A stretch of 64,000 nucleotides of DNA from an uncultured Bacteroidales bacterium (GTDB lineage Bacteria > Bacteroidota > Bacteroidia > Bacteroidales > UBA4417), in contig CAJAXK010000053.1 in NCBI GenBank assembly GCA_903946925.1, positions 5,558-69,557 on the forward strand, written 5' to 3'. The position numbers were made by a program, and so were the translations under genes. How positions within the stretch are numbered: the first letter of the stretch is position 1; each line of letters opens with the position of its first letter. Positions 1 through 64,000 of this stretch are shown one piece after another. The notes under the pieces were generated by a model. It made no database searches and had not been told where the DNA came from. It worked only from the letters and a program-made list of their open reading frames with translations.

Positions 1-612
1 TGGACTATACGTAAGGAATTGATATGGAATGTGGGAATGTTTGCTATCCTTATTGTAGGGTTTACTGTTTCAGCAATGGTTTTTGATATTTCGACTATGA
101 AATCCCTCACCATATTCCGTTCGGGCGCTTTAGCATTATTACCTTTGATCCTATTTAATTTATCGAATTATAATAATTCGTTGAAAACTAAGGTAGTGCA
201 GGTTATTGATTCGGGCCGTCATTGGCTTGCCGAAGAACGTAAAAATTCGCACCACGTTACTGATGAGCATATTAGGATTGAATCGGAAAACGGAAAGGAA
301 GTTTTTGAAGCTGATTTGAAAGACATTATCCTGATACAATCCGCAAGTAATTACATCGAGATTTATACAATCCAAGGTGCTGCTATCCGCAAAGCTTTGG
401 TTCGGCAGACATTGAACGGTGTAGAGGTGTTATTATCAAAATTCAATAATATTAAACGCTGTCATAGGTGTTGCCTTGTTAATATTAACCAAATTTCAAA
501 ATTGTCGGGTACATCGCCCAATTACAGCCTCGAAGCATTCAAGCTCGATTTTGGTATCCCAATTTCACGTCAATATGTAGCTTCTTTTCGCAAGCTTCTT
601 TCAACAAGATAA
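1..612 (+). CDS. LytTR-domain DNA-binding protein with N-terminal membrane segments; 5' end probably outside the window
   Basis: The frame is open back to position 1 (the track start at 19 is TTG). Hydrophobic N-terminal segments are followed by a LytTR-like pattern IRIESENGKEVF..ILIQSASNYIEIYT..RQTL..KRCHRCCLVNINQI. Confidence 0.7.
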   Translation, partial: WTIRKELIWNVGMFAILIVGFTVSAMVFDISTMKSLTIFRSGALALLPLILFNLSNYNNSLKTKVVQVIDSGRHWLAEERKNSHHVTDEHIRIESENGKEVFEADLKDIILIQSASNYIEIYTIQGAAIRKALVRQTLNGVEVLLSKFNNIKRCHRCCLVNINQISKLSGTSPNYSLEAFKLDFGIPISRQYVASFRKLLSTR

Positions 613-910
613 AGTTAAAACAACCAGATTTTTTCATTTTTCCACCCAAATCAGGCTTTAAAAGCAAATTGATTTGTTAATTTGGAGCATATTTTACATG
701 CGTTTCGTCCCTTGGCAACCTGCATTTCGTCCCTAAACCATACGATTCCGCCCTTTTTATACCATGTAACCCATTTTTGTGAATATAAAAATCATCAGCA
801 GTACTTTTGTAATATTGAATGGCGGTATTGTGATAGGTCGCCGAAACGAAGCTTGATTCCAATTCAGCAGGCATTTTCCAAAAATAATCATTTCCAAGAA
901 AAATTTAAAC

Positions 911-2017
911 ATGAAAACATTGAACATTGGTGGTTTGAAAGTTCCAAGTTGTATTGTGCAAGGTGGAATGGGAGTGGGTATCTCTCTTTCGGGATTGGCA
1001 TCGGCAGTTGCAAACGAAGGTGGTGTTGGTGTAATTTCAGCAGCAGGTTTAGGCATGTTGCATAAAGACCCTTCTCAGGATTATCTGGGAAACTGTATTT
1101 CTGGTCTAAGAACTGAAATACGGAATTCAAGGCTTAAATCTTCTGGAATAATTGGTGTGAATATAATGGTGGCACTTTCCAATTACGAGGATCTTGTGCG
1201 CACCTCAATTGAGGAAGGGGTTGATATTGTAATTTCCGGTGCCGGGCTTCCGCTCGATCTGCCTAAGTTCCTTACCCCAAATTGCAAAACCCGGCTTGTT
1301 CCCATTGTTTCGTCGGCCAGGGCAGCAGCGTTGATATGCAACAAGTGGCTTGCCAATTACAATTACCTTCCCGATGCCATTATTGTTGAAGGCCCAAAGG
1401 CTGGCGGTCATTTGGGTTTTAAATTGGAGCAAATTTTTGACGAAAACTTTTCACTCGAAAAACTTATCCCCGAGGTAGTTTCAGTAGTGAGCAGTATTTC
1501 GGAGGTGAATGGGAAAGAAATCCCGGTTATTGCTGCCGGTGGCATATATTCAGGTTCCGATATGCTGAAAATCATGCGCTTGGGTGCTTCGGGTGTACAA
1601 ATGGGAACCCGATTTGTAACAACGGATGAATGTGATGCTTCGCTTGAGTTTAAGCAAGCCTACTTAGATGCAAAAAAAGAAGATGTAATGATCATTAAAA
1701 GCCCTGTCGGGATGCCTGGTAGGGCCATTAAATCACCTTTCCTCGATGAAGTTATTGCGGGGAAACGCCAACCCAAAACCTGTCCGGTTAATTGTATCCG
1801 AACCTGCGACATTAATACGGCACCTTACTGTATAATTGCCTCGCTCACTTCAGCTTTACGTGGAAATTTCCGCAGAGGTTATGCTTTTGCCGGAAGCAAT
1901 GTATGGCGTACCAACAAAATTATTCCTGTGCGGGAGCTAATGGAAACTATACGTAAGGAGTATTTAGCTTACTTAAAGAAAGATGAATTGGTATTTGTTA
2001 ATGCCGGACCACTTTAA
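911..2017 (+). CDS. NAD(P)H-dependent flavin oxidoreductase, nitronate monooxygenase / FabK-like family
   Basis: 368-aa ORF. IVQGGMGVGISLSGLASAVANEGGVGVISAAG near the N-terminus and AAGGIYSG..GASGVQMGTRF later are typical of the NMO/FabK TIM-barrel flavoproteins. Confidence 0.65.
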   Translation: MKTLNIGGLKVPSCIVQGGMGVGISLSGLASAVANEGGVGVISAAGLGMLHKDPSQDYLGNCISGLRTEIRNSRLKSSGIIGVNIMVALSNYEDLVRTSIEEGVDIVISGAGLPLDLPKFLTPNCKTRLVPIVSSARAAALICNKWLANYNYLPDAIIVEGPKAGGHLGFKLEQIFDENFSLEKLIPEVVSVVSSISEVNGKEIPVIAAGGIYSGSDMLKIMRLGASGVQMGTRFVTTDECDASLEFKQAYLDAKKEDVMIIKSPVGMPGRAIKSPFLDEVIAGKRQPKTCPVNCIRTCDINTAPYCIIASLTSALRGNFRRGYAFAGSNVWRTNKIIPVRELMETIRKEYLAYLKKDELVFVNAGPL

Positions 2018-2051
2018 AAAATGGATTAAAAACCAAATGAAATAGTTATAT

Positions 2052-2090
2052 AAATCCCTGTATTTTAAATAATGCAGGGATTTTGTTTTG
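2052..2090 (+). terminator. Rho-independent terminator after the NMO/FabK-like gene
   Basis: Stem AAATCCCTG (2052-2060) / CAGGGATTT (2075-2083) followed by a TTTGTTTT tract. Confidence 0.6.
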
Positions 2091-2104
2091 GCATAAGTTT
2101 GACT

Positions 2105-2340
2105 CAGATTATTCTGATTTTCTTAAACCATGATTAAAATATTAGTAATTATTCACCCTTAACATGAATACCGAAGAAAGTACCATTTTAATTGAATAAG
2201 GCATTTAAGCTTTAGGCTTTTAGGGCTTTGCTAATCAAAAAATGCTTGATTTTACTCTACAATAGCGAATAGGAAGATGAACCCTAACACCCAACCCCCA
2301 AATCCTAACACCTAAAAGTTAAATACTCTAATTTATACAA
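2105..2340. repeat. Composite intergenic repeat, copy 1 (TTAGGC-type arm, core, CCTAAC-type arm)
   Basis: Aligns by eye along about 215 bp with 11747-11960: attctgattt..taaacca..taattattcaccctt..ttaggcttttagggctttgctaatcaaa..gaaccctaac..cctaaaagttaa. Confidence 0.6.
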
Positions 2341-2359
2341 ATATATGATTATCAGCTTC

Positions 2360-2797
2360 TTATATTTCTGAAAAATCTTCCGATTTAGGGAATGAATTCA
2401 GCACATCCATAGCTATTTGTGGTAGTTGGTTCCTCAACTTCCTCAATTTTGTATCAATCCAAGCCCCGTCAACCGTAATTATAGCACAGGTTTTGCCCTG
2501 CTGATTCAAAAGAAGATGCTCGATCGTCCAGCGCGATGCATCAGGTTTCATTTTTGATATTTTTGTACTGATGCTAATCTCGTCCGCAAAACGGATTTCC
2601 CTTTTAAACACACATTCTTCCCGAAACACTACAGGTCCAAAATTCTGTTCCTGCATCAATTGGAGTGTAAGCCTGGAATTTTCCAATATTTCTATGCGGT
2701 GTTGTGCCCCAAAGTCATAATAAACACTGTGCCTCAGATGAAAATTTGGGTCAATATCGGCCCAACGGATTGATATTTGTTTTGTAAATGGGTTAAT
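2360..2797 (-). CDS. 4HBT-fold acyl-CoA thioesterase (YbgC-like); start codon uncertain
   Basis: The track ORF starts at an internal TTG (2686). The frame stays open upstream to a TAG at 2810-2812 and encodes NPFTKQISIRWADIDPNFHLRHSVYYDFGAQHRIE, a typical hot-dog thioesterase N-terminus. There is no ATG/GTG/TTG in that stretch; ATT at 2795-2797 is the best candidate. Confidence 0.6.
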   Translation of the reverse strand: MNPFTKQISIRWADIDPNFHLRHSVYYDFGAQHRIEILENSRLTLQLMQEQNFGPVVFREECVFKREIRFADEISISTKISKMKPDASRWTIEHLLLNQQGKTCAIITVDGAWIDTKLRKLRNQLPQIAMDVLNSFPKSEDFSEI

Positions 2798-2978
2798 TCT
2801 CGTAGGCTGCTATAAGGTGAAAAGTTTTTATCCCGTCATTTATCATCAAAAATCCCAATGTAGGCTGAACCAATGAGACAGACTCAAAATTGATATCATA
2901 TATGTTTTAAAATGGGAACCAATATCCAACCAGTCTTTTCCTTTCGGTAAGTTTTTTTAGATTCCATACTTCAATTTT

Positions 2979-3191
2979 TCAGGTTTCCTTTATGGTTATC
3001 ACTTGCCGCTGAAATTTTACAACATCCCCTGTCCGCAGTTTCTTTCGTTTCTGGTATTCAACCTGATTGTTTACAACAACTTCGCCATCCACAATGCGTT
3101 GGTTGGCTTCGCCGCCTGTATCCACAAGCCCTAATAACTTCAGGAGTTGGTTTAGTTGGATGTATTCGTGGCCTATTAGTTCAAATTCCAT
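2979..3191 (-). CDS. S4-domain RNA-binding protein (YbcJ-like)
   Basis: 70 aa. IQLNQLLKLLGLVDTGGEANQRIVDGEVVVNNQVEYQKRKKLRTGDVV matches the small S4-domain protein pattern. Confidence 0.7.
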   Translation of the reverse strand: MEFELIGHEYIQLNQLLKLLGLVDTGGEANQRIVDGEVVVNNQVEYQKRKKLRTGDVVKFQRQVITIKET

Positions 3192-3200
3192 CTTTTTTAA

Positions 3201-3396
3201 GGGGTTGGGGGTTTGGGATTGCGGATTGCGGATTGTGGATTGCGGATTACGGATTTTGGATTGCGGATTGCTGATTACGGATTGCTGATTACGGATTTTG
3301 GATTTTGGATTGCGGATTTCAGATTTCGGATTCTGGATTGTGGATTTCGGATTTCGGATTGTGGATTGTGGATTTCAGATTACAGATTTCGGATAG
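3201..3396. repeat. Degenerate heptamer tandem array, unit GGATTNN (about 27 units)
   Basis: Reads ggattgc ggattgc ggattgt ggattgc ggattac ggatttt and so on, without interruption, and abuts the start codon of the S4 gene. Confidence 0.9.
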
Positions 3397-3413
3397 GGAA
3401 TTTATTTTCCGTT

Positions 3414-3458
3414 TTCACTATTTTCTATTCACTATTTTCTATTCACTATTTTCTATTC
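3414..3458. repeat. 14-bp tandem repeat CACTATTTTCTATT x3
   Basis: Three direct head-to-tail copies, ending about 10 bp short of the 3' end (stop codon) of the POT transporter gene. Confidence 0.8.
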
Positions 3459-3466
3459 TCCTTAAA

Positions 3467-4777
3467 CTATTCACTCATTGGCTTTCTCGGTAAAATATAT
3501 TTATTGTACAAAAGCAATCCAATAATGGTCGCAACACCTATCAGACTGAAAATAAACCATAAAACACCGGGTTGATGAAGTTTGTCAACAAAATGAACGT
3601 ACAATGTAGCTCCCAATATCCCGCCAATCCCGCTCCCAATTACACCATAAAGGAATGCATATCCCTGGTACAATGCTTTTTTGTCGGCAGGTGCAATCAA
3701 ACCAACATAAGAAATAAATTTTGGGTGTGCCGTCATTTCACCAATCGAAAATATTACAATCCCACCGATAAAAACCCACGAATAGGTTGAAAGCGAAAGG
3801 ATGGCCATCCCAATTGTGCCTAATGCAATACCGGCAATCATAGTCGGCAGTGCAGGTGTTTTGCGTACAATACTCGAAACCAGCAATTGCAAAAGTATTA
3901 TACATCCCGAACTGATTACGGTAACGTGTTCGGTATCAAATTTCCATGATGGTTCGGAAACAAAAAGCCCAAGAAAAGAATTCACCGCGTTGTTTACCGG
4001 GGTCATATCAATATAATCCTTCAGGTACCAGAGCACGGTATCGAACATTTGAAAATACATGATCCAAAACCCCGAGTAAATAAAAATCATCAACAGGAAA
4101 CGGTAATCTTTCAATACGAGGAAAATACCTTTAAAAACATCTATCAGGGGTTTTGTGCTTTTGGGCCGGGGTGGCTCGCGGTAAACAAATATATTCAGCA
4201 GCAGCATGGAACCTGTACCCACGGCAGCCATCACAAAAATATAGCTCCATCCGATACTTTTCAGGTATGGAACCAGCAGAAGAGGGAAAATAAATGCACC
4301 CAGGTTTATGCTCCAATAATAAATCCCAAAACCAAGCGACGAATTGCTTTCATCCGTAACTCTTGCAATTGTGCCCGAAATAATGGGCTTAAAAAACCCA
4401 GCCCCAATAGCCATAAGTATCAGGCTAAGAAATACCATGCTATACGATGTGGACAAACTGGTGAAAAAATATCCTGTACTCATCACCGTGAAAGCCATCA
4501 TCAGGGTTTTACGGTAGCCAAACCTATCGGCCAAAGCCCCGGCCAGTATTGGCAGGAAATAGAGCAAAGGTGTAATCGTGCTTTTAATTACCCCAACGCT
4601 TTCTTTCGAAAATCCCAATCCGCCTTCGGGAATGCTCAATACCAGATAAACCGAAAGCACCGACATGACCCCATAGTAAGAGCCACGTTCAAAAAACTCC
4701 ATGGTTATTACAGTCCAGAAACTCCGTGGAAACGATTTCATGCCTGGCTTATTCTTTGTGGCTTTCGGATTATTCAT
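3467..4777 (-). CDS. POT/PTR2-family proton-dependent oligopeptide transporter (MFS)
   Basis: 436 aa, multi-TM. The N-terminal MEFFERGSYYGV matches the PTR2 ExxERFxYYG signature. Confidence 0.8.
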   Translation of the reverse strand: MNNPKATKNKPGMKSFPRSFWTVITMEFFERGSYYGVMSVLSVYLVLSIPEGGLGFSKESVGVIKSTITPLLYFLPILAGALADRFGYRKTLMMAFTVMSTGYFFTSLSTSYSMVFLSLILMAIGAGFFKPIISGTIARVTDESNSSLGFGIYYWSINLGAFIFPLLLVPYLKSIGWSYIFVMAAVGTGSMLLLNIFVYREPPRPKSTKPLIDVFKGIFLVLKDYRFLLMIFIYSGFWIMYFQMFDTVLWYLKDYIDMTPVNNAVNSFLGLFVSEPSWKFDTEHVTVISSGCIILLQLLVSSIVRKTPALPTMIAGIALGTIGMAILSLSTYSWVFIGGIVIFSIGEMTAHPKFISYVGLIAPADKKALYQGYAFLYGVIGSGIGGILGATLYVHFVDKLHQPGVLWFIFSLIGVATIIGLLLYNKYILPRKPMSE

Positions 4778-5021
4778 ATTGGTTATTCTAGTTAAATGTT
4801 CTCATGCAAAAGAAAGAAAAATAGTGATACTGTTGATTGCTTATTCTTAAACTGTCCGGATTTCTGATTATGGGATTCACCGATTAATAAGCAAGGTTTA
4901 CAGATGGATTTAATCAACTTGTAGAGAAGCGGCTTAAAAAGTATTGCAATATATTGGTTTTGTTTAATTTAGCAACTTGGATAAGGTTCAAATACATTAA
5001 AAATCATTAATAAAACGTTAG

Positions 5022-5213
5022 ATGCAAAATATAGAGAAAAACTTAAAACTAGCCGGGTATTTGATGCTTGTCCTGGGATTATTTCTACTGCTGCTCAATG
5101 GGGCAATATACTTTTTCAAACTTCAGGCTCAACCAACTTCCAAGTCTTTCGCAATTATGCTGGTTTGCTTTGGTGCATTGTTGGTTCAAAGGGCGAGGGC
5201 TTCCAAATCGTAA
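5022..5213 (+). CDS. Small two-TM hypothetical membrane protein
   Basis: 63-aa ORF with two hydrophobic segments. No family recognised. Confidence 0.3.
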   Translation: MQNIEKNLKLAGYLMLVLGLFLLLLNGAIYFFKLQAQPTSKSFAIMLVCFGALLVQRARASKS

Positions 5214-5377
5214 TACTTTGTTACAAACTGGTTTAAAAAAGGGTGGATATAGCCTACATATTCGGTATTCCCCATGTTTTTAATACCACTTGTAACTTTT
5301 TTGTCTGTCAATTGTCTTAATTACCAGTTCCAATTTTATAACAATCCATTTCTAATTCCAGACCTAAAACCTTGCGT

Positions 5378-7312
5378 ATGAAAAAACTGATTTCAAGCTT
5401 ACCAATACTTATGCTGGCAGTTGTGCTAGGTATTGGCGGATGCAAACAAAAAAATGAAATTATGACAGCTAAACAAATCCCTTTGGAGGATTTTTTCAAG
5501 AACCCTGAGAAATCGGGTTATCAACTTTCGCCAGATGGGAAATACTATGCTTACATGGCTCCTTATATGCGGAGGCTGAACGTTTTTGTGCAGGAAATTG
5601 GCAAGGATTCTGCCATAAGGCTTACAAGCGATACGGCACGTAACATTTCAGGCTATTTCTGGGGCAACAACAACCGTATCCTTTTCTTGAAAGATACTGG
5701 CGGGGATGAGAATTTCAAGCTTTTCGGTGTAAATGTGGATGGTTCCAACCTGATTGGCCTTACCGATTTTCCGAAAGTGAGGACCGAGGTTATTGACGAC
5801 CTTCCCGAAATAGACGAATTTGTGATTGTGGGTCTCAATAAACGTGTTCCAGAGGTTTTTGACCCTTACCGATTGAATATCAATACAGGCGAATTGACCA
5901 TGTTGGCCGAAAACCCTGGAAATATCCAATCCTGGATTACCGACCACGAAGGGAAACTCCGTTTGGCAACAGCTATTGTTGATGGTGTAAACACTGCACT
6001 TCTTTTCAGGGAAAACGAGAAGGATGAGTTTAAAACTGTCCTGACCACAAGTTTCAAAGAAATGTTGGCTCCGCAATTCTTCACTTTCGACAATAAGAAT
6101 ATTTATGCTTCATCCAACCTTGGCCGCGACAAAGCAGCTATTGTTGAATTTGACCCACGCACGGGCAAAGAGGTAAAAGTGCTGTACGAGAATGCAGATT
6201 ATGACGTGGATGCTTTATTTTTCTCCAAGGCACGCAAAGTACTTACAGCAGCCCGATATACTTCGTGGAAACGCGAAAGATATTTCTTCGATAAGCAGTT
6301 TGAAGATTTGGTTGGCAAAATGAAAAAGGAATTTGGAGATATTGAATTCGGGTTTAATTCGAACACAAAAGCAGAGGATAAGTACATTATCAATACTTAC
6401 AGTGATAAAACCATGGGTTCCTATTACTTGTATGATGTCAAGACTGAAAAGCTCGATAAAATTTCGGATGTAAGCCCCTGGCTCGACGAAAAGGAAATGG
6501 CAAGTATGTTGCCAATCGAATACAAAAGCCGCGATGGGCTGACTATCAATGGATATCTTACCCTTCCTAAAGGTTATACCATGGAAAATGCCAAAAACCT
6601 TCCGGTTGTTGTTAATCCTCACGGTGGGCCTTGGTATCGCGATCAATGGGGTTTTAACCCTGAAATACAATTTCTGGCAAACCGCGGATATGCCGTTTTC
6701 CAGATGAACTTCCGTGGATCAACAGGTTATGGTCGCAAATTTTGGGAATCTTCGTTTAAACAATGGGGCAAAACCATGCAGGACGATATTACCGATGGTG
6801 TAAACTGGCTGATTAATGAAGGCATAGCCGATAAATCGAGGATTGCTATTTATGGAGGCAGTTATGGTGGTTATGCCACACTTGCCGGAATTGCATTTAC
6901 TCCCGATTTATATGCAGCCGCTGTTGATTATGTGGGTGTTTCCAACCTTTTTACATTTATGAAAACCATTCCTCCCTATTGGAAACCCATGATGGACATG
7001 ATGTACGAAATGGTTGGCGATCCGATAAAGGACAGTGTTTTAATGCGCGAAGCCTCGCCGGTTTTTCATGTTGACAAGATAAAAACCCCGCTTTTTGTGG
7101 CTCAGGGTGCTAACGACCCACGGGTAAACAAAGCCGAAAGTGATCAAATGGTTGATGCCCTTAAAAAACGCGGAATCGAAATTGAATATATGGTGAAAGA
7201 TAACGAAGGCCATGGTTTCCACAACGAAGAAAATCAATTCGATTTTTACCGATCGATGGAGAAATTTTTGGCAACACATCTTAAAAAAGAAGGAGAACCT
7301 GCAAGCAAATAA
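5378..7312 (+). CDS. S9-family serine peptidase (prolyl oligopeptidase / dipeptidyl peptidase type), lipoprotein
   Basis: First ATG at 5378 (the track start at 5372 is TTG). Lipobox-like LGIGGCKQ, beta-propeller-length N-terminal region, nucleophile elbow IYGGSYGGY, and C-terminal DNEGHGF. Confidence 0.85.
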   Translation: MKKLISSLPILMLAVVLGIGGCKQKNEIMTAKQIPLEDFFKNPEKSGYQLSPDGKYYAYMAPYMRRLNVFVQEIGKDSAIRLTSDTARNISGYFWGNNNRILFLKDTGGDENFKLFGVNVDGSNLIGLTDFPKVRTEVIDDLPEIDEFVIVGLNKRVPEVFDPYRLNINTGELTMLAENPGNIQSWITDHEGKLRLATAIVDGVNTALLFRENEKDEFKTVLTTSFKEMLAPQFFTFDNKNIYASSNLGRDKAAIVEFDPRTGKEVKVLYENADYDVDALFFSKARKVLTAARYTSWKRERYFFDKQFEDLVGKMKKEFGDIEFGFNSNTKAEDKYIINTYSDKTMGSYYLYDVKTEKLDKISDVSPWLDEKEMASMLPIEYKSRDGLTINGYLTLPKGYTMENAKNLPVVVNPHGGPWYRDQWGFNPEIQFLANRGYAVFQMNFRGSTGYGRKFWESSFKQWGKTMQDDITDGVNWLINEGIADKSRIAIYGGSYGGYATLAGIAFTPDLYAAAVDYVGVSNLFTFMKTIPPYWKPMMDMMYEMVGDPIKDSVLMREASPVFHVDKIKTPLFVAQGANDPRVNKAESDQMVDALKKRGIEIEYMVKDNEGHGFHNEENQFDFYRSMEKFLATHLKKEGEPASK

Positions 7313-7333
7313 GTTACTTCTGATTATGTAAAT

Positions 7334-7369
7334 GAAGTCCCGGAATTCTATTTCGGGACTTTTTTTATT
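7334..7369 (+). terminator. Rho-independent terminator after the S9 peptidase gene
   Basis: GAAGTCCCG (7334-7342) / CGGGACTT (7354-7361) followed by a TTTTTTATTT tract. Confidence 0.65.
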
Positions 7370-7461
7370 TGTCAGACGTATCACAAATAATTCCTGGCGT
7401 AAATTGAACAGGAATAAACTAATTTAGCAACCACAAAGTGTAACCCAAAACTGTAAGAAGT

Positions 7462-8865
7462 ATGAAACGCTCAATAAAACTGATACTTATCCTGCTGTTT
7501 TCCACATGTTTTTCAGCAATTGCACAGGTAACTTTTACTATTCAGGAACTTCCATCGTACACCCCATCTCAGGATAGTATTTATATTGCTGGCAACTTTA
7601 CAGGCTGGGAGCCCGGATCGCAAGCTTTTATGCTTCATAAAAATTTGTCAGGTAAATGGGCAATCACCTTAGCTGCACAGTCAAGTGGAACGGTAATTAA
7701 ATACAAGTTTACCCGTGGTTCGTGGGAAACAGTCGAAAAAGGAGCTGGCGGGGAAGAAATTTCCGATCGAGTATATACTTTTGGGAGTACTGATTCAGTT
7801 GATGTAAGCATAGCAAACTGGGCCGATGCTGGCGGTGGAAGCAATTCTACAGCCGCAGCGAATGTAAAAATTATAAGCTCCGACTTTTTTATGCCCCAAC
7901 TGAACCGGACGAGAAGGATTTGGGTGTATTATCCGCCCGATTACGAAACTTCGGCTAAAAGATATCCAGTTCTTTATATGCACGATGGTCAAAATTTATT
8001 CGATGCAGCCACTTCATTTTCAGGCGAATGGGAAGTGGATGAAACACTCAACACACTTGCTGCTCAAGGCAAACAAGTTCCCTTGGTGGTTGGTATTGAC
8101 AATGGAGGAGGTAATAGGATTGGCGAATATACACCTTGGCAAAACCCACAATACGGTGGTGGCGATGGCGAAAAATATATGCAGTTTATTGTCGAAACCC
8201 TTAAACCTTATATAGATGCAAATTTCCGTACATTATCGGATAGGGAGAATACCGGGATAATGGGAAGCTCGCTTGGAGGTTTGATTTCGCATTTTGGATC
8301 GTTAAAGTATCAGGATATTTTTAGCAAAGCAGGTTTGTTTTCGCCTTCGTACTGGTATTCCGACAGCATCTGGCAATATACCCACGATACCGGAAAGCAT
8401 GGCAGTATGAGGTTTTATCAGCTTTGTGGAACCAACGAAAGCTCGGCCATGGAAAGCGAAATGCAGCAAATGAGCGATTCGCTCATTCGGATTGGTTTTG
8501 CCCAAGGGGATATTTTCAATAAAATTGTTATCGGCGGTGGACACAACGAAAAACTTTGGCGCGAAGCTTTTTCCGAAGCTTATCTGTGGCTTTTTAATGG
8601 GTATGTGTATTCGGTTAAGGATGCTGGGAAAGTGAATGCAATTGATTGTTTTCCTAATCCTGTTGATGATGTACTGACTTTAAACTTAAACCAATCAACT
8701 GTTTACGACTCCGTTTTTATAATTGATATGAAAGGGCAGCAGGTGAAAAATTTCTCAAAACTATTCGGAAACAAACTTGATGTACATGATATAAAACCCG
8801 GAACGTATTTGGTTAAATTAGTTAAGGGCGAAACTGTAATGGAAGGCAAGTTTGTAAAAAGGTAA
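7462..8865 (+). CDS. Secreted alpha/beta-hydrolase esterase with N-terminal carbohydrate-binding-like domain and T9SS C-terminal sorting domain
   Basis: Signal peptide; YIAGNFTGWEPG..KYKFTRGSWETVE (CBM20/48-like); VLYMHDGQNLFD and GSSLGG (putative-esterase fold); C-terminal CFPNPVDDVLTLNL..GTYLVKLV (T9SS type-A CTD). Confidence 0.7.
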   Translation: MKRSIKLILILLFSTCFSAIAQVTFTIQELPSYTPSQDSIYIAGNFTGWEPGSQAFMLHKNLSGKWAITLAAQSSGTVIKYKFTRGSWETVEKGAGGEEISDRVYTFGSTDSVDVSIANWADAGGGSNSTAAANVKIISSDFFMPQLNRTRRIWVYYPPDYETSAKRYPVLYMHDGQNLFDAATSFSGEWEVDETLNTLAAQGKQVPLVVGIDNGGGNRIGEYTPWQNPQYGGGDGEKYMQFIVETLKPYIDANFRTLSDRENTGIMGSSLGGLISHFGSLKYQDIFSKAGLFSPSYWYSDSIWQYTHDTGKHGSMRFYQLCGTNESSAMESEMQQMSDSLIRIGFAQGDIFNKIVIGGGHNEKLWREAFSEAYLWLFNGYVYSVKDAGKVNAIDCFPNPVDDVLTLNLNQSTVYDSVFIIDMKGQQVKNFSKLFGNKLDVHDIKPGTYLVKLVKGETVMEGKFVKR

Positions 8866-8987
8866 AAGTCCAAACTTAAATTGTCAACTGCATTTTAGCA
8901 CACTCAGAAGCAACTTTTAAGATACCAGAAATTTTAATTTTTCTTTTGAAATCATAGTATTTTTGCCAGTCAATAGCCAACATTAAT

Positions 8988-10088
8988 ATGCCTGAACTTT
9001 TTAGTGAAATTTTAAAAAAAGAAGAATATTCCCAATCCGACCTGGTAGTTTTACTAAATGCACAAGGAAAGGATAGGACTGCCCTTTTTACTCATGCCGC
9101 CGGAATAAAAAAACAGTTTGTTGGCAATAAGGTGTACTTCCGTGGGTTGGTTGAGTTGTCGAATATATGCTCAAAAAACTGCCTGTATTGTGGCATACGT
9201 GCTGGTAACCCTAAGCCTGACCGCTATATGGTAACTGAGGACGAAGTACTTGATGCTGCACGTTTTGCCCTCGAAAATGGCTATGGTTCCATGGTTTTGC
9301 AATCGGGTGAGCGCTGCGATGATAGTTTTGTGGCCACGGTTACAAACCTGCTGCAAAAAATAAAAGAGCTTTCAAACGGCAAACTTGGGATTACCCTTTC
9401 AATGGGCGAGCAAACCGAAAAAACCTACCGCGATTGGTTCGACAATGGCGCACACCGCTATTTGATACGCATCGAAACCTCCGACCGCGAATTGTATTAT
9501 AAAATCCATCCCAACAATAAAAAGCATGATTTCGATGTCCGCATTAACGCTCTGAAAATGCTGCGCCAGATTGGTTACAACGTTGGTTCCGGTGTTATGA
9601 TCGGGTTGCCATTTCAAACCATTGAACATTTGGCCGGCGACTTGCTTTTTTTGAAAAATCTGGATGTGGATATGGTTGGTATGGGGCCGTTTATTGAGCA
9701 TGAGGAAACGCCTCTGTATCAATATAAAGACCTTTTGTGGCTTAAAAAGGAACGGTTTGATATGTCGCTGAAAATGGTTGCCATATTACGTATTATGATG
9801 AAGGACATAAATATCGCCGCAACCACAGCCATGCAAGCAATTGATAAACAAGGCCGTGAAAAAGCATTAAAAGTCGGGGCAAATATTATTATGCCCAATC
9901 TTACCCCTGTTAAATACCGCGAAGATTACCTGCTCTACGAAGATAAACCCTGCCTTGACGAAGATGCCAGCGAATGCCGCAATTGCCTCGAAGCCCGAAT
10001 ACATATTGCCGGCGATGAAATAGGCTTTGGTGAATGGGGCGACTCGAAACATTTTGTTAAGCGGACTTCTTCTTCTAAAGTAGATTGA
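8988..10088 (+). CDS. hydE: Radical SAM enzyme, HydE-like ([FeFe]-hydrogenase maturase / biotin-synthase-related)
   Basis: CSKNCLYCGIRAGNPKPDRYMVTEDEVL..MVLQSGE closely resembles the HydE CxxxCxxC cluster region as remembered. Length 366 aa. Confidence 0.6.
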   Translation: MPELFSEILKKEEYSQSDLVVLLNAQGKDRTALFTHAAGIKKQFVGNKVYFRGLVELSNICSKNCLYCGIRAGNPKPDRYMVTEDEVLDAARFALENGYGSMVLQSGERCDDSFVATVTNLLQKIKELSNGKLGITLSMGEQTEKTYRDWFDNGAHRYLIRIETSDRELYYKIHPNNKKHDFDVRINALKMLRQIGYNVGSGVMIGLPFQTIEHLAGDLLFLKNLDVDMVGMGPFIEHEETPLYQYKDLLWLKKERFDMSLKMVAILRIMMKDINIAATTAMQAIDKQGREKALKVGANIIMPNLTPVKYREDYLLYEDKPCLDEDASECRNCLEARIHIAGDEIGFGEWGDSKHFVKRTSSSKVD

Positions 10089-10104
10089 CCCTTTTATGTA
10101 AAGA

Positions 10105-10230
10105 TGGGAGACAAGGTGAGGGGAGACAAGGAGAAGGGAGACAAGGTGAGGGGAGAAAAGGAGAAGGGAGACAAGGAGAGTGGAGACAGGGAGAGTTGAG
10201 ACAAGGAGAGTGGAGATAAGCAGAGGTGGG
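10105..10230. repeat. Purine-rich degenerate tandem array (GGGAGACAAGGWGA-type units)
   Basis: gggagacaaggtgaggggagacaaggagaagggagacaaggtgagg..., starting directly after the hydE-like stop. Confidence 0.85.
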
Positions 10231-10280
10231 ATTCTTTTTATTAAAGACCCGATTTTTCAACTTAACTTTTATTACAGAAA

Positions 10281-10440
10281 CCCCTCAACCCCTCAACCCG
10301 TCAACAACTAAACCTCTCAACCTCTCAACCTTTCAACCCCTCAACCTTTCAACCCCTCAACCTCTCAACCTCTCAACCCCTCAACCCCTCAACCCCTAAA
10401 CCTCTCAACCTTTCAACCCATCAACTTCACAACCCAACCC
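10281..10440. repeat. Octamer tandem array CCNNTCAA (about 20 units)
   Basis: cccctcaa cccctcaa cccgtcaa ... cctttcaa cccatcaa, running up to the base before the ATG at 10441. Confidence 0.9.
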
Positions 10441-11640
10441 ATGCCAAGAAAACAAATTGCAATTATTGGCGGTGGCCCAGCGGGACTGATGGCTGCTGAT
10501 GTGTTAAGCCCTTTTTGCGATGTAAGTATTTACGACAAGGAAAAAGGCGTAGGACAGAAATTGCTGCTTGCAGGAAAAGGTGGGTTTAATATCACAAATA
10601 GTTTGCTCGGGGAGGAGTTGTACATTAAATACTCGCCTTACCATTTCCTGAAAAATGCTTTGGTTGATTTCGATCCGTCAGCTTTGCGCGAATGGTTGTT
10701 ACAAATGGGGATCCCAACATTCGAAGGTTCAAGCGGCAGGGTTTTTCCCGAAAAAGGGATTACACCAGCCGAGGTATTGAGAAAAATAAAGCAGAAGCTA
10801 ATTTCGCAAGGTGTTAGGTTTCATATAAAACATGAGTTTATAGGTTTTGGTTTAGGAAATGAACTCAAATTCAAGTGCGGCAGCGAGGATACTTTGGTTG
10901 AGGCCGATTACTTTATATTTGCCTTGGGCGGGGCATCCTGGGCCATAACAGGATCCAATGGTAAATGGAAAGGGATTTTTGATTCGGCTGATATTCTTAC
11001 AATTCCATTCCAAGCTTCAAATTGTGGGGTTGAAATCCGCTGGCCGGACGATTTCAGGTTAAACCATACCGGCAAACCTTTGAAAAATATTGCCATAACT
11101 GTAAATGGACAGGTACAAAAAGGCGAAGCTATGATTACCGAATATGGACTGGAAGGAAATGCCATCTATCCGCTTGTACCCGAAATAAGGAAGCTGCTTT
11201 CTCAAAATATGTTCGCACAGATTAACCTTGATTTCAAACCTTTTAATACAGAAGAACAACTTTTGCAAAAGATAAAAGGCAAAACTGCGGCAACCACAAA
11301 AAAATACAGCGAAACCTTCAATTTGCACAATACACAACTTTCAATTATAAAGGCATTTACAACAAAAGAATCATTTTTAAATCCAGAGTTGTTTGTAAAG
11401 AGCTTGAAAAAACTCCAACTCTCGGTCCACGCCTTACGCCCAGTGGAAGAAGCCATTTCAACTATTGGCGGGATTGCATTAAGCGAAATAAACCCCGATT
11501 TTTCATTCAAAAAACTGCCAAACTTTTTTGCCATTGGCGAAATGTTAGATTGGGATGCACCAACTGGCGGGTTTTTATTGCAAGGCAGTTTTGCCATGGG
11601 GCATTGGGTTGGGAAAAAGATTTTGGAAAGAATTGAATAG
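10441..11640 (+). CDS. HI0933/BaiN-like FAD-dependent flavoprotein
   Basis: IAIIGGGPAGLMAA dinucleotide fold, GKGGFNITN, and C-terminal GEMLDWDAPTGGFLLQ. Confidence 0.75.
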   Translation: MPRKQIAIIGGGPAGLMAADVLSPFCDVSIYDKEKGVGQKLLLAGKGGFNITNSLLGEELYIKYSPYHFLKNALVDFDPSALREWLLQMGIPTFEGSSGRVFPEKGITPAEVLRKIKQKLISQGVRFHIKHEFIGFGLGNELKFKCGSEDTLVEADYFIFALGGASWAITGSNGKWKGIFDSADILTIPFQASNCGVEIRWPDDFRLNHTGKPLKNIAITVNGQVQKGEAMITEYGLEGNAIYPLVPEIRKLLSQNMFAQINLDFKPFNTEEQLLQKIKGKTAATTKKYSETFNLHNTQLSIIKAFTTKESFLNPELFVKSLKKLQLSVHALRPVEEAISTIGGIALSEINPDFSFKKLPNFFAIGEMLDWDAPTGGFLLQGSFAMGHWVGKKILERIE

Positions 11641-11644
11641 AGCC

Positions 11645-11962
11645 TCCCCGTAAAGTCAAGTTCAATTTTAGTATGATGTGCGAGTTGCGATAGATGAATA
11701 TTGCTCTTAGAAAATAAATCGTACACTATATATCTCCATGCCTACATTCTGATTTAAACCAAGTCAATAATTATAATATAAATAATTGACCTTTAAAACT
11801 TTATCCGAAAAACACGCATTATATTTGATTTAGGCTTTTAGGCTTTAAGACTGTTAGGCTGTTAGGGCTTTTCTAATCAAATATTACTTCATATTCCACA
11901 TTATCGCATAACATGGTGAACCCCCAAAACCAACCCCTAACCCCTAAAAGCTTAATCCCTGA
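11645..11962. repeat. Composite intergenic repeat, copy 2 (longest copy)
   Basis: The 5' part (11645-11775) matches 44100-44232. The 3' part (11747-11960) matches 2111-2338. It contains a TTAGGC-type arm and a complementary CCCTAA-type arm. Confidence 0.6.
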
Positions 11963-11993
11963 ATAGTTGCAAAATATGCAGGGGACAAAAAAT

Positions 11994-12845
11994 TCAACCT
12001 TCCAACAACTCATCGATTTGCTTGTTTTGCTCATCTGTTATCTGTGCTGTTTTATTAAAATTATCCCAATCAACAATAATCCTTTCCACACCTTTCCAGC
12101 GATACACATCCAAAAAGCTTCCTCCACGCCTAATATCCTGTGCTTTATAATAATTGAATAAGTGTACCAAACTGCCGGTTGCAGCATCCTGGCCCGAAAA
12201 AGCAATCCGGATAAGGCAATTTTCAGGGTTTGCGAGCACGGTTTTGAGATGTTGAAGGGGCAATGGGTTTTCGGGGTCGTCGAGCCGGAGGTTGATATAC
12301 CACGATATCTCGACCAAAGGCCGCGAAAAAGCATGTTTGTATAATGTCCTTTTTATATTGTTCTCAATCAGGAACATATCAATGGTGGCATCGCAATCCA
12401 CAATCGGTTTCCCTTTATTGCCAGCCCTGGCCGAAAGGTAAATTTTGTTGTTGTTGTGGCGGATAAAAATATTGTCGGTTAGGAAAAAATCCTTCGGGCG
12501 TTGGATAAAAAGGTAAGCTAGATACCCGCCGAAGAACGGGGTATAAGCCAACGCAATGCACGATTCGATAACGATAATTACTTTGCCCGCAATACCGGTT
12601 GCAATAATTTCGCCATAACCGATGGTTGAAAAAGTAACCAGGCTAAAATAAAGATAATCGAAAAAGTTAAGTTTTTTTTCTGGGCTAATCCCATTGATTA
12701 TAAGGCTATCAGTAATATAAAAGAAGATCCCAAAAATAAATACAATAAACAAATAACCAGTAATTCCCCATTTCAAGGTGTTCCTGAAACGTTTATCGTT
12801 TACATATCGTTCGAGGCGGTGGTAGAAACTGTTTTTGTATTGCAT
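11994..12845 (-). CDS. Kir-like (KirBac-type) potassium channel
   Basis: Two TM helices flank the selectivity filter FSTIGYGE, followed by a beta-rich cytoplasmic domain of Kir length. Confidence 0.75.
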   Translation of the reverse strand: MQYKNSFYHRLERYVNDKRFRNTLKWGITGYLFIVFIFGIFFYITDSLIINGISPEKKLNFFDYLYFSLVTFSTIGYGEIIATGIAGKVIIVIESCIALAYTPFFGGYLAYLFIQRPKDFFLTDNIFIRHNNNKIYLSARAGNKGKPIVDCDATIDMFLIENNIKRTLYKHAFSRPLVEISWYINLRLDDPENPLPLQHLKTVLANPENCLIRIAFSGQDAATGSLVHLFNYYKAQDIRRGGSFLDVYRWKGVERIIVDWDNFNKTAQITDEQNKQIDELLEG

Positions 12846-12929
12846 TGTGCTGTTTTTGTAATTTCCGCTTAATTAATTATGGGATTCCGAACACAACATT
12901 TGGGTAAACCCAAGTTGTATTTGTTGTTA

Positions 12930-12937
12930 CAAATATA
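12930..12937 (-). promoter_or_regulatory. Candidate Bacteroidota -7 box (TATATTTG) for the K+ channel gene
   Basis: The plus strand reads caaatata, which matches TAnnTTTG on the minus strand about 85 nt upstream of the ATG. Confidence 0.35.
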
Positions 12938-13160
12938 CACAAATGCTGATTGTTTTGCAGGAAAAATATAACTTCTCTTGAACGTAGGTTTGTTCACGGG
13001 AAGTTTTTTTTGCTTTTATTTTCCGAGGCGGCTTAGATTAGTCGGGGCGGCTTTTTCGGTCACCCCGACAATAAAGGCATTAGACACACAAACAACAAAG
13101 AAAGCAGTTTTGGGGTGAGCGAAAAGTCGCCCAGCCACATGTCGAAAGTGATCCTATTAT

Positions 13161-13438
13161 CACATCCTCAAATTCCCACATCCTCAAATTCCCACATCCT
13201 CAAATTCCCACATCCTCAAATTTCCACATCCTCAAATTTCCACATCCTCAAATTCCCACATCCTCAAATTCCCACATCCTCAAATTTCCACATCCCCAAA
13301 TTTCCACATACCCAAATTTCCACATCCTCAAATTTCCACATCCTCAAATTTCCACATCCCCAAATTTTCAAATTCCCAAATTTTCAAATTCCCAAATTTT
13401 CAAATTCGCTCATTTTCAAATTACCACATTATCGCATT
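13161..13438. repeat. 16-bp tandem array CACATCCTCAAATTCC (about 12 units), grading into CCAAATTTTCAAATT units and a CCACATTATCGCATT word
   Basis: Uninterrupted head-to-tail copies with point variants (attccc/atttcc, cctc/cccc). Confidence 0.9.
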
Positions 13439-13445
13439 AAAACCA

Positions 13446-13453
13446 TACCTTTG
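13446..13453 (+). promoter_or_regulatory. Candidate -7 box TACCTTTG for valS
   Basis: Matches TAnnTTTG 36 nt upstream of the valS ATG. Confidence 0.45.
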
Positions 13454-13488
13454 CACCCTCAAAAAAAACAAAAACTTTTATTATATTT

Positions 13489-16116
13489 ATGGAAATACCC
13501 AGCAAATACGATCCACGGCAAATTGAAGATAAATGGTACAGCTTCTGGCTCGCAAACAAATACTTCCGCTCGGTTCCCGATGATAGGGAACCTTATACTA
13601 TCGTAATCCCACCACCCAATGTTACCGGAGTGTTGCACATGGGGCACATGCTCAACAACACCATTCAGGATGTGTTGATCCGCCGCGCACGTATGACCGG
13701 CAAAAATGCCTGTTGGGTTCCCGGTACCGACCATGCTTCTATTGCAACCGAAGCAAAAGTTGTTGCCAAACTAAAGGCTGATGGAATCGAAAAATCGGAA
13801 CTTTCACGCGAGTCGTTTTTGGAACACGCCTGGGAATGGAAAGAGAAACATGGCGGCATAATACTTGAACAGCTTAAAAAACTAGGGGCTTCCTGCGACT
13901 GGGACCGCACTTGTTTCACCATGGACGAAGCCCGCTACGAATCGGTTATCCATGTATTTATTGATTTATACAACAAAGGCCTGATTTATCGCGGTGTGCG
14001 CATGGTAAACTGGGATCCCGAAGCACTTACCGCCCTTTCTGACGAAGAGGTTATTTTCCGCGAAGTACAAAGCAAGTTATATTACCTGCGCTATAAAGTG
14101 GAAGGTACCGAGGATGAATGGGTAACCATTGCAACTACCCGCCCCGAAACTATTTTGGGCGATACCGCTGTTTGTTTCCATCCCGAAGACGATCGATTCA
14201 AACACTTAGTCGGCAAAAGGGTGCTTGTCCCTTTGCTTGGCCGCTCCATTCCAATGATAAGTGATGAATATGTAGATCGTGAATTTGGGACCGGTTGCCT
14301 CAAAATTACCCCAGCCCACGATGTGAACGATTATTTGATCGGACAAAAGTTCAACCTCGAAAGCATTGATATTTTTAATCCAAATGGTACGCTTAGCGAA
14401 AAAGCCCAGTTGTATGTAGGGCAGGATCGGTTTGCAGTTCGCGATAGCATTGTAAACGATTTAAAAAATGCCGGAAACCTTGTTAAAATTGAGGATTACA
14501 TCAATAAAGTTGGGTTTAGCGAGCGCACAAATGCTGTAATTGAGCCTAAACTTTCGATGCAATGGTTCCTGAAAATGCCTGATCTGGCAAAACCAGCCTT
14601 GGATGTGGTGATGAACGATACGGTTAAGTTCCATCCCGAGAAATTCAAAAATACCTATCGCCATTGGATGGAAAATGTCCGCGATTGGTGTATAAGCCGC
14701 CAGTTGTGGTGGGGACAGCGCATCCCGGCATATTATCTGCCCGATGGAAGCATTATTGTAGCACGTTCAGCCGAAGAAGCACTGGGCAAGGCATTAGCAA
14801 AGTTCCCAAAAATAACTTTGTCGGAACTCAGGCAGGATGAAGATGTGTTGGATACCTGGTTCTCGTCCTGGCTTTGGCCAATTTCTGTTTTCGATGGGAT
14901 TCGCCATCCTGAAAATGAAGATATTAAATACTATTATCCTACTAACGACTTGATTACGGCACCGGAAATATTGTTTTTCTGGGTGGCGCGTATGATCATG
15001 GCCGGTCAGGAATACCGCCAAGAAATCCCCTTCAAAAATGTATATCTTACAGGGATTGTCCGCGATAAGCTTGGGCGCAAAATGTCGAAATCGCTTGGCA
15101 ACTCACCCGACCCCATTGAGCTTATCGAAAAATACGGGGCTGATGGAGTACGCGTTGGAATGTTGCTGACTTCACCTGCCGGAAACGACCTTCCTTTTGA
15201 TGAGTCTTTATGCGAACAAGGCCGTAATTTCTCAAATAAAGTTTGGAATGCATTCCGTTTGATCAAAGGCTGGGAAGTGGACAAAACCCTTCAACAACCT
15301 ATGTATGCTGCATTGTCGGTAACCTGGTTCAGGGCAAGGTTTAACGAAGCCTTAAGCCATATTAATGAGCATTATGATAAATACCGTTTGAGCGATGCTT
15401 TGATGGGGGTTTATAAATTGGTTTGGGACGATTTCTGCTCATGGTTCTTGGAAATGATAAAACCAGCCTACCAGCAACCTATTGATACTCAAACGTATAA
15501 AGCAGCGGTTGCACTTTTCTCCGATATGATGCAAGTTTTGCACCCGTTTATGCCTTTTATTACCGAAGAAATCTGGCACCTGATGCACGAAGATTCAAAA
15601 GGCAGCATTATGGTTTCGCAAATGCCTGTGCCCCAAAAATTCGACGATAAAATCCTTACGCATTTTACCTATACTTTGGGTATTGTTACCGCTATCCGTT
15701 CTATCCGTAAGGATAAAAATATCCCGATAAAGGACAAACTCGACCTTTTTATACTTAAACCGGATAAGCAAATCCCAAAACTGTTATTCGATTCTTTGAT
15801 CGAAAAACTGTGTAACCTATCCCCAATCAAATACATAAATGAAAAGGTTACTGGTGCAGCTTCTTTCCTATTAAATGGGAACGAGTTTTATATCCCCCTT
15901 GGCGATAGGATTGATGTTGAGGCCGAAATGGCCAAGCTTAATCAGGAACTTGAATATGCACAGGGCTTCCTGCGAAGCGTAATGGTAAAGCTCTCCAACG
16001 AACGTTTTGTGGCAAATGCAAAACCCGAAGTGGTTGATGTTGAACGCCGCAAAATGGCAGATGCCGAATTGAAAATCAAAACAATTGAAGAGCAGATTTT
16101 GTTGTTGAAAAAGTAG
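13489..16116 (+). CDS. valS: Valine--tRNA ligase
   Basis: 875 aa; [16 protein letters not shown] (HIGH), KMSKSLGN (KMSKS), C-terminal coiled coil. Confidence 0.97.
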
Positions 16117-16134
16117 TCCTAAGTCTTAATATTA

Positions 16135-16186
16135 AAAACCACTCAGTGTTTCCCTGTGTTCTGGGTATCTGGGTGGTTTTTCGTTT
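16135..16186. terminator. Bidirectional terminator hairpin between convergent valS and lysA
   Basis: AAAACCACTCAG (16135-16146) / CTGGGTGGTTTT (16169-16180) with one mismatch. A-run before and T-run after. Confidence 0.6.
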
Positions 16187-16199
16187 TCATGGAAAATGG

Positions 16200-17363
16200 C
16201 TATAATTTATCGAAATAATAAGCCTTCACTTTTTCCCTTAAATTATAATTCGACGACATAACTTCGCCATACGCCCCTGTTGATCTAATGGCTATAAGGT
16301 CGCCACGCTTGGTAATAGGAAGGTTTAAGGCTTTTCCAAAGCAATCGGAACTTTCGCAAATAGGGCCAACTACATCGTACCTCTGCAATTTGCCGTCTTT
16401 ATTGGATAGGTTTTCAATTTTATGGAAAGCTTGGTATAATGCAGGGCGGATAAGCTCGGTCATGCCTGCATCCAATATCATAAAATCGGTGTTTACACCA
16501 TTTTTTATATACAAAACTTTTGAAATCAGGCTGCCACTTTGGGCCACAACTGCACGGCCAAGCTCAAAATGCACGGTTTGCCCCGGATAAACATCCAGGA
16601 AATCGTGAAAAACCCTAAAAAAAGAGCCAAAATCAACAATTGAATGTAAATCAGGTTCGTGGTAATCAATTCCCAATCCACCGCCAACATTGAGGTTAAG
16701 GATCGGAATACGTTTTTGCTTGAACCAAAGCTGAAACTCGTTGATTTTTATACACAGCGATTTGAATGCGTTCAGGTCAGTAATCTGGGACCCGATGTGG
16801 AAATGCAGCCCAATTAGTTTGATATTTTTTAATGTTTTTAGTTTTTCAACAATAGTTTCGAGTTCCCATTGGTTAATCCCGAATTTGTTTTCTTCCAACC
16901 CGGTAGTGATATATTTATGGGTATTGGCACTTACATTGGGGTTTAACCGTAAGGCAACAGGGGCAGTTTTGCCCATTTTCCCCGCCAATTGATCGATTAC
17001 ATCCAATTCCTGTATGCTCTCACAATTAAAACTATGAATATCGTGCTTAAGCCCGGTAATTATTTCTTCATCGCTCTTGCCAACGCCTGCAAATACTATT
17101 TTACTGCCCTCGAACCCAGCTTCAACGGCTCTTGTAACTTCGTTGCCGCTTACACAATCTGCCCCAAAACCATACTCCCTGATTTTTTGTATTATCGGCA
17201 CATTGGCGTTTGCTTTGAGGGCATAGTGTACTTCGAAACCGTACTTTTCTGCTTCCTTTTTAAGTATCTGAAGCGTTAAGTCAAGCAAGCCCATGTTGTA
17301 ATAATAAAATGGGGTAGGGGTGAGGTTGAATATATTTATCTGGTTTTCAGTAAAATTTGTCAT
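16200..17363 (-). CDS. lysA: Diaminopimelate decarboxylase
   Basis: HYALKANANVPI (PLP lysine), GGGLGIDY, GPICESSD. Confidence 0.9.
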   Translation of the reverse strand: MTNFTENQINIFNLTPTPFYYYNMGLLDLTLQILKKEAEKYGFEVHYALKANANVPIIQKIREYGFGADCVSGNEVTRAVEAGFEGSKIVFAGVGKSDEEIITGLKHDIHSFNCESIQELDVIDQLAGKMGKTAPVALRLNPNVSANTHKYITTGLEENKFGINQWELETIVEKLKTLKNIKLIGLHFHIGSQITDLNAFKSLCIKINEFQLWFKQKRIPILNLNVGGGLGIDYHEPDLHSIVDFGSFFRVFHDFLDVYPGQTVHFELGRAVVAQSGSLISKVLYIKNGVNTDFMILDAGMTELIRPALYQAFHKIENLSNKDGKLQRYDVVGPICESSDCFGKALNLPITKRGDLIAIRSTGAYGEVMSSNYNLREKVKAYYFDKL

Positions 17364-17516
17364 TATTCTAATTCCTAAAAAAAATCTAATTGGGTGTGGT
17401 GGTTTTGATGTATAACGATTTGGGTGTGGTTCAAAATGTTCAAGAAAAGGCTATGACTCCCTTAAGTTTCCCTGGTTTTTATTGAACTTTACTTGGTTTT
17501 CGCAACGCAATAAGTG

Positions 17517-18836
17517 TCAATCCAATTGGAACAAGCCTTTGTTTAGCGCCAGAAGTGTGTCTTTTTTAATTTTTGTTTCAACAAGTACAGAGATATTATT
17601 TTCGCTCCCACCATACGAAATCATGCGCACCGGGATACTTCGCAATGCGTCAAAAATAGCCCCGGCATAACCCGGTTTTTCCGCTGGAAACAATCCAACA
17701 ATACTTACAATACTAAGATTAGTTTCAACATTTACAATTCCAAATTCGTTGAGTTCGACAAGGATATTTTCCAAATCATCGGTATTGTCAACGGTTAACG
17801 AAACAGCAACTTCCGATGTGGCAATCATATCAATTGGCTTTTTGTACCGTTCAAACACTTCAAAAACAGCCCGCAGGAAACCATAAGCCAGCAACATCCT
17901 CCCTGACTTAATGTTGATGGTGGTAATCCCGTCTTTGGCGGCAACAGCCCTGAAACCTTCAGTTTGGTTTTCGGAAGAGATTAATGTCCCCAAGGCCTCT
18001 GGTTGCATTGTGTTGAGTAGCCTAACAGGGATGTTCTGGCTTTTTGCGGGTAAAATGCAAGTCGGGTGCAGAATTTTTGCCCCAAAATAGGCCAACTCTG
18101 CTGCTTCGTCAAATGTAAGTTTTGCAATTGGGAAAGTTTTGTTTACAAACCTTGGATCGTTGTTGTGCATGCCATCAATATCGGTCCAAATCTGGATTTC
18201 CTCAGCTCCAATAGCCGCACCAATAATTGTTGCGGTATAATCGCTTCCACCACGTTTTAGGTTGTCAATTTCGCCAAAATCATTCCGGCTTATGTAACCT
18301 TGAGTTATAAACAGCGATTCTGATGGATGTTTGGCTAATTCGAGCCTTAAGTTTTCGGAAATAAATCCCATGTCCGGTTCCGAATTTTCGTTCATCCGCA
18401 TAAAATTAAGGGCTGGCAGCAGTACCGATTGAACCTTCTTTTCTTCGAGTAGGTATTGGAACAGTGCAGTCGAAATCAATTCGCCTTGGGCAAGTATGGC
18501 CCTTTCTTCGTTAATGGTAAACAAATCGCGGGTAAATGAACGCACATAATCGAAATGTATCGAAAGTAGTTCTTTTGCTTTTGAAACGGAACTTTCGGTA
18601 GTGTATAATTCCTGGATTACATTGGAGTAATTTTTCTCAAGCAAATCAATGAGTATCGCGGCTTTGTCGTTTTCTTTTTGATACAATGCCTGACTGATTT
18701 CAACCAGCGAATTGGTTGTCCCACTCATGGCAGAAAGAACTACAATTTTAGCTTCCGCATTGTCAATCAAACCAATAAGGGAGTGCATGCGTTGCGGCGA
18801 ACCAACCGATGTGCCGCCAAATTTCATTATTATCAT
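17517..18836 (-). CDS. lysC: Aspartate kinase
   Basis: MKFGGTSVG start, kinase core, and C-terminal ACT-like region. Adjacent to lysA. Confidence 0.9.
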   Translation of the reverse strand: MIIMKFGGTSVGSPQRMHSLIGLIDNAEAKIVVLSAMSGTTNSLVEISQALYQKENDKAAILIDLLEKNYSNVIQELYTTESSVSKAKELLSIHFDYVRSFTRDLFTINEERAILAQGELISTALFQYLLEEKKVQSVLLPALNFMRMNENSEPDMGFISENLRLELAKHPSESLFITQGYISRNDFGEIDNLKRGGSDYTATIIGAAIGAEEIQIWTDIDGMHNNDPRFVNKTFPIAKLTFDEAAELAYFGAKILHPTCILPAKSQNIPVRLLNTMQPEALGTLISSENQTEGFRAVAAKDGITTINIKSGRMLLAYGFLRAVFEVFERYKKPIDMIATSEVAVSLTVDNTDDLENILVELNEFGIVNVETNLSIVSIVGLFPAEKPGYAGAIFDALRSIPVRMISYGGSENNISVLVETKIKKDTLLALNKGLFQLD

Positions 18837-18949
18837 TTGTAGTGATTTGTTTTTGTTCTAATCTGATTTTGTTCGAATGTGAATTTGTTGCGGGGATTTT
18901 CTTTAAAAATCCAGATTTATCTTTTATTACGGTTTATCAAGTTCCCAAT

Positions 18950-18975
18950 AAAAAAGGCTACCTAACTGATAGCCA
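18950..18975 (-). terminator. Hairpin plus T-run (terminator of the upstream gene, or attenuator in the lysC leader)
   Basis: The minus strand reads GGCTATCAGTTAGGTAGCC TTTTTTATT. Confidence 0.5.
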
Positions 18976-19223
18976 TATTTATCTGTAATCAGGCTTGGGT
19001 AAAAATACACCCAAAAGTACTTATTTCCAGAAATTTGCCAAAAGATTAACAAACAGAATATTGATAGGTTTTTTCTGAAAATTAAACCTACATGACTTAC
19101 CAGAAAAAATTACCAGATTTAAAGTAAACTGCATAGCATTCAATAATTTATGGTAAGCTAAACACTAATCATCAAATTAATTGTGTCCGTTTAATTAAGT
19201 GAGCCATCCGCAGATATTCTGGT

Positions 19224-20741
19224 TTAGAGCAATTTCAATTGGTTGTCAACCTTCGTGTTTTTGGGTTTTCGGCCACGGTTTTTCTTGTCGCTTTGTATGC
19301 TGATATTCTTGTACTGCTTGTATTTCAGTCCAATATATCCAAGTTTGAAAAACATGTAAGTATTTGTCTTATCTAATTTAAGATTGGAGAGTATGTTTTT
19401 ATCGGTGGTTTTCCTGAACTTGTTTACATAAACAGTAATATCCGAAATATGTTTCGATTCAATTGATGCTTCAAGGTATTCTTTAACCAATTCCTTGATG
19501 GTTCCGGTTTTTACTTTTTCCCATTCTTTTAAGGCATACGTGCTGGTTTTTCCAATGGCGACTACTTCTTCGATACTAAGAATGGAAGAGCGCAGGGATT
19601 CGATATTGGGTGGGATTCGTTTCGATCTGTTTTTCAATTCTTTACATATTTCAGTCAGTTTCATGGGGCGACCCACTTCGGCCAAAATACTTACAATATG
19701 TTCGGAAAGCTTAACAAGTGAGTTACGTTTGAAAATTAATTTTGTTTTATCGTAACCAAGCCCAAATTCTTCTGTTGCCATACGTTTGCAAATTTGTTTC
19801 AGCCTGTCGTTCACAATTTGGCCTGGTAAAACAAAATTGTTGAGGTATGTTATGATGTCAATTTCCTGGTCGTTTACAATCCGTACCGAATTCCGTTCTT
19901 CAATATCGTATATAAATGCTTTAAAATCAAATACTTCTTTATACTTGCGGGCAACCAGGTAGTAATGTTGATAATTGTTTTCTAAACTTTGTGTGGCAAT
20001 AAAATAACGTTGAAAAACCCCGGCAAAAACCAACGAATATAGTTTGCCTGTATAATTTAGGTTTTCCCTTTTGTTTATCATATCCACCAAATCCTGGTCA
20101 ATAACAATAATTTCCTTTTTTAGGTCAAGGCCATAATCGAAATGCTTGTCAATATTTACAAACCTGTGCGAAATTTTGCTTATGGCATCAAAAACTTTAT
20201 CAGGCACCTTTTGTGATATTTGTCTAACGCGTTCCCTTGTAATGCTGTAATGATCGCCAATTGCCTGAAGGGTACGCTTATGCGATTTTTCAATAAACCC
20301 ATAATTGTTGTTGAAAATGTACTTTTCCCGTTCGTTGAGTATGTATGTGATCATGGTTTGAACATAACTGAACAGAGGAAAATCCTTTGAGATAAATGAG
20401 TCTTTATAAACTTCAGTTATTTCGGATGGTACTTTGAAATTAACAAAACAAAATAGCTTGAAGTCTTCAAAACCAAGTAGGGGTTCGTTCATCCTAATGT
20501 TTTCCAAGGTCAACCCCGAAATGGCCAAATATTTTTTCGACATGTTTATCAGTTCCTGATCTGTTTTAAGCCCACAATTCCTGATATCGCGAAATGTACC
20601 CCGTTCGAGAAAATAATATAGGATTTTAAAAAGCGTGTCGAGGGAACCTTCGATACAAACATTTTTTGTCCGTTCCGATAGGTTTTCCATACTTTTAAGT
20701 TCTTCAATATGGTAATTGATTAGTTTCGATAAAGGAGTCAT
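19224..20741 (-). CDS. Multi-HTH hypothetical protein (RpoA-CTD-like HhH + sigma-70 region-4-like HTH + HARE-HTH-like domain)
   Basis: LSERTKNVCIEGSLDTLFKIL..IRNCGLKTDQELINM (alpha-CTD-like); RTLQAIGDHYSITRERVRQISQKV (sigma r4-like); HIVSILAEVGRPMKLTEICKEL..TSTYALKEW (HARE-HTH-like). Visibly AT-richer than its neighbours. Confidence 0.5.
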   Translation of the reverse strand: MTPLSKLINYHIEELKSMENLSERTKNVCIEGSLDTLFKILYYFLERGTFRDIRNCGLKTDQELINMSKKYLAISGLTLENIRMNEPLLGFEDFKLFCFVNFKVPSEITEVYKDSFISKDFPLFSYVQTMITYILNEREKYIFNNNYGFIEKSHKRTLQAIGDHYSITRERVRQISQKVPDKVFDAISKISHRFVNIDKHFDYGLDLKKEIIVIDQDLVDMINKRENLNYTGKLYSLVFAGVFQRYFIATQSLENNYQHYYLVARKYKEVFDFKAFIYDIEERNSVRIVNDQEIDIITYLNNFVLPGQIVNDRLKQICKRMATEEFGLGYDKTKLIFKRNSLVKLSEHIVSILAEVGRPMKLTEICKELKNRSKRIPPNIESLRSSILSIEEVVAIGKTSTYALKEWEKVKTGTIKELVKEYLEASIESKHISDITVYVNKFRKTTDKNILSNLKLDKTNTYMFFKLGYIGLKYKQYKNISIQSDKKNRGRKPKNTKVDNQLKLL

Positions 20742-20777
20742 GTGGAATTGATTTTAAATTGTCAAGGCTAAAACCTA

Positions 20778-20785
20778 CAAATTTA
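20778..20785 (-). promoter_or_regulatory. Candidate -7 box TAAATTTG for the multi-HTH gene
   Basis: The plus strand reads caaattta, 37 nt upstream of the ATG at 20741. Confidence 0.35.
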
Positions 20786-20825
20786 AACAAATTTTTATTT
20801 AATTAAACAGGAAAATCGATTAGAA

Positions 20826-21611
20826 TCAAATAATATTTTTATAAAGCTGTTTGCATATTTCATAACATATTATTCCATTGGCAATGGATGCATTTAATGA
20901 TTCAGCATAATTTGCTGATGTATTTGCCATAAAATGAGGTATATAGACCGGTTCGTTTACAAAAGGCACCAGTTTTTCGGAAATCCCGTGCGATTCGCTT
21001 CCAATCAGTATTATGCCTTTTTTGCGAAACGATTTTTCTGATATGTCTGGCCCATCGAGCAATGCACCAAAAACAGGTATTGTTGATGGCAACCTGCTAA
21101 AAAATTCAAGCAAGTCAACATAAAACACTTCTACCCGGCTGAAGGATCCCATGGTAGCCTGCACTACTTTTGGGTTATACACGTCCACCGAATCGGATGA
21201 ACAAACTATTTTATTTATTCCGAACCAATCGGCTGTTCGGATTATGGTTCCCATGTTACCCGGATCGCGGATGCCATCCAATGCCAGCATCATGCTGTTA
21301 AACCCACTAATGTCGGGCAATTCCTGCATTGGTATATCAGCAACGGCAATTACAAGGTTTGGGCTTAGTAGGTCGCTTACTTTTTTTAACTCATCGGGTG
21401 TAATTTCTTGTATTTCGGTTTTCCGGTTTTCGAGTAGCGAATAGTTGGCATCAATCCATTCGCGCAAAGCGAAAACCTTAACAATATGCAAAGTGCTTTT
21501 TAAAAGCTCAGCCACTCCTTTTTCGCCTTCGACAAAAAATGCGTTATGTTGATAACGATACTTTTTGATTTTCAGCGAGTTGATGTATTTTATCTGGTTG
21601 TGCGAAAGCAT
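20826..21611 (-). CDS. TrmH/SpoU-family RNA 2'-O-methyltransferase
   Basis: LDGIRDPGNMGTIIRTA, ILIGSESHGIS and ESLNASIANGIICYE SpoU motifs. Confidence 0.8.
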   Translation of the reverse strand: MLSHNQIKYINSLKIKKYRYQHNAFFVEGEKGVAELLKSTLHIVKVFALREWIDANYSLLENRKTEIQEITPDELKKVSDLLSPNLVIAVADIPMQELPDISGFNSMMLALDGIRDPGNMGTIIRTADWFGINKIVCSSDSVDVYNPKVVQATMGSFSRVEVFYVDLLEFFSRLPSTIPVFGALLDGPDISEKSFRKKGIILIGSESHGISEKLVPFVNEPVYIPHFMANTSANYAESLNASIANGIICYEICKQLYKNII

Positions 21612-21628
21612 AAAATCTGTGTTTGGTG

Positions 21629-21660
21629 TAAAAAAAAATCCCGGGGTTAAGCCGGGATTA
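21629..21660 (-). terminator. Rho-independent terminator after rplI
   Basis: The minus strand reads AATCCCGGCTTAACCCCGGGATT followed by TTTTTTTTT. Confidence 0.65.
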
Positions 21661-21693
21661 AATTAGCAAATATTATGTTGCCAAAAGGTAGGA

Positions 21694-22143
21694 TTATTCA
21701 GCAACAACTTCAAAGTTGATGGTTACCTGCAAATCCTTGTGTAAACGGATGTTAGCGGTGTAGCTGCCAACTTCTTTGATAGATTCGCCATCAACATGGA
21801 TTTTCTTGCGGTCAATTTCAATCTTGAATTGTTCCTGTAATGCATCAGCAATTTGTATTGCGTTAACCGAACCGTAAATTTTTCCGGTTGCGGCGGCTTT
21901 TGCACCAATTTTTACAGTTATGTTCTCCAACGATTTAGCTACCAAATCAGCTTCTTTGCGTGTTTTTTGCGCTTTGAAAGCTTTTTGGCGGAGGTTCTCG
22001 GCATTGATCTTTTTGTTAGGTTCGGTTGCCATTACTGCATGTCCTTGTGGGATAAGGAAGTTGCGGGCATATCCGTCTTTTACGGTTACTACGTCGTGTG
22101 CGTAACCTAATGTGGTTACATCTTTTTTAAGTATAATTTCCAT
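21694..22143 (-). CDS. rplI: 50S ribosomal protein L9
   Basis: MEIILKKDV..GY..VKDGYARNFLIPQG. Last gene of the rpsF-rpsR-rplI order. Confidence 0.95.
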   Translation of the reverse strand: MEIILKKDVTTLGYAHDVVTVKDGYARNFLIPQGHAVMATEPNKKINAENLRQKAFKAQKTRKEADLVAKSLENITVKIGAKAAATGKIYGSVNAIQIADALQEQFKIEIDRKKIHVDGESIKEVGSYTANIRLHKDLQVTINFEVVAE

Positions 22144-22154
22144 TTAGCCTCCTA

Positions 22155-22427
22155 CTATTTTAATAAGTCTGCAACATAAGGTAATAACGACAAATGACGG
22201 GCGCGTTTTACAGCCTGGGCTACTTTGCGCTGGTACTTTGTACTTGTACCGGTTAACCGGCGTGGTAAAATTTTACCCTGCTCGTTGATAAACTTGAGCA
22301 AGAAGTCAGCATCCTTGTAATCTATGTATTTAATGCCGCTCTTTTTGAACCGGCAGTATTTTTTCTTTTTGACATCAACCGTTATGGGAGTCAGGTATTT
22401 GATATCCGAATTTCCTTGTGTGGCCAT
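22155..22427 (-). CDS. rpsR: 30S ribosomal protein S18
   Basis: [52 protein letters not shown]. Confidence 0.95.
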
Positions 22428-22451
22428 TTTTCTGATTTTTTAGGGTTACAA

Positions 22452-22811
22452 TTAAGCTTGTGCTTTTTCTTCAGCTTTGGCCGCTTTTCTGGCACGGCGT
22501 TTAGCACTGTAAGCAACAGCATGTTTGTCGAGGACTACGGTAAGGAAGCGCAGGATGCGCTCATCGCGTTTCAGCGCAACCTCGAAATCGTGAATCAGCT
22601 TGCCCTCGGCATGGAATTCAACAAGGTGGTAAAAACCTGTCGATTTCTTCTGGATTGGATAAGCCAATTTACGAAGACCCCAATTGTCCTCGTTAATAAT
22701 TGTAGCGCCTTTATCGGAAAGGAGCTTTTGGAACTTGTTTACCGTTTCCTTCATCTGTTCATCAGATAAAACGGGAGTCATAATGAAAACGGCTTCGTAC
22801 TGTCTAATCAT
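22452..22811 (-). CDS. rpsF: 30S ribosomal protein S6
   Basis: [33 protein letters not shown]. Confidence 0.95.
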
Positions 22812-22862
22812 TTGTGTTACTTTAATTTAGTTAATGTAATATTGATTTTTACAAATGGAGTG

Positions 22863-22870
22863 CAAAAGTA
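22863..22870 (-). promoter_or_regulatory. Candidate -7 box TACTTTTG for rpsF-rpsR-rplI
   Basis: The plus strand reads caaaagta, about 50 nt upstream of the rpsF ATG. Confidence 0.45.
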
Positions 22871-22975
22871 CAAATTTATTTTAAGTAAAAAGCAGTTTGG
22901 GTATTATTTCCTGAAATTTACTTGTGTATTAACCCTTATCGGAGAAAGGGCACCATTATTTGACAGAAAATAATT

Positions 22976-24172
22976 TCAAAACAACCTGTACCCAATTATT
23001 AACCAAATAATCTGGCAATCAGTAAACCAATTAGGATAACCGCTTAATATTTCCCTTTCGGGGCTATAACGTGCTTCGGCACTTATCCGCTTGTAGGCAA
23101 CCCCAGCCCCAAGAGCTATGCTTCCTTTGGTTTTTATTATAACCGGTGCTGCATATTGGTAATCGAAAAGGATTTGCGAATCGAATGTAATCCCTGTGTT
23201 AATAACCAGAAATGCATCTAAAAATATATTGAGATCATCCTTTAAATAAAAGTAATGCCTTACCCCAAAAGGTATTTCAATGGATTGATAATCAATAGTT
23301 GCGTTGCCTAATTGGTTGGTGCCGTTAGCTTTGAAATACAAGTACGATGGTTCGGCAATTAAACCCCATTTGTTTTTCATGAAGGGAAGCATATACTCAG
23401 CCTCCATCCCGAACCTAAAGCCAGTTTTGTTCCCAAAGTCAGTAGATCGTTCGGGTGTAGTTATATCTTTTACCGCAATAGAAGTAAAGGTGATTCCGGG
23501 TGTTACCCTCAGGTTGAACTGATTGGCGAAACTACGTTTATTAACTTGCTCGGTTTTTCCACCCATGCAACTGTTATATTTTTGAAAATATCGGGTCAGT
23601 TCATTTTTGGAGTACCTAATATTCCCAACTTGATCCATGCCCACATCGCCACATTTCACTTCCATCCAAAGTTGCTGCCTGAATTCAGTGTTGGAAGCAA
23701 TTTCGTTGTTGCCTGCAAAGTATTCTTTAAAAATGAGTTGTTTCAATGTTGAGTCGCCTACTTTGTAAAAGTAACGTACAAATACATTTTCGGAATAGTA
23801 ATAGAGCGTTGCTTTGCCTTCCACTAACACTTTCAGGAAAAGCCGCTCTTCCGACCAGGAAGGGTTTCGCGTTTTGGAAAGCTTGTCCATATCCATGGAT
23901 GAGCGGTCAATCCGGGTATCGAAACGCACGTATTTTGAAGAACCGGTAATCCCAAATTCTTTTACACTGTCTATCGTCGCTGTTTGGGTGGCATTTTTTT
24001 CATTGAGTTTGAAGTCAAATTCTTTCGGGGAATTAGACCATTCAAGGTTTTTGATCTTACATTCAACCCGCTGGTTATTGTTGCCGATATAGTATCCTGG
24101 CTCAAAGTTATTCTGCGCAAAGCAAGTAAAAGCTATTAGGGCGAGGGAAAGAAAAAGGAATAGTGTTTTCAT
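22976..24172 (-). CDS. Hypothetical outer-membrane protein (N-terminal globular domain + C-terminal beta-barrel), paralog A
   Basis: The real start is taken at the ATG at 24172 (MKTLFLFLSLALIAFTCFAQ signal peptide); the track ORF is extended through a non-ATG start. Alternating-hydrophobic C-terminal strands end in F. Collinear similarity to the next gene. Confidence 0.6.
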   Translation of the reverse strand: MKTLFLFLSLALIAFTCFAQNNFEPGYYIGNNNQRVECKIKNLEWSNSPKEFDFKLNEKNATQTATIDSVKEFGITGSSKYVRFDTRIDRSSMDMDKLSKTRNPSWSEERLFLKVLVEGKATLYYYSENVFVRYFYKVGDSTLKQLIFKEYFAGNNEIASNTEFRQQLWMEVKCGDVGMDQVGNIRYSKNELTRYFQKYNSCMGGKTEQVNKRSFANQFNLRVTPGITFTSIAVKDITTPERSTDFGNKTGFRFGMEAEYMLPFMKNKWGLIAEPSYLYFKANGTNQLGNATIDYQSIEIPFGVRHYFYLKDDLNIFLDAFLVINTGITFDSQILFDYQYAAPVIIKTKGSIALGAGVAYKRISAEARYSPEREILSGYPNWFTDCQIIWLIIGYRLF

Positions 24173-24245
24173 AGATTTGGATTTATTTTTAGATTTCGAT
24201 TTTTGCTTTATGAAGGCCCATAACCTCTGATTTCGAATCGGCAAC

Positions 24246-25442
24246 TTAAAAAATAATGAACCCAACAAGCAGCGCAAGCCGAGTATAACCGGAAGACCAA
24301 AAATCTGAATTGGCGATAAGTTTACGGTCGGTGTAGTAGCGGAATTCCGTGCTCAGTTTTTTGTATTTCAAGCCTCCGCCAACCGAAAAGCTTACTTTTG
24401 TTTTAAGCTGGACTGGAATCGAGTAGGAATAATCCAAAACCACCGACGAGTTGAATACGAATCCCGCGCCTGGAATAATGTTGGCGTTTAGGAAAACACC
24501 GAAATATTTGTTCAAATAAAAGTGGTGCTTTATGCCAAAAGGGAAATCAATGGAATGAAATTCAATTGTGGCGGCGCCAATGCTGTTTTCAGTTGATTGA
24601 TCAAGAAATTGGTAGGTGGGTTCGGCAGTTATCCCCCATTTTCTTTTGGCAAAGGGCAACAGGTACTCTGCTTCAACCCCAATTTGAAAATAGTATTGCT
24701 TGGTAAAGTTGAAATCGTATTCCTTATTTTTGTTGTGCTCAATGCTGAATTCAGTGAGATTGATTCCCGGTTTCAAACTCACATGAAACAGGTTTTTTGG
24801 CGGTTGGTACTTAAAAACCTTGAATATTGAACCCGAACATTCGTTGTATTGCTTGAAATATTTTTCCAGATCTTTGCGGTTATAACCAATATTTTTAGCT
24901 GGGGTTACGCTATCGTTTGGGCATTTTAGGGCAGCGGCCAACTGGCTCTTATAGGTAGAATTGGTAAGTAATCGATCGTTTTGGTTTGTATATTGTTTGT
25001 AAACCAATTGGGAAATATCGCCTTCACCAACCTTATAAAAAAAGCGCTCAGTAGCCAAATCCTGATAATAATAGAGTGATGCCTCGCCTTCGACTATTAC
25101 TTTCAACAGTAATTTTTCTACCGACCAAAATGGGTTTTTGTCAATGGAGATATAGGAAAACTCAGCAGAGGAGCGATCGATGCTGGTTGTAACTTGTATA
25201 TATTTAACGGAATTTTCAATCTCGAATGATTTAATTGCTGAAATATCAATAGATTGAACCATTCCTGAATCGGAAACGCTGTATTCCAATTGTTTAGGGG
25301 GTTTTACCCAATTATAATTTTTAATAACACACTCTATTTTGTCGTTGTTTTCGAGGATAATCAGCCCTTTTTCAAAACCTGTTTGCCCAAAAGCAAGGGT
25401 TGGGAAGAGTATCAGCAACAGGGTAAATAGTTTATTTGGCAT
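24246..25442 (-). CDS. Hypothetical outer-membrane protein, paralog B
   Basis: Signal peptide MPNKLFTLLLILFPTLAFGQ. Shares with paralog A the blocks ECxIKNxxWxxxPKxxEY, LLLKVxVEGxAxLYYY, RxFYKVG, KYFQxYNxC and EAEYxLPFxKxKWGxxAEP. Confidence 0.6.
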   Translation of the reverse strand: MPNKLFTLLLILFPTLAFGQTGFEKGLIILENNDKIECVIKNYNWVKPPKQLEYSVSDSGMVQSIDISAIKSFEIENSVKYIQVTTSIDRSSAEFSYISIDKNPFWSVEKLLLKVIVEGEASLYYYQDLATERFFYKVGEGDISQLVYKQYTNQNDRLLTNSTYKSQLAAALKCPNDSVTPAKNIGYNRKDLEKYFKQYNECSGSIFKVFKYQPPKNLFHVSLKPGINLTEFSIEHNKNKEYDFNFTKQYYFQIGVEAEYLLPFAKRKWGITAEPTYQFLDQSTENSIGAATIEFHSIDFPFGIKHHFYLNKYFGVFLNANIIPGAGFVFNSSVVLDYSYSIPVQLKTKVSFSVGGGLKYKKLSTEFRYYTDRKLIANSDFWSSGYTRLALLVGFIIF

Positions 25443-25711
25443 GAATGGTTTTTGTGAATAACATCAACATTCGATCAGGTGAATTGCATTTGGTCAAGTT
25501 GCCTTAAATACTTTTGGCGTTTCGTATGCCCACCAACCCAATTTTGTAAATTGACCCAAGATGTTATGATTTGGCAAGTATGGGATTTGCATAAAGTCAA
25601 GTTCCATTTACAATGTAGGAATTTCGATTGACAAGTAGTAACAACTGAAAACATATTGAAATTTGCAATTCGTTCATTTTAGGATGAAACAAGTTTAAAT
25701 ACTAACCCAAA

Positions 25712-26872
25712 TCAAATATTTTTGGGCATTTGGCCCAATAAGGTGCTGCAAATAAATTCTGCCGCATGGCCATCACCAAAAATTTCGGGAAAGGTGAGTT
25801 GATTGTTTTGAAGGAAATTCTTTACTGCCTCAACAATTTTCCCTTCATCTGCATCGGCAATAATCCCTGCGCCGTTTTCAATAATTTCGGTCCATTCGGT
25901 TTCGGAACGGACAACTATCAAAGGCTTTTTAAAGAAATATGCCTCTTTTTGAACACCTCCGGAATCGGTAAGGATTAACCTGGAGTTTTTTTCAAGCATG
26001 ATCATTTCCAGATATGACGCTGGTGCAATAATGTGGATATTTTTGTTGGTGCTTAACCTCTGATATAAGTCGTCAGGTAAGCTGCTTTCAATAATTTTTG
26101 AGGTACGCGGATGAAGGGGGAAAACGATTTTTAGCCCAAGATTTTCTTCAATAAAGCACAAAGCACTGATTATCTGTTTTAGGCGTTCAAGGGAATCTGT
26201 ATTGTTGTCGCGATGGATGGTACAAAGTAAAAACTCATTTTCTTGAAGGTTCAGGTTTTGCATGATGGCAGTCTTTTGTACTGCCATTTCCGAAAAGTGA
26301 ATCAGGTTATCGAACATTATATCGCCACAATGAAAAACACCGGGATTATCGGCTGAAAAAGGTGCCTGGTTTCCAACTACAAAACCTTCATGCTCAAGGT
26401 TTTTTATACCGGTTTTTGTTGGGACAAACAAAAGGGTAGAAGCATGGTCGCACATAATGCGGTTGATTTCCTCTGGCATTTTTTTGTTGAACGAACGCAG
26501 ACCCGCTTCGATATGTACAACCGGGATTTGTAGTTTAATTCCCGCCAAAGCTCCCGCCATAGTTGAATTAGTATCGCCGTACAAAACTATATAATCGGGT
26601 TTTTCGCAAAGCAAAATTTCTTCAATGCCTTGCAACATTTTTGCCGTTTGCTGCCCATGTGATGCCGAACCAATATTTAGGTTGATGTTTGGTTTTGGGA
26701 TGTCGAGTTCCTCGAAAAACACTTCCGACATATTGTTGTCGTAATGTTGACCGGTATGGATAATAAATTCGCTTATTTTGTCAGAAAACAAATTCCGGAT
26801 GCAACGGCTCAAGGCAGCAGCTTTAATAATCTGAGGACGCGCGCCAACTATGGTAACAATTTTAAGCATCAA
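25712..26872 (-). CDS. wecB: UDP-N-acetylglucosamine 2-epimerase (non-hydrolysing)
   Basis: IVTIVGARPQIIKAA, HIEAGLRSF, LILTDSGGVQKEA. Confidence 0.85.
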   Translation of the reverse strand: MMLKIVTIVGARPQIIKAAALSRCIRNLFSDKISEFIIHTGQHYDNNMSEVFFEELDIPKPNINLNIGSASHGQQTAKMLQGIEEILLCEKPDYIVLYGDTNSTMAGALAGIKLQIPVVHIEAGLRSFNKKMPEEINRIMCDHASTLLFVPTKTGIKNLEHEGFVVGNQAPFSADNPGVFHCGDIMFDNLIHFSEMAVQKTAIMQNLNLQENEFLLCTIHRDNNTDSLERLKQIISALCFIEENLGLKIVFPLHPRTSKIIESSLPDDLYQRLSTNKNIHIIAPASYLEMIMLEKNSRLILTDSGGVQKEAYFFKKPLIVVRSETEWTEIIENGAGIIADADEGKIVEAVKNFLQNNQLTFPEIFGDGHAAEFICSTLLGQMPKNI

Positions 26873-26909
26873 AAATTTTCCGTCTAAATGTTAAATGGTT
26901 ATTGGTTAA

Positions 26910-27017
26910 TCCGCAATCCGCAATCCGCAATCCGCAATCCGACATCCACAATCCGACATCCGCAATCCGACATCCGCAATCCGACATCCGACATCCACAA
27001 TCCGACATCCGACATCC
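26910..27017. repeat. Heptamer array CCGCAAT/CCGACAT (reverse complement of the GGATTNN family)
   Basis: ccgcaat ccgcaat ccgcaat ccgcaat ccgacat ccacaat ... It fills the gap from the radC stop toward the wecB start. Confidence 0.9.
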
Positions 27018-27713
27018 CTAAATAATCCCTTCGTCAGCAAAACTATAATAAATACCGTCACCAACAATAATATGGTCGAGTACAGGTAAATCGAGGGTGA
27101 GCCCTGCTGCTTTCAGTCTTTTTGTCAAATCAATGTCCGACTGGCTGGGGGTTACTTGTCCTGAAGGATGGTTATGGCCAAGAATGATGGAGGTTGCGTT
27201 GTTGTCGAGCGCAATTTTAAATACTTTTCGCTGATCTACAATCGTACCTGATATTCCTCCATCGCTAATCTTTACAATCCTTACCACTTTGTTGGCCCTG
27301 TTTAGCAACAATACACAAAATGTTTCGTAGTTCAAATCGCTAAGTTCTTTTTGGAATAAAAGGTATGCCGTTTTACTATCTTTTATTAACGGTTTTTCAC
27401 TCATTACCGAAGTGCTCCTTCGCCGCCCAAGTTCAAGTGCCGCAGCAATTGTAATTGCTTTGGCTTCGCCTATTCCTTTAAACCTTTGCAAATCGGTAAG
27501 TGTAAGCCTGGCCAATTCAGCCAAATTATCGTTCACTTCATTCAATATCCGTTTGCAAAGTGCCACTGCCGATTCCTGGGCATTGCCTGAGCCAATAAGT
27601 ATTGCAATTAATTCGGCATTGCTAAGGGCAGCAGGCCCTTTGTTCATTAGCTTTTCTCGTGGTTGGTCATCCTCGGCCCAATCTTTAATAGAAGTTTTCT
27701 GGATTTTGTCCAT
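27018..27713 (-). CDS. radC: RadC-family JAB-domain protein
   Basis: HhH FKGIGEAKA and JAMM motif ILGHNHPSG. Confidence 0.85.
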   Translation of the reverse strand: MDKIQKTSIKDWAEDDQPREKLMNKGPAALSNAELIAILIGSGNAQESAVALCKRILNEVNDNLAELARLTLTDLQRFKGIGEAKAITIAAALELGRRRSTSVMSEKPLIKDSKTAYLLFQKELSDLNYETFCVLLLNRANKVVRIVKISDGGISGTIVDQRKVFKIALDNNATSIILGHNHPSGQVTPSQSDIDLTKRLKAAGLTLDLPVLDHIIVGDGIYYSFADEGII

Positions 27714-27770
27714 TGCTTTTGCTTAAAAGTACAAAATAATAAATTTTTAAAATACAAAACTATATAAAAT

Positions 27771-27800
27771 AAAAAAGCCCCTGTTTCCAGAGGCTTTTTG
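27771..27800 (-). terminator. Terminator hairpin after rpsT
   Basis: The minus strand reads AAAAAGCCTCTGGAAACAGGGGCTTTTTTATTTT. Confidence 0.55.
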
Positions 27801-27813
27801 CAAGAAATACTAT

Positions 27814-28065
27814 TTATAGAGCATTTACCTTTTTGGTTAGCTTCGATTTTAAGTTCGCAGCTTTGTTTTTGTGTATTATGCTCTTCTTGGCAAGTTTATC
27901 AATAAGGGAAACCAGCGAAGGAAGTTTTTCGGAGGCAACAGCTTTGTCTTCCAAATCCCTAAAACTTTTGATAGCGTTACGCATTGTTTTTGCGTAATAG
28001 CGGTTACGAAGCCTTTTCTTTTCGTTTGCTCTGATCCTTTTTAAGGACGACTTGTGGTTTGCCAT
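27814..28065 (-). CDS. rpsT: 30S ribosomal protein S20
   Basis: [22 protein letters not shown]. Confidence 0.9.
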
Positions 28066-28089
28066 TGTAAAACTTTAAAATGTTGTTAG

Positions 28090-28161
28090 TAGTCCGTAGG
28101 GGAATCGAACCCCTGTTACCAGGATGAAAACCTGACGTCCTAACCCCTAGACGAACGGACC
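28090..28161 (-). tRNA. tRNA-Glu (anticodon UUC)
   Basis: The minus strand reads GGTCCGTTCGTCTAGGGGTTAGGACGTCAGGTTTTCATCCTGGTAACAGGGGTTCGATTCCCCTACGGACTA. It folds by hand into a cloverleaf: 7-bp acceptor stem, TCAGG/CCTGG anticodon stem, loop TTTTCAT, and T-arm AGGGG-TTCGATT-CCCCT. CCA is not encoded. Confidence 0.9.
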
Positions 28162-28180
28162 ATTCTGTTTTTTGAGGCTG

Positions 28181-28188
28181 CAAAGGTA
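28181..28188 (-). promoter_or_regulatory. Candidate -7 box TACCTTTG for tRNA-Glu
   Basis: The plus strand reads caaaggta, 20 nt upstream of the tRNA 5' end. Confidence 0.45.
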
Positions 28189-28776
28189 ATACTTTTTTTT
28201 ATTCAGGCAATAGTGAAGAAAAAAAAACGTAAAAATTGATAAAAAATCTTCACGTCCCTTGCAAATCGTTGACTTTAAACCAATAACAAGCATTTCATTT
28301 GCCAAATTTACACTAATTAAATCAAACTTCATCCGTTTAGATAGGATTGTACAAAGCTTTTCATAGTTTGGAATCACAAAAATACAATTAAATTATTGGC
28401 TTGTTTAGATCCGGTCCAAAATTTTCTTTTTGTTTTTCTACTCAAAACTGTGCGATCGCAAACATTATTTTTGAAATCATTAGGAATGAGATCATTCTGA
28501 AAAACCGTTTTTAGCCACAAAGTGCCACACATGGCGCTACAGTGCGTGCACACTGAGCTTGCCGAAGTGGCACAAAACAACTCTGATTCCTTAGTTTGTA
28601 GCAATATATATCAATGGTTTATGAGAGTTAATTTCGAAGTGTAATAATGGCGTTTCTTAATTTTTTGGTTAGAGTAGCTTATACAATTTTAAAATTTATT
28701 TGGAAATATGGATAAATGTATATATTTTGGCTGCTTCAAATGAAAAAACTACCAACCTAACCTTAAAATTTAAAAA

Positions 28777-30540
28777 ATGAAAAAAAATCTACTCTTGGCA
28801 ATTTCGTTTGCCATAGCAAGTTCAAGCCTTTTGGCAGGTGGGATAATGACAAACACCAACCAAAGTGCTGCTTATGCACGCATGCTTGCCCGAAATGCAA
28901 CCTTAGGGATTGATGCCGTGTATTACAACCCGGCGGGACTTACAAAATTGGGAAATGGCTTTCACCTTTCGTTAAACAACCAATCAATCTTTCAAACCAA
29001 AGACGTTATTAACGATTATAAATACCTGAATGGAACACCCACAACCTATACAGGTATTGTTGAAGCTCCTGTCTTTCCTGGAGTATATGCAGCGTATAAA
29101 ATGGACAAGCTTGCTTTTTCCTTTGGTTTTAACCCAGTAGGAGGTGGCGGTGGTGCCCAATATGATACAGGTTTGCCTTCATTCGAAATGCCTATTTCGG
29201 ATTTAGTGCCTATGTTGGGGCCTAAAAGTGCAACTGATCCTGGTTTTGGAGTAACTAAATATTCAGCGGGTATTAATTTCGAGGGTACATCCGTTTACTT
29301 TGGTTATCAGTTTGGCGTTTCATACGAAATTAACCCTTCCATTTCCTTATTCGCTGGTTTACGTGCAGTTAGTGCAGAGAACACGTACAAAGGTACAATC
29401 ACTGATATAATGGTGAACCCTACTTATACTGCTGCACCAGCAATCCCTGGATTTACTTCCCCAACATTTAACGGTAGTTTTGTTAGGGCCGATAAATTTG
29501 CAACTGATATGAAAGACTACTATACAGCAGGTTCTACCTATTATGCAGGTGTTTCTACCTACTACGCAGGTGTAGCTACACAATACAATACCGCGGCTGC
29601 TGGTGCTGGAAGCCTTACTGCTGCTGGTTTAGGGGCATATACTTTTGCTCAGGCACAGGCTGCCGGTGCTATTACCGCTACTCAGCAGGCCCAGTTTGAG
29701 GGTGCTTTAACAGCTGCTGGCCAACCTGTTTCCACGCCAATAGCACAAGCCCAGGTTGTTTACACAACTACTGCAGGTCAGGCATCGGCTGGTTCAACAC
29801 AAGCCGCAGCCGGTTCGGCCCAAATGGCTGGCGGTGCAACACAAATGGGCGTACTGGCTGGTAAAACAGGCAATGCCGAAGTAGATGTGGTACAAAAAGG
29901 TACCGGTTATACACCCATATTCGGTGCCAACCTTACCATTGCCGAAAAGTTGACCTTAGCCATCAAGTATGAAATGATAACTAAAATTGAACTGAAAAAC
30001 GAAACCAAAATTGACGAAACCGGCAAATTCCCCAATGGGGCAACGTCAAGGGCCGATATGCCCGCAATGCTCGCAATTGGTGCATCCTATCCAGTTACCA
30101 AAAAGTTGAATGCTTCGTTAGGTTTTAATTATTACTTCGACAAAACTGCAGATTATGGAAAAACCGATAATTTAGGCAACCATATTGACAACAGTGATTT
30201 GATTGACAAAAACTATTTTGAGCTGGCTGTGGGCTTAGAATATAATTTTACCGAAAAATTCTTGTTGAGTACCGGATTCCTTACATCCCAAACGGGTGTT
30301 TCGAAAGAATACCAAACCGATTTGAGCTATAGCCTTTCATCAAATACAGCGGCATTTGGTGGGCAATATAAAATTTCGCCTGCAATTGGCCTTAACCTTG
30401 GAGGTGTATATACAATGTATGCCGAAGACGAAAAGCCTTTTACACATCAATTAGGTACAAGTTTTATCCCTGTTACCGAAAACTATTCCAAATCAACCTG
30501 GTTGGTTGCAGTTGGGTTAGATATTAAAATAGGGAAATAA
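28777..30540 (+). CDS. FadL/TodX-like outer-membrane beta-barrel protein with a low-complexity A/G/T/Q-rich insertion
   Basis: Signal peptide; N-terminal GGIMTNTNQSAAYARMLARNATLGIDAVYYNPAGL resembles the OMPP1/FadL hatch region; beta-strand-like C-terminal half. The family call is tentative. Confidence 0.5.
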   Translation: MKKNLLLAISFAIASSSLLAGGIMTNTNQSAAYARMLARNATLGIDAVYYNPAGLTKLGNGFHLSLNNQSIFQTKDVINDYKYLNGTPTTYTGIVEAPVFPGVYAAYKMDKLAFSFGFNPVGGGGGAQYDTGLPSFEMPISDLVPMLGPKSATDPGFGVTKYSAGINFEGTSVYFGYQFGVSYEINPSISLFAGLRAVSAENTYKGTITDIMVNPTYTAAPAIPGFTSPTFNGSFVRADKFATDMKDYYTAGSTYYAGVSTYYAGVATQYNTAAAGAGSLTAAGLGAYTFAQAQAAGAITATQQAQFEGALTAAGQPVSTPIAQAQVVYTTTAGQASAGSTQAAAGSAQMAGGATQMGVLAGKTGNAEVDVVQKGTGYTPIFGANLTIAEKLTLAIKYEMITKIELKNETKIDETGKFPNGATSRADMPAMLAIGASYPVTKKLNASLGFNYYFDKTADYGKTDNLGNHIDNSDLIDKNYFELAVGLEYNFTEKFLLSTGFLTSQTGVSKEYQTDLSYSLSSNTAAFGGQYKISPAIGLNLGGVYTMYAEDEKPFTHQLGTSFIPVTENYSKSTWLVAVGLDIKIGK

Positions 30541-30554
30541 AATTTTACTTTTAA

Positions 30555-30770
30555 ATGTTGAGTCCACTCCGAAAACCTAAAAATGAAGAAACGCCACTAA
30601 GACACTACGAAACAAAGGTTCACAAAGCATTGCTATTCAGTGTTATAAACTTAGTGAACTTAGCGAAGCGATATCACGAACTCCTTTAAAATAAGCAATT
30701 GTGAGTAAACTTAGAGACTTTGTGCCTTTGTGGCGTAAAAAGACTTTTAGAAGTGGATTAAATGTTACAA
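30555..30770. repeat. About 200-bp imperfect palindromic element in the 3' region of the FadL-like gene
   Basis: Outer arms gtccactccgaaaacct / agacttttagaagtggat. Inner arms acgccac..caaaggttcacaaag / ctttgtgcctttgtggcgt. Internal aaacttag direct repeats. Confidence 0.5.
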
Positions 30771-30772
30771 GC

Positions 30773-30805
30773 AAAGGCCCCCTTTTAGGGGCTTTTGCCT
30801 TTTTA
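30773..30805 (+). terminator. Terminator-like hairpin upstream of the NRPS promoter
   Basis: AAAGGCCCC CTTTTA GGGGCTTTT followed by GCCTTTTTATT. Confidence 0.5.
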
Positions 30806-30942
30806 TTGGGTGGCATATTGGATAATCCGGGAGTAATTCTGCGTTTTTAATGCGTAAAATCGTGAAGGATTCTGATTTCCATAATGATTTTCACTTGAGT
30901 TCAAACCCAAATACAGCTTTTACTATTTATACACAAAAAAAC

Positions 30943-30950
30943 TATATTTG
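30943..30950 (+). promoter_or_regulatory. Candidate -7 box TATATTTG for the NRPS operon
   Basis: Matches TAnnTTTG 27 nt upstream of the ATG at 30977. Confidence 0.4.
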
Positions 30951-30976
30951 TGGTTTGGTTGAAATAACAGGAAAGC

Positions 30977-32520
30977 ATGGATTTATCCCTCATAGATATT
31001 TTAGACGAAGCCACCTCGAAACATGCTGATAAGCTGGCAGTTAAAACAGAAGTAGATTCTTACTCCTATCTTGAATTTCAAAATAGTACGGTAAATTTTT
31101 CAAGGCAATTGCTCATTTCGGGCTGTGCAGATGCGGGATTGATCGGGGTTTATTTTGAAAGGTCTTTCGAGATGGTTTTAGGTATTTTTGGCATCCTTCG
31201 AACAGGTTGTGCCTACGTTCCGGCAGACCCTAACAACCCGCAAAAAAGAACTTCCACATTATATAAAAACCTCAATATCAAATATGTTGTAACAAGCCAG
31301 CAATTTAAGCCTATAATCGAGGAAATGGGTTTTGTGGCTATTGTTCCAGAAATAGATTTGAAAACCCCACGACCAGGAATTTGCAATCCTGTTCCACCCA
31401 ATTCAACTGCCTATATACTTTTTACCAGTGGCTCCACCGGCGAACCCAAAGGCGTTGAAGTGCCTCATAATTCTGTTGTTAATCTTGTAATTTACATCCA
31501 GGACAGGTATCCGCTGTTGGAAGGTGAAAAAGTACTCCTGAAATCGCCCTATACTTTCGATGGTTCGGTTTGGGAGTTGTTTGGCTGGATATTGATGGGC
31601 GGTACACTTTATATTTGCAATCCCGGCGATGAGAAAAACCCTCAAAACTTAGCCAAGTTAATAGCCAAGGAACAGATAAACTTCCTGTTTTTTGTGCCTT
31701 CGATGTTGTCGGTTTTTATTGATTATATTGATTTACAAAGGGATAAAACCAACTTGTCTTCGCTAAAATGGGTTTCTGTTGGGGGCGAAGTGCTTACGCC
31801 AACCCTAGTAAAACATTTTTACAAAGCTTTACGAAACCATCAAGTAAGGTTGATAAATGTATATGGCCCAACCGAAACCACAGTTTATGCCACTACTTAT
31901 TTATGCGACCCGAATAAGGATTACATTAAATTACCTATTGGCAAAGTTGTTAACGGCGATTATATTTATATTTTGGATGCCGATCTTAAACAGCTTGCCC
32001 CTGGACAGGAAGGCGAAATATGTATTGGTGGCGCTGGTGTGGCAAAAGGTTATTTCAACTCCGGGCTTTATACAAAAGAAAAATTTATTGACGATCCGAT
32101 TACAGGTGTAGGTAAGATATACAGGACTGGCGACATTGGCATGCAATTGCCCAATGGGATGTACGATTTTATTGGAAGAAAGGATTTTCAGGTTAAACTG
32201 CGTGGTCAGCGCATCGAGTTGGGCGAGGTTGAAAATGCCTTGCAACAAATAGATGGGGTTCTGGAATGTGTTGCTGTTTATGCCAAGGACAGGAATAACG
32301 ATGGCAGCCTGATTGCATTTATCAGGCCACAAACTGAATCATTTACACAAATATCTGTATTTCAATTAGCTGATACTGTATATGCCGATTCGCTAAGAAC
32401 GAAATTGATGGAGTTTATTCCATCCTACATGATCCCATCAGAGATAATACTTTGTGAAAGATTCCCTTTGAATCAAAATGGCAAAATTGACCGTTCGGCA
32501 TTGCCACCCATTTCCACTTT
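30977..32520 (+). other. NRPS adenylation domain A1
   Basis: A3 FTSGSTGEPKG (about 31421), A4 FDGSVWE, A5 NVYGPTETT, A7 YRTGD, A8 GRKDFQVKLRGQRIELGE, A10 NGKIDR (about 32474). Confidence 0.9.
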
Positions 32521-35500
32521 GCTCGATTCGGGATTGGAGAATGGTTTTCAGCCCCAAAATGAGGATGGGCAAACTATATATTCCATTTGGAAGCGGATAC
32601 TTGCACGGGATGTAATTGCATCCGACGAGGACTTTTTTCAGGCTGGCGGCCATTCTTTAAAAGCAATTCAGGTTATAACCGAAATAATCAAAACCTTTGA
32701 TCTCGAAATCCCATTATCCATTTTTTACAATAAACTCACCCTTCCTTCATTATGTGCATATATTGCTGAAAATGCCAATTCAGCCCATGCAATGCTTGAT
32801 TATAAGTTTAAAACCAGCCCGAAAAAAAACAATTATAGCCTTACCCCGGTTCAGTCCGAAATATGGGTAATGAACAGTTTTGACCCAACAGGCATTACCC
32901 ATAACATACAAATTGAATTTACTGTTGAAGGAAATGTAGGAATTGACCAGTTTTTGGATGCCATTAAACAAACCATTCGTTCGGAAGATTCCTTTCGCTC
33001 GGTTTTTCCGTTTAACGGCGAAGAACCTGTTCAAATAGTGCTTGGATCGGTTGATTTTCAGATTCCTTTTAGCGATTTGTCTTCGCTTTCAATACTCCAA
33101 AAGGATGAGACGTATGCCGAGATTGTTCACTTAAACGGCCATGTTTTGTTCGATTTTAACAAACTTCCGTTGTTTTCCCTGCATTTGGTGAAATGGGAAA
33201 CCCATAGTTTCCGGTTGTTGATGGCTATTCATCATATCATTTTCGACGGTTGGTCGCTATCCCTTTTTATGCAAAGGGTAATGCAAAGGTATAACGGGAA
33301 CGAACCCCCAAAAAGCCTGTATAGCAATGGCGACTATTCGCATTGGCTGAAAGAGTATACCCTCGAATCGGGTTATGGTAAAGAATTCGGCTATTGGGAG
33401 AAAGCATTGCAGCATATTCCCGCCAGGCTTTCATTGCCCACAAAGCCAGGAGCCGATTTTTCTAAAGCCGGGATGTATGGGAAAAGGCATTGGTGGTGGC
33501 TTCCCGAAAAATTGGCATCCCAAATTGATGCCTTTGCTACTTCACAAAATACAACACCTTTTGTTGTTTTGATTAGCGCGTATCATATTGTGCTGGCAAA
33601 ACATGCCAACCAGCGCGAAATTATTGTCGGCACACCTTTTGCTAACAGGCAACACCCCATGACAGGCGAACTGATTGGGTATTTTACAAATATGGTGAGC
33701 ATATCCTCCATAATTGGCGAAAATGATACGTTTGCCGATTTGATTGCCCGCTGCAACGAAGCTTCGATTGGTTCATTTTCTAATGCCTTGCTCCCTTTTG
33801 GTGAATTGGTGAAAAGATTGGGTCTCAAATTCCAACCAGGGGTTTATCCCATTTATCAAGCAATGTTCGTGTTGCAAAACTGGCCGCACCAGCCTTCCGA
33901 AAATGAAGGATTCCGCTTTACGCAAAAGGAAATTGGGAACGAAACCTGTAAAATGGATTTGCTTCTGAATATTGAAAAGTGCGATAACCGCTATGGCTGC
34001 TGGATCGAATTTGATACCCAACTATTTACCGACCAATTAATTGCTGCCCTATCCAATGATTTTAATCACATCCTGGAGCGCATCGTTTCCCGTCCCGATA
34101 GTAATGTGCTGTTGGAAATAGGGACCATGGGACTTCCTTATAAGGATGCTATGGCTGAAACCTGCATGGTTATTGGTGAAGGATCCCTGGCCATTTATTG
34201 TGCCGAACAGCTTTTCCAACAAGGGTTTTCCATCCAAAAAATTATTTCAATAGACGAAAAATTAATACCGTTTGCCCAAAAACACAATATAAAAGTTGAA
34301 ACTGAATTAAGCAATAGTATTGATATTGAGCAGGTTGATTATATTTTTAGCATCAACAACAGCTTAATCCTCACTCCAGAAATACTCGGTAAGGTTACGA
34401 AACTTGCAATCAATTACCACGATTCGCCGCTTCCCAAATATGCAGGGATGTACGCAACAAATCAGGCGATTTTAAACGGTGAAACCTGTCATGGCGTTTC
34501 GTGGCATAGCATTACGGCACAAATTGATGCAGGCCACCTACTGGCTTCCGCCAAAGTTGATGTATTTGAAACCGATACTGCTTATTCGCTGAACATGAGG
34601 TGCTACGAAGCTGCAATAAACAGCTTTGGGTTGCTGTTAAATGATATTAAAAAAGGGAATCCCAATCCCCAACCCCAGGACTTGGGGCAGCGCAGTTATT
34701 TCCAGCTATGGCATCGGCCAGCGGGATTTGGAATAATTGATTGGCAAAAACCGGTGGGCGAAATTGGTAGGCTTTTAAGGGCTTGTGATTTTGGGCCGCA
34801 TACCGAAAATGCTTTTTTGCTGCCCTATATTTATGTCAACAATAAGTTTTACAACCTTTTAAAAGCTACCTGTTTAGCCAGAAAAAACACCAAACCTGGC
34901 ATCGTAAGTGTTATAAATAATACAATAGGTGTTGGATGTAAGGATGGAATTCTTCTTGTTGAAAAATTATCGGATCAGTCAGGAAACGAAATTTCACCTT
35001 CTGAAATCCTATTTGAAGGGCAGTTTTTGACCCAGCTCCAACCTGAAATTATAGGGCAAATATATGCGCATTATAAAAAGTGGGCAAAATATGAACCCTT
35101 TTGGGTAAAGCAATTCCTACAATCGGAATATTTCAAAATCCCTTTTCTTGAAAGTGGTTACAAGTTGATTAATGAATGGTATAATATAGAAGATATAGAT
35201 TATCAGAGGATTAGTGCGCAAAAGCTGGGCCGTGCCGAAACCCTCGAAGCTTTGGTGGCCTATTATTTTCTTAGGCTGGCACGCAAAAACCGTGGAACGT
35301 TTGCCTATTCCGATACTTGCGAAAGCGGTGAAATGCCTTTTGGCCACTGGAAACCCCTCAATATTGAAATTGATGGGGATGAAACTTTAGGGGAAACCAT
35401 TTCAAAAATATGCTCGCTGATCGCCGAAATTAAATTGAATGGGAACTATTGTTCAAATATACTGGACCGCTTCCCTTTACTCTCTGATTTAAAGGGAAAA

Positions 35501-38380
35501 ATGCCGTTTGTTGTTTTCGCGAAAAGCGGTGCAACAAATAATTTTGAAGCGGAAGGATTATGCTTTGTGCAGGTTAACGAACAGTATATCAGTATTAAAG
35601 GAATAAATCCATCTATTGCCAATGCTCTAAGATCATTCATTGATATTGCTGGGCAATATTTAGGCGTTCCGAACAAACTTACACCTTTAATGGCTGGCAC
35701 TTTTGAAAAACGCATTCACTTGGCACAGAATGTAACTGTATGTGAGCCTACCATTGTTGGCGATGTGATGGGCGCGTTTAAATTGGTTTCTGCCAATTTC
35801 CCTGAAAGCAACGCCATATTCGATTCGGGAAAGTATTATACCTATTCCCAATTTAACCAAGAGGTTGGGCAGCTTGCACTTATGTTGCAGAAATCGGGTG
35901 TTGGCCACAATTCGGTGGTTGCTATAAGTATGTACAGGAGCTATAATTATTTTCTTTCGGTGATGGCCGTTTTGCATTGTGGTGCAGCTTTTTTGCCCCT
36001 CGATCCAACTTTGCCACTCGAAAGGAAAAGGTTTATGATTATTGATTCCGATGCCAAACTATTGGTTTATAATGGGAATACCGATTTTTCTGATTCTGGG
36101 ATTTTGAATTTGGATTTGGCTTCCCTCGTGTTAACCGAAGCTGCTGAATCCGTACCAACCCTCTGTGATGAAACCACCCTGGCATACATAATGTACACAA
36201 GCGGCTCCACCGGATTGCCGAAAGGCGTAAAAATTAGCAGAAAATCCCTTGCCTCTTTTATAGGTGGTGCGCTGGGTTTGTATAAAATTACTGAAACCGA
36301 CAGCATTTTACAATTTGCCAACCTGGCTTTCGATGCTTCTATCGAAGAAATGTTTTGTGCGTTTTGCTCAGGTGCCGCACTTTACCTCCGAAACGATGAA
36401 ATGTTGGATCCGGAAAAACTATTGTCGTTTACAACAAAACACGGAATTACAGTCTGGGATTTGCCCACAGCCTTTTGGCGGCAATTGCTTGCATCTGATG
36501 TATATAGGCAGCAAAACCAACTCACAAAGCTAAAACTTGTGATTATTGGAGGCGAGGCTGTCACCCTATCCGATTACACTTTATGGAAAAGCTTTGGCAA
36601 TGCACAGCACGCCTTGTTCAACACGTATGGCCCAACCGAGACCACTGTTGTTGCCCTTGCATACAAAATAAACCAGCTTCCCGCCCAAGCGGATGATATA
36701 CCTATCGGAAGGGTATTCCCCGGAAATACGGTCGCTATTATTGATCAATTTGGTTTTCAGTTGCCTGAGGGCGTTATTGGGGAATTAATTATTTCCGGCA
36801 AAAATGTTGCGGATGGTTATGTTATTGCACAGGAAAATCAAAAATTGCTTTTTGGGGTTGACGAAACTACAAAACTCCCGTCTTACAAAACAGGCGATCT
36901 AGTTGCCTGCGATCAATCAGGCTACATTCATTATATGGGAAGGAGCGATGAACAGCTTAAAGTCAGGGGTTTTAGGGTCGAACCCAAAGAAATAGAGATT
37001 TCGATTCGCAACATTGCAGGTGTTGAGGATGCAGTTGTAATTGGGGTTGCTGATCCTTCAGGGAATATAATATTGGCAGCTTTCTATACAGGTAAAAGCA
37101 TCAAAAATAATCCTGATTTTATAAAGAAACACCTTCAGGAAATATTGCCAGCCTTCATGGTACCGGCTATCATAATCCATATTGATAAAATCCCACTTAC
37201 CCGAAACGGGAAATCGGATCTTGCAAAATTGAACCAGCTTGGTATCCAGCATCATTCGGATTGGAAGCCTTCGTTTATGCCTGCAGTCGGAAAAACCGAA
37301 ATTGGTTTGCAAGCGATTTGGGCCAAAATATTCAAAAGGGAAAACATTGGTGTTGAAGATAATTTTTTTGACATAGGCGGACATTCGCTTACTGCGGTGC
37401 AACTTATGGCAGGCATAAAACGTGAATTTGGTTCCGAACTTCCCCTTTCGGCTTTGATTGCTAAGCCTACCATCCGCTCTATTGCCGCCCTTATCGAAAG
37501 TAAAAACACCGATTACCTTTGGGATGTTATTGTGCCCATAAGGCGTGAAGGAAGTTTGCCCCCACTTTTTTTAATCCATGGGGCTGGCTTGAATATTTTG
37601 CTTTACCAATCATTGATAAAACATTTGAAATCCGATAGGCCGATTTATGCACTCCAGGCCAAGGGTTTGGATGGAAAAAAAACAATAAGCACAAGTATTG
37701 GCGAAATGGCCGAGCATTATATTATCGAAATAAAGAAGGTTCAGCCAAGTGGCCCATATTATTTTCTGGGTTTTTCGTTAGGTGGGTTTATAGGTTACGA
37801 AATGGCCCGAAAACTAATCAAACAAAACGAAAAAGTTAATTTTATTGGGGTTATTGATTCGGTTGCTTCGCTTGCCAAAGAGGAAATTCCTATATTGAAA
37901 AAAATGGTTTCAAGGCTTTTCAGGGCCGTGGCGGTTCCCATCTACACAGTGTGGCTATTTATGAGGGAGCCTTGGAACGGGAAAAGGGTTTTTTTAACGA
38001 CCAAATCAAAGAATTTATCACTTACATTCCGATATTATTCCAAAAAAGCCGGTGTTTTGGAGGAAAAGGAAAAGACTTCGGATACACCGGAAAACGCCCT
38101 TCCTGTTTATCTCAACGAGAATTTGAAGATCAAGCTCGTAGATGCATTGAGGCAATATACTATCAAGCCTTCGGAAGTGCAGTTAGACTTGTTTAAAGCC
38201 GGGAAAGCAACTTTTTATATTGCTGATCGCAAGTCGTACGGCTGGTCGAAATATGCAAGCAAAGGCGTTGTAGCACACACGATACCTGGCGAACATTCGA
38301 GCATGTTTGCGCCTCCAAACGATAGTTTCTTTGCTCAAATCCTCGAAAAACGGCTTTCTGTTGCCGACCAATCAGAATGA
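30977..38380 (+). CDS. Non-ribosomal peptide synthetase, two modules: A-T-C-[formyltransferase-like]-[unassigned]-A-T-TE
   Basis: Core motifs read in order: FTSGSTGEPKG, NVYGPTETT, YRTGD, GRKDFQVKLRGQRIELGE, NGKIDR; FFQAGGHSL; HHIIFDGWS; INYHDSPLPKYAG..IDAGHLL; YTSGSTGLPKG, NTYGPTETT, YKTGD, GRSDEQLKVRGFRVEP, NGKSD; FFDIGGHSL; LFLIHGAG..GFSLGG. Confidence 0.95.
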   Translation: MDLSLIDILDEATSKHADKLAVKTEVDSYSYLEFQNSTVNFSRQLLISGCADAGLIGVYFERSFEMVLGIFGILRTGCAYVPADPNNPQKRTSTLYKNLNIKYVVTSQQFKPIIEEMGFVAIVPEIDLKTPRPGICNPVPPNSTAYILFTSGSTGEPKGVEVPHNSVVNLVIYIQDRYPLLEGEKVLLKSPYTFDGSVWELFGWILMGGTLYICNPGDEKNPQNLAKLIAKEQINFLFFVPSMLSVFIDYIDLQRDKTNLSSLKWVSVGGEVLTPTLVKHFYKALRNHQVRLINVYGPTETTVYATTYLCDPNKDYIKLPIGKVVNGDYIYILDADLKQLAPGQEGEICIGGAGVAKGYFNSGLYTKEKFIDDPITGVGKIYRTGDIGMQLPNGMYDFIGRKDFQVKLRGQRIELGEVENALQQIDGVLECVAVYAKDRNNDGSLIAFIRPQTESFTQISVFQLADTVYADSLRTKLMEFIPSYMIPSEIILCERFPLNQNGKIDRSALPPISTLLDSGLENGFQPQNEDGQTIYSIWKRILARDVIASDEDFFQAGGHSLKAIQVITEIIKTFDLEIPLSIFYNKLTLPSLCAYIAENANSAHAMLDYKFKTSPKKNNYSLTPVQSEIWVMNSFDPTGITHNIQIEFTVEGNVGIDQFLDAIKQTIRSEDSFRSVFPFNGEEPVQIVLGSVDFQIPFSDLSSLSILQKDETYAEIVHLNGHVLFDFNKLPLFSLHLVKWETHSFRLLMAIHHIIFDGWSLSLFMQRVMQRYNGNEPPKSLYSNGDYSHWLKEYTLESGYGKEFGYWEKALQHIPARLSLPTKPGADFSKAGMYGKRHWWWLPEKLASQIDAFATSQNTTPFVVLISAYHIVLAKHANQREIIVGTPFANRQHPMTGELIGYFTNMVSISSIIGENDTFADLIARCNEASIGSFSNALLPFGELVKRLGLKFQPGVYPIYQAMFVLQNWPHQPSENEGFRFTQKEIGNETCKMDLLLNIEKCDNRYGCWIEFDTQLFTDQLIAALSNDFNHILERIVSRPDSNVLLEIGTMGLPYKDAMAETCMVIGEGSLAIYCAEQLFQQGFSIQKIISIDEKLIPFAQKHNIKVETELSNSIDIEQVDYIFSINNSLILTPEILGKVTKLAINYHDSPLPKYAGMYATNQAILNGETCHGVSWHSITAQIDAGHLLASAKVDVFETDTAYSLNMRCYEAAINSFGLLLNDIKKGNPNPQPQDLGQRSYFQLWHRPAGFGIIDWQKPVGEIGRLLRACDFGPHTENAFLLPYIYVNNKFYNLLKATCLARKNTKPGIVSVINNTIGVGCKDGILLVEKLSDQSGNEISPSEILFEGQFLTQLQPEIIGQIYAHYKKWAKYEPFWVKQFLQSEYFKIPFLESGYKLINEWYNIEDIDYQRISAQKLGRAETLEALVAYYFLRLARKNRGTFAYSDTCESGEMPFGHWKPLNIEIDGDETLGETISKICSLIAEIKLNGNYCSNILDRFPLLSDLKGKMPFVVFAKSGATNNFEAEGLCFVQVNEQYISIKGINPSIANALRSFIDIAGQYLGVPNKLTPLMAGTFEKRIHLAQNVTVCEPTIVGDVMGAFKLVSANFPESNAIFDSGKYYTYSQFNQEVGQLALMLQKSGVGHNSVVAISMYRSYNYFLSVMAVLHCGAAFLPLDPTLPLERKRFMIIDSDAKLLVYNGNTDFSDSGILNLDLASLVLTEAAESVPTLCDETTLAYIMYTSGSTGLPKGVKISRKSLASFIGGALGLYKITETDSILQFANLAFDASIEEMFCAFCSGAALYLRNDEMLDPEKLLSFTTKHGITVWDLPTAFWRQLLASDVYRQQNQLTKLKLVIIGGEAVTLSDYTLWKSFGNAQHALFNTYGPTETTVVALAYKINQLPAQADDIPIGRVFPGNTVAIIDQFGFQLPEGVIGELIISGKNVADGYVIAQENQKLLFGVDETTKLPSYKTGDLVACDQSGYIHYMGRSDEQLKVRGFRVEPKEIEISIRNIAGVEDAVVIGVADPSGNIILAAFYTGKSIKNNPDFIKKHLQEILPAFMVPAIIIHIDKIPLTRNGKSDLAKLNQLGIQHHSDWKPSFMPAVGKTEIGLQAIWAKIFKRENIGVEDNFFDIGGHSLTAVQLMAGIKREFGSELPLSALIAKPTIRSIAALIESKNTDYLWDVIVPIRREGSLPPLFLIHGAGLNILLYQSLIKHLKSDRPIYALQAKGLDGKKTISTSIGEMAEHYIIEIKKVQPSGPYYFLGFSLGGFIGYEMARKLIKQNEKVNFIGVIDSVASLAKEEIPILKKMVSRLFRAVAVPIYTVWLFMREPWNGKRVFLTTKSKNLSLTFRYYSKKAGVLEEKEKTSDTPENALPVYLNENLKIKLVDALRQYTIKPSEVQLDLFKAGKATFYIADRKSYGWSKYASKGVVAHTIPGEHSSMFAPPNDSFFAQILEKRLSVADQSE
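32560..32770 (+). other. NRPS thiolation (PCP) domain T1
   Basis: DFFQAGGHSLKAIQV, with the Ser codon near 32653. Confidence 0.85.
32830..34110 (+). other. NRPS condensation domain
   Basis: LTPVQSEIW start; active-site HHIIFDGWS at about 33229-33255. Confidence 0.85.
34150..34980 (+). other. Methionyl-tRNA-formyltransferase-like domain (N- and C-subdomains) embedded in the NRPS
   Basis: CMVIGEGSLAIYCAEQL (Rossmann-like start), INYHDSPLPKYAG (compare FMT NxHxSLLPxxRG), HGVSWHSITAQIDAGHLL (compare HxxxxxxDxGxI), then an FMT-C-like stretch IDWQKPVGEIGRLLRACDF. Confidence 0.7.
34990..35750 (+). other. Unassigned region of about 250 aa between the formyltransferase-like domain and A2
   Basis: No A, C, E, T, MT, KR or TE core motif could be recognised in YAHYKKWAKYEPFW...LMAGTFEKRI. 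Confidence 0.4.
35760..37250 (+). other. NRPS adenylation domain A2
   Basis: A3 YTSGSTGLPKG (about 36193), A4 FDASIEE, A5 NTYGPTETT, A7 YKTGD, A8 GRSDEQLKVRGFRVEP, A10 NGKSD (about 37204). Confidence 0.9.
37290..37500 (+). other. NRPS thiolation domain T2
   Basis: NFFDIGGHSLTAVQL (about 37363-37400). Confidence 0.85.
37540..38380 (+). other. NRPS thioesterase (TE) domain
   Basis: LFLIHGAGLN, the GFSLGG nucleophile elbow, and C-terminal IPGEHSSMF (His). Confidence 0.8.
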
Positions 38381-38381
38381 A

Positions 38382-39059
38382 ATGGTAGAAGTTCGAACTT
38401 GGGTTAAAATCCCGGATCTTAGCGAAATGCCAAAAGTCCTGCCTTGTTTGGTTTATTGCAAACCTCAAGGGGATATTGGGCAAGCAAAAAGTTGGATTTT
38501 ATCGTTGCCGGAATTGGCCAAGGCCGACAGCTTATTGCCTCAATCGAGAAGGATTTATTGTGCGGCGCATGTTGTTTTGCGGTTAGTTTTAGCTCATTTT
38601 ACTGGGATTGCGCCCGAAATATTAGCAATCGCCAATTTGGTTGAAAGCAAGCCGTTTTTACCAAACCATACTCTTAAATTCAATTTAAGCCATACCGAAA
38701 ATGCTTTCTTAATTGCAGTTTCCAATCAAGAAATTGGCGTTGATATTGAGGAAATACACAATGATTTGGATTTTGAAGGCATAATGGATTTTGCTTTTAG
38801 CGAAAGCGATAAAATGTTGTGTGATAAGCACGATTTGCCAAACGCGTTCACCCAAATGTGGACGTTGAAAGAGGCTTACACGAAAGCGATTGGGACTGGT
38901 TTATCCGAAAACCTTTCTGAAATCAATATTTCAGGGCCAAAAAGTGTATTGAATCAGGATGGTTATTGTTCCAGCACTTTTATTTGCCCCGGAAACGAAA
39001 TTGGAAGTGTGGTTTGTGGCCAGGATTTAACGGGGTTGCTGTTTTTTGAATTGCTTTGA
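38382..39059 (+). CDS. Sfp-type 4'-phosphopantetheinyl transferase
   Basis: The ATG at 38382 lies 1 nt after the NRPS TGA (38378-38380); the track ORF from 38307 overlaps the NRPS. Motifs FNLSHTEN, GVDIEE, WTLKEAYTKAIGTG. Confidence 0.85.
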   Translation: MVEVRTWVKIPDLSEMPKVLPCLVYCKPQGDIGQAKSWILSLPELAKADSLLPQSRRIYCAAHVVLRLVLAHFTGIAPEILAIANLVESKPFLPNHTLKFNLSHTENAFLIAVSNQEIGVDIEEIHNDLDFEGIMDFAFSESDKMLCDKHDLPNAFTQMWTLKEAYTKAIGTGLSENLSEINISGPKSVLNQDGYCSSTFICPGNEIGSVVCGQDLTGLLFFELL

Positions 39060-39089
39060 TAGGGTTGTTTTTAAAAATTGGCAAAATAG

Positions 39090-39126
39090 CAAACGGTTTC
39101 AACTGCTTTGGTTGAAACCGTTTTAA
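39090..39126. terminator. Bidirectional terminator between the convergent PPTase gene and the T9SS protease gene
   Basis: AAACGGTTTCAAC (39091-39103) / GTTGAAACCGTTT (39111-39123), perfect 13-bp stem, flanked by A- and T-rich tracts. Confidence 0.65.
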
Positions 39127-39180
39127 GACGTGGTTTTAAAGGGGGATTGAGGATTGGCTGTTTCTTAATATGTATTGAAA

Positions 39181-42100
39181 TCAATGTTTTATAATTTTGT
39201 ACAACAACATTGAGTTTCCCAATTTAACATTGAGCAAGTAAATTCCAGAAGGGTAGAGGCCCATATTTATCGAAGTAATTTCACCTTTCCCTAACACATC
39301 CTCTAATTCGTAAATGGCTTTCCCTTTTGAATTATAGAGTGAGTATTTATTGATTATTTGCCCTTTGGATTTCAAATTGAGGGTTTCGCTTACTGGGTTT
39401 GGCCACACTTCAATCAATTCATTGGAGGGTAATTCATCCAAACCGATAAATGGTGAAGTGTTGATGGTTAGGGCTTCGGAGAAAACCCCTGAACCACAGG
39501 CATTGATACCAGCAACTGATAATTCGCATATACCGTTAAATTGGGTATCCCAAATTATTGAGCAGGTGTTTCCCTGATGCGAAACGGAACCGGCTACTGC
39601 TGGGCTTAAAACCCAACTATATTCGGTGGCATTGGCTGATAGAGTGGTTGTGTAAATGGTTTCTGGGTTTATCAGCGGATTTACCATGGTCGAACCTATT
39701 GGTTGTGAAGGTGTTGCTGCAATAGAGTCAACGCTTACAGTTGTTGAAGCTTGCAGGGAATTTGATCCATCGTTTACAAGCACTGTATAAATTGTTGTCG
39801 TTGCCGGGTTAACCAATGGGTTTAAAATTGTTGACGAAAACCCAACAGGAACCGATGACCACGAATAGGTATAGTTGCCAGTTCCTCCTCCTGCAAATGC
39901 CGAAAGCTGGGAAAAACCACCAACACAAATTCTTTCAGGTTCCGAACTAACACTTACACTTAGTGGGCTGCCGGAAACATTCACAAAAATATTGTCAGAA
40001 GCTGTGCAAAGAGTTGCCGGATCGGTAATATTCAGTGTAAATTCCACAGAACTGTCCAATACTATGGTTGATGGGTTTAAAATATTTGATGAAGTAAGTT
40101 TATCAGCTGGTGTCCAACTGATTGTGAAGTTTCCTGTTCCCCCGGTGGCTTGTCCATTTAATATGGTTGAAGTACCGAAAGGAATGGATTGGTCAGTTCC
40201 TGCATTTGAGTAAACTGATGGATGAATAGTGAGTTGCAACGTGTCGGTTGCATCACCACATAAACCTGTGCCAAAACCAGTGAGTGCTAAAAATACTTGC
40301 CCATTTGTGATATCTGTTGCGCCAGGAGTATATGTGGGCGACAGTATTGAATTGCTGTTAAATACACCATCGCCTGCTGTGCTCCATAGTAAACCCTGGC
40401 TCGATGCACTGGCCCCTGTCACAGTAAACGAACTACCCGAACAAATAGAAGCATCTAATCCCGCCATTGCTGCAGGAGCTTGATAAACGGTTAAAAACAT
40501 TTGATCTGTTACCGATTGTGCAGTTGGGCTTCCAACATGTATTGTTAGTTCGACAGAACCCGTGTTTTGGTCGTTAATTCCTGGAGTATAGGTAGGGTTT
40601 GGGATATTTGTGTTGCTAAAGTACCCATCACCCACCGATGTCCAGAAAAGGTTGCCTGCATTTATTACTGAGGCCTGCAACTGGTATGCCGTTGGCACAC
40701 AAACATAATCATCAGCCCCAGCATTTGCCACCAATAATAAATCGCTGTAAGGTGGCCAAACAATATAATCCACCCAAGCTTTGTCGCTTCCGGCAACAAC
40801 ATTTACATCTTTGCTGTACCGCCAGGTAAATGTATGTGTGCCTTCCGTTACAGTATATGTAACCTTCGACCAGGCCACTTCGCCCGACCATTTTCCTTGT
40901 TCAACGCCATCAATTAAAAAAGTGAGGTAATCGTAATTGTTTTCGGAGGATACTTTTCGATAAAAACTGATTTCGGATGCAGAAAGCACATTCAATGTGA
41001 TATACATCGAGCTTAACTGGTTATCGAGGATTGTTCCCGATGCTGAGCAGTAATTTCCTTGTGAAGGCAAGGTATTTGTTGTTTCCCAATTGGCATTTCC
41101 TCCAAGTTGCCATGCAAAGCGTGTAAAATTGTTGGTTTCGAAGTCTTCGGCAATTTGCCCGACCATAAAATATACGCTGTCAGAAAGTGTGTAATTGTGA
41201 TCTGCCGATAGTAATAATCCAGCTAAACCAACATGCCCGAGAGGACAGGAAGCCGAAACAGAAATTTGAAAATCAATACTTTGAGTGCCGTTCTTGTTGA
41301 TGATAGGGATTGAAGCATTTCCCTGTATGATGCTGATCATGGGGTCGATAGCACTTAATATTGTATTGATATTTGTTGCAGCCGAACCTCCACCATTTTT
41401 TATGGTTATGTGTAAAACCCCGTTTTCGCCAGGCATTAATATATTGTTGTTACCATCCAGAATGTTGATGGCAGAAACCGAAAGTTCTGGTGAATTGGCT
41501 GTAAGTGGTATGATACGTGTAAATATATCTTCGGTAGCAACTGCCTGATTGGTAGTAATAATAGTGTGGTTGTTCGGAACCTGATCCGAAACGTGAAATG
41601 ATATGGCATTTGTAACGGTTATGGTTTGTCCGGGGTTCAGCAACCCAAAAAGCTGTGTGCTGTCAATAAGTGAAATATAGGGATCGGTAACAAGAAAGCT
41701 TAAATTTACGTTATTTAGTGGCGTACTGCCAATGTTTGTAAGCTTAGCCGTAAGCATGGCGGTTTCGCCATATTCGATTATGCTGTCGCTGCCCGAAGTA
41801 ACGGTGTATTCGATGGTTATGCCTTTGGTCGAAAAATTCAGCGTTTTGGTGGTATATAGATTATTGTTGTCCTCGGCATAAAACTTTATCGGCACATTGC
41901 TGCAAGTAGTTGTGGGCGTGCCCGAAAACACCCCATCGTCGCTTAAACCCATTTCATACGGGAATGTTGGAGTTGTAAACCGGAACATTGAATTGGCAGT
42001 TGGCTGAGCGATCGAATCGGAAATTGAGCCAAACCTGTAATTTACCCCGTCACCATTCGAAATACCCATATTCCATGTAACCCAATCGTTTGAAACTATA

Positions 42101-44052
42101 CTTCCATAATAAAATTCGAGTTTCCCATCGGGGAATATTTTTACCGCAAAATTCAAATCGGTAGTTGGCCCACTTCCATACATTCCTGATTTCCATCGGA
42201 ATATGGCATAATTCTGATTCCCCTCGTACCAAATCCCATCTCCTTCGGAAGGGAAAAAAGTAAGTGGTTTCGACATATAAGGCGAAATATTGCGCGTATT
42301 TTTAAAATATGTTTTTTCGTAAATGAGAAAAGTCCAAGGGGTTAAATCGGGCTGAAACATCAGGTAACCATCAACATTTGCATAGAGTTTCGAGTATTTT
42401 TTGCCATAAAATGGGAACTCGAATGGTAAGTTTACTTCAGCAAACCCACTTGAAGTATTGGTAATGGTAAGTTGTTGTGCCGTTACTGTTGGGAATGGGG
42501 TTGGGACAGGCGTTTCGGAATAGTCGCAAAATAATTTCCAACGGTATGCTGGAGTTCCTCCGGTGGCGTTCATTTGCTGGCTGAAAGGTTCATATATTTT
42601 AGCTTCCGGAATTGAGGTATTGGTAATCGAAGGCCGATTGTGGATCGGTGTATAAATTATCGAAAGCTGCGTTAGCCCATTTTCGATAAGGGGCACATTG
42701 CTGCTGGGGCAAGAAATTATAGTTGTTACGCCCGAATAATCCACCAGATCAAACGATATAATTTGCCCGGTAGCGGCATTTGAAGGATCGTTTTCCTGTA
42801 CAGTGAAGAAAAACTTTGCTGCTTGTCCTGGCTCGGTTTTACTAAGCAATGGGGTTGCATCAATCCCAAATTCAATGGTTTTATCGGCTTCCGTGTTCCC
42901 TCCAAGCATAAATTTATCCCCTCCCTGTAAATCGAAAATGGGAAGGTTAAGCAAATCGTCTGGCTCGGTAGCAAGTGTGTTTTGGGCAACCCCAGCCATG
43001 ATTTTTATTTTATTCCGAGAAGTATGTTTCAAAGTGATTTTGTATGTGAGTTTTGGGCTTACATCCTGTTTTACCTTTACAATATGTGCCGAATGGTTCC
43101 AAATCCCACCACTTCCCGAATTGTCGGCAAACGTTTTGTACATCACAAACGAAAAGCCTTGATCGCCCCAGTTGTTGATGCCGCCGTATGTATTTGCAAG
43201 TTTAAAACCACCTATTTCCCAGTCTTTTACGTTTACCATTCCATCGCCGTTAATATCAATGGTATTGGTATAAATCCCATCGCCATTATAATCGTATCGA
43301 ATAGAATCGTTATATCCTACTAAAGTAACTGCATGATTTGTGCTGCCGCCCCAGGTTACAATTACCCATTTTCCCGCTTCGGGGGTTCCTGCTGCAAGTT
43401 GTGCATCAGGCGTTTTATATTGGATATAAATATTTGCAAGCCCACCAAAACTCGAAGTATTTGAATGGTTGAAAATCCAGTTTTTCAAAGTGGTTAAACC
43501 CGACACATCGCCGGCATTGATAGCGTAAACATCGCTTATTCGGTTGTGCATGGCATTGTAATAGGTGTTGTACCCGGTCATCCAACGCGACGCGCCACCT
43601 GTAGAAAGCCCGCCATAATCGGCAACGGTTGGGTTTCCACAACGTTTTACAATTTCCCACGATTCGAAATAACTTACCCCGGCATCGCTTCCACCATTTA
43701 TAAAATCGTAAGCGAAATGAGTAGCATACTGGTTTTGTGCAACATTTGCCGGTAGGTTTCGTGCTACGGCCATTTCGTAAGTAAAATTGAGGCCAATGCT
43801 TGCTGCCTGCCCACATTCGAGCCCCGATTGGTTGAACAAGGGCCGAAAATAAGGCTGTGTGGTGTTGTCAACACTTATGGGCAAGGTAACTGCCTGATCG
43901 CTAATATTTACTTTGTATTCGGGAAAAGTTGAGAGTTTTTCCAGATCCGTTTGTGAGAGAGGGTTTAGCCCATTCAGGATCTGGCTTTTTTGTGCTGAAA
44001 CAAAAAAGCTAACCGCAATTAAAAAGGGGATCAGCAGGTAGTTTTTATTCAT
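39181..44052 (-). CDS. Giant T9SS-secreted multidomain protein with N-terminal papain-like (C1-type) cysteine peptidase domain
   Basis: Signal peptide; NQSGLECGQAAS (Cys), STNHAVTLVGYND (His), LANTYGGINNWGDQGFSFVMY (Asn/Trp region); Ca-binding-like insert DYNGDGIYTNTIDINGDGMVNVKD; a jelly-roll-like block EISFYRKVSSENNYDYLTFLIDG; repeated Cys-containing Ig-like modules (GGTGNFTISW, GGTGNYTYSW); C-terminal VWPNPVSETLNL..GIYLLNV T9SS CTD. Confidence 0.7.
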   Translation of the reverse strand: MNKNYLLIPFLIAVSFFVSAQKSQILNGLNPLSQTDLEKLSTFPEYKVNISDQAVTLPISVDNTTQPYFRPLFNQSGLECGQAASIGLNFTYEMAVARNLPANVAQNQYATHFAYDFINGGSDAGVSYFESWEIVKRCGNPTVADYGGLSTGGASRWMTGYNTYYNAMHNRISDVYAINAGDVSGLTTLKNWIFNHSNTSSFGGLANIYIQYKTPDAQLAAGTPEAGKWVIVTWGGSTNHAVTLVGYNDSIRYDYNGDGIYTNTIDINGDGMVNVKDWEIGGFKLANTYGGINNWGDQGFSFVMYKTFADNSGSGGIWNHSAHIVKVKQDVSPKLTYKITLKHTSRNKIKIMAGVAQNTLATEPDDLLNLPIFDLQGGDKFMLGGNTEADKTIEFGIDATPLLSKTEPGQAAKFFFTVQENDPSNAATGQIISFDLVDYSGVTTIISCPSSNVPLIENGLTQLSIIYTPIHNRPSITNTSIPEAKIYEPFSQQMNATGGTPAYRWKLFCDYSETPVPTPFPTVTAQQLTITNTSSGFAEVNLPFEFPFYGKKYSKLYANVDGYLMFQPDLTPWTFLIYEKTYFKNTRNISPYMSKPLTFFPSEGDGIWYEGNQNYAIFRWKSGMYGSGPTTDLNFAVKIFPDGKLEFYYGSIVSNDWVTWNMGISNGDGVNYRFGSISDSIAQPTANSMFRFTTPTFPYEMGLSDDGVFSGTPTTTCSNVPIKFYAEDNNNLYTTKTLNFSTKGITIEYTVTSGSDSIIEYGETAMLTAKLTNIGSTPLNNVNLSFLVTDPYISLIDSTQLFGLLNPGQTITVTNAISFHVSDQVPNNHTIITTNQAVATEDIFTRIIPLTANSPELSVSAINILDGNNNILMPGENGVLHITIKNGGGSAATNINTILSAIDPMISIIQGNASIPIINKNGTQSIDFQISVSASCPLGHVGLAGLLLSADHNYTLSDSVYFMVGQIAEDFETNNFTRFAWQLGGNANWETTNTLPSQGNYCSASGTILDNQLSSMYITLNVLSASEISFYRKVSSENNYDYLTFLIDGVEQGKWSGEVAWSKVTYTVTEGTHTFTWRYSKDVNVVAGSDKAWVDYIVWPPYSDLLLVANAGADDYVCVPTAYQLQASVINAGNLFWTSVGDGYFSNTNIPNPTYTPGINDQNTGSVELTIHVGSPTAQSVTDQMFLTVYQAPAAMAGLDASICSGSSFTVTGASASSQGLLWSTAGDGVFNSNSILSPTYTPGATDITNGQVFLALTGFGTGLCGDATDTLQLTIHPSVYSNAGTDQSIPFGTSTILNGQATGGTGNFTISWTPADKLTSSNILNPSTIVLDSSVEFTLNITDPATLCTASDNIFVNVSGSPLSVSVSSEPERICVGGFSQLSAFAGGGTGNYTYSWSSVPVGFSSTILNPLVNPATTTIYTVLVNDGSNSLQASTTVSVDSIAATPSQPIGSTMVNPLINPETIYTTTLSANATEYSWVLSPAVAGSVSHQGNTCSIIWDTQFNGICELSVAGINACGSGVFSEALTINTSPFIGLDELPSNELIEVWPNPVSETLNLKSKGQIINKYSLYNSKGKAIYELEDVLGKGEITSINMGLYPSGIYLLNVKLGNSMLLYKIIKH

Positions 44053-44099
44053 AATCTTAAGTTAAACAACTGTGAGTAAGCGAATTATTAAGAGTCTGT

Positions 44100-44232
44100 C
44101 AATAAAGTCAGGTTTTATTTGTATTTACGGTGTATGCGTTGCGATTATAACTCGCTGAAAATAAATCGTAAATCGTAATTTGTACATTTTGAACTAATCC
44201 AAGTCAATAAACATACTCTATTTAGATGGGAT
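44100..44232. repeat. Composite intergenic repeat, copy 3 (5' module only)
   Basis: taaagtcaggtt..gcgttgcgatta..gaaaataaatcgta..tccaagtcaataa is collinear with 11650-11772. Confidence 0.5.
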
Positions 44233-44262
44233 TTCTGTCTAACCCATTTATAATTTTATCTT

Positions 44263-44955
44263 TTAGCTAATTTCGTCACTATCATTATTAAACCTAAAGC
44301 CCAATCTTTTGCCTGTGGTCATTTTCATGTTTTCGAGCGAACTTTGGATGTCGGCAACCGTAATCATTTTCATGGCTTCATAAGGCGGTGTCAGCAAATC
44401 GAAATTGCAGGTGTAACGGATAGCTGATTCGAGGATAAGCCTGACAGATTCGCGGGTAATTATAGAAGACTGGAAATTGTTGTATAATTGACCAACTTCC
44501 CGTTTGCCTTCGACAAAGTAATGGTTCTCCTTGTTAAGGAAAACGCGCCCAATCATATATCCTAAATCGTTGAGCCTATTGTATTTGAACGAATCGGCCA
44601 AAAAGTTGAAAATCATGATAACACCGCAATACGATCGGCTTGGATCTTCGTTTATATATTGGGTTTTCATAACTTCGTGATCGCGCGAAAACTCGAAAAT
44701 ATTGGTGTGCATGGTAAAAATAAGTATATCGCCGCCAAAGCGGAGTTCGGCATCGAATTCGCCTTTGTCGCGGTATTCAAAAGGGATTTGCAAAGGGTCG
44801 TTCCTAAATTTCTGCCTGTATTCTTCCGACATTTCTGCCAATACCGACTTTATTGTCCGAAAAGTTTCGAGGGTTGAACGGTAAACTTCCTGTTTAAAAG
44901 CGGCTTTTCTCCTAAGCCCTATAAAAAGATCGTCGGAAGGTAAAATATCCATCAT
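44263..44955 (-). CDS. Hypothetical protein (230 aa)
   Basis: Clean ORF with ordinary composition. No motif recognised. Confidence 0.5.
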   Translation of the reverse strand: MMDILPSDDLFIGLRRKAAFKQEVYRSTLETFRTIKSVLAEMSEEYRQKFRNDPLQIPFEYRDKGEFDAELRFGGDILIFTMHTNIFEFSRDHEVMKTQYINEDPSRSYCGVIMIFNFLADSFKYNRLNDLGYMIGRVFLNKENHYFVEGKREVGQLYNNFQSSIITRESVRLILESAIRYTCNFDLLTPPYEAMKMITVADIQSSLENMKMTTGKRLGFRFNNDSDEIS

Positions 44956-45121
44956 AACAGTCTAAATGTTGAGGATATAAAAGTAATAAATAAATCAAAC
45001 TGACAAAAAATAACTGGTTGTTGAACTATTTTTTCCGAACAAGGAAAGTCGATTGTTTCCCAAAATAAACCATACAAAAAAGGCCAGCTTTTAGCCGACC
45101 TTTCAAATATTACTTTTCTTA

Positions 45122-45439
45122 TCAAACCCAGTATTCATCCACACACTTATTCGTTTTCTGGTCCCAGTAAGCAGGTGAAACCCTACCGCCATCAGCAGTT
45201 TTCAAACTCAATTCGTAAACTGCTATAACCGGATTAAAAACCAAATCGGTAACACCAACCGTGAATAGGGTAGGGGCGTCGTCAGTTGTTTTTTTGTCTT
45301 CAACAACAATTACTTCAAATTTATTGAATTGAAGCAGTTCTTTGAGGAATTCCATCCGGTTGGAGGGTACCCCTTTTTCGACAATTGTACAGCGTTGCCC
45401 GTTTAATTCTTCGACTATATGTTTTGCTTTGAGTGGCAT
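45122..45439 (-). CDS. Hypothetical protein (105 aa), immediately downstream of nuoN
   Basis: Clean ORF 38 nt after the nuoN stop. No motif recognised. Confidence 0.5.
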   Translation of the reverse strand: MPLKAKHIVEELNGQRCTIVEKGVPSNRMEFLKELLQFNKFEVIVVEDKKTTDDAPTLFTVGVTDLVFNPVIAVYELSLKTADGGRVSPAYWDQKTNKCVDEYWV

Positions 45440-45477
45440 AAAATCAATTTTGTGTTAGTGGAACGTGCTTTTGGGGA

Positions 45478-46905
45478 TTAGTTTAAAATACCAAAAGTAA
45501 AAGAATTGATGAACTCGTAGAGCTGGCTCCAAAAACCCAAAACGAAAATGCCAATGGCACAAACCATCAGGCTTATCCTGGTTATGGTATCGCTTTTGAA
45601 AAAGGCAATTGGGCTGTCGCTTTTGTTGATGAACATTGCTTTTACAACTAACAGATAATAATACAACGAAATGGTTGCATTTAACACCGCGATGAAAATC
45701 AGCCAATAGTAACCACCAGAAGCTGCTGATGTGAAAAGGAAGAACTTTCCGAAGAAACCTGCAACCGGCGGAATACCAGCCAGGGAAAATACGCTCAACA
45801 TCATTAGAAGCGTTAGTTTTGGGTTGGTGGCATAAAGTCCATCGTAATCGTCCATGCTTTCTTTACCTGTCTTTGCCGAAATTGCCGAAACAACTCCGAA
45901 AGCGCCAAGGTTAGAGAAAATATATACCAATACAAAGTAAACCGTTGCAGTCATCCCGATCTGGTTTCCACTGATTATACCAAGCAATATAAACCCAGCC
46001 TGCGCTATACTCGAAAAGGCGAGAAACCGTTTCATGTTTTTTTGCCTAATCGCGAAAAGGTTACCAATGGTCATGGTCATTACAGCAATTAGGTAAACAA
46101 TGTCTTTCCAAAGGTAAGCAATGGAATGGAACACTGTGAACATTACCATAATAAGTATAAATGCAGAAGCACCTTTTGAAATCACCGAAAAATAGGAAGT
46201 TACATTAACCGGTGAGCCTTCGTACACATCGGCAGTCCAAAGGTGGAATGGCACCAATGAAATTTTGAATGCCATACCTGTAAAGAAAAATATAAACGCC
46301 AAAACCTGCATTGGGGCATTTGAGTAGAGTGTTCCAATTGTATCAAAGTATATAGATCCAGTGGAACCATAAATCAACGAAAGCCCAAAAAGCAGGATGC
46401 CAGACGATAAGGCAGACGACAAAATAAGTTTAATCCCAGCTTCGGCCGAACGCGTTTGGTGATGAGTATAAGCCGCCAAAGCTGCCATAGGTATTGTGGC
46501 AAGTTCAAGCCCAAGATAGAGCATAAGGAAATCGCCGGACGAAATCATAAAATTCATCCCAACAAGGGTTGAGAGGAGCAGGATGAAAAACTCGCTGATT
46601 TTCTCACTATTCTCTTCCTTTTTCAGCCAGTTAACGCTTTGCATCAAAATGATCAGCACCCCTACATTGAGAATATTCTTCATCAAAATGGTTAGCCCAT
46701 CTGTATGGTACATCCCACCAAAAAGCATCCCGGTTTGGGCTGGAAGGAAACCAACTACTGTATGGATAAAAAACAAGGAGATTGTGATTGGGATTATCCT
46801 GTTTTTTTGGCTTTTTTTCAGGTTCAGGTCGATAATGAGAACTAACAATACCAAGGATGTCAGTATTAGTTCGTGCCGCATTGTCAAGAAATCGTTTATG
46901 CTCAT
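45478..46905 (-). CDS. nuoN: NADH-quinone oxidoreductase subunit N
   Basis: 475-aa polytopic antiporter-like protein at the end of the nuo gene order. Confidence 0.85.
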   Translation of the reverse strand: MSINDFLTMRHELILTSLVLLVLIIDLNLKKSQKNRIIPITISLFFIHTVVGFLPAQTGMLFGGMYHTDGLTILMKNILNVGVLIILMQSVNWLKKEENSEKISEFFILLLSTLVGMNFMISSGDFLMLYLGLELATIPMAALAAYTHHQTRSAEAGIKLILSSALSSGILLFGLSLIYGSTGSIYFDTIGTLYSNAPMQVLAFIFFFTGMAFKISLVPFHLWTADVYEGSPVNVTSYFSVISKGASAFILIMVMFTVFHSIAYLWKDIVYLIAVMTMTIGNLFAIRQKNMKRFLAFSSIAQAGFILLGIISGNQIGMTATVYFVLVYIFSNLGAFGVVSAISAKTGKESMDDYDGLYATNPKLTLLMMLSVFSLAGIPPVAGFFGKFFLFTSAASGGYYWLIFIAVLNATISLYYYLLVVKAMFINKSDSPIAFFKSDTITRISLMVCAIGIFVLGFWSQLYEFINSFTFGILN

Positions 46906-46941
46906 ATTCTGAGTATCTTAAGTGATGATTAAATCGATGGA

Positions 46942-48456
46942 TTAAAAAAGCCCTGCAATGGTTACACCGCTTATTTTTTCAATAATTGGACCCAGGCTAA
47001 AGTTTATCATATCCGACAACCAAAGAGGTGCCATACCAATCGCAGCTATTGAAAGGAGCAATGTCAAAGTCGAAAGTTTTTCATACCAAACTGCATCAGT
47101 TAAATGCAGATAATGGTCGTCCTTTATCGGGCCCAAAAGTAAGATGCCAACAACTCTTAGAATATAAACCGCAGTTATAACTATTGAAGAAGTTGCAACT
47201 ATCGTAGCTACCCTGTGGAAGGTATCTGTGTGCTGGTAAGCTCCAACAAAAATTGTCATTTCAGCAACAAATCCGCTTAATCCTGGAAGTCCTAATGAAG
47301 CAAGTCCGGCAATAACATAAACAACACCAAGGAAAGGGATAACTTTCATTAAACCACCCATCTCATTAATCAAACGTGTGTGTGTGCGTCCGTAAATCAT
47401 ACCAATTAAAGCAAAGAAAAGGGCTGTCATCAAACCGTGTGAGATCATTTGGATGATTGCGCCGTTCATAGCTGTCTGGTTCATCATAAGTATGGCAAAA
47501 AGCACCAGGCCACAATGGCTTACCGATGAATAGGCATTGATGTATTTCAAATCTTTCTGTGCAATTGCTCCAAAAGCACCATAAACAACGCTAATACTGG
47601 TGAGGATAATAAATATCCAAGCTTGTTCATGTGCGGCTTCTGGCATTAAATAAATTGCAACCCTGAAAGCACCATATCCTCCAAGTTTCATCAACACGCC
47701 TGCATGTAGCATCGAAACGGCAGTTGGGGCTGATGCGTGGCCATCGGGCGACCAAGTATGGAAAGGAAACAAAGCACCAAGAATCCCAAATCCAACAAAA
47801 GCGAATGGGAACAGGAAACGCTGCATTTCGATAGGGATGGTATTCTTTGAAATCTCAAGTAAATTGAATGTAAGGACACCTCCCGCAGGAGCCGAATAAA
47901 AATAAATCCCAAGGATGGCAACAAAAAGCAGTGCTGATCCGGCCATAAGCATCAGCGTAAGTTTCATCGCCGAATATTCTTTTGGTCCCGAACCCCAAAT
48001 GCCAATCAGCAGGTACATTGGTATAACAGCTACTTCATAAAACAGGAACATTGTAAAAATGTCGAGCGAAATAAAGAATCCAAAAACCCCAGAAGCTAGT
48101 AGGATTAATGAAATAAAGAATTCCCTGTAAAGAAAATCAACCATCCAGGAAGCGAAAATTCCGGCAAATACAACAATAGCCGTAAGGGCAATCATTGCAA
48201 CAGAAATACCATCAACACCAATTGTATAATGTATGTTCAGTGTCGGAAACCACACCGCATCATAATAAAAAAGCATGTCGGCTGTATTGCCTGCGTTGCG
48301 TTCGGCGAGATACATGTAAACAAGTATCCCTGCAACAATGAGTTGGATTCCCATTCCAATGGCGCTCACAATACGGGTTTGCTTCATATTGCTGGTAAAC
48401 AATATCGCTATTATCGTGAGAACAGGTATCAGAACAAATAAGCTGAGTATATTCAT
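46942..48456 (-). CDS. nuoM: NADH-quinone oxidoreductase subunit M
   Basis: 504-aa antiporter-like subunit. HTWSPDGHASAPTAVSMLHAGVLMKLGGYG matches the NuoM/ND4 core. Confidence 0.9.
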   Translation of the reverse strand: MNILSLFVLIPVLTIIAILFTSNMKQTRIVSAIGMGIQLIVAGILVYMYLAERNAGNTADMLFYYDAVWFPTLNIHYTIGVDGISVAMIALTAIVVFAGIFASWMVDFLYREFFISLILLASGVFGFFISLDIFTMFLFYEVAVIPMYLLIGIWGSGPKEYSAMKLTLMLMAGSALLFVAILGIYFYSAPAGGVLTFNLLEISKNTIPIEMQRFLFPFAFVGFGILGALFPFHTWSPDGHASAPTAVSMLHAGVLMKLGGYGAFRVAIYLMPEAAHEQAWIFIILTSISVVYGAFGAIAQKDLKYINAYSSVSHCGLVLFAILMMNQTAMNGAIIQMISHGLMTALFFALIGMIYGRTHTRLINEMGGLMKVIPFLGVVYVIAGLASLGLPGLSGFVAEMTIFVGAYQHTDTFHRVATIVATSSIVITAVYILRVVGILLLGPIKDDHYLHLTDAVWYEKLSTLTLLLSIAAIGMAPLWLSDMINFSLGPIIEKISGVTIAGLF

Positions 48457-48506
48457 ATTAGTTTTCTTGCTATTTAATGTGAATTCCTTTTAAGTGGATT
48501 TTGGTT

Positions 48507-50423
48507 TTACCAGAGGTAAACAAATATTAAGACCAATGCAATGGCTCCGGTAACAAATACATACCCGTATTGTTGAATCCTTCCTGATTGCATGCCTTTT
48601 ATCAGGTGCGAAGTTTTTTCGGTTGTGGTGGCAATACCTACCATGGTAGCATCTACCACATGTCTGTCGAACCAAGCTACAGGTTCCGAAATATAGCGGA
48701 AGATGATTTTCTTTGTTACAAAAAGGTAAACTTCGTCCATATAAAATTTATGGTAAGCCCATTTGTAAAAACTACCAAAATTGTTAGCCATTTTGTCGGG
48801 TAAAAGGCTTACTTTAAAGTACATCATGGTTGCAATGGCAATACCAACAAGCCCAACAAGTACCGAAGGGATAGCAATGCTCCAATCTATATGGGCTTCA
48901 AACGGCATCCCATCGGAAGTTACCAAAGCATGGAAGGGTAAAAATCCTGCAAAAATGGAACCGAATGCAAGAACCATCAATGGAATGGTCATTACAAAAG
49001 GTGCTTCGTGTGGCGTATGATGGTAATGTGTTGCTTTGCCCCAGAAAATGCTGTAGTACAAGCGGAACATATAGAAAGCCGTGAGGCCAGCAACCAAAAA
49101 TTCGATGGAAAACAGAATTTTGTTGTGATGCCAGGCAGCAACCATTATTTCGTCCTTGCTGAAGAATCCTGACAAAGGTGGGATACCAGCAATAGTAATA
49201 CATGCAATTAGGAAAGTGATGTGGGTTATTGGTAAATACTTGCGCAATCCACCCATATCTTTCATATCGTTACTATGAACGGCATGTATAACCGCTCCCG
49301 CGCCAAGGAACAATAATGCTTTGAACATGGCATGTGTAAACAAGTGGAAATTGCCAGCCATAAACCCAAGCCCATCGTGGCCGCCATATCCCGAAACACC
49401 AAGTGCAAGCATCATATAGCCGATTTGCGACATGGTTGAATACGCAAGTACACGTTTGATATCGGTTTGGGTACAAGCGATAACAGCAGCAAAGAGGGAT
49501 GAAATTCCTCCCACCCAGGCAACAACGTTAAGAGCATCGGGAGCTCCAAGAGCATAAACAGGGAATAGACGTGCAACGAGATAAACACCAGCAACAACCA
49601 TGGTAGCCGCATGAATAAGGGCTGAAACAGGTGTTGGACCTTCCATTGCATCTGGTAACCAAATGTGTAAAGGGAACATGGCAGATTTACCGGCACCGCC
49701 CATAAAAATGAAAATCAATGACCAAGTAAGTACTGATAATCCCATAAAGGCTGCTCCACCAGGCATGGTAATAGCGGGACCGGTTGGGCTTGTAAGCAGT
49801 TGAAAATCAAAAGTACCGGTATTGAAAGACAAGATTAGGATACCAATCAGGAATCCCAAATCAGCAAAACGGGTAACAATAAACGCTTTTTTTGAGGCTG
49901 CGACCGCACTCGGTTTCTGATAATAAAACCCAATCAAGAGGAATGAGGAAACCCCAACAAGTTCCCAGAAAATATACATCTGAAAAATATTGGTGGCGAG
50001 TACCAGTCCCAACATCGAGAAACTAAACAACGAAAGAAACGCGAAAAACCTGTGGAAACCGCGCTCGCCTTTCATATAACCCAGGCTGTAAATATGCACC
50101 ATCAGGGACACGGTAGTTATTACTACCAACATCATTACCGAAATAGGATCAATTAAAACACCAAGGTTAATGGTAAGTTTATCGGTAAGGTGAAGCCAGG
50201 TTACTTCAACAGCTTTAATTGATTTGAAGCCGGTTTCAGCAAGATGATCGGTCCAAAAATAACGAATCGCAGTCAAATACGAAAGTATAGCTGCAATGCC
50301 TAATCCAACCGTGCCAATTAATCCTGAAATGATTGGCTTCATTTTGTGCCCTGTGAGTCCGATCAGTAGAAAAAATACGAAAGGTATCAGAGGGATTAGT
50401 AAGGTATAAGTGTAATCGACCAT
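48507..50423 (-). CDS. nuoL: NADH-quinone oxidoreductase subunit L
   Basis: 638 aa. HIWLPDAMEGPTPVSALIHAATMVVAGVYL matches the NuoL/ND5 core, with a long C-terminal extension. Confidence 0.9.
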   Translation of the reverse strand: MVDYTYTLLIPLIPFVFFLLIGLTGHKMKPIISGLIGTVGLGIAAILSYLTAIRYFWTDHLAETGFKSIKAVEVTWLHLTDKLTINLGVLIDPISVMMLVVITTVSLMVHIYSLGYMKGERGFHRFFAFLSLFSFSMLGLVLATNIFQMYIFWELVGVSSFLLIGFYYQKPSAVAASKKAFIVTRFADLGFLIGILILSFNTGTFDFQLLTSPTGPAITMPGGAAFMGLSVLTWSLIFIFMGGAGKSAMFPLHIWLPDAMEGPTPVSALIHAATMVVAGVYLVARLFPVYALGAPDALNVVAWVGGISSLFAAVIACTQTDIKRVLAYSTMSQIGYMMLALGVSGYGGHDGLGFMAGNFHLFTHAMFKALLFLGAGAVIHAVHSNDMKDMGGLRKYLPITHITFLIACITIAGIPPLSGFFSKDEIMVAAWHHNKILFSIEFLVAGLTAFYMFRLYYSIFWGKATHYHHTPHEAPFVMTIPLMVLAFGSIFAGFLPFHALVTSDGMPFEAHIDWSIAIPSVLVGLVGIAIATMMYFKVSLLPDKMANNFGSFYKWAYHKFYMDEVYLFVTKKIIFRYISEPVAWFDRHVVDATMVGIATTTEKTSHLIKGMQSGRIQQYGYVFVTGAIALVLIFVYLW

Positions 50424-50425
50424 AT

Positions 50426-50553
50426 TATTGGGTAATGGTTAATGGGAAATGGTTATTAGTAATGGTCATGCTTTGTAAATGATTGTTCTTGGTTTTCATC
50501 TTGGTAGAAATTCAGGGAGCATTTTCAAATTTTCAAATCCCCAAATTTTCAAA
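50426..50553. repeat. Short arrays in the nuoL-nuoK spacer (GGTTAAT-type units and CAAATTTT units)
   Basis: attgggtaatggttaatgggaaatggttattagtaatgg and cattttcaaattttcaaatccccaaattttcaaatt. Confidence 0.75.
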
Positions 50554-50871
50554 TTAAAATTTCATTTCATTAACATTGTCAACATCTATCGACCTGAAAT
50601 TACGGTAAATATTGATTATTATCGCAATGGCAACAGCAGCTTCGGCGGCGGCAATGGCAATTATGATAAGGGTGAAGAAATGGCCTTGCAGGTTTTGTGG
50701 ATACAAATATTTATTGAACGCTACAAAGTTAATATTCACGGAATTGAGAATCAACTCAATTGACATAAGCATGGTTATCAAGTTTTTACGGGTAAGAAAA
50801 CCGTAGATTCCAATGAAAAACATCAGAGTGCTGATTACCAGGAAATATTGCAATGGTATGGTTCCGGTCAT
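50554..50871 (-). CDS. nuoK: NADH-quinone oxidoreductase subunit K
   Basis: 105 aa, three TM segments. MSIELILNSVNINFVAF is typical of NuoK/ND4L. Confidence 0.9.
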   Translation of the reverse strand: MTGTIPLQYFLVISTLMFFIGIYGFLTRKNLITMLMSIELILNSVNINFVAFNKYLYPQNLQGHFFTLIIIAIAAAEAAVAIAIIINIYRNFRSIDVDNVNEMKF

Positions 50872-50879
50872 TTGTTAGT

Positions 50880-51046
50880 TTGCTAATTGGTTGATGGGTT
50901 TATTGGTTGATTGGTTGAAGGGTTTATTGGTTAAGTGGTTGATGGGTTTAGTGGTTGATGGGTTTTGAAACTCTGTTATTAGTATGATAATAACCACATT
51001 ACCGAATTACCACATTATCGCATTTTCACATTTCCACATTATCGCA
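50880..51046. repeat. Octamer array GGTTNANN followed by CCACATTA(YC)GCAT words in the nuoK-nuoJ spacer
   Basis: ggttgatg ggtttatt ggttgatt ggttgaag ... then accacattaccgaattaccacattatcgcattttcacatttccacattatcgcatt. Confidence 0.9.
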
Positions 51047-51568
51047 TTATTTAATTATCGCACTGTCCTTTTCTTTACGAGCTACTATAATTGCCCCTAT
51101 TAAAGCAGCGAGTAGTAGTAGCGAAATAACTTCGAATGGAAGTGCAAATCCATCCCGTTCGTAAGAGATAAGTGCATTTCCAACATCGGTAACAGAGGAA
51201 GTTTGTGCCGGTAAATCTGATTTTATGAAGGTAAATTGAAAAATGGTAATTAAGGTCAACAATGCTCCGGCTCCAACAGCCAAGGCCGAGAGTAGGCTTT
51301 GTTTCATATCGGCCATAATTGCTTTTTCGCTGATGTGGCTTGTAAGAAGTACTGAAAATATAATCAGTACAACAATACCACCGGCATATACTGTAAGTTG
51401 CACTGCTGCAAGGAAAGTATATTCGAGCATAAAGTAAATGGCGGCTGTTGATATAAGTACAAAAAGCAGGTAAACAGCAGCCCGCAATATTTTCCGGCTT
51501 GTAACGGTAAGCACCGAAAACACCAGGATCATTCCGGCCAGAAGGTAAAACATTACTTCACTATTCAT
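51047..51568 (-). CDS. nuoJ: NADH-quinone oxidoreductase subunit J
   Basis: 173-aa hydrophobic protein in the nuoJ position. VYAGGIVVLIIF resembles the NuoJ/ND6 core. Confidence 0.85.
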   Translation of the reverse strand: MNSEVMFYLLAGMILVFSVLTVTSRKILRAAVYLLFVLISTAAIYFMLEYTFLAAVQLTVYAGGIVVLIIFSVLLTSHISEKAIMADMKQSLLSALAVGAGALLTLITIFQFTFIKSDLPAQTSSVTDVGNALISYERDGFALPFEVISLLLLAALIGAIIVARKEKDSAIIK

Positions 51569-51599
51569 TGTATTTTGCTATTTTAAATTTATTGAGGAT

Positions 51600-51879
51600 C
51601 TTTTGGATGTATGTGGTTGATTCAGTTGTTATTCAGTTGTTTATTCAATTGTCATTCGGTTGACATTCATGGTTGATTCGATGGTCATTCGTGGTTGATT
51701 CGGTTGTCATTCGATGGTTGATTCGGTTGTCATTAGTTGTCATTAGTTGTCATTCATGGTTAATTCAGTTGTCATTAGGTTAATTTTGTGAAAAGATTCC
51801 ACTATTAACCATTTTCCATTAACCATTTTCCATTAACTATTTTCCATTAACCATTAACTATTAACCAATAACTATTAAC
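51600..51879. repeat. Two-armed degenerate array in the nuoJ-nuoI spacer (GGTTGATTC/GTTGTCATT units, then CCATTAAC 7/14-mers)
   Basis: ggttgattcagttgttattcagttg...gttgtcattagttgtcattagttgtcatt, a short spacer, then ccattttccattaaccattttccattaactattttccattaaccattaac. Confidence 0.9.
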
Positions 51880-52362
51880 TTATTCCTTTATCCCCTCCAT
51901 GATCTTTGATCCAGGCTGGTTCAGCACTTTTGTCATGGATGTGCGGTTCCAATAGGCATGTTCGAAATTCTGTCCCATAACAATTGCATCCGATGGACAT
52001 GTTTTAACACACAAATTGCAAAAGGTACACATACTCAAATGGTAAATGTGCTGGTCGATAACCCGCTTTTTCTTGCCTTCTTCGTTTACAATGGATTTAG
52101 AAATTATTTCTATCGAGCCATTCGGACAGTTTATTTCGCAAATTCCACATCCTGTGCATTTATGCTCGTTGTTTTCGTTGTGCGGCATAATTACCTCACC
52201 ACGGAAACGCTCATACATAACAAGGGTATCGCGGTTTTCAGGATATTGCTGGGTGACATTTTTCCATGGAGTGAAAAAATACTTTGCAGTAACTTTCATA
52301 CCGGTTAGCAAGCTCCAGATTGCAGAGAATATTTCAGCTATATAAGCGAAGAATGATTTCAT
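51880..52362 (-). CDS. nuoI: NADH-quinone oxidoreductase subunit I
   Basis: Two 4Fe-4S motifs, CTGCGICEINCP and CTFCNLCVKTCP. Confidence 0.9.
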   Translation of the reverse strand: MKSFFAYIAEIFSAIWSLLTGMKVTAKYFFTPWKNVTQQYPENRDTLVMYERFRGEVIMPHNENNEHKCTGCGICEINCPNGSIEIISKSIVNEEGKKKRVIDQHIYHLSMCTFCNLCVKTCPSDAIVMGQNFEHAYWNRTSMTKVLNQPGSKIMEGIKE

Positions 52363-52487
52363 CTGTTATTATTTATTTTTTAGGGGTCAGATGTAATATG
52401 CCAGATTGATTATTTGCAACCTCCCGTTGGTGGTTTATACCAATCATGGCTATTTCATGTTTAGTTAATGTTATCAGGTTCAAAATT

Positions 52488-53576
52488 TTACCAATGCCAG
52501 CCCAATAAAACCATGGTTGCCATTAAAAGTATATTGAATAGGTTAATGGGTAAAAGATATTTCCATTCTAAGGTGAGTATTTGGTCAATCCTTAGGCGCG
52601 GGAAAGTCCATTTGAACCACATGATTAGAAATATTATCCCAAACACTTTCAAGAAAAACCAAATTAGTCCTGGAATGAAATCCATTACAGCATTGAACCC
52701 TTCGAAGTTTCCAAAATGGAAAGGCATCCAACCACCAAGGAAAACTATGGTAGCCATTGCTGCAACAATGAATAGGTTTATATATTCGGCCAAGAAAAAG
52801 AAAGCAAATTTAATACCCGAATATTCGGTGTGGAATCCGGCAGTGAGTTCCGATTCGGCTTCAGCAAGGTCGAAAGGCCCGCGATTGGTTTCGGCTGTTC
52901 CTGCTACAACAAAAACAAAAAATGCTATAATGGCTGGGATATGACCTTTAAACAAAAACCATCCTCCACGCTGCAATTCAACAATTTCCGAAATCTGCAT
53001 TGTGCCTGCCATAATTACCATGGTAATCAGCGACATCCCTACCGAAAGCTCGTAACTTACAATCTGTGCACCACTACGCATGCCGCCAATAAGCGAATAT
53101 TTGTTGTTGCTGGCCCATCCCGCAAGCAATACGCCAATTACCCCAACTGACGAAACTGCTGTTACAAAGAAAATACCTATGTCGAAATCAAGGGCTTGCA
53201 AACCAGGTGCAAAAGGTATTACTGAAATGGTAAGGAACGGAACAATGATTACAATAAATGGGGCAAGGTTATAAAGGAATTTGTCAACGCTTTTTGGGGT
53301 AATCAATTCTTTCATCAACAACTTTACAAAGTCGGCGATGGTTTGCAGCAAACCCCATGGACCTACCCTCATTGGGCCTAAACGCTGTTGGAATGCAGCG
53401 CAGACCTTCCGCTCGACATATACAAGCAAAAGCCCGAAAACTGCAATAAACAGTAGGAACAAAACACCGATAATAGTCCATTCAATAATCAGTGTAAGCA
53501 ATGGAGAAACGTTTTCAATCAATCCCTGATGAATGGATTGGGTGAGGGGTGTAAAATCGTATTTTTCGAATGCCAT
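52488..53576 (-). CDS. nuoH: NADH-quinone oxidoreductase subunit H
   Basis: 362 aa. [26 protein letters not shown] and [14 protein letters not shown] are NuoH/ND1 signatures. Confidence 0.92.
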
Positions 53577-53692
53577 TCTTAAATGGTTTTATCAGATTTT
53601 TAACTAATTAGGTTTTTCAGCTACCTTTTGTGATCAATACTTCACTGAATTTTCTTTGATTGCTAATGTATTTTTTATATAGTTTTTCTCTA

Positions 53693-53745
53693 CCAATTCC
53701 CCTTACCATTTTCCATTAACTATTTTCCATTAACTAGTTCCCCTG
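53693..53745. repeat. CCATTAAC-family array in the nuoH-nuoD spacer
   Basis: ccaattccccttaccattttccattaactattttccattaactagttcc. Confidence 0.8.
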
Positions 53746-53752
53746 TAAGAAC

Positions 53753-54889
53753 CTACCGATCAATATCAGGAATTACAAGGTCGAATGTTGCCATAATGGC
53801 CACGAGGTCGGCTATTTTCCAGTTTTTAGCTATATGGTTTATCGTGAACAGGTTTGAGAAGCCTGGCGAACGGAATTTTACGCGATAGGGGTTTTTCTTT
53901 CCATCGCTCACAATATACACACCAAGCTCGCCACGGGCAGTTTCAACACGTTGATAAAATTCTCCTTCAGGAAGTTTAATCACACCTTTCATTTTCAAAG
54001 CGTAATCACCCTCAGGGATATTGTCAATCAGTTGCTCGATTATATGCAACGATTCCCACATCTCGTCCATCCTGAGTTTCCAGCGCATAAACGAATCGCC
54101 ATCGGTACCCAATTTTTCTTCAAATTTCACAAGCGGGTAGGCACTGTAAGGATGATGTTTGCGAACATCGCAGCTAAAGCCTGAAGCCCTGCCTGTTGGC
54201 CCGGTAACGCCAAATGCAATTGCATCTTCCTTTGATAAAACACCAACCCCTTTTGTACGGTTTTGGAAAATGATATTGCCGGTTAGCAATTTATCGTATT
54301 CGGGCAGTATTTTTTTGAATTTCGTGATGAAGGCTTTAACCTTGCGCTGGAAGTTGGGATGTATATCGAACATCACTCCGCCAGGTACGGTGTAATTTAA
54401 GGTCAAACGGGCACCACATGTTTCTTCAAAAATATCCAGAATATCCTCGCGGTCGCGCAAACCATAAAAGAAAGCGGTAAGCGCACCCAAATCCATCCCC
54501 GAGGCACACCACCATAATTGGTGCGAAGCCAAACGTTGAAGTTCATCAAAAATGGTACGGATATATTTTACTCGTTCCGGCACTTCGACCTGTAATGCGT
54601 TTTCCACACATAAACAAACTGCTTCATTGTTCATGTGCGCCGACAGATAGTCCATTCGGTCAGTGAGATGCGGAATCTGGGGATAGGTGAGCGACTCGGT
54701 CATTTTTTCGATCCCACTATGGATGTATCCAACATGAGGCTCAACATTATGAACGATTTCCCCTTCAAGTTTTACAAGCAACCTAAGAACGCCGTGCGTA
54801 CTTGGATGCTGTGGACCCATATTTACCAGATATTCATCAGTCTTGATCTGGTCGGTTGTGGATATGAATTTTTCAATGATTTCGGCCAT
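53753..54889 (-). CDS. nuoD: NADH-quinone oxidoreductase subunit D
   Basis: NMGPQHPSTHGVLRL near the N-terminus; C-terminal LVIPDIDR. Confidence 0.93.
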   Translation of the reverse strand: MAEIIEKFISTTDQIKTDEYLVNMGPQHPSTHGVLRLLVKLEGEIVHNVEPHVGYIHSGIEKMTESLTYPQIPHLTDRMDYLSAHMNNEAVCLCVENALQVEVPERVKYIRTIFDELQRLASHQLWWCASGMDLGALTAFFYGLRDREDILDIFEETCGARLTLNYTVPGGVMFDIHPNFQRKVKAFITKFKKILPEYDKLLTGNIIFQNRTKGVGVLSKEDAIAFGVTGPTGRASGFSCDVRKHHPYSAYPLVKFEEKLGTDGDSFMRWKLRMDEMWESLHIIEQLIDNIPEGDYALKMKGVIKLPEGEFYQRVETARGELGVYIVSDGKKNPYRVKFRSPGFSNLFTINHIAKNWKIADLVAIMATFDLVIPDIDR

Positions 54890-54891
54890 AA

Positions 54892-55347
54892 CTATCTTTC
54901 TACAACGTGGATATCATCGTGAAAATCTTTGCGGAGCGGGAACCCCCATGTATCATCAAGGAAAAGCCTGCGCAAATGTGGATGATTATTGAATTTGATC
55001 CCAAGCAAGTCGAATATCTCGTCCTCGTGAAATTCAGCAGTTGGCCAAATATCCGAAACCGTATCCAAAACTGTTGTTACCCTATCTTCGGTATTGGCTT
55101 TGACAACCAAATAATGTTTATGCTTAGTTGATTCGAGATGGTAAACAACCTGGATAAATGTAGGATAATCAACGCCAGATTGACAAAACAGATAATCGAA
55201 AGCCAAATTTGGATCCGATTTTAAGTTGAGCATAAAAGCGTGGAGCAATTCCTTGGGGACATTAATTTCAGGATACTGGTTGCCTTGTTTGGCTACAGCA
55301 TCTGGGTAGGCTTTTGAAAGGTGATCTATAAGTTGTTCGTTTGTCAT
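54892..55347 (-). CDS. nuoC: NADH-quinone oxidoreductase subunit C
   Basis: 151 aa. ...WPTAEFHEDEIFDLLGIKFNNHP..RRLFL matches the NuoC 30-kDa-subunit signature. Separate from nuoD. Confidence 0.88.
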   Translation of the reverse strand: MTNEQLIDHLSKAYPDAVAKQGNQYPEINVPKELLHAFMLNLKSDPNLAFDYLFCQSGVDYPTFIQVVYHLESTKHKHYLVVKANTEDRVTTVLDTVSDIWPTAEFHEDEIFDLLGIKFNNHPHLRRLFLDDTWGFPLRKDFHDDIHVVER

Positions 55348-55401
55348 GGCCTGAAATGTTTTCGGATTTTGCCTTTAAGGGTATTTCCCAAATGCGAACC
55401 C

Positions 55402-55938
55402 TTATTTAGCTAAACTTTTTTTAAAGTTCTTCTCCCTTTTTATCTTTTTCTGCAATTGCAGGAAGGCGTACAGCAATGCTTCCGGTCGTGGTGGGCAGCC
55501 TGGAACGTATATGTCAACAGGTATTACATGGTCGGCACCTTTAACTATTGCATAGGAATTATAAAAAAACGGCCCACCCGAAACTGCACATGCCCCCATG
55601 GCAATTACATACTTGGGGTCAGCAATTTGGTCGTACAATCGCTTTAGGACTGGAGCCATTTTATAATTGATGGAACCAGAAATTATGATCATGTCAGCCT
55701 GACGTGGGGTTGCCCTGGCGACTTCGTAACCAAACCGGGCCATATCGTGCCTCGAAGCACCAACAGCCATAAATTCGATTGCGCAGCACCGTGTACCGAA
55801 AGTCAATGGCCAAACCGAATTAGCCCTTGACCAGTTAACTAATGCATCTAATTGCGTGAGTATTATACTGCCCCCTTCGTATTGTTCCAATATAGGGAAG
55901 TCGTTTTTCTCGAATTCTTTCTTTGATGTTATTCCCAT
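55402..55938 (-). CDS. nuoB: NADH-quinone oxidoreductase subunit B
   Basis: Start taken at the ATG at 55938 (MGITSKK...); the track ORF is extended upstream over nuo[36 protein letters not shown]. Confidence 0.92.
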
Positions 55939-56279
55939 TTCAATGCATGTTTTTTCCAGCCATATAAAAGGCCGAGACCTAAAATGAAGAAGAAGATGAG
56001 TATTTCGATGTAGCCTGTCATTCCTGCGGTTTTCATCACAACAGCCCAAGGAAACACAAACACTGTTTCCACATCGAAAATAAGGAAGATGATGGCAAAA
56101 AGGTAATAGCCCACGGTATATTGCAACCATGAACCGCCAATGGTCTCAATCCCACATTCGTAAGGCTCAAATTTGGCAGGGTTATACGATGTTGGTGGCA
56201 CAAAACTGGAAAAAAGCATCGCCCCTCCCACAAGTACCACAGCAACAATAAAAAAAAGTACTAATGCACTACTATCCAT
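55929..56279 (-). CDS. nuoA: NADH-quinone oxidoreductase subunit A
   Basis: 116 aa, three TM segments. [23 protein letters not shown]. Overlaps the nuoB start by 10 nt. Confidence 0.9.
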
Positions 56280-56316
56280 AACATGGTTTTTTGTTGCGCG
56301 TTTATGTTTAAGGGGG

Positions 56317-56324
56317 CAAAAGTA
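56317..56324 (-). promoter_or_regulatory. Candidate -7 box TACTTTTG for the nuo operon
   Basis: The plus strand reads caaaagta, about 38 nt upstream of the nuoA ATG. Confidence 0.45.
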
Positions 56325-56523
56325 TTGAATTGTTATTATTATATATGTGATAAAACTGATACAAATCTTAATTTAGAAACACTCTAAATTAGTATTTACT
56401 AAAAATGATGGCCCTTTAAATGTTAAATGTTTGTAAATGTGTAAGAAAGCTATATTAAAGTTAGATAAGAATAAAATTATTTTTTCTAATTTTACCAAAA
56501 CTTTCAAATAAAAGTTATCAACC

Positions 56524-56880
56524 ATGAAAAAAATATTGTCAATAGTTGCCATGATAGCCGTTTTCTCTGTTTCGATGGCGGCTGCGCAGAAGAAAACGGA
56601 AGAGATAAAAATAAAAACTTCGGCCCAATGCGAAATGTGCAAAACGCGCATAGAAACTGCAATGGCTTACGAAAAAGGTGTGGTGAACTCCGATTTAAAC
56701 CTTGTTGATAAAGTACTGACCGTTACCTACAAGCCAGGAAAAACTACACCAGAAAAAATTCGCAAAGCAATAAATGCTGTTGGTTACGATGCCGATGAAA
56801 CACTGGCCGACCCAAAGGCTTATGCTGCCTTATCCCCATGTTGTAAAAAACCGGATGATCCTGATCATGTTGATCATTAA
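56524..56880 (+). CDS. Secreted heavy-metal-associated (HMA) domain protein
   Basis: Signal peptide, then SAQCEMCKTRIETAM (CxxC metal site) in a ferredoxin-like-length domain. C-terminal CC and His/Asp-rich tail. Confidence 0.7.
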   Translation: MKKILSIVAMIAVFSVSMAAAQKKTEEIKIKTSAQCEMCKTRIETAMAYEKGVVNSDLNLVDKVLTVTYKPGKTTPEKIRKAINAVGYDADETLADPKAYAALSPCCKKPDDPDHVDH

Positions 56881-56959
56881 GCAATGAAGTTTAATGAATT
56901 TTGTTGAAAAGTTTTGCAATCATGGTTTGATGATAAAAAATCAACTTCCCTTTGATTTA

Positions 56960-57109
56960 CTATTTCCCAATTCCCTTCATCCTTTCCTGTTAACCTGTTA
57001 TCGAGAACCTGTTCCCGATAACCATGTCCCGATAACTATCTCTCATTAACCATTTCCCAATAACTAACTCCCATTAACTATTCCTCGATAACCAATAACC
57101 AATAACCAA
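56960..57109. repeat. Degenerate C/A/T-rich array (CCCAAT, CGATAAC, CCATTAAC, CCAATAAC words)
   Basis: ...ttcccgataaccatgtcccgataactatctctcattaaccatttcccaataactaactcccattaactattcctcgataaccaataaccaataaccaat. It abuts the stop of the YhdH-like gene. Confidence 0.8.
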
Positions 57110-58114
57110 TTAGCTACATTTGTGCTCAACCACAACCCTACCAGTTATCCCTCCTTGAAGGATTTTTTCTATTTTATTTTGAAGTTGGTTTAAACCAACC
57201 ATGTCTATTTCGATAGAACTAAAATTTGGTTTCCAATCACCTGATAGTTTTGCCCACAATTCTTTTCTTACATTCATTGGAGTGGTTGCCGAGTTTACAC
57301 CCAATAGATTGACCCCATTTAATATAAATGGAAAAACGCTGGTGCTGAGTAGGGGAGAAGCCACATTGCCACAACATGCCAAGTTTCCATGGGTTTTTAG
57401 GGATTTTAAAACAGTGGCTAATGTGTTGCCTCCAACAGTGTCAATTGCTCCAGCCCATTGCGGGCGAAGGAGCATTTTTCCTGATTTATCATCAACAACA
57501 TCCCTTTCAACTATAGATTTTGCACCTAAGCGTTCCAAATATTCCTTTTTATCAGACTTTCCAGTCGAAGCGGTAACGTTGAAGCCTAATTTTGAAGCAA
57601 TTGCAACCGAAAGGCTGCCAACCCCGCCTGTTGCACCGGTAACGAGTAGTGTTCCGTCTTCAGGTTTCTGTCCGCTGCGGATTAGGTGGTGCATTGAAAG
57701 GGCAGCGGTAAAACCGGCGGTTCCTAAAATCATGCTTTCTTTGAGACTAAGTCCGGTTGGCAAGGAAACAACCCATTCTGCCGGGACATTTATATATTCG
57801 CCAAAACCGCCCATGGTACTCATCCCCAGATCGTAACCTGTAACAATTACCTCATCGTCGGGATTAAAATTTGTAGAATTGCTTTCGACAACGGTTCCTG
57901 CCGCATCAATTCCGGGAGTATGTGGATAGCGGCGGGTTACCCCTTTATTGCCTGAAGCTGATAAAGCATCTTTATAATTGAGGGATGAATAGGCAACCTT
58001 GATCAAAACCCCGTTTTGAGGCAGTTCGTCAGTGTTTCGCTGGATAATTTGGTTTTTGAAAGTCCCATCGGCTTCTTCAGTAACCCAATAGGCATTGAAA
58101 AGTATGTTCTTCAT
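57110..58114 (-). CDS. YhdH/AcuI-family NADPH:quinone / acrylyl-CoA reductase (MDR superfamily)
   Basis: SSLNYKDALSASGNKGVTRRYPHTPGIDAAGTV and VTGATGGVGS. Confidence 0.8.
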   Translation of the reverse strand: MKNILFNAYWVTEEADGTFKNQIIQRNTDELPQNGVLIKVAYSSLNYKDALSASGNKGVTRRYPHTPGIDAAGTVVESNSTNFNPDDEVIVTGYDLGMSTMGGFGEYINVPAEWVVSLPTGLSLKESMILGTAGFTAALSMHHLIRSGQKPEDGTLLVTGATGGVGSLSVAIASKLGFNVTASTGKSDKKEYLERLGAKSIVERDVVDDKSGKMLLRPQWAGAIDTVGGNTLATVLKSLKTHGNLACCGNVASPLLSTSVFPFILNGVNLLGVNSATTPMNVRKELWAKLSGDWKPNFSSIEIDMVGLNQLQNKIEKILQGGITGRVVVEHKCS

Positions 58115-58206
58115 AGAAGGTTAATTTGAAAATGTTGCCCTAAAGCTGAACAGTAAAGGATAACAAGCAAGATTTTTTAGAAATCCATATAAAATCAAAA
58201 TAGTAT

Positions 58207-58278
58207 TCCCCAATCCCCAATCCAACATCTGACATCCAACATCTAACATCCGCCATCCAACATCCCACATCCCACATC
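58207..58278. repeat. Heptamer array NNNCATC/CCAATCC (reverse orientation of the GGATNNN family), abutting the smpB stop
   Basis: ccccaat ccccaat ccaacat ctgacat ccaacat ctaacat ccgccat ccaacat cccacat cccacat. Confidence 0.9.
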
Positions 58279-58728
58279 CTAATCCTCATGTCGCCTGTCC
58301 ATTTCCCGTTTATTATCCTTCGTTTTCAGGGTTTCGCGCTTGTCGTACATTTTCTTTCCTTTTGCAATGGATATTGTAACCTTGCAAAAACCTTTATCGT
58401 TGATAAACATTTCGAGGGGAACAATGGTAAGACCTTTTTCGCGGGTTTTACCAATTATTTTTTTTAGTTCGCGGCGGTTGAGTAAAAGTTTTCGTGCCCG
58501 TTTGGCGATATGGTTAAACTGATTCCCGAATTTATATTCCGAAATATGCGCATTTAGCAGATAAAGTTCATCGCCTTCGAAAGCGCAGTAGCTATCGGTA
58601 AGGTTTACTTTGCCTTCGCGGACTGATTTAATTTCAGTACCAAGTAGTATTATGCCAGCCGTAAACTGCTCAACGAGAAAATACTCGAAGCCAGCCTTTT
58701 TGTTCTTTATGGTGATAATGTTTGCCAT
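58279..58728 (-). CDS. smpB: SsrA-binding protein
   Basis: Start at the ATG at 58728 (MANIITIKNKKAGFEYFL..GTEIKSVREGKVNL); the track ORF runs on through the repeat array. Confidence 0.9.
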   Translation of the reverse strand: MANIITIKNKKAGFEYFLVEQFTAGIILLGTEIKSVREGKVNLTDSYCAFEGDELYLLNAHISEYKFGNQFNHIAKRARKLLLNRRELKKIIGKTREKGLTIVPLEMFINDKGFCKVTISIAKGKKMYDKRETLKTKDNKREMDRRHED

Positions 58729-58735
58729 GATGGCG

Positions 58736-58743
58736 CAAAGGTA
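58736..58743 (-). promoter_or_regulatory. Candidate -7 box TACCTTTG only 7 nt upstream of the smpB ATG
   Basis: The plus strand reads caaaggta at 58736-58743; the ATG complement is at 58726-58728. Confidence 0.35.
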
Positions 58744-58744
58744 G

Positions 58745-59039
58745 GAAATTAACGATTTCGGATTGGGGATTTCGGATTGGGGATTTTGGATTTTGGATTT
58801 TGGATTTCGGATGTGGGAAGTTTGATGTGGGATGTTGGATGTTGGATTTTGGATGTTGGATTTTGGATGTTGGATTTTGGATTTTGGATTTTGGATTTGG
58901 GAAGTTGGATGTGGGAAGTTGGATTTGGGATGTTGGATTTGGGATTGCCTAAACCCATAAACCCATAAACGCCTCAACCTATAACCCCATCAACCTATCA
59001 ACCCCTCAACCCCTCAACCTATAAACCCATCAACCCCAA
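58745..59039. repeat. Heptamer array GGATNNN (58745-58958) joined to octamer array NNTNAACC (58959-59039)
   Basis: ggatttc ggattgg ggatttt ... ggatgtt ggatttg, then cctaaacc cataaacc ... cctcaacc catcaacc. It fills the whole spacer from the TonB-receptor stop to the smpB promoter. Confidence 0.9.
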
Positions 59040-61484
59040 TCACATCTTAACAACCACCCCTGCCATAAAATTAACCCCAGCCTGCGGGAAATAACCATCC
59101 AGTTTTTGATACACATCCCCCAAAGAATACCTGTAAACCCAGGCGTTGGATTCGTATCTTTCGTTAAAAATATTGTTTGCCATTAGCGAAATGGAAATTT
59201 CTTTAACAAATGTCGGGTTTAAAGTATAGCTAATCAGTACGTTGTTTACGAAATAAGCATCCAATTGGCGGTCGGTGCTTTGGGTATTATCAATAAACTG
59301 GCGGCCAACATATTTACTGATCAGGCTTAGTTTCAAACCTTTTAATGCTTGCCAGTTTAACGAGCTGCTTGCAACGGTTGAGGGCGAAAAGGATAGGTCG
59401 GTATTGGAATGTTCAACAGCAATTTGTCCCCAGGTATCCCAATTATCAATGTATTCGGTAAAAGATTTTATTTTGTTGCGGCTTAGGGTTATGGTGGGTT
59501 CCCAAGTGATGTTTTTGCTGAAAACGGCTTTTCCCGAAATTTCGATCCCTGCCCGGTAACTCGACGGCACGTTGACCATTACCGCCGCCCCAACATCGTT
59601 TATGGCACCGGTTAGCACTAATTGATCCTTATAGTTCATGTAGTATATATTGACACTGACCGAAAACAAAGTGGAACTGTATGCGTATCCAGCTTCAGCA
59701 TCATAAAGCGTTTCGGGTTGTGGCAGTGGTTGGGCAGGGTTGGCATCAACAAAATTATCGCGGTTGGGTTCGCGCTTTGCCTGCGAAAAGGAAGCATACA
59801 TTTTTTGCGCTGTACTTATTTTGTACGAAACCCCGGCTTTCGGGTTGAAGAAATTGTATGTATGCTTTTGGGTAATATCTCGTAGGTCGTCATCATTCCC
59901 ATCCATGGAATAATAAATCTCCCTGTATTGCAGGTCGAGCCATGCGCCGAGTTTATCAGTAACTGCATATTCCGTTTTCATAAAGATATTGAAATCGTTC
60001 TTGCGGGCATCGTTGTTGTACCACTCGTGGTTGATTTGGCTGTTAGTGGCAAATTGCGACCAGATTACTTTGCCAAAATGACCGCCGTTGTATGTATTCC
60101 ACGAACCACCAAGGGAGGATTGCAGTTTTTCGGTCTGATAGTTCAACGACCAGGTAAGCCCTGTAAAGGTATTGGCAAGGTGTTTCTGCCTGATGATATC
60201 CGAAATGGTAATCAAGCTGTCGGGCACAAAAACCGTGTCGTTTTCTATTGTATAGTAATTGGAGTTGATACGGATTGGCGCAATGTTATAATCTGCAAGG
60301 TCTTCGCTTTCCTTGTATTGTTCGTAGTAACCTTCCCCTTTGGTATGGTGCAATGCGGCATTCAGGAACAGGTTTTCGTTTATTTTATGCGAAAACAAGG
60401 CCTGATAATGTGTTTGGGTGTAGTTGTCGGTTTGGTTGTCGTAATATTGTTGATTGCCATTGTTATCCACGTAACTTCCCATGCCATTGTAGGTGCGGTC
60501 GGTTTCCAGCAATTCGGAAGGCACTCCGCCCCATGCCTGGTAGGTTTTTTCGATCCCCGAAAACACATTTAACCTCAACAGGTTTTTGCCCGAAGTGTAG
60601 GCGCCCGAAATATAATACGAAAGAAGCTCGGAGGAAGCACGGGCGATATACCCATCGGACGAAAGTTTCGAGATGCGGGCATCCATGCTGAACTGTTTAT
60701 TGAACAACCCGGTTCCAAACGAAATGCTGTTTTTCAATGTGTTGAATGTGCCGTAATTGCTGCTGAGTTCGGCATAAGGTTCTGTTTTTAAGTGCGTGGA
60801 TTGCAGGTTTATGCTTGCGCCAAATGCCGAAGCCCCATTGGTGGAAGTGCCAACACCACGCTGTATCTGCACATTATCGGTGGAAGTGGCGAAGTCGGGC
60901 AAATCAACCCAATACACATTGTGCGATTCGGGGTCGTTGAGCGGTATGCCGTTAATGGTTACGTTTATCCTGGTCATATCCGTGCCGCGTATCCTCAGAG
61001 CCGAATATCCCATCCCGTTTCCGGCATCGGAGGTTGAAACTGCCGAAATGCTGTTTCCCAGCAGCATGGGCAAATCCTGCCCGAAATTTGTGGAAGCTAT
61101 TTCTTTCTTATCAATGTTTTGGTGTGCTACCGGGGTATTGTTTCCGGCGCGTGTGGCATGTACAATTATCTCGTCGATAAGTATGGCCGAAGGTTGCAGG
61201 GTAAGGCTAAGGTTAAGGTTTTTATCTAATTTAATCAAAGTGGTGTCGTTGGCAAACCCCAGGTAACTAACAACCAATTTATACGAAGCAGGTTTGAGGT
61301 TGCTGAAGGTGAAGTTGCCGTTGTTGTCGGCTACCGTGGACTGTAAATTTCCCAGCAACACGAGGGTGGCTCCGGGCAAGGTTTGGTTGGTTTGGCGGTT
61401 AACAACCTGGCCTGTGATTTTAAATTGGGCAAACCCCCAAAATGGCAAGAGCAGCAGCAGGGCCGGAACAATCAATCTTTTCAT
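59040..61484 (-). CDS. TonB-dependent outer-membrane receptor with CarboxypepD_reg-like N-terminal domain
   Basis: Start at the ATG at 61484 (MKRLIVPALLLLLPFWGFAQ). FKITGQVVNRQTNQTLPGATLVLLG; plug region ALRIRGTD..RINVTINGIPLND; long beta-barrel. Confidence 0.85.
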   Translation of the reverse strand: MKRLIVPALLLLLPFWGFAQFKITGQVVNRQTNQTLPGATLVLLGNLQSTVADNNGNFTFSNLKPASYKLVVSYLGFANDTTLIKLDKNLNLSLTLQPSAILIDEIIVHATRAGNNTPVAHQNIDKKEIASTNFGQDLPMLLGNSISAVSTSDAGNGMGYSALRIRGTDMTRINVTINGIPLNDPESHNVYWVDLPDFATSTDNVQIQRGVGTSTNGASAFGASINLQSTHLKTEPYAELSSNYGTFNTLKNSISFGTGLFNKQFSMDARISKLSSDGYIARASSELLSYYISGAYTSGKNLLRLNVFSGIEKTYQAWGGVPSELLETDRTYNGMGSYVDNNGNQQYYDNQTDNYTQTHYQALFSHKINENLFLNAALHHTKGEGYYEQYKESEDLADYNIAPIRINSNYYTIENDTVFVPDSLITISDIIRQKHLANTFTGLTWSLNYQTEKLQSSLGGSWNTYNGGHFGKVIWSQFATNSQINHEWYNNDARKNDFNIFMKTEYAVTDKLGAWLDLQYREIYYSMDGNDDDLRDITQKHTYNFFNPKAGVSYKISTAQKMYASFSQAKREPNRDNFVDANPAQPLPQPETLYDAEAGYAYSSTLFSVSVNIYYMNYKDQLVLTGAINDVGAAVMVNVPSSYRAGIEISGKAVFSKNITWEPTITLSRNKIKSFTEYIDNWDTWGQIAVEHSNTDLSFSPSTVASSSLNWQALKGLKLSLISKYVGRQFIDNTQSTDRQLDAYFVNNVLISYTLNPTFVKEISISLMANNIFNERYESNAWVYRYSLGDVYQKLDGYFPQAGVNFMAGVVVKM

Positions 61485-61549
61485 TTCAATTTTTGTTTTT
61501 TGATATTTGTTAAACTTCAAATGGAGAACAGGGAAAATCCATTCATTTA

Positions 61550-61640
61550 AAGTTTGTCCATCCCTTCGCCGGCATTACCCGTATCAGGTTCAATGGGTTT
61601 GATCTCAGCCCGTATGTTTGGGGCACCCCTATTTTGCGAT
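61550..61640 (-). promoter_or_regulatory. TPP (THI-box) riboswitch
   Basis: The minus strand reads AGGGGTGCCCCAAACATACGGGCTGAGATCAAACCCATTGAACCTGATACGGGTAATGCCGGCGAAGGGATGG. This contains the conserved GGGGTGC, GCTGAGA, ACCC..TGAACCTGAT and TAATGCCGGCGnAGGGA blocks. Confidence 0.85.
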
Positions 61641-61643
61641 GTG

Positions 61644-61651
61644 CAAAAGTA
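61644..61651 (-). promoter_or_regulatory. Candidate -7 box TACTTTTG driving the riboswitch and receptor transcript
   Basis: The plus strand reads caaaagta, just upstream (minus sense) of the riboswitch 5' end. Confidence 0.45.
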
Positions 61652-61759
61652 AGGCAATAATTTTTATATCGGCATTAAAAAATAGGTGGTAATTATTCGA
61701 AAACTTATTTGGCTTCCGGCACTTGGCACTCGGAACCCGGCACTCGGAACCTAACAAAA

Positions 61760-62085
61760 CACATATACATCGAACAACAACACATTTACATCGAACAACA
61801 AGACATTGACAATGACAAACAGTCAGTTGACATCGAACAACAAGACATTGACAGCGACAAACAGTCAGTTGACAATGAACAACAAGATATTTACAATGAC
61901 AAACAGTCAGTTGACATCGAACAACAACACATTGACAATGACAAACAGTCAGTTGACATCGAACAACAACACGTTGACAATGACAAACAGTCAGTTGACA
62001 TCGAACAACAGCACATTGACAACGACAAGTAGTCTGTTGATATTGAAAAGGAACACATTGACAATAGATAGGAACACATTGACAG
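61760..62085. repeat. 42-bp tandem repeat (about 6 good units plus degenerate tail)
   Basis: GACAAACAGTCAGTTGACA recurs at 61814, 61856, 61898, 61940 and 61982 (spacing exactly 42). Unit: ACATCGAACAACAASACATTGACAATGACAAACAGTCAGTTG. Confidence 0.9.
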
Positions 62086-62432
62086 CAAAAAGAAGGGTTG
62101 TGGGTTTAAAACAAAAAGAAAGCAATTTTTAATTTGCAACTTTGGTAAAACTTACTTTACCGAAGTTTTTACATCCCGCATCCCGGCAATATATTTTTGC
62201 CTTTTTAATCAGCAGCCAACCCGTTTATGTATACCTTTGGTTCGCTTTTAAACTTCAGCAACCTGTAAGGAAATAAATAAGCCGATTGTACCCATTTGTA
62301 AGTGTTTATAAATGATTATTGATGTTGAATAATTATCAGAATGTATGGAACTGAAATATTGCAATGCACTGAATATCTGATACAAATGGAATACCACAGT
62401 TACAACTATTGTTGAAATGAACATGGCTGGTT

Positions 62433-63488
62433 GTGGTTACAGGGATGTTAGCTGTAATTTTAAAAAAAACGACAAAAATATTGGCTTCAAACAGAATAAC
62501 TAAGATAAAAAGAAAACCAGCAGGTTTTAGCTTGAAACCAATTGCTGTAATTTTAGGTGTAGTTGGGCTTGCACTGACAATTTACATTGGTTATAGAACT
62601 TCAATAAGCGACAGAAAGTTATTTTCAGTTAGCCTACTAGCTTTATTTGCAGGACTTCTTTTTGAGAGTTTTCGAGTTTCAGACAAATGGAAAAATGTTA
62701 TATATATATTTGTTGGAGCTTATTTTTTTAGCTTGTTAAACTTCTTTCCAGGCAAACATGAGAAGATTTATAACTTTGAAAACCATATAGAAACTTGGCC
62801 ATATTTTTTTATCATCTTTTTCACATTAGTATTCGCAATAATAAATAAGGACAAAGTAACAGCAAAATTAAGCGAAGGAATTACACTTCTTTTGTCACTA
62901 TCGCTAATTTATTGGACTATTGACTACGGTTTTACAAACTATCAGAATTGGTTTGCTATTACCATACTAACGATTATTTTTATTCTATCAGCATTTTCAA
63001 TTTTAAACGCACTAACAAACATACAACTTTCAAGAACTACGAGATTAATTTTGAGTGTTTGGAGTACAATAATTATGTTTGCTTTTGCAACCGACAACAT
63101 TATAGCGGTATTTAGTAATCAAGACATTGAAAGTTCAAAATATCTTTCACAAGGACTCTATATCGGACTTCAATATTTTTTCTTAGGCATTTCTGCTGTT
63201 TACATAATGCAGAACTATATGCTTTTAGTTGCATTTCTTCCAGACAAAAGTGGTAATTATTTAAACGACCTTAAAGAAAATAAGAAAGATCATATAGCCA
63301 GATATTCAGACAAACAAGTTTTTATTGGAAATTCATTGTTTTGTATCTTATATGCAGGTTTAATATATGGTCTGAATTATAAATATCAAGTGTTGCCGAG
63401 AAATACAATGATTTGGTTTGTGTTTTTGACATTTCCTTTAATTTTACAATTAATAGATTTAATCAATGGAAGAAAAAACTACAGCTAA
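62433..63488 (+). CDS. Hypothetical polytopic membrane protein (AT-rich gene)
   Basis: 351-aa ORF with about 9 hydrophobic segments. The track start at 62433 is GTG; the first ATG is at 62445. No family recognised. Confidence 0.5.
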   Translation: MVTGMLAVILKKTTKILASNRITKIKRKPAGFSLKPIAVILGVVGLALTIYIGYRTSISDRKLFSVSLLALFAGLLFESFRVSDKWKNVIYIFVGAYFFSLLNFFPGKHEKIYNFENHIETWPYFFIIFFTLVFAIINKDKVTAKLSEGITLLLSLSLIYWTIDYGFTNYQNWFAITILTIIFILSAFSILNALTNIQLSRTTRLILSVWSTIIMFAFATDNIIAVFSNQDIESSKYLSQGLYIGLQYFFLGISAVYIMQNYMLLVAFLPDKSGNYLNDLKENKKDHIARYSDKQVFIGNSLFCILYAGLIYGLNYKYQVLPRNTMIWFVFLTFPLILQLIDLINGRKNYS

Positions 63489-63719
63489 TAAATAGGAATA
63501 TGGGCGGCACGCAGTGCCCAGCGATTATTCCCGGTTGAACTACATTAACAGCATGGCTATGTGTTTCAGTCAATTTGAGGTTTTAAAGTCTCGTATCCTG
63601 CGCACCTATTCGAGTTATTTGACAGTTATATTCTAGTCAATCAGCGACTTGTAATAGCCTTAGAATGTGAGCAACCATGCTGTTAGAAATAATGAGTTCC
63701 CAAATCGAGAATTGTTGTT

Positions 63720-63727
63720 TATCTTTG
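63720..63727 (+). promoter_or_regulatory. Candidate -7 box TATCTTTG upstream of higB
   Basis: Matches TAnnTTTG 19 nt upstream of the ATG at 63746. Confidence 0.35.
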
Positions 63728-63745
63728 CATCATCAATTTGTTGCT

Positions 63746-64000
63746 ATGGAGAGGATATTTGCAAAAAGCACTTTGAGGAATTTTTGGGAATTATATCCTG
63801 ACTCGGAACAATATTTGAAAACCTAGTTTGATACAGCCATGAGTTCTAACTGGAAGACTCCTAATGAAGTTAAACAAACTTATATTAACGCAAGTATTTT
63901 AAAAGACAGCAGAATTGTTTTTAACATTAAAGGCAATTCGTATCGCCTGGTTGCGAAATTCAACTATGAGAAACAATGGATATTTATCCGATTTATTGGA
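63746..64000 (+). pseudogene. higB: HigB-family type II toxin gene interrupted by an in-frame TAG; 3' end beyond the window
   Basis: MERIFAKSTLRNFWELYPDSEQYLKT*FDTAMSSNWKTPNEVKQTYINASILKDSRIVFNIKGNSYRLVAKFNYEKQWIFIRFIG. Collinear with the HigB_toxin pattern (..LKxWY....W..P..V...Y..ASIL...RVVFNI.GN.YRL......., ..IRFIGTH). The stop (63824-63826) sits where the family has a conserved Trp. Confidence 0.75.

Follow-up and report, generated by a model that had tools for sequence, protein, structure and literature searches.

Gene-end polarity of short-unit tandem arrays in the intergenic DNA of an uncultured Bacteroidales bacterium

Introduction

Microsatellite-like long simple sequence repeats form a class known from Nostoc, Xanthomonas and a small number of other bacteria, heptamers being the best-known form. 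Long simple sequence repeats were treated by Mrazek et al. 2007, here as far as summarised in PMC4679880. For the G-rich heptamers of Xanthomonas and Nostoc (PMC4692102), GGGAATC and GGGGA(T/C)T, quadruplex formation has been proposed, and a polarity rule has been published for such G-quadruplex-forming heptamers (Rehm et al. 2015, PMC4692102), in which the strand leading away from the adjacent gene is rich in G and nearly devoid of C. A translational role has also been proposed for the TAACTGA repeats (PMC4679880) and for the Nostoc heptamers (bioRxiv 10.1101/2022.06.06.494920). The arrays described here show the same polarity in a Bacteroidales/Lentimicrobiaceae metagenome-assembled genome, which is not a cyanobacterium. 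Moreover, Xanthomonas and Nostoc use Shine-Dalgarno sequences, whereas Bacteroidia do not.

Results

Array content and word families

Arrays were called with Tandem Repeats Finder, with coverage figures for scores of at least 45. In the window (the whole 64,000-nucleotide stretch analysed), array DNA amounts to 2,345 bp, against a mean of 26.6 bp and a maximum of 74 bp in 20 dinucleotide-preserving shuffles. Most of it (2,240 of 2,345 bp, 96%) falls in the 11,439 intergenic bases that make up 18% of the window, which confirms the array-filled spacers described in the first-pass annotation, and 14 of the 40 spacers bear arrays. Every array listed in that annotation was recovered within a few bases; as it had described, arrays often span from a stop codon to the next promoter or start codon. 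Its six word families, few, recurrent and present in both orientations, were all found:

Family 1, GGAT[T/G]NN: 3216-3394 and 58754-58946; reverse complement at 26908-27017 and 58207-58279
Family 2, AACCNNTC: 10279-10435 and 58952-59036; reverse at 50886-50964
Family 3, TTAAC-containing 7/14-mers: 51804-51879, 53708-53736 and 56991-57110; reverse at 50425-50466
Family 4, 16-mer: 13161-13399
Family 5: 13355-13430 and 50521-50555
Family 6, 14-mer CCACATTATCGCAT: exact at 11896, 13424, 51010 and 51034

Allowing up to two mismatches, the family-6 word has 6 matches against 0.57 expected. The dominant periods in the window and its relatives are 7, 8, 14, 16, 21 and 24; most arrays have 0% indels and keep their register, with a unit identity of 70-95%, and higher-order units of 14, 21, 40 and 42 bp reach 88-100%. 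Five further arrays (3414-3458, 10102-10226, 50993-51062, 51616-51778 and 61753-62065) and two weak ones (2199-2315 and 11829-11947) were absent from the earlier list. Outside the nuo operon, the arrays are as follows:

3216-3394, plus (the G-rich strand): heptamer GGATT[G/T][C/T], 25.6 units; pre-start array of a 70-aa S4-domain gene (2979-3191, minus), ending 25 bp before the ATG; sense strand reads GCAATCC, G 10%, C 32%
3414-3458, minus: 14-mer TAGAAAATAGTGAA, 3.2 units, 100% match, sense strand C-free; begins 8 bp past the stop of an MFS/oligopeptide-symporter-like gene (3467-4777, minus)
10102-10226, plus: 15-mer AGAGGGGAGACAAGG, 8.3 units; begins 13 bp past the stop of a radical-SAM gene (8988-10088, plus)
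10279-10435, minus: octamer AACCCCTC (read on the plus strand, which is sense), about 19 units, G 1%, C 50%; ends 5 bp before the ATG of a flavoprotein gene (10441-11640, plus)
11829-11947, unstranded: convergent spacer with three elements, namely TTTAGGCT x5.4 (11829-11872, G/T-rich on the plus strand), a single copy of the family-6 word (11896-11909) and AACCCCT x2.3 (11932-11947)
13161-13430, minus: 16-mer CACATCCTCAAATT[T/C]C, about 15 units, 95% identity, valS sense strand G-free; the 16-mers pass into CCAAATTTTCAAATT units and the family-6 word, with a TAnnTTTG -7 box (13446-13453) and the valS ATG (13489) lying downstream
26908-27017, minus: heptamers GCGGATT / GTCGGAT (sense) with a 14/21-bp higher order; begins at the radC stop codon (27018)
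56991-57110, minus: 14/28/42-bp units TCGGGAACAGGTTA, ATGGGAGTTAGTTA and GGTTATT; abuts the stop of a zinc-dependent alcohol-dehydrogenase-like gene (57110-58114, minus)
58207-58279, minus: heptamers GTTGGAT / GTCGGAT x8.6 and TTGGGGA x2.4 (sense); begins at the smpB stop codon (58279)
58754-58946, plus: heptamer GGAT[T/G]T[T/G], 27.6 units; sense strand AAAATCC / AACATCC, G 2%, C 39%; ends about 10 bp upstream of the TACCTTTG -7 box (58743-58736), smpB ATG at 58728
58952-59036, minus: octamer GATGGGTT x10.6 (sense); begins 3 bp past the stop of a TonB-dependent receptor gene (59040-61520, minus)
61753-62065, unstranded: 21/42-bp array in a divergent spacer, 6.6 units of 42 bp with 88% identity, plus strand C/A-rich; a longer unit class, beyond the range that the first-pass annotation covered

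Polarity at gene ends

Which of the two orientations an array has is tied by a strict rule to the gene end closest to it, a relation absent from the first-pass annotation. For arrays no more than 30 bp from a gene end, the strand leading away from the adjacent gene is G-rich and C-poor in 88 versus 6 arrays (59 versus 4 at stop codons, 29 versus 2 at start codons), counts in which gene calls are ORF-based and the orthologous spacers of related species are non-independent observations. In the window the rule holds for 16 of 16 arrays, or for 17 of 17 if the 70-aa gene is added to the annotation.

On the start side, the sense strand of pre-start arrays holds no NTG triplet in 489 bp of the window and 14 in 1,169 bp of the relatives, compared with 73 and 163 on the antisense strand. 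The sense RNA is also essentially unfoldable, at -0.012 kcal/mol per nt versus -0.10 for the antisense (20 of 21 arrays). With arrays masked, non-repeat DNA within 20 nt upstream of starts is G-depleted too in the clade (GC skew -0.30). A shortage of AUG near starts and a requirement for unstructured translation-initiation regions are described for Bacteroidia (PMC6847099).

On the stop side, 22 of 55 post-stop arrays overlap the stop codon, 43 of 55 hold stops in all three frames, and stop triplets number 348 against 260 +/- 9 expected. Non-repeat DNA after stops has no skew in the clade. The post-stop units GTTGGAT and GCGGATT are without any stop triplet.

The nuo operon and its relatives

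The following arrays lie between cistrons of the nuo operon:

50425-50466, plus: CCATTAA / CCATTTC units (sense), G-free; ends 1-2 bp before the nuoL ATG (50423)
50521-50555, minus: octamer TTGAAAAT x4.4 (sense), C-free; overlaps the nuoK stop codon
50886-50964, plus: octamers CAACCAAT / AAACCCAT (sense), G 0%, C 39%; ends 14 bp before the nuoK ATG (50871)
50993-51062, minus: AATGTGGT / ATGCGATA units (sense), the family-6 word; overlaps the nuoJ stop codon and last codons
51616-51778, plus: 11/22-mer GACAACTGAAT (sense), pre-start for nuoJ (ATG 51568); at least 10 related species have its unit family GAATGAC[CA]AC in their orthologous spacer
51804-51879, minus: heptamers GGTTAAT / GGAAAAT (sense), C-free, about 11 units; abuts the nuoI stop codon (51880)
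53708-53736, minus: 14-mer AGTTAATGGAAAAT x2.1; begins 17 bp past the nuoD stop (53753)

No internal -7 box was found in the operon where these arrays lie. In outgroups, the internal nuo spacers measure about 0-50 bp, in a few cases as much as about 100, and hold no arrays, except for small Tandem Repeats Finder hits in single spacers of L045. In the clade delimited by a NuoH identity of at least 94%, these spacers grow to as much as 572 bp, and the expanded ones are not the same from species to species; the close species L015 and L018 have no arrays in the fetched locus. Baseline spacers are conserved, with arrays inserted directly 3' of the stop codon, and some, such as the one at nuoL, have taken the place of the ancestral translation-initiation region all the way to the ATG. 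Most species of the clade retain arrays in the nuoI-nuoJ spacer, which is 70 bp shorter in one contig. Units of orthologous arrays are related but species-specific. By these comparisons, the arrays are specific to one Lentimicrobiaceae-like lineage.

Turnover in whole units

A comparison of the window with strain L091 reveals a single differing site, the heptamer array 58754-58946, with changes of -21 bp and -14 bp and base substitutions, while the flanks show 0 differences over 1,189 + 450 + 164 bp. In strain L087, the octamer array 58952-59036 is longer by one unit (+8 bp) and its units are homogenised. Thus whole units or blocks (7, 8, 14, 21 bp) are gained and lost, by replication slippage or unequal exchange, and arrays are homogenised internally and divergent between species. 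Expansion stops at unchangeable sequence: a stop codon limits it on one side, and on the other a promoter, a translation-initiation region or a start codon. Within units, minimal-event counts by position show no constrained binding core (68 zero-event positions versus 64.8 +/- 3.3 expected, p = 0.20).

Discussion

Among the functions suggested in the first-pass annotation, slippage-prone spacer DNA fits best, because strains differ by +8, -14 and -21 bp between identical flanks, the kind of unit-number variation it had proposed to look for. We give about an even chance to the explanation that the arrays are slippage-driven, microsatellite-like satellite DNA, spread through the intergenic DNA of the lineage and filtered by orientation-dependent constraints at gene ends. 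The neighbouring gene would then decide which orientation survives. Beside a start codon, the sole tolerated orientation would be the one with a G-free sense strand, and in Bacteroidia, which lack Shine-Dalgarno sequences, additional AUG, GUG or UUG triplets and RNA structure upstream of the start would be harmful. Beside a stop codon, the array would be seeded from, or include, the C-free stop codon, and would then remain C-free and rich in stop triplets.

This filter accounts well for the start side, since the pre-start sense strand is NTG-poor and unfoldable and non-repeat upstream DNA is likewise G-depleted. The fit is loose on the stop side, because non-repeat post-stop DNA is unskewed and some post-stop units lack a stop triplet. 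Moreover, the same polarity in the Shine-Dalgarno users Xanthomonas and Nostoc (PMC4692102) means that a reason specific to Bacteroidia cannot be the whole story. Also, the valS and smpB arrays are upstream of the best -7 box and so may fall outside the mRNA of those genes, and the persistence of nuoI-nuoJ arrays in most species of the clade could also mean maintenance.

It is possible but rather unlikely that the arrays are adaptive RNA-level modules. The G-free array would be a structure-free and start-codon-free landing pad for initiation without Shine-Dalgarno sequences, perhaps via ribosomal protein S1 or cold-shock proteins, and the C-free array a stop-rich trailer ending stray translation in every frame. 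The unfoldable, NTG-free pre-start RNA, the replacement of the initiation region at nuoL, the enrichment of stop triplets and the translational roles proposed for TAACTGA repeats and Nostoc heptamers are all consistent with this. Nonetheless, in close species and every outgroup, array-free spacers of 30-60 bp suffice for expression of these nuo genes, the expanded spacer varies by species, some arrays lie upstream of the promoter, and unit positions are without constraint.

It is improbable that the arrays are Rho-loading insulators, in which a C-rich, G-poor, untranslated and unstructured arm would be a rut-like site ending read-through or antisense transcripts that enter the gene. The strand running into the gene is, on either side, C-rich, G-poor, NTG-free and unstructured over 80-190 nt, and a 190-nt array (C 39%, G 2%) does separate a riboswitch-controlled receptor gene from the smpB promoter. 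However, termination would be harmful between nuo cistrons, where arrays lie without an internal -7 box. Cyanobacteria are not known to possess Rho. The same polarity is nonetheless reported in Nostoc, a cyanobacterium (PMC4692102). A similarly slim chance attaches to the idea that a protein binds along the arrays by recognising a 7-8-nt register in double- or single-stranded nucleic acid; it might be a regulator, a nucleoid protein or a protein of the cold-shock or RRM type. The strict register (0% indels), the invariance of cores such as GGAT (76 of 76 units in four arrays) and the same families at unlinked loci would suit such a protein, but the spread of minimal mutational events along the unit agrees with chance (p = 0.20), close species differ in the unit sequences of their orthologous arrays, and many unit families stand side by side.

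Long imperfect hairpins or cruciforms between G/T-rich and C/A-rich arms, acting as terminators, REP-like mRNA stabilisers or in translation coupling, are very improbable. On the plus strand, the G-rich arm precedes the C-rich arm in 15 spacers versus 2 in reverse, and 10089-10440 has a minimum-free-energy fold consisting of a single long stem (-93 kcal/mol). The fold predictions nevertheless fail to sustain the hairpins suggested in the first-pass annotation: three two-arm spacers show no extra stability over dinucleotide shuffles (z = +1.71, -0.07 and +0.68), cognate arms pair no more strongly than arms from different loci (p = 0.42), many spacers have one arm only, and in 58741-59039 the C-rich arm is left with about 160 unpaired nt. 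The terminator candidate fares no better, no intrinsic-terminator pattern being found within the arrays. G-quadruplex or i-motif elements, as proposed for the Xanthomonas and Nostoc heptamers, are just as hard to credit. The gene-end polarity is shared with those repeats and some units carry GGGG or GGG runs (10279-10435, 58952-59036). Yet the canonical motif, four runs of at least three G with loops of at most 7 nt, occurs in 0 of 94 strongly skewed arrays; two-tetrad motifs alone occur in 25 and none in 69, and the units TGAATAG, AGTGAAA and TTGAAAAT cannot form quadruplexes yet obey the polarity.

Finally, assembly artefacts, CRISPR arrays or coding repeats can be practically dismissed. The L087 scaffold is interrupted by Ns within its long heptamer array, which shows that short-read assemblers struggle there, but the array sequence is identical in at least 5 independent assemblies from different samples and arrays are present in the single-contig, complete chromosomes OY762227.1 and OY782677.1, which excludes an artefact. 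As the first-pass annotation had argued, unique spacers are lacking, the 7- and 8-bp periods are not divisible by 3, and the open reading frames through the arrays (3213-3575 and 13115-13606, both plus, and a TTG-started smpB extension to 58977) are spurious. In addition, stops fall in all frames and Rfam gives no match in the arrays.

If satellite DNA filtered at gene ends is the true explanation, the arrays would have no dedicated function in this lineage; they would be filler that the genome tolerates, and any influence on expression in cis would be mild at most.

Extent and composition of the arrays

Tandem Repeats Finder, run on the whole window, returned 73 rows and recovered every array of the first-pass annotation, with boundaries a few bases off those first assigned. 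Also, the following arrays, absent from that list, were found:

3414-3458, tandem array
10102-10226, tandem array
50993-51062, tandem array
51616-51778, tandem array
61753-62065, plus strand, 21/42-bp tandem array

At a score of at least 45, arrays cover 2,345 bp of the window, as compared with a mean of 26.6 bp and a maximum of 74 bp in 20 dinucleotide-preserving shuffles. The proposed intergenic location holds for 2,240 of these 2,345 bp, which fall within the 11,439 intergenic bases (18% of the window), the other 105 bp being inside coding sequence. According to an ORF-based gene map, 14 of the 40 spacers in the window hold arrays. The dominant periods, both here and in related genomes, are 7 and 8 bp and their multiples, and the longest array has 27.6 units. 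Direct reading of the units confirmed a constant register free of indels, with two or three variable positions per unit. The word that defines family 6, CCACATTATCGCAT, has exact matches at four sites, and six matches are found when up to two mismatches are allowed, against 0.57 expected.

CRISPR arrays consist of 24-48-nt repeats separated by unique spacers of similar length. The units observed here are contiguous, 7-16 nt long and without spacers, which excludes CRISPR, as had been argued from the sequence. Moreover, the arrays do generate spurious ORFs, as well as false N-terminal extensions; for example, the smpB ORF is lengthened by 83 codons.

Two repeats of other kinds were observed. 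A 21-bp repeat of 2-2.3 copies at 29527-29579 lies within a 587-aa ORF (28777-30540, no Pfam match), where it is coding and keeps the reading frame; it has no relation to the intergenic arrays. The array at 61753-62065, in the divergent spacer between a riboswitch-controlled receptor gene and an unannotated 351-aa ORF, belongs to a repeat class distinct from the 7/8-mers, its 42-bp unit being present in 6.6 copies with 88% identity (61788-62065). It contains several matches to the sigma-70 consensus, TTGACA-17-GACAAT / TACAAT.

Presence of the arrays in independent assemblies

An exact-protein look-up with NuoK led to the nuo locus in assemblies from several samples and studies. One of these loci (L081) is 100% identical to the window, and four others (L082, L083, L084 and L086) are 99.55-99.95% identical without gaps, showing 0-1 spacer differences in 666-917 bp and 3-12 differences in coding sequence. 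Arrays are also present in the single-contig chromosomes OY762227.1 (locus L006) and OY782677.1 (locus L010). The possibility of an assembly artefact, which the first-pass annotation had named among the findings that would refute its observation, is thus set aside, as independent assemblies reproduce the arrays; the artefact, coding and CRISPR readings are all disfavoured.

In one short-read scaffold (L087), the orthologue of 58754-58946, at about 1400-1500, is interrupted by Ns that fall precisely within the long heptamer array. Such arrays are a probable cause of broken contigs in the MAGs of the group.

Host and neighbouring genes

The genes and elements relevant to the arrays and their surroundings are as follows:

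2979-3191, minus strand, 70-aa S4-domain gene (Pfam S4_2, E = 1e-22), under the usual ORF length cut-off
30977-38380, plus strand, 2,467-aa non-ribosomal peptide synthetase with two adenylation, one condensation, an internal formyltransferase and thioesterase domains
39181-44052, minus strand, adjoining the synthetase, 1,623-aa protein carrying a sorting tail for type IX secretion
44263-56279, minus strand, 11-subunit nuo operon (nuoABCDHIJKLMN, without nuoEFG)
52488-53576, minus strand, NuoH, 94-98% identical to MAGs labelled Bacteroidales or Lentimicrobiaceae
55402-56130, longest nuoB ORF, overlapping nuoA (55929-56279) and probably over-extended at its 5' end
58728, minus strand, ATG start of smpB (149 aa)
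59040-61520, TonB-dependent receptor gene
61544-61635, minus strand, TPP riboswitch (Rfam RF00059, 56.4 bits), directly upstream of the receptor gene
61651-61644, -7 box TACTTTTG, by the riboswitch and the receptor gene

Within the nuo operon, arrays lie between nuoD and nuoH, nuoI and nuoJ, nuoJ and nuoK, and nuoK and nuoL. Other array neighbours are valS, smpB, radC, the TonB-dependent receptor, a radical-SAM gene and a flavoprotein gene. The neighbours are housekeeping genes, neither surface nor phase-variable. The receptor, with its TPP riboswitch, probably imports thiamine or a thiamine precursor. For smpB, the TTG at 58977 that opens the longest ORF was rejected, this ORF passing through the heptamer array.

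Polarity of the arrays at gene ends

Arrays located at most 30 bp from a gene end follow a simple rule, in which the strand reading away from the adjoining gene is G-rich and C-poor. The rule is obeyed by 59 arrays at stop codons and broken by 4, and the corresponding values at start codons are 29 and 2. By group, it holds for 16 of 16 cases in the window, for 51 against 2 in the close clade and for 14 against 4 in the mid-distance group. An apparent exception in the window, the array at 3216-3394, vanishes once the 70-aa S4-domain gene (start at 3191) is recognised, giving 17 of 17; this 25-unit heptamer array ends 25 bp before the start codon of that gene. Where a spacer holds two arms, the G-rich arm precedes the C-rich arm on either strand in 15 cases, the order being reversed in 2. 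A mutational strand bias of replication or transcription cannot cause this polarity, because neighbouring G-rich and C-rich arrays share the same spacer within a single operon.

The arrays that precede start codons contain few NTG triplets on the sense strand (none in 489 bp of the window, 14 in 1,169 bp of the relatives), as compared with 73 and 163, respectively, on the antisense strand. Also, they are practically unfoldable as sense RNA, at -0.012 kcal/mol per nt versus -0.10 for the antisense. In this clade, the 20 nt before starts are still G-depleted when arrays are masked (GC skew of -0.30), and the region after stops, equally masked, shows no GC skew. Among 55 post-stop arrays, 22 overlap the stop codon and 43 carry stops in all three frames, the total of stop triplets being 348 against an expectation of 260 +/- 9.

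With respect to promoters, the best TAnnTTTG -7 box of valS and smpB sits between the array and the ATG, which places these arrays upstream of the promoter. In the nuo spacers that hold arrays no -7 box was found, and the arrays separate cistrons predicted to form a single operon; from this layout we infer that they are transcribed. The smpB box, TACCTTTG (58728-58743 region, minus strand), is conserved in two related loci (L088 and L091) and ends only 8 nt before the ATG, so the mRNA may be leaderless or nearly leaderless.

RNA structure, terminators and quadruplexes

The long imperfect hairpins that had been suggested for spacers with paired G/T-rich and C/A-rich arrays find no support in the folding of the sense RNA, since dinucleotide shuffles are just as stable as the best three spacers with two arms (z = +1.71, -0.07 and +0.68). 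Moreover, cognate arms co-fold no better than non-cognate ones (15 versus 188 pairs, p = 0.42). The partial complementarity of the arms is a by-product of composition. A role as terminators, another of the functions first considered, fares no better: no intrinsic-terminator pattern (a G+C-rich hairpin followed by a T run) occurs inside any array, and the window as a whole has 27 such sites versus 20.7 +/- 4.7 in shuffles. An Rfam search of the window returned only a tRNA-Glu and the TPP riboswitch and nothing in the arrays, which argues against a known RNA family. Finally, the canonical G-quadruplex (G3+) motif is found in 0 of 94 skewed arrays, 69 of them being without any motif, and a quadruplex reading is disfavoured by this result.

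In the spacer at 10089-10440, the stretch 10227-10278 between the G-rich and the C-rich arrays contains a small hairpin with a T run, GGGATTCTTTTTATTAAAGACCCGATTTTT, and a near-match to the -7 box, TAACTTTT. These elements suggest the order 3' UTR array, terminator, promoter and 5' leader array.

Variation between species and strains

Every internal nuo spacer was measured in 80 related loci. In outgroups with 76-83% identical NuoH, among them Prolixibacteraceae, most spacers span about 0-50 bp, a few reaching up to about 100 bp, and they hold no arrays except for small Tandem Repeats Finder hits in single spacers of one locus (L045). In the clade with NuoH at least 94% identical, the same spacers hold arrays and reach up to 572 bp, the expanded spacer differing by species. 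For example, seven species have a nuoD-H spacer of 55-60 bp, and other species one of 141-522 bp; for nuoK-L, the length is 33-35 bp in seven species and ranges from 102 to 572 bp in other species. No expansion is seen in nuoC-D (2 bp), nor in nuoL-M and nuoM-N, which measure about 52 and about 35 bp, respectively. Two close species (L015 and L018) have no arrays within the fetched locus, and four loci at 83-90% identity (L019, L021, L026 and L028) have many. By array load, the window, L001-L014 and these four loci are array-rich, and L015, L018, L027 and L029 are array-poor.

Alignment by eye of baseline and expanded spacers placed the array insertion point immediately behind the stop codon. 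At nuoH and nuoJ, the conserved initiation block in front of the next ATG is retained, and at nuoL it is replaced. The units after nuoI are TGAATAG, AGTGAAA, GTTAATG or AGTTATG depending on the species, and the unit before nuoJ is GAATGAC[CA]AC. Orthologous arrays with related but species-specific units represent concerted evolution within arrays.

Further strains were reached by a look-up with SmpB (start at 58728). In one of them (L091), the sole differences from the window are in the 27-unit heptamer array, comprising deletions of 21 and 14 bp and base substitutions, the flanks being identical over 1,189 bp within the receptor gene, 450 bp within smpB and the 164-bp downstream spacer. In L087, one octamer is added (+8 bp) and the units are homogenised, and in one contig the nuoI-nuoJ spacer is 70 bp shorter. 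The variation in unit number that was to be sought by comparing related genomes is therefore present, with strains differing by +8, -14 and -21 bp and spacers of species ranging from 33 to 572 bp. These strain differences indicate that entire units are gained or lost in the long, homogeneous arrays, which is the behaviour expected of slippage or unequal exchange. However, hypervariability is not a property of all the arrays: it is confined to the long, homogeneous ones, whereas the degenerate arrays are stable, those of the nuo operon being identical in strains 99.5-100% identical to the window.

Small dispersed elements were also observed between arrays, in the nuoI-nuoJ spacers of four related loci (L009, L011, L012 and L025) and the nuoD-nuoH spacer of another (L003). 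One has the form GACA(A)TTTTTGTCAGGCTGAGCGGAGTCGAAGCC, and L003 has two copies of CCCTTCGGGGAGATGTCCGAAGGACAGAGGGG. These elements look like REP- or MITE-type hairpin repeats.

Comparison with known repeats

The observation is real and of a kind already described. The sole detailed study of placement, by Rehm et al. 2015, shows that GGGAATC in Xanthomonas and GGGGA(T/C)T in Nostoc PCC 7120 obey the same polarity, the G-rich strand being coding immediately downstream of stops, where repeats often overlap the stop codon, and non-coding immediately upstream of starts (PMC4692102). The locations of those repeats are conserved and their lengths vary, no link to phase variation was found and no function was assigned, the emphasis being on G-quadruplex formation (PMC4692102). 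The arrays reported here are likewise head-to-tail heptamers, overwhelmingly intergenic and near ORF ends, and their spacers are shared across related genomes with highly variable length and sequence and without a link to surface or phase-variable genes. Also, the strand rule given for 0-50 bp after stops or before starts is reproduced (59 versus 4 and 29 versus 2, respectively). However, the host of the window is a member of the Bacteroidota, many unit families and lengths (7, 8, 11 and 14-16 bp) coexist instead of one dominant heptamer, and the arrays lack a canonical quadruplex motif, extend to greater lengths (up to 27 units) and fill spacers inside operons. No copy of tandem GGGAATC or GGGGA(T/C)T occurs in the window, and four or more G3+ tracts able to form a quadruplex, as in the Rehm repeats, are found in none of the 94 arrays.

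Long simple sequence repeats, with units of 5-11 nt, were defined by Mrazek, Guo and Shah in 2007, heptamers being the commonest and polymerase slippage the proposed origin (as summarised in PMC4679880). The arrays resemble them in having units of 7-11 nt, a length far longer than chance, a bias to non-coding DNA and a sporadic distribution across the phylogeny. The lineage of the window is not included in that survey, which, as summarised, does not describe gene-end polarity. Moreover, MacGregor 2015 reported TAACTGA direct repeats in Beggiatoaceae, some Cyanobacteria and five Bacteroidetes, in fixed orientation within a few nt upstream of starts, mostly in 2-6 copies and with strain indels in 7-nt steps; long mixed heptamer arrays occur in some Bacteroidetes (Gramella, Aequorivita and Elizabethkingia) (PMC4679880). 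Our arrays share with the TAACTGA repeats the intergenic location, the heptamer, the orientation and the proximity to start codons, but they also abut stop codons and have C-free or G-free three-letter units. Tandem TAACTGA is absent from the window.

Other classes are more distant. Cyanobacteria were the group in which bacterial heptamer repeats were first described. Short tandemly repeated repetitive (STRR) sequences are heptamers of heterocystous cyanobacteria, reportedly described by Mazel et al. in 1990, and like them the arrays are tandem heptamers scattered through the non-coding DNA of a genome. A cyanobacterial origin or STRR identity is rejected, since the host belongs to the Bacteroidales/Lentimicrobiaceae (NuoH 94-98%) and the STRR units CCCCAGT, TTGGTCA and CAACAGT are not in tandem in the window. 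With REP/BIME elements and contingency-locus microsatellites, the arrays share being intergenic, sometimes transcribed within operons and variable in copy number. However, they have no palindromic unit and no folding beyond composition, in contrast to REP/BIME elements or structured RNAs, and they differ from contingency loci in having 7-8-nt instead of the typical 1-5-nt units and in lying beside housekeeping genes (nuo, valS, smpB and radC) rather than surface-antigen genes. Unlike both, the degenerate arrays are stable among strains. A literature search combining Lentimicrobium and tandem repeats gave nothing relevant.

Origin and meaning of the arrays

Taken together, the evidence shows that the arrays are satellite DNA of the slippage type, expanded within a single lineage. 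They fill whichever intergenic space is free, and the adjoining gene would act as a filter on their orientation. Beside a start codon, the sole tolerated orientation would be the one with a G-free sense strand; near a stop codon, arrays would have the C-free stop codon as their seed, or contain it, and would remain stop-rich. The start-side filter fits the translation of Bacteroidia, where Shine-Dalgarno sequences are unused, AUG is depleted around starts and initiation regions need to be free of structure (PMC6847099). On the other hand, the stop-side logic is the weaker part, and the occurrence of the same polarity in bacteria that use Shine-Dalgarno sequences makes the filter account incomplete.

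The arrays could instead be adaptive leader or trailer modules, a possibility of lower probability. The same grade applies to Rho-loading insulators, for which the likeness to rut sites lies in composition alone (C-rich, G-poor, unstructured and untranslated). Protein-binding tracks are also possible at lower probability, but no constrained binding core was detected within the units. Such a core is suggested by GGAT, invariant in 76 units, but the minimal mutational events on a spanning tree of unit types are spread over the unit positions in a way that fits chance (p = 0.20).

Considered without transcription, the C-free G/T/A strand runs 5' to 3' from each gene end to the middle of the spacer (15 versus 2), which is the strand geometry of telomeres. 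The arrays could then be scars of break repair, in which, after a double-strand break in the spacer, a C-avoiding, slippage-prone polymerase or reverse-transcriptase-like enzyme extends both 3' ends by short reiterated units before rejoining. This would explain why start and stop ends alike show the polarity, why the composition is limited to three letters, why arrays abut the first base that cannot be lost and why the bursts are sporadic and lineage-specific; nonetheless, the unit sequences are locus-specific and evolve in place, and higher-order block duplication is seen, and we consider this origin very improbable.

In practical terms, the arrays lengthen spacers inside operons from tens of bases to hundreds and break short-read assemblies, and they are the fastest-changing sites between strains, for which they could serve as markers. 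Moreover, the lineage is a natural control, showing gene-end polarity in a third phylum, with many unit families, no quadruplex potential and Shine-Dalgarno sequences not read. These features point away from quadruplexes and towards a three-letter rule, namely no G on the strand reading into the gene. The main value of the arrays lies in providing a quadruplex-free instance of the gene-end polarity rule, which makes the rule testable.

Follow-up and report, generated by a model that had tools for sequence, protein, structure and literature searches.

Two reviews describe formyltransferase (F) domains acting in cis in NRPSs as rare, always located in the initiation module and only capping the N-terminal residue. 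The window analyzed here, a 64,000-nucleotide stretch of DNA from an uncultured Bacteroidales bacterium (GCA_903946925.1, contig CAJAXK010000053.1), encodes an NRPS with a formyltransferase-like domain embedded between its two adenylation (A) domains. What would a formyltransferase do at such a position, and is it still an enzyme? A first-pass annotation had suggested that the domain may be active rather than a relic. In literature searches for F domains at internal positions or in elongation modules, for NRPS products containing formyl-lysine and for NRPSs of Bacteroidetes with a formyltransferase, we found no description of them.

Domain order of the NRPS and its operon

As read from the translated sequence, the NRPS has the domain order A1-T1-C-F-C*-A2-T2-TE, with F inside the second, terminating module (Table 1). 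A motif search found the HHxxxDG motif of the condensation (C) domain (HHIIFDGWS at aa 752), the serines of both carrier (T) domains and the GxSxG motif of the thioesterase (TE) all intact. The PP-binding match of T1 is given by Pfam as two stretches, and comparison of the C and TE domains with NCBIfam gave generic matches only. At least 10 metagenome contigs, assembled independently of each other, encode an identical protein. We also found 15 proteins that have F at this internal position, and for several of them Pfam confirmed the full domain order. These two observations rule out an assembly chimera or a pseudogene. Taken together, the intact motifs, the 4'-phosphopantetheinyl transferase (PPTase) gene in the same operon and the recurrence of the identical protein suggest that the NRPS outside F is functional.

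Table 1. Features of the NRPS locus, numbered from the first nucleotide of the window.
Feature	Position (nt)	Strand	Basis
Terminator-like hairpin	30771..30798	+	11 pairs, 7 G-C, then T run
NRPS gene, 2467 aa	30977..38380	+	ORF list and translation, Pfam domains
A1 adenylation domain, ~aa 1-510	30977..32506	+	Pfam AMP-binding and AMP-binding_C
T1 carrier domain, limits approximate	32558..32776	+	FFQAGGHSL, Ser at aa 560; Pfam PP-binding
C domain, complete, aa 617-1043	32825..34105	+	Pfam Condensation E 9e-75, profile 2-440/456
F domain, Rossmann-like catalytic subdomain, aa 1059-1235	34151..34681	+	Pfam PF00551, ArnA alignment, model/Foldseek, conservation
F domain, OB-like C-terminal subdomain, aa 1252-1345	34730..35011	+	Pfam PF02911 E 5e-9, structural match to ArnA/FMT
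C*, aa 1346-1600, 255 aa	35012..35776	+	C-lobe remnant of condensation domain and C-A linker; homologs, hhalign, fold search
A2 adenylation domain, aa 1605-2079	35789..37213	+	Pfam; code from HMMER alignment to GrsA 1AMU
T2 carrier domain, aa 2111-2173	37307..37495	+	FFDIGGHSL; Pfam PP-binding
Thioesterase domain, aa 2196-2445	37562..38311	+	GFSLGG; Pfam Thioesterase E 4.7e-23
PPTase gene, Sfp/HetI-type	38361..39059	+	Pfam ACPS; NCBIfam HetI, AusB
Terminator-like hairpin	39091..39123	-	13 pairs

The PPTase gene either overlaps the NRPS stop codon or directly adjoins it, with alternative starts at 38307 and 38382. PPTase gene calls are also present in loci L002-L005, and the NRPS-PPTase pair is found in L001 and L006 as well. 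Of the two terminator-like hairpins, one lies between an upstream ORF for a 587-aa β-barrel-like protein and the NRPS, the other between the PPTase gene and a convergent gene for a T9SS cargo protein. The predicted operon consists of the NRPS and PPTase genes only, flanked by these hairpins. T9SS sorting domains and the labels of MAGs point to Bacteroidota. The genomic neighborhoods of relatives include glycosyltransferases.

The first-pass annotation had placed F just upstream of A2, which needs correction, as the 255 aa of C* intervene. With this stretch alone Pfam gave no match in the window protein, and the HHxxxDG motif is absent from it. The homologous stretch in three relatives (P0002, P0007, and P0045) matches the Condensation profile at positions ~191-456, and hhalign aligned the C* profile to the C-domain profile with a probability of 95% (E 2.8e-8, C positions 195-331/440). 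A fold search with a model of C* only gave an E-value of 4.5e-8 and a TM score of ~0.6 (query-normalized), and NRPS C domains alone (EntF, Txo1, RzmA, CDA-C1) were seen among the best 50 matches listed. By sequence and model, C* is a non-catalytic remnant, left from the C lobe of a condensation domain and including the C-A linker, that probably serves as a scaffold against A2. The C* of ACV synthetase, to which that of the window is likened by description, is also a partial C domain without catalytic motifs ahead of the (first) A domain, but is not combined with a formyltransferase.

The embedded formyltransferase domain

The five strings quoted by the first-pass annotation are all present in the order given there, within the NRPS reading frame: CMVIGEGSLAIYCAEQL (aa 1063-1079, nt 34163-34213), INYHDSPLPKYAG (aa 1145-1157, nt 34409-34447), HGVSWHSITAQIDAGHLL (aa 1172-1189, nt 34490-34543), IDWQKPVGEIGRLLRACDF (aa 1254-1272) and GILLVEKL (aa 1324-1331). 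The frame of the domain begins at 34151 rather than at 34150. Both subdomains score above the curated Pfam cut-offs, Formyl_trans_N (PF00551) at aa 1104-1212 with E 5.7e-19 (69.0 bits, cut-off 26.1) and Formyl_trans_C (PF02911) at aa 1252-1345 with E 5e-9 (36.7 bits, cut-off 21.1), which is far more than chance would give. Searching the PDB sequences with phmmer, we found the formyltransferase domain of ArnA as the best match (E 1.8e-19), followed by WbkC (6e-15), GART (1.6e-12) and FMT (1e-11), with LgrA far behind (2e-4). The AlphaFold2 model has a pLDDT above 90 across F, and Foldseek aligned it to ArnA-FT/FMT structures (2BLN, 3TQQ, 1FMT) with TM scores of ~0.75-0.82 (target-normalized) over ~300-310 columns. 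The superposition extends across the two subdomains, Rossmann-like and OB-like. By sequence and model, aa 1059-1345 are confirmed as a complete FMT/ArnA-type formyltransferase domain of ~290 aa with both subdomains.

The catalytic Asn-His-Asp set is retained, as the first-pass annotation had proposed. In the sequence alignment Asn1146 (nt 34412-34414), His1148 (34418-34420) and Asp1184 (34526-34528) correspond to N102, H104, and D140 of ArnA, and the segment from NxH to Asp is ungapped. ArnA and FMT, the closest matches in both sequence and structure, differ in being free-standing or otherwise fused and in acting on UDP-Ara4N or Met-tRNA without a link to a carrier protein. Where they have SLLPxxRG, the family of the window protein has [SA]PLP[KR]YAG. 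The change from RG to AG is no sign of decay but a family-wide signature, since A is found in 155 of 163 family members (drawn from 50%-identity clusters). Among the same members N is conserved in 161, H in all 163 and D in 161, and the motif AINYHD[AS]PLP[RK]YAG is near-invariant. The window protein carries this signature and WH...DxG[D]I as AINYHDSPLPKYAG and WHSITAQIDAGHL. Pairwise alignment at 40-50% identity showed NHD in 13/13 orthologs of the same architecture. Mean identity among the embedded orthologs is 45% for the catalytic subdomain of F, comparable to A1 (47%), A2 (43%), and C (40%); C* is the least conserved part of the NRPS (23%).

A relic is nonetheless conceivable: F could be a catalytically silent scaffold inherited from an ancestral initiation module and now holding C, C*, and A2 together, and the NRPS would then make a plain dipeptide. 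Dead domains are often retained in NRPSs, an example being the inactive E domain of LgrA, and the adjoining C* is itself clearly a non-catalytic relic. A silent F would have to be reconciled with a triad present in every same-architecture ortholog, with a near-invariant signature and with a catalytic subdomain conserved to the level of the A and C domains and twice that of C*, and we therefore regard this explanation as very unlikely. The triad in register, its near-invariance and the conservation of the subdomain make an active domain the better reading, and we infer from the sequence that F is catalytically competent and dependent on N10-formyl-tetrahydrofolate.

Adenylation codes and the F-C* family

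The substrate on which an active F could work was approached through the A domains. Alignment to the GrsA segment gave the code DGWFSGVVY for A1, and the HMMER alignment to GrsA (1AMU) gave DAEDIGTVV(K), a lysine-type code, for A2. Among NCBIfam models the best match of A2-T2 is MxcG, which is also a lysine module. Literature searches with the exact A2 code, five variants of it and "DAEDIG" returned nothing relevant, while a shorter fragment led to the codes of ScoA (DTEDVGTVVK) and MmaA (DIEDVGSVVK). In ATP-PPi exchange both of these enzymes show a preference for L-Lys, and L-Orn is not activated by either. The A2 code equals that of ScoA at 8/10 positions, and L-lysine is the predicted substrate of A2. 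The closest solved pocket segment is that of ApnA A1, presumably an Arg/Tyr-bispecific domain, so that arginine is a possible alternative. A lysine-type code means that a second amine would be available to F, which lends support to the proposal of the first-pass annotation that F acts on the residue loaded by A2. ScoA and MmaA, which belong to isonitrile lipopeptide systems, show that the two amines of a lysine can both be modified on the carrier, as a single C domain acylates the one and the other. They differ from the window NRPS in having no F domain and in releasing their product reductively.

The same annotation had drawn an analogy to formyl-hydroxyornithine siderophores. Along these lines F would formylate the N-hydroxylated side-chain amine of N-hydroxy-Orn or N-hydroxy-Lys to yield an iron-binding formyl-hydroxamate. 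Such chemistry is known. Formyl-hydroxylysine occurs in siderophores of the nocobactin and formobactin type, and CchA and Rft are stand-alone hydroxamate formyltransferases. In pyoverdine, ornibactin, and malleobactin, too, formyl-hydroxyornithine arises through stand-alone formyltransferases; like the proposed F, PvdF formylates the side-chain nitrogen of a basic residue in an NRPS product from formyl-THF. A basic diamino acid is also what A2 is predicted to load. But PvdF-type enzymes are separate proteins acting on N-hydroxy-ornithine and depending on an N-hydroxylase, none of which applies in the window. The A2 code is of the Lys rather than the Orn type. As the annotation had itself remarked, no N-hydroxylase is nearby: no lysine/ornithine N-monooxygenase (K_oxygenase) was found in the 31 window ORFs scanned, nor any N-hydroxylase in the related loci L001, L006, and L007. 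The operon holds nothing beyond NRPS and PPTase, the sole TonB receptor of the window lies 20 kb from the NRPS behind a TPP riboswitch, and a dipeptide with a single hydroxamate would chelate iron poorly. With no hydroxylase or uptake genes in the cluster, a siderophore role was rejected as most improbable.

A word-indexed protein search returned only 15 matches, and the family became visible by an exhaustive HMMER search, which gave 1214 cluster representatives at E<=1e-30. The matches cover query residues ~13-455 or more, with E-values of 1e-50 to 1e-108, so that the whole of F-C* is homologous. A peptide scan of GTDB representative genomes with F-C* found one relative (33% identity) in a Parabacteroides-labeled MAG. 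Protein position and A code were surveyed for the best 150 of ~1200 family representatives. F-C* mostly heads initiation modules (F-C*-A-T...) with many different A codes; 75 relatives with an N-terminal F have ~66 codes between them, some of which resemble those for Ser, Thr, Gly, Val, Cys, and Asn. These modules share the homologous F-C* and its signature with the window NRPS and differ in the place of F and the diversity of A codes. The F domains of ApdA (anabaenopeptilide), of kolossin and of the mollusc Fmt-A-T-R probably fall into the family too.

The embedded orthologs (~2470 aa) have A1-T1-C fused before F-C*, and here the picture is different. In 16/16 embedded-F proteins and in P0161 (C-F-C*-A-T) the A domain following F has the code D[AGTI]E[DN][IV]G[TS]V[VI], while their A1 codes differ. 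Of the 18 F domains found to follow a C domain, 17 have a lysine-type code in the A domain after them. The exception, P0071, is a C-F-C*-A-T protein with a Gly-type code, a luciferase-like monooxygenase inserted in its A domain, and intact HHxxxDG and F triad. The shared Lys code could partly come from common descent; a neighbor-joining tree placed the Lys-coded embedded proteins in at least two lineages, which, given its crude BLOSUM distances and midpoint root, is a hint only. When the F domains of modules with a Lys code were set against those of the remaining modules, no position gave a clean signal, and we saw weak, phylogenetically confounded tendencies, such as YAG-M-Y against YAG-V-H. 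Three of the closest relatives of the window F-C* (P0021, P0022, and P0029) consist of one module, F-C*-A(Lys code)-T-TE, which suggests that F served a lysine module already before the fusion with A1-T1-C. The order A-T-C-F-C*-A(Lys)-T-C-A(Gly)-T-TE of P0096 shows that a true middle module can be built in this way as well.

A known F domain for comparison is that of linear gramicidin synthetase LgrA (F-A-T-C-A-T-E; PDB 5ES5-5ES9, 6MFW-6MG0). It likewise has a formyltransferase fold in cis upstream of A, sits roughly where a C domain would be and formylates the amine of a carrier-bound aminoacyl group from formyl-THF, and its N/H/D-type catalytic core aligns with that of the window F. However, LgrA F is N-terminal, has 193 aa and is joined straight to A, whereas the window F starts at ~aa 1059, has ~290 aa including the OB subdomain and lies in a second module, with a complete C domain before it and a C-lobe remnant after it. 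Only LgrA residues ~36-160 align to the window F, at the E-value given above as against that of ArnA. By sequence, the F of the F-C* family is a lineage distinct from LgrA F.

A proposed role in lysine formylation

Our preferred model, for which the balance tips slightly in favor, is that an active F-C* unit in the second module formylates T2-bound lysine. A2 would load L-lysine on T2, F would formylate one amine of the bound lysine, the intact C domain would couple the second amine to the A1-loaded residue on T1, and TE would release a small X-Lys dipeptide with a formyl group (+28 Da). Formylation of N-alpha would need an isopeptide bond at N-epsilon, while formylation of N-epsilon would permit a normal peptide bond. 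The activity of F, its action on T2-bound lysine and the order of the steps are all what we infer here from the pieces described above.

Alternatively, F could be active on the alpha-amine of the first residue while this is held on T1, giving N-formyl-X-Lys with the lysine side chain free or cyclized by TE. According to the reviews every characterized in-cis F formylates the N-terminal residue, and the triad and conservation data fit such capping equally well. So does P0071, where the residue of the F-containing module is predicted to be Gly, has no second amine of its own and fits formylation of the upstream residue. On the other hand, F serves the carrier of its own module in the relatives with N-terminal F and in LgrA, the relatives with one module only, F-C*-A(Lys)-T-TE, load no residue upstream on which F could act, and capping leaves unexplained why the A2 code stays that of lysine behind C domains when A1 changes. 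We consider capping of the first residue unlikely.

Returning to formylation of the T2-bound lysine, a more specific version would be an NRPS logic not described before: F would retain the N-alpha specificity of its ancestors and thereby force C to form the N-epsilon isopeptide bond, the diamino acid would enable cis formylation in an elongation or termination module, and Bacteroidota (among them Bacteroidales and the Parabacteroides-labeled MAG) would make a family of small N-formylated lysine dipeptides. In this specific form we think it quite unlikely. If it were true and the producers were host-associated, the dipeptides could be ligands of formyl-peptide receptors; alternatively, given the glycosyltransferases near the relatives' genes, they could be building blocks on surface glycans.

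The review picture of in-cis F domains is challenged in three ways: an FMT/ArnA-like F-C* lineage distinct from LgrA is very common, it is repeatedly found after a C domain in modules that are second or in the middle, and there it almost always goes together with a lysine-type A domain. With its second amine, lysine gives a simple chemical explanation of how a chain could still grow after formylation. The system is compact and self-contained, with two genes in one operon. If confirmed, it would add a new tailoring rule for the prediction of NRPS products, formyl-lysine within the chain, and would make F-C*-A(Lys) available to engineering as a portable unit.

The NRPS and its operon

The formyltransferase (F) domain lies in a single ORF encoding an NRPS of the order A1-T1-C-F-C*-A2-T2-TE, where C* denotes a remnant of a condensation domain. 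The motif strings quoted in the first-pass annotation were all found in the protein at the place and in the order described. Intact motifs in C (HHIIFDGWS), both carrier domains (GGHS) and TE (GFSLGG) make the NRPS look functional. A Sfp/HetI-type PPTase gene adjoins the NRPS stop codon, terminator-like hairpins bracket the pair, and the operon contains only these two genes. An assembly artefact was ruled out, since the identical protein with the same neighbours occurs on at least ten independently assembled metagenome contigs. The surroundings are housekeeping genes (ribosomal proteins, nuo genes, ValRS) plus T9SS-tailed proteins.

Features of the window, with mean identity of the NRPS domains to 13 same-architecture orthologues
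Feature	Window position	NRPS aa	Strand	Mean identity	Remark
Esterase	7462-8865				T9SS-tailed
PLP decarboxylase	16200-17363		-		Diaminopimelate/ornithine-type
Aspartate-kinase-like	17517-18836		-		ACT domain
587-aa ORF	28777-30540		+		Directly upstream of NRPS
Hairpin	30771-30798				Terminator-like
NRPS ORF	30977-38380		+		2467 aa
A1		N-terminal part	+	47%	First AMP-binding (Pfam)
T1		N-terminal part, after A1	+	41%	First PP-binding (Pfam)
C		617-1043	+	40%	Condensation (Pfam)
F_N (catalytic)		1104-1212	+	45%	Formyl_trans_N (Pfam), 69.0 bits, E 5.7e-19
F_C		1252-1345	+	32%	Formyl_trans_C (Pfam), 36.7 bits, E 5e-9
C*	35012-35776	1346-1600	+	23%	Least conserved part of protein
A2		1605-1948	+	43%	Second AMP-binding (Pfam; AMP-binding_C also matched)
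T2		2111-2173	+	39%	Second PP-binding (Pfam)
TE		2196-2445	+	39%	Thioesterase (Pfam)
Hairpin	39091-39123				Terminator-like
1623-aa protein	39181-44052		-		T9SS C-terminal sorting domain
TonB-dependent receptor	59040-61520		-		Only such gene in window
TPP riboswitch	61544-61635		-		56.4 bits, above gathering score

The 587-aa ORF has only faint beta-barrel outer-membrane matches (DUF2490, TDE1717 family), is parted from the NRPS by a strong terminator-like hairpin and is kept beside it only in contigs of the same species. The 1623-aa protein is convergent to the operon; both T9SS-tailed proteins are Bacteroidota markers. The decarboxylase and kinase-like genes resemble lysine biosynthesis genes and sit 12-15 kb upstream of the NRPS; their nearness to a predicted lysine-using NRPS may be coincidence, because housekeeping genes lie between. 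Two aminotransferase genes that lack counterparts beside the window NRPS flank the orthologous NRPS-PPTase pair at L001, a locus of a Parabacteroides-labelled MAG: one of class I/II (2885-4225 of that locus), which overlaps the beginning of the NRPS gene, and one of class IV (12609-13628), located after the PPTase gene.

Fold, catalytic set and conservation of the F domain

The best PDB-sequence match of F (phmmer) was the ArnA formyltransferase domain (E 1.8e-19), followed by WbkC, GART (E 1.6e-12) and FMT (E 1e-11); the LgrA F domain matched weakly (E 2e-4), over LgrA residues ~36-160 only. In the alignment to E. coli ArnA, with the register counted from the printed alignment start (ArnA residue 76 = query residue 70), Asn1146, His1148 and Asp1184 correspond to N102, H104 and D140 with no gap between NxH and Asp, so the catalytic set described earlier is in place. 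In an AlphaFold2 model of aa 1050-1610 the F part has pLDDT >90 and superposes on ArnA-FT, Coxiella FMT and E. coli FMT (target-normalised TM ~0.75-0.82, ~300-310 columns) across both the Rossmann-like and the OB-like subdomains. Given the gap-free register and the two-subdomain superposition, the three residues were not found out of register, the outcome that the first-pass annotation had named as refuting its reading. Sequence and model thus place F in the FMT/ArnA-type formyltransferase superfamily.

An exhaustive HMMER search with aa 1050-1610 (window 34124-35806) against 1.84 billion cluster representatives returned 1214 proteins at E<=1e-30, each representing a 50%-identity cluster. The best 163, once aligned, keep Asn (161/163), His (163/163) and Asp (161/163) within a local family motif AINYHD[AS]PLP[RK]YAG. 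The two departures from the canonical motif already noted in the window protein recur family-wide, AG instead of RG (Ala in 155/163) and SPLP instead of SLLP (Pro in 120/163), and are best described as lineage signatures rather than decay. Arginine at the RG position is also absent from E. coli GART. All 13 same-architecture orthologues, each aligned pairwise to the window protein, carry the NHD triad, and the catalytic subdomain is under constraint equal to that on the indispensable domains, which argues for F activity. Sequence, structure and conservation together give good support to reading F as an active domain and not a relic.

The C* stretch and the F-C* family

F had been described as sitting just upstream of A2, but 255 residues separate the two. 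A Pfam search of this stretch, C*, gave no match. The corresponding stretches of three homologues (P0002, P0007 and P0045) align with the Condensation profile between positions ~191 and 456, and a profile of 148 such stretches aligned to positions 195-331 of 440 in a full-C-domain profile (probability 95%, E 2.8e-8). The top 50 listed PDB matches of an AlphaFold model of C* alone (pLDDT 77) are all NRPS C domains (EntF, Txo1, RzmA, CDA-C1, SrfA-C), with E down to 4.5e-8 and query-normalised TM ~0.6. Together, these matches identify C* as a condensation-domain C-terminal lobe in which loss of the N-lobe also removed the HHxxxDG motif. Presumably it still gives the A domain its usual platform; ACV synthetase, with a non-catalytic C* of its own, offers a precedent.

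Most family members have an N-terminal F, in the order F-C*-A-T with TE, R or additional modules behind. F is embedded, near residue 1030-1080 of 2350-2830-aa proteins (one 3619 aa), in 15 of the best 150 matches, and a relative in the Parabacteroides-labelled MAG has the same layout. Pfam or gene-call checks gave the window's A-T-C-F-C*-A-T-TE order for several embedded proteins, and the NRPS-PPTase pairing is common to loci L001 and L006. The 3619-aa protein (P0096) is trimodular, A-T-C-F-C*-A(Lys)-T-C-A(Gly)-T-TE, and therefore has F in a true middle module, while P0161 is a separate C-F-C*-A-T protein. A crude NJ tree splits the embedded proteins into at least two lineages. Another F-C* fusion is TE-F-C*-A (P0045, 1172 aa), and plasmid matches of the unit come from Legionella, rhizobia and Brevibacillus.

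Two reviews describe NRPS F domains as scarce and always in the initiation module, formylating the N-terminal residue only, because formylation blocks the amine. This scarcity conflicts with the F-C* unit being very common (1214 representatives). A literature search for an internal F domain found no description. The window F differs from that of LgrA in position and size, is not joined directly to A and has little sequence similarity to the LgrA domain; it belongs to a large, distinct F-C* NRPS lineage.

Single-module F-C*-A(Lys code)-T-TE relatives directly follow GT2/GT4 glycosyltransferase genes and a beta-helix T9SS-tail gene (L008 150-7336, L009 583-10779, L007 767-17074), with a hexapeptide-transferase gene additionally in L009; the embedded-type P0033 likewise lies among glycosyltransferases. 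A link of these relatives to glycan decoration is possible.

Lysine pairing and the candidate reaction

Alignment to GrsA (1AMU) with HMMER gave the A2 code D-A-E-D-I-G-T-V-V; the A10 motif, NGKSD, contributes the Lys. Among NCBIfam models, A2-T2 is matched best by MxcG, a lysine module. The closest solved pocket segment is that of ApnA A1, an Arg/Tyr-bispecific domain, so arginine stays conceivable instead of the predicted lysine. The code resembles DTEDVGTVVK (ScoA) and DIEDVGSVVK (MmaA, Rv0101), whose A domains strongly prefer L-Lys without L-Orn activation; in these enzymes one C domain acylates both amines of carrier-bound lysine. D[AGTI]E[DN][IV]G[TS]V[VI] was found in 16/16 embedded-F proteins and in P0161, and the nearest relatives of the window F-C* include single-module F-C*-A-T-TE proteins with the same code. 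A1 codes vary among embedded-F proteins (DGWFSGVVY, DSWFSGVVY, DVYYLGG[IV][CY], DSCFQGRVD); we take that of the window to resemble Ile-type codes. The 75 N-terminal-F relatives have ~66 distinct codes, among them Ser-, Thr-, Gly-, Val-, Cys- and Asn-like types.

In the simplest reading, which we can only infer, F would first have served a lysine module, and an A-T-C unit would then have fused in front of F-C*-A(Lys). Such a fusion would be possible because lysine has a second amine: one would be formylated and the other form the peptide bond. By analogy, relatives formylating the alpha-amines of many residues favour N-alpha formylation and hence an N-epsilon isopeptide here. F-domain positions compared between Lys-coded and other modules gave weak, phylogenetically confounded tendencies only. 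That F instead caps the upstream residue is kept alive by P0071 (2000 aa, C-F-C*-A-T), in which the C motif and the F triad are both intact but the A domain, split by a luciferase-like monooxygenase insertion, has a Gly-type code; it is the sole non-lysine-coded case among 18 C-preceded F modules checked.

The first-pass annotation had likened formylation by F to formyl-hydroxyornithine siderophore chemistry while noting no N-hydroxylase gene nearby. Indeed, no lysine/ornithine N-hydroxylase was found among the 31 window ORFs scanned or in three related loci. With an A2 code that is Lys-type and not Orn-type, a two-gene operon and a TonB-dependent receptor gene 20 kb from the NRPS, the analogy is therefore unsupported. 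The receptor gene has the TPP riboswitch directly upstream and probably serves thiamine uptake, unrelated to the NRPS.

As far as we found, neither the embedded position of F nor its almost invariable combination with a lysine-type A domain has been described, and the mechanism proposed for F is directly testable in the two-gene operon.
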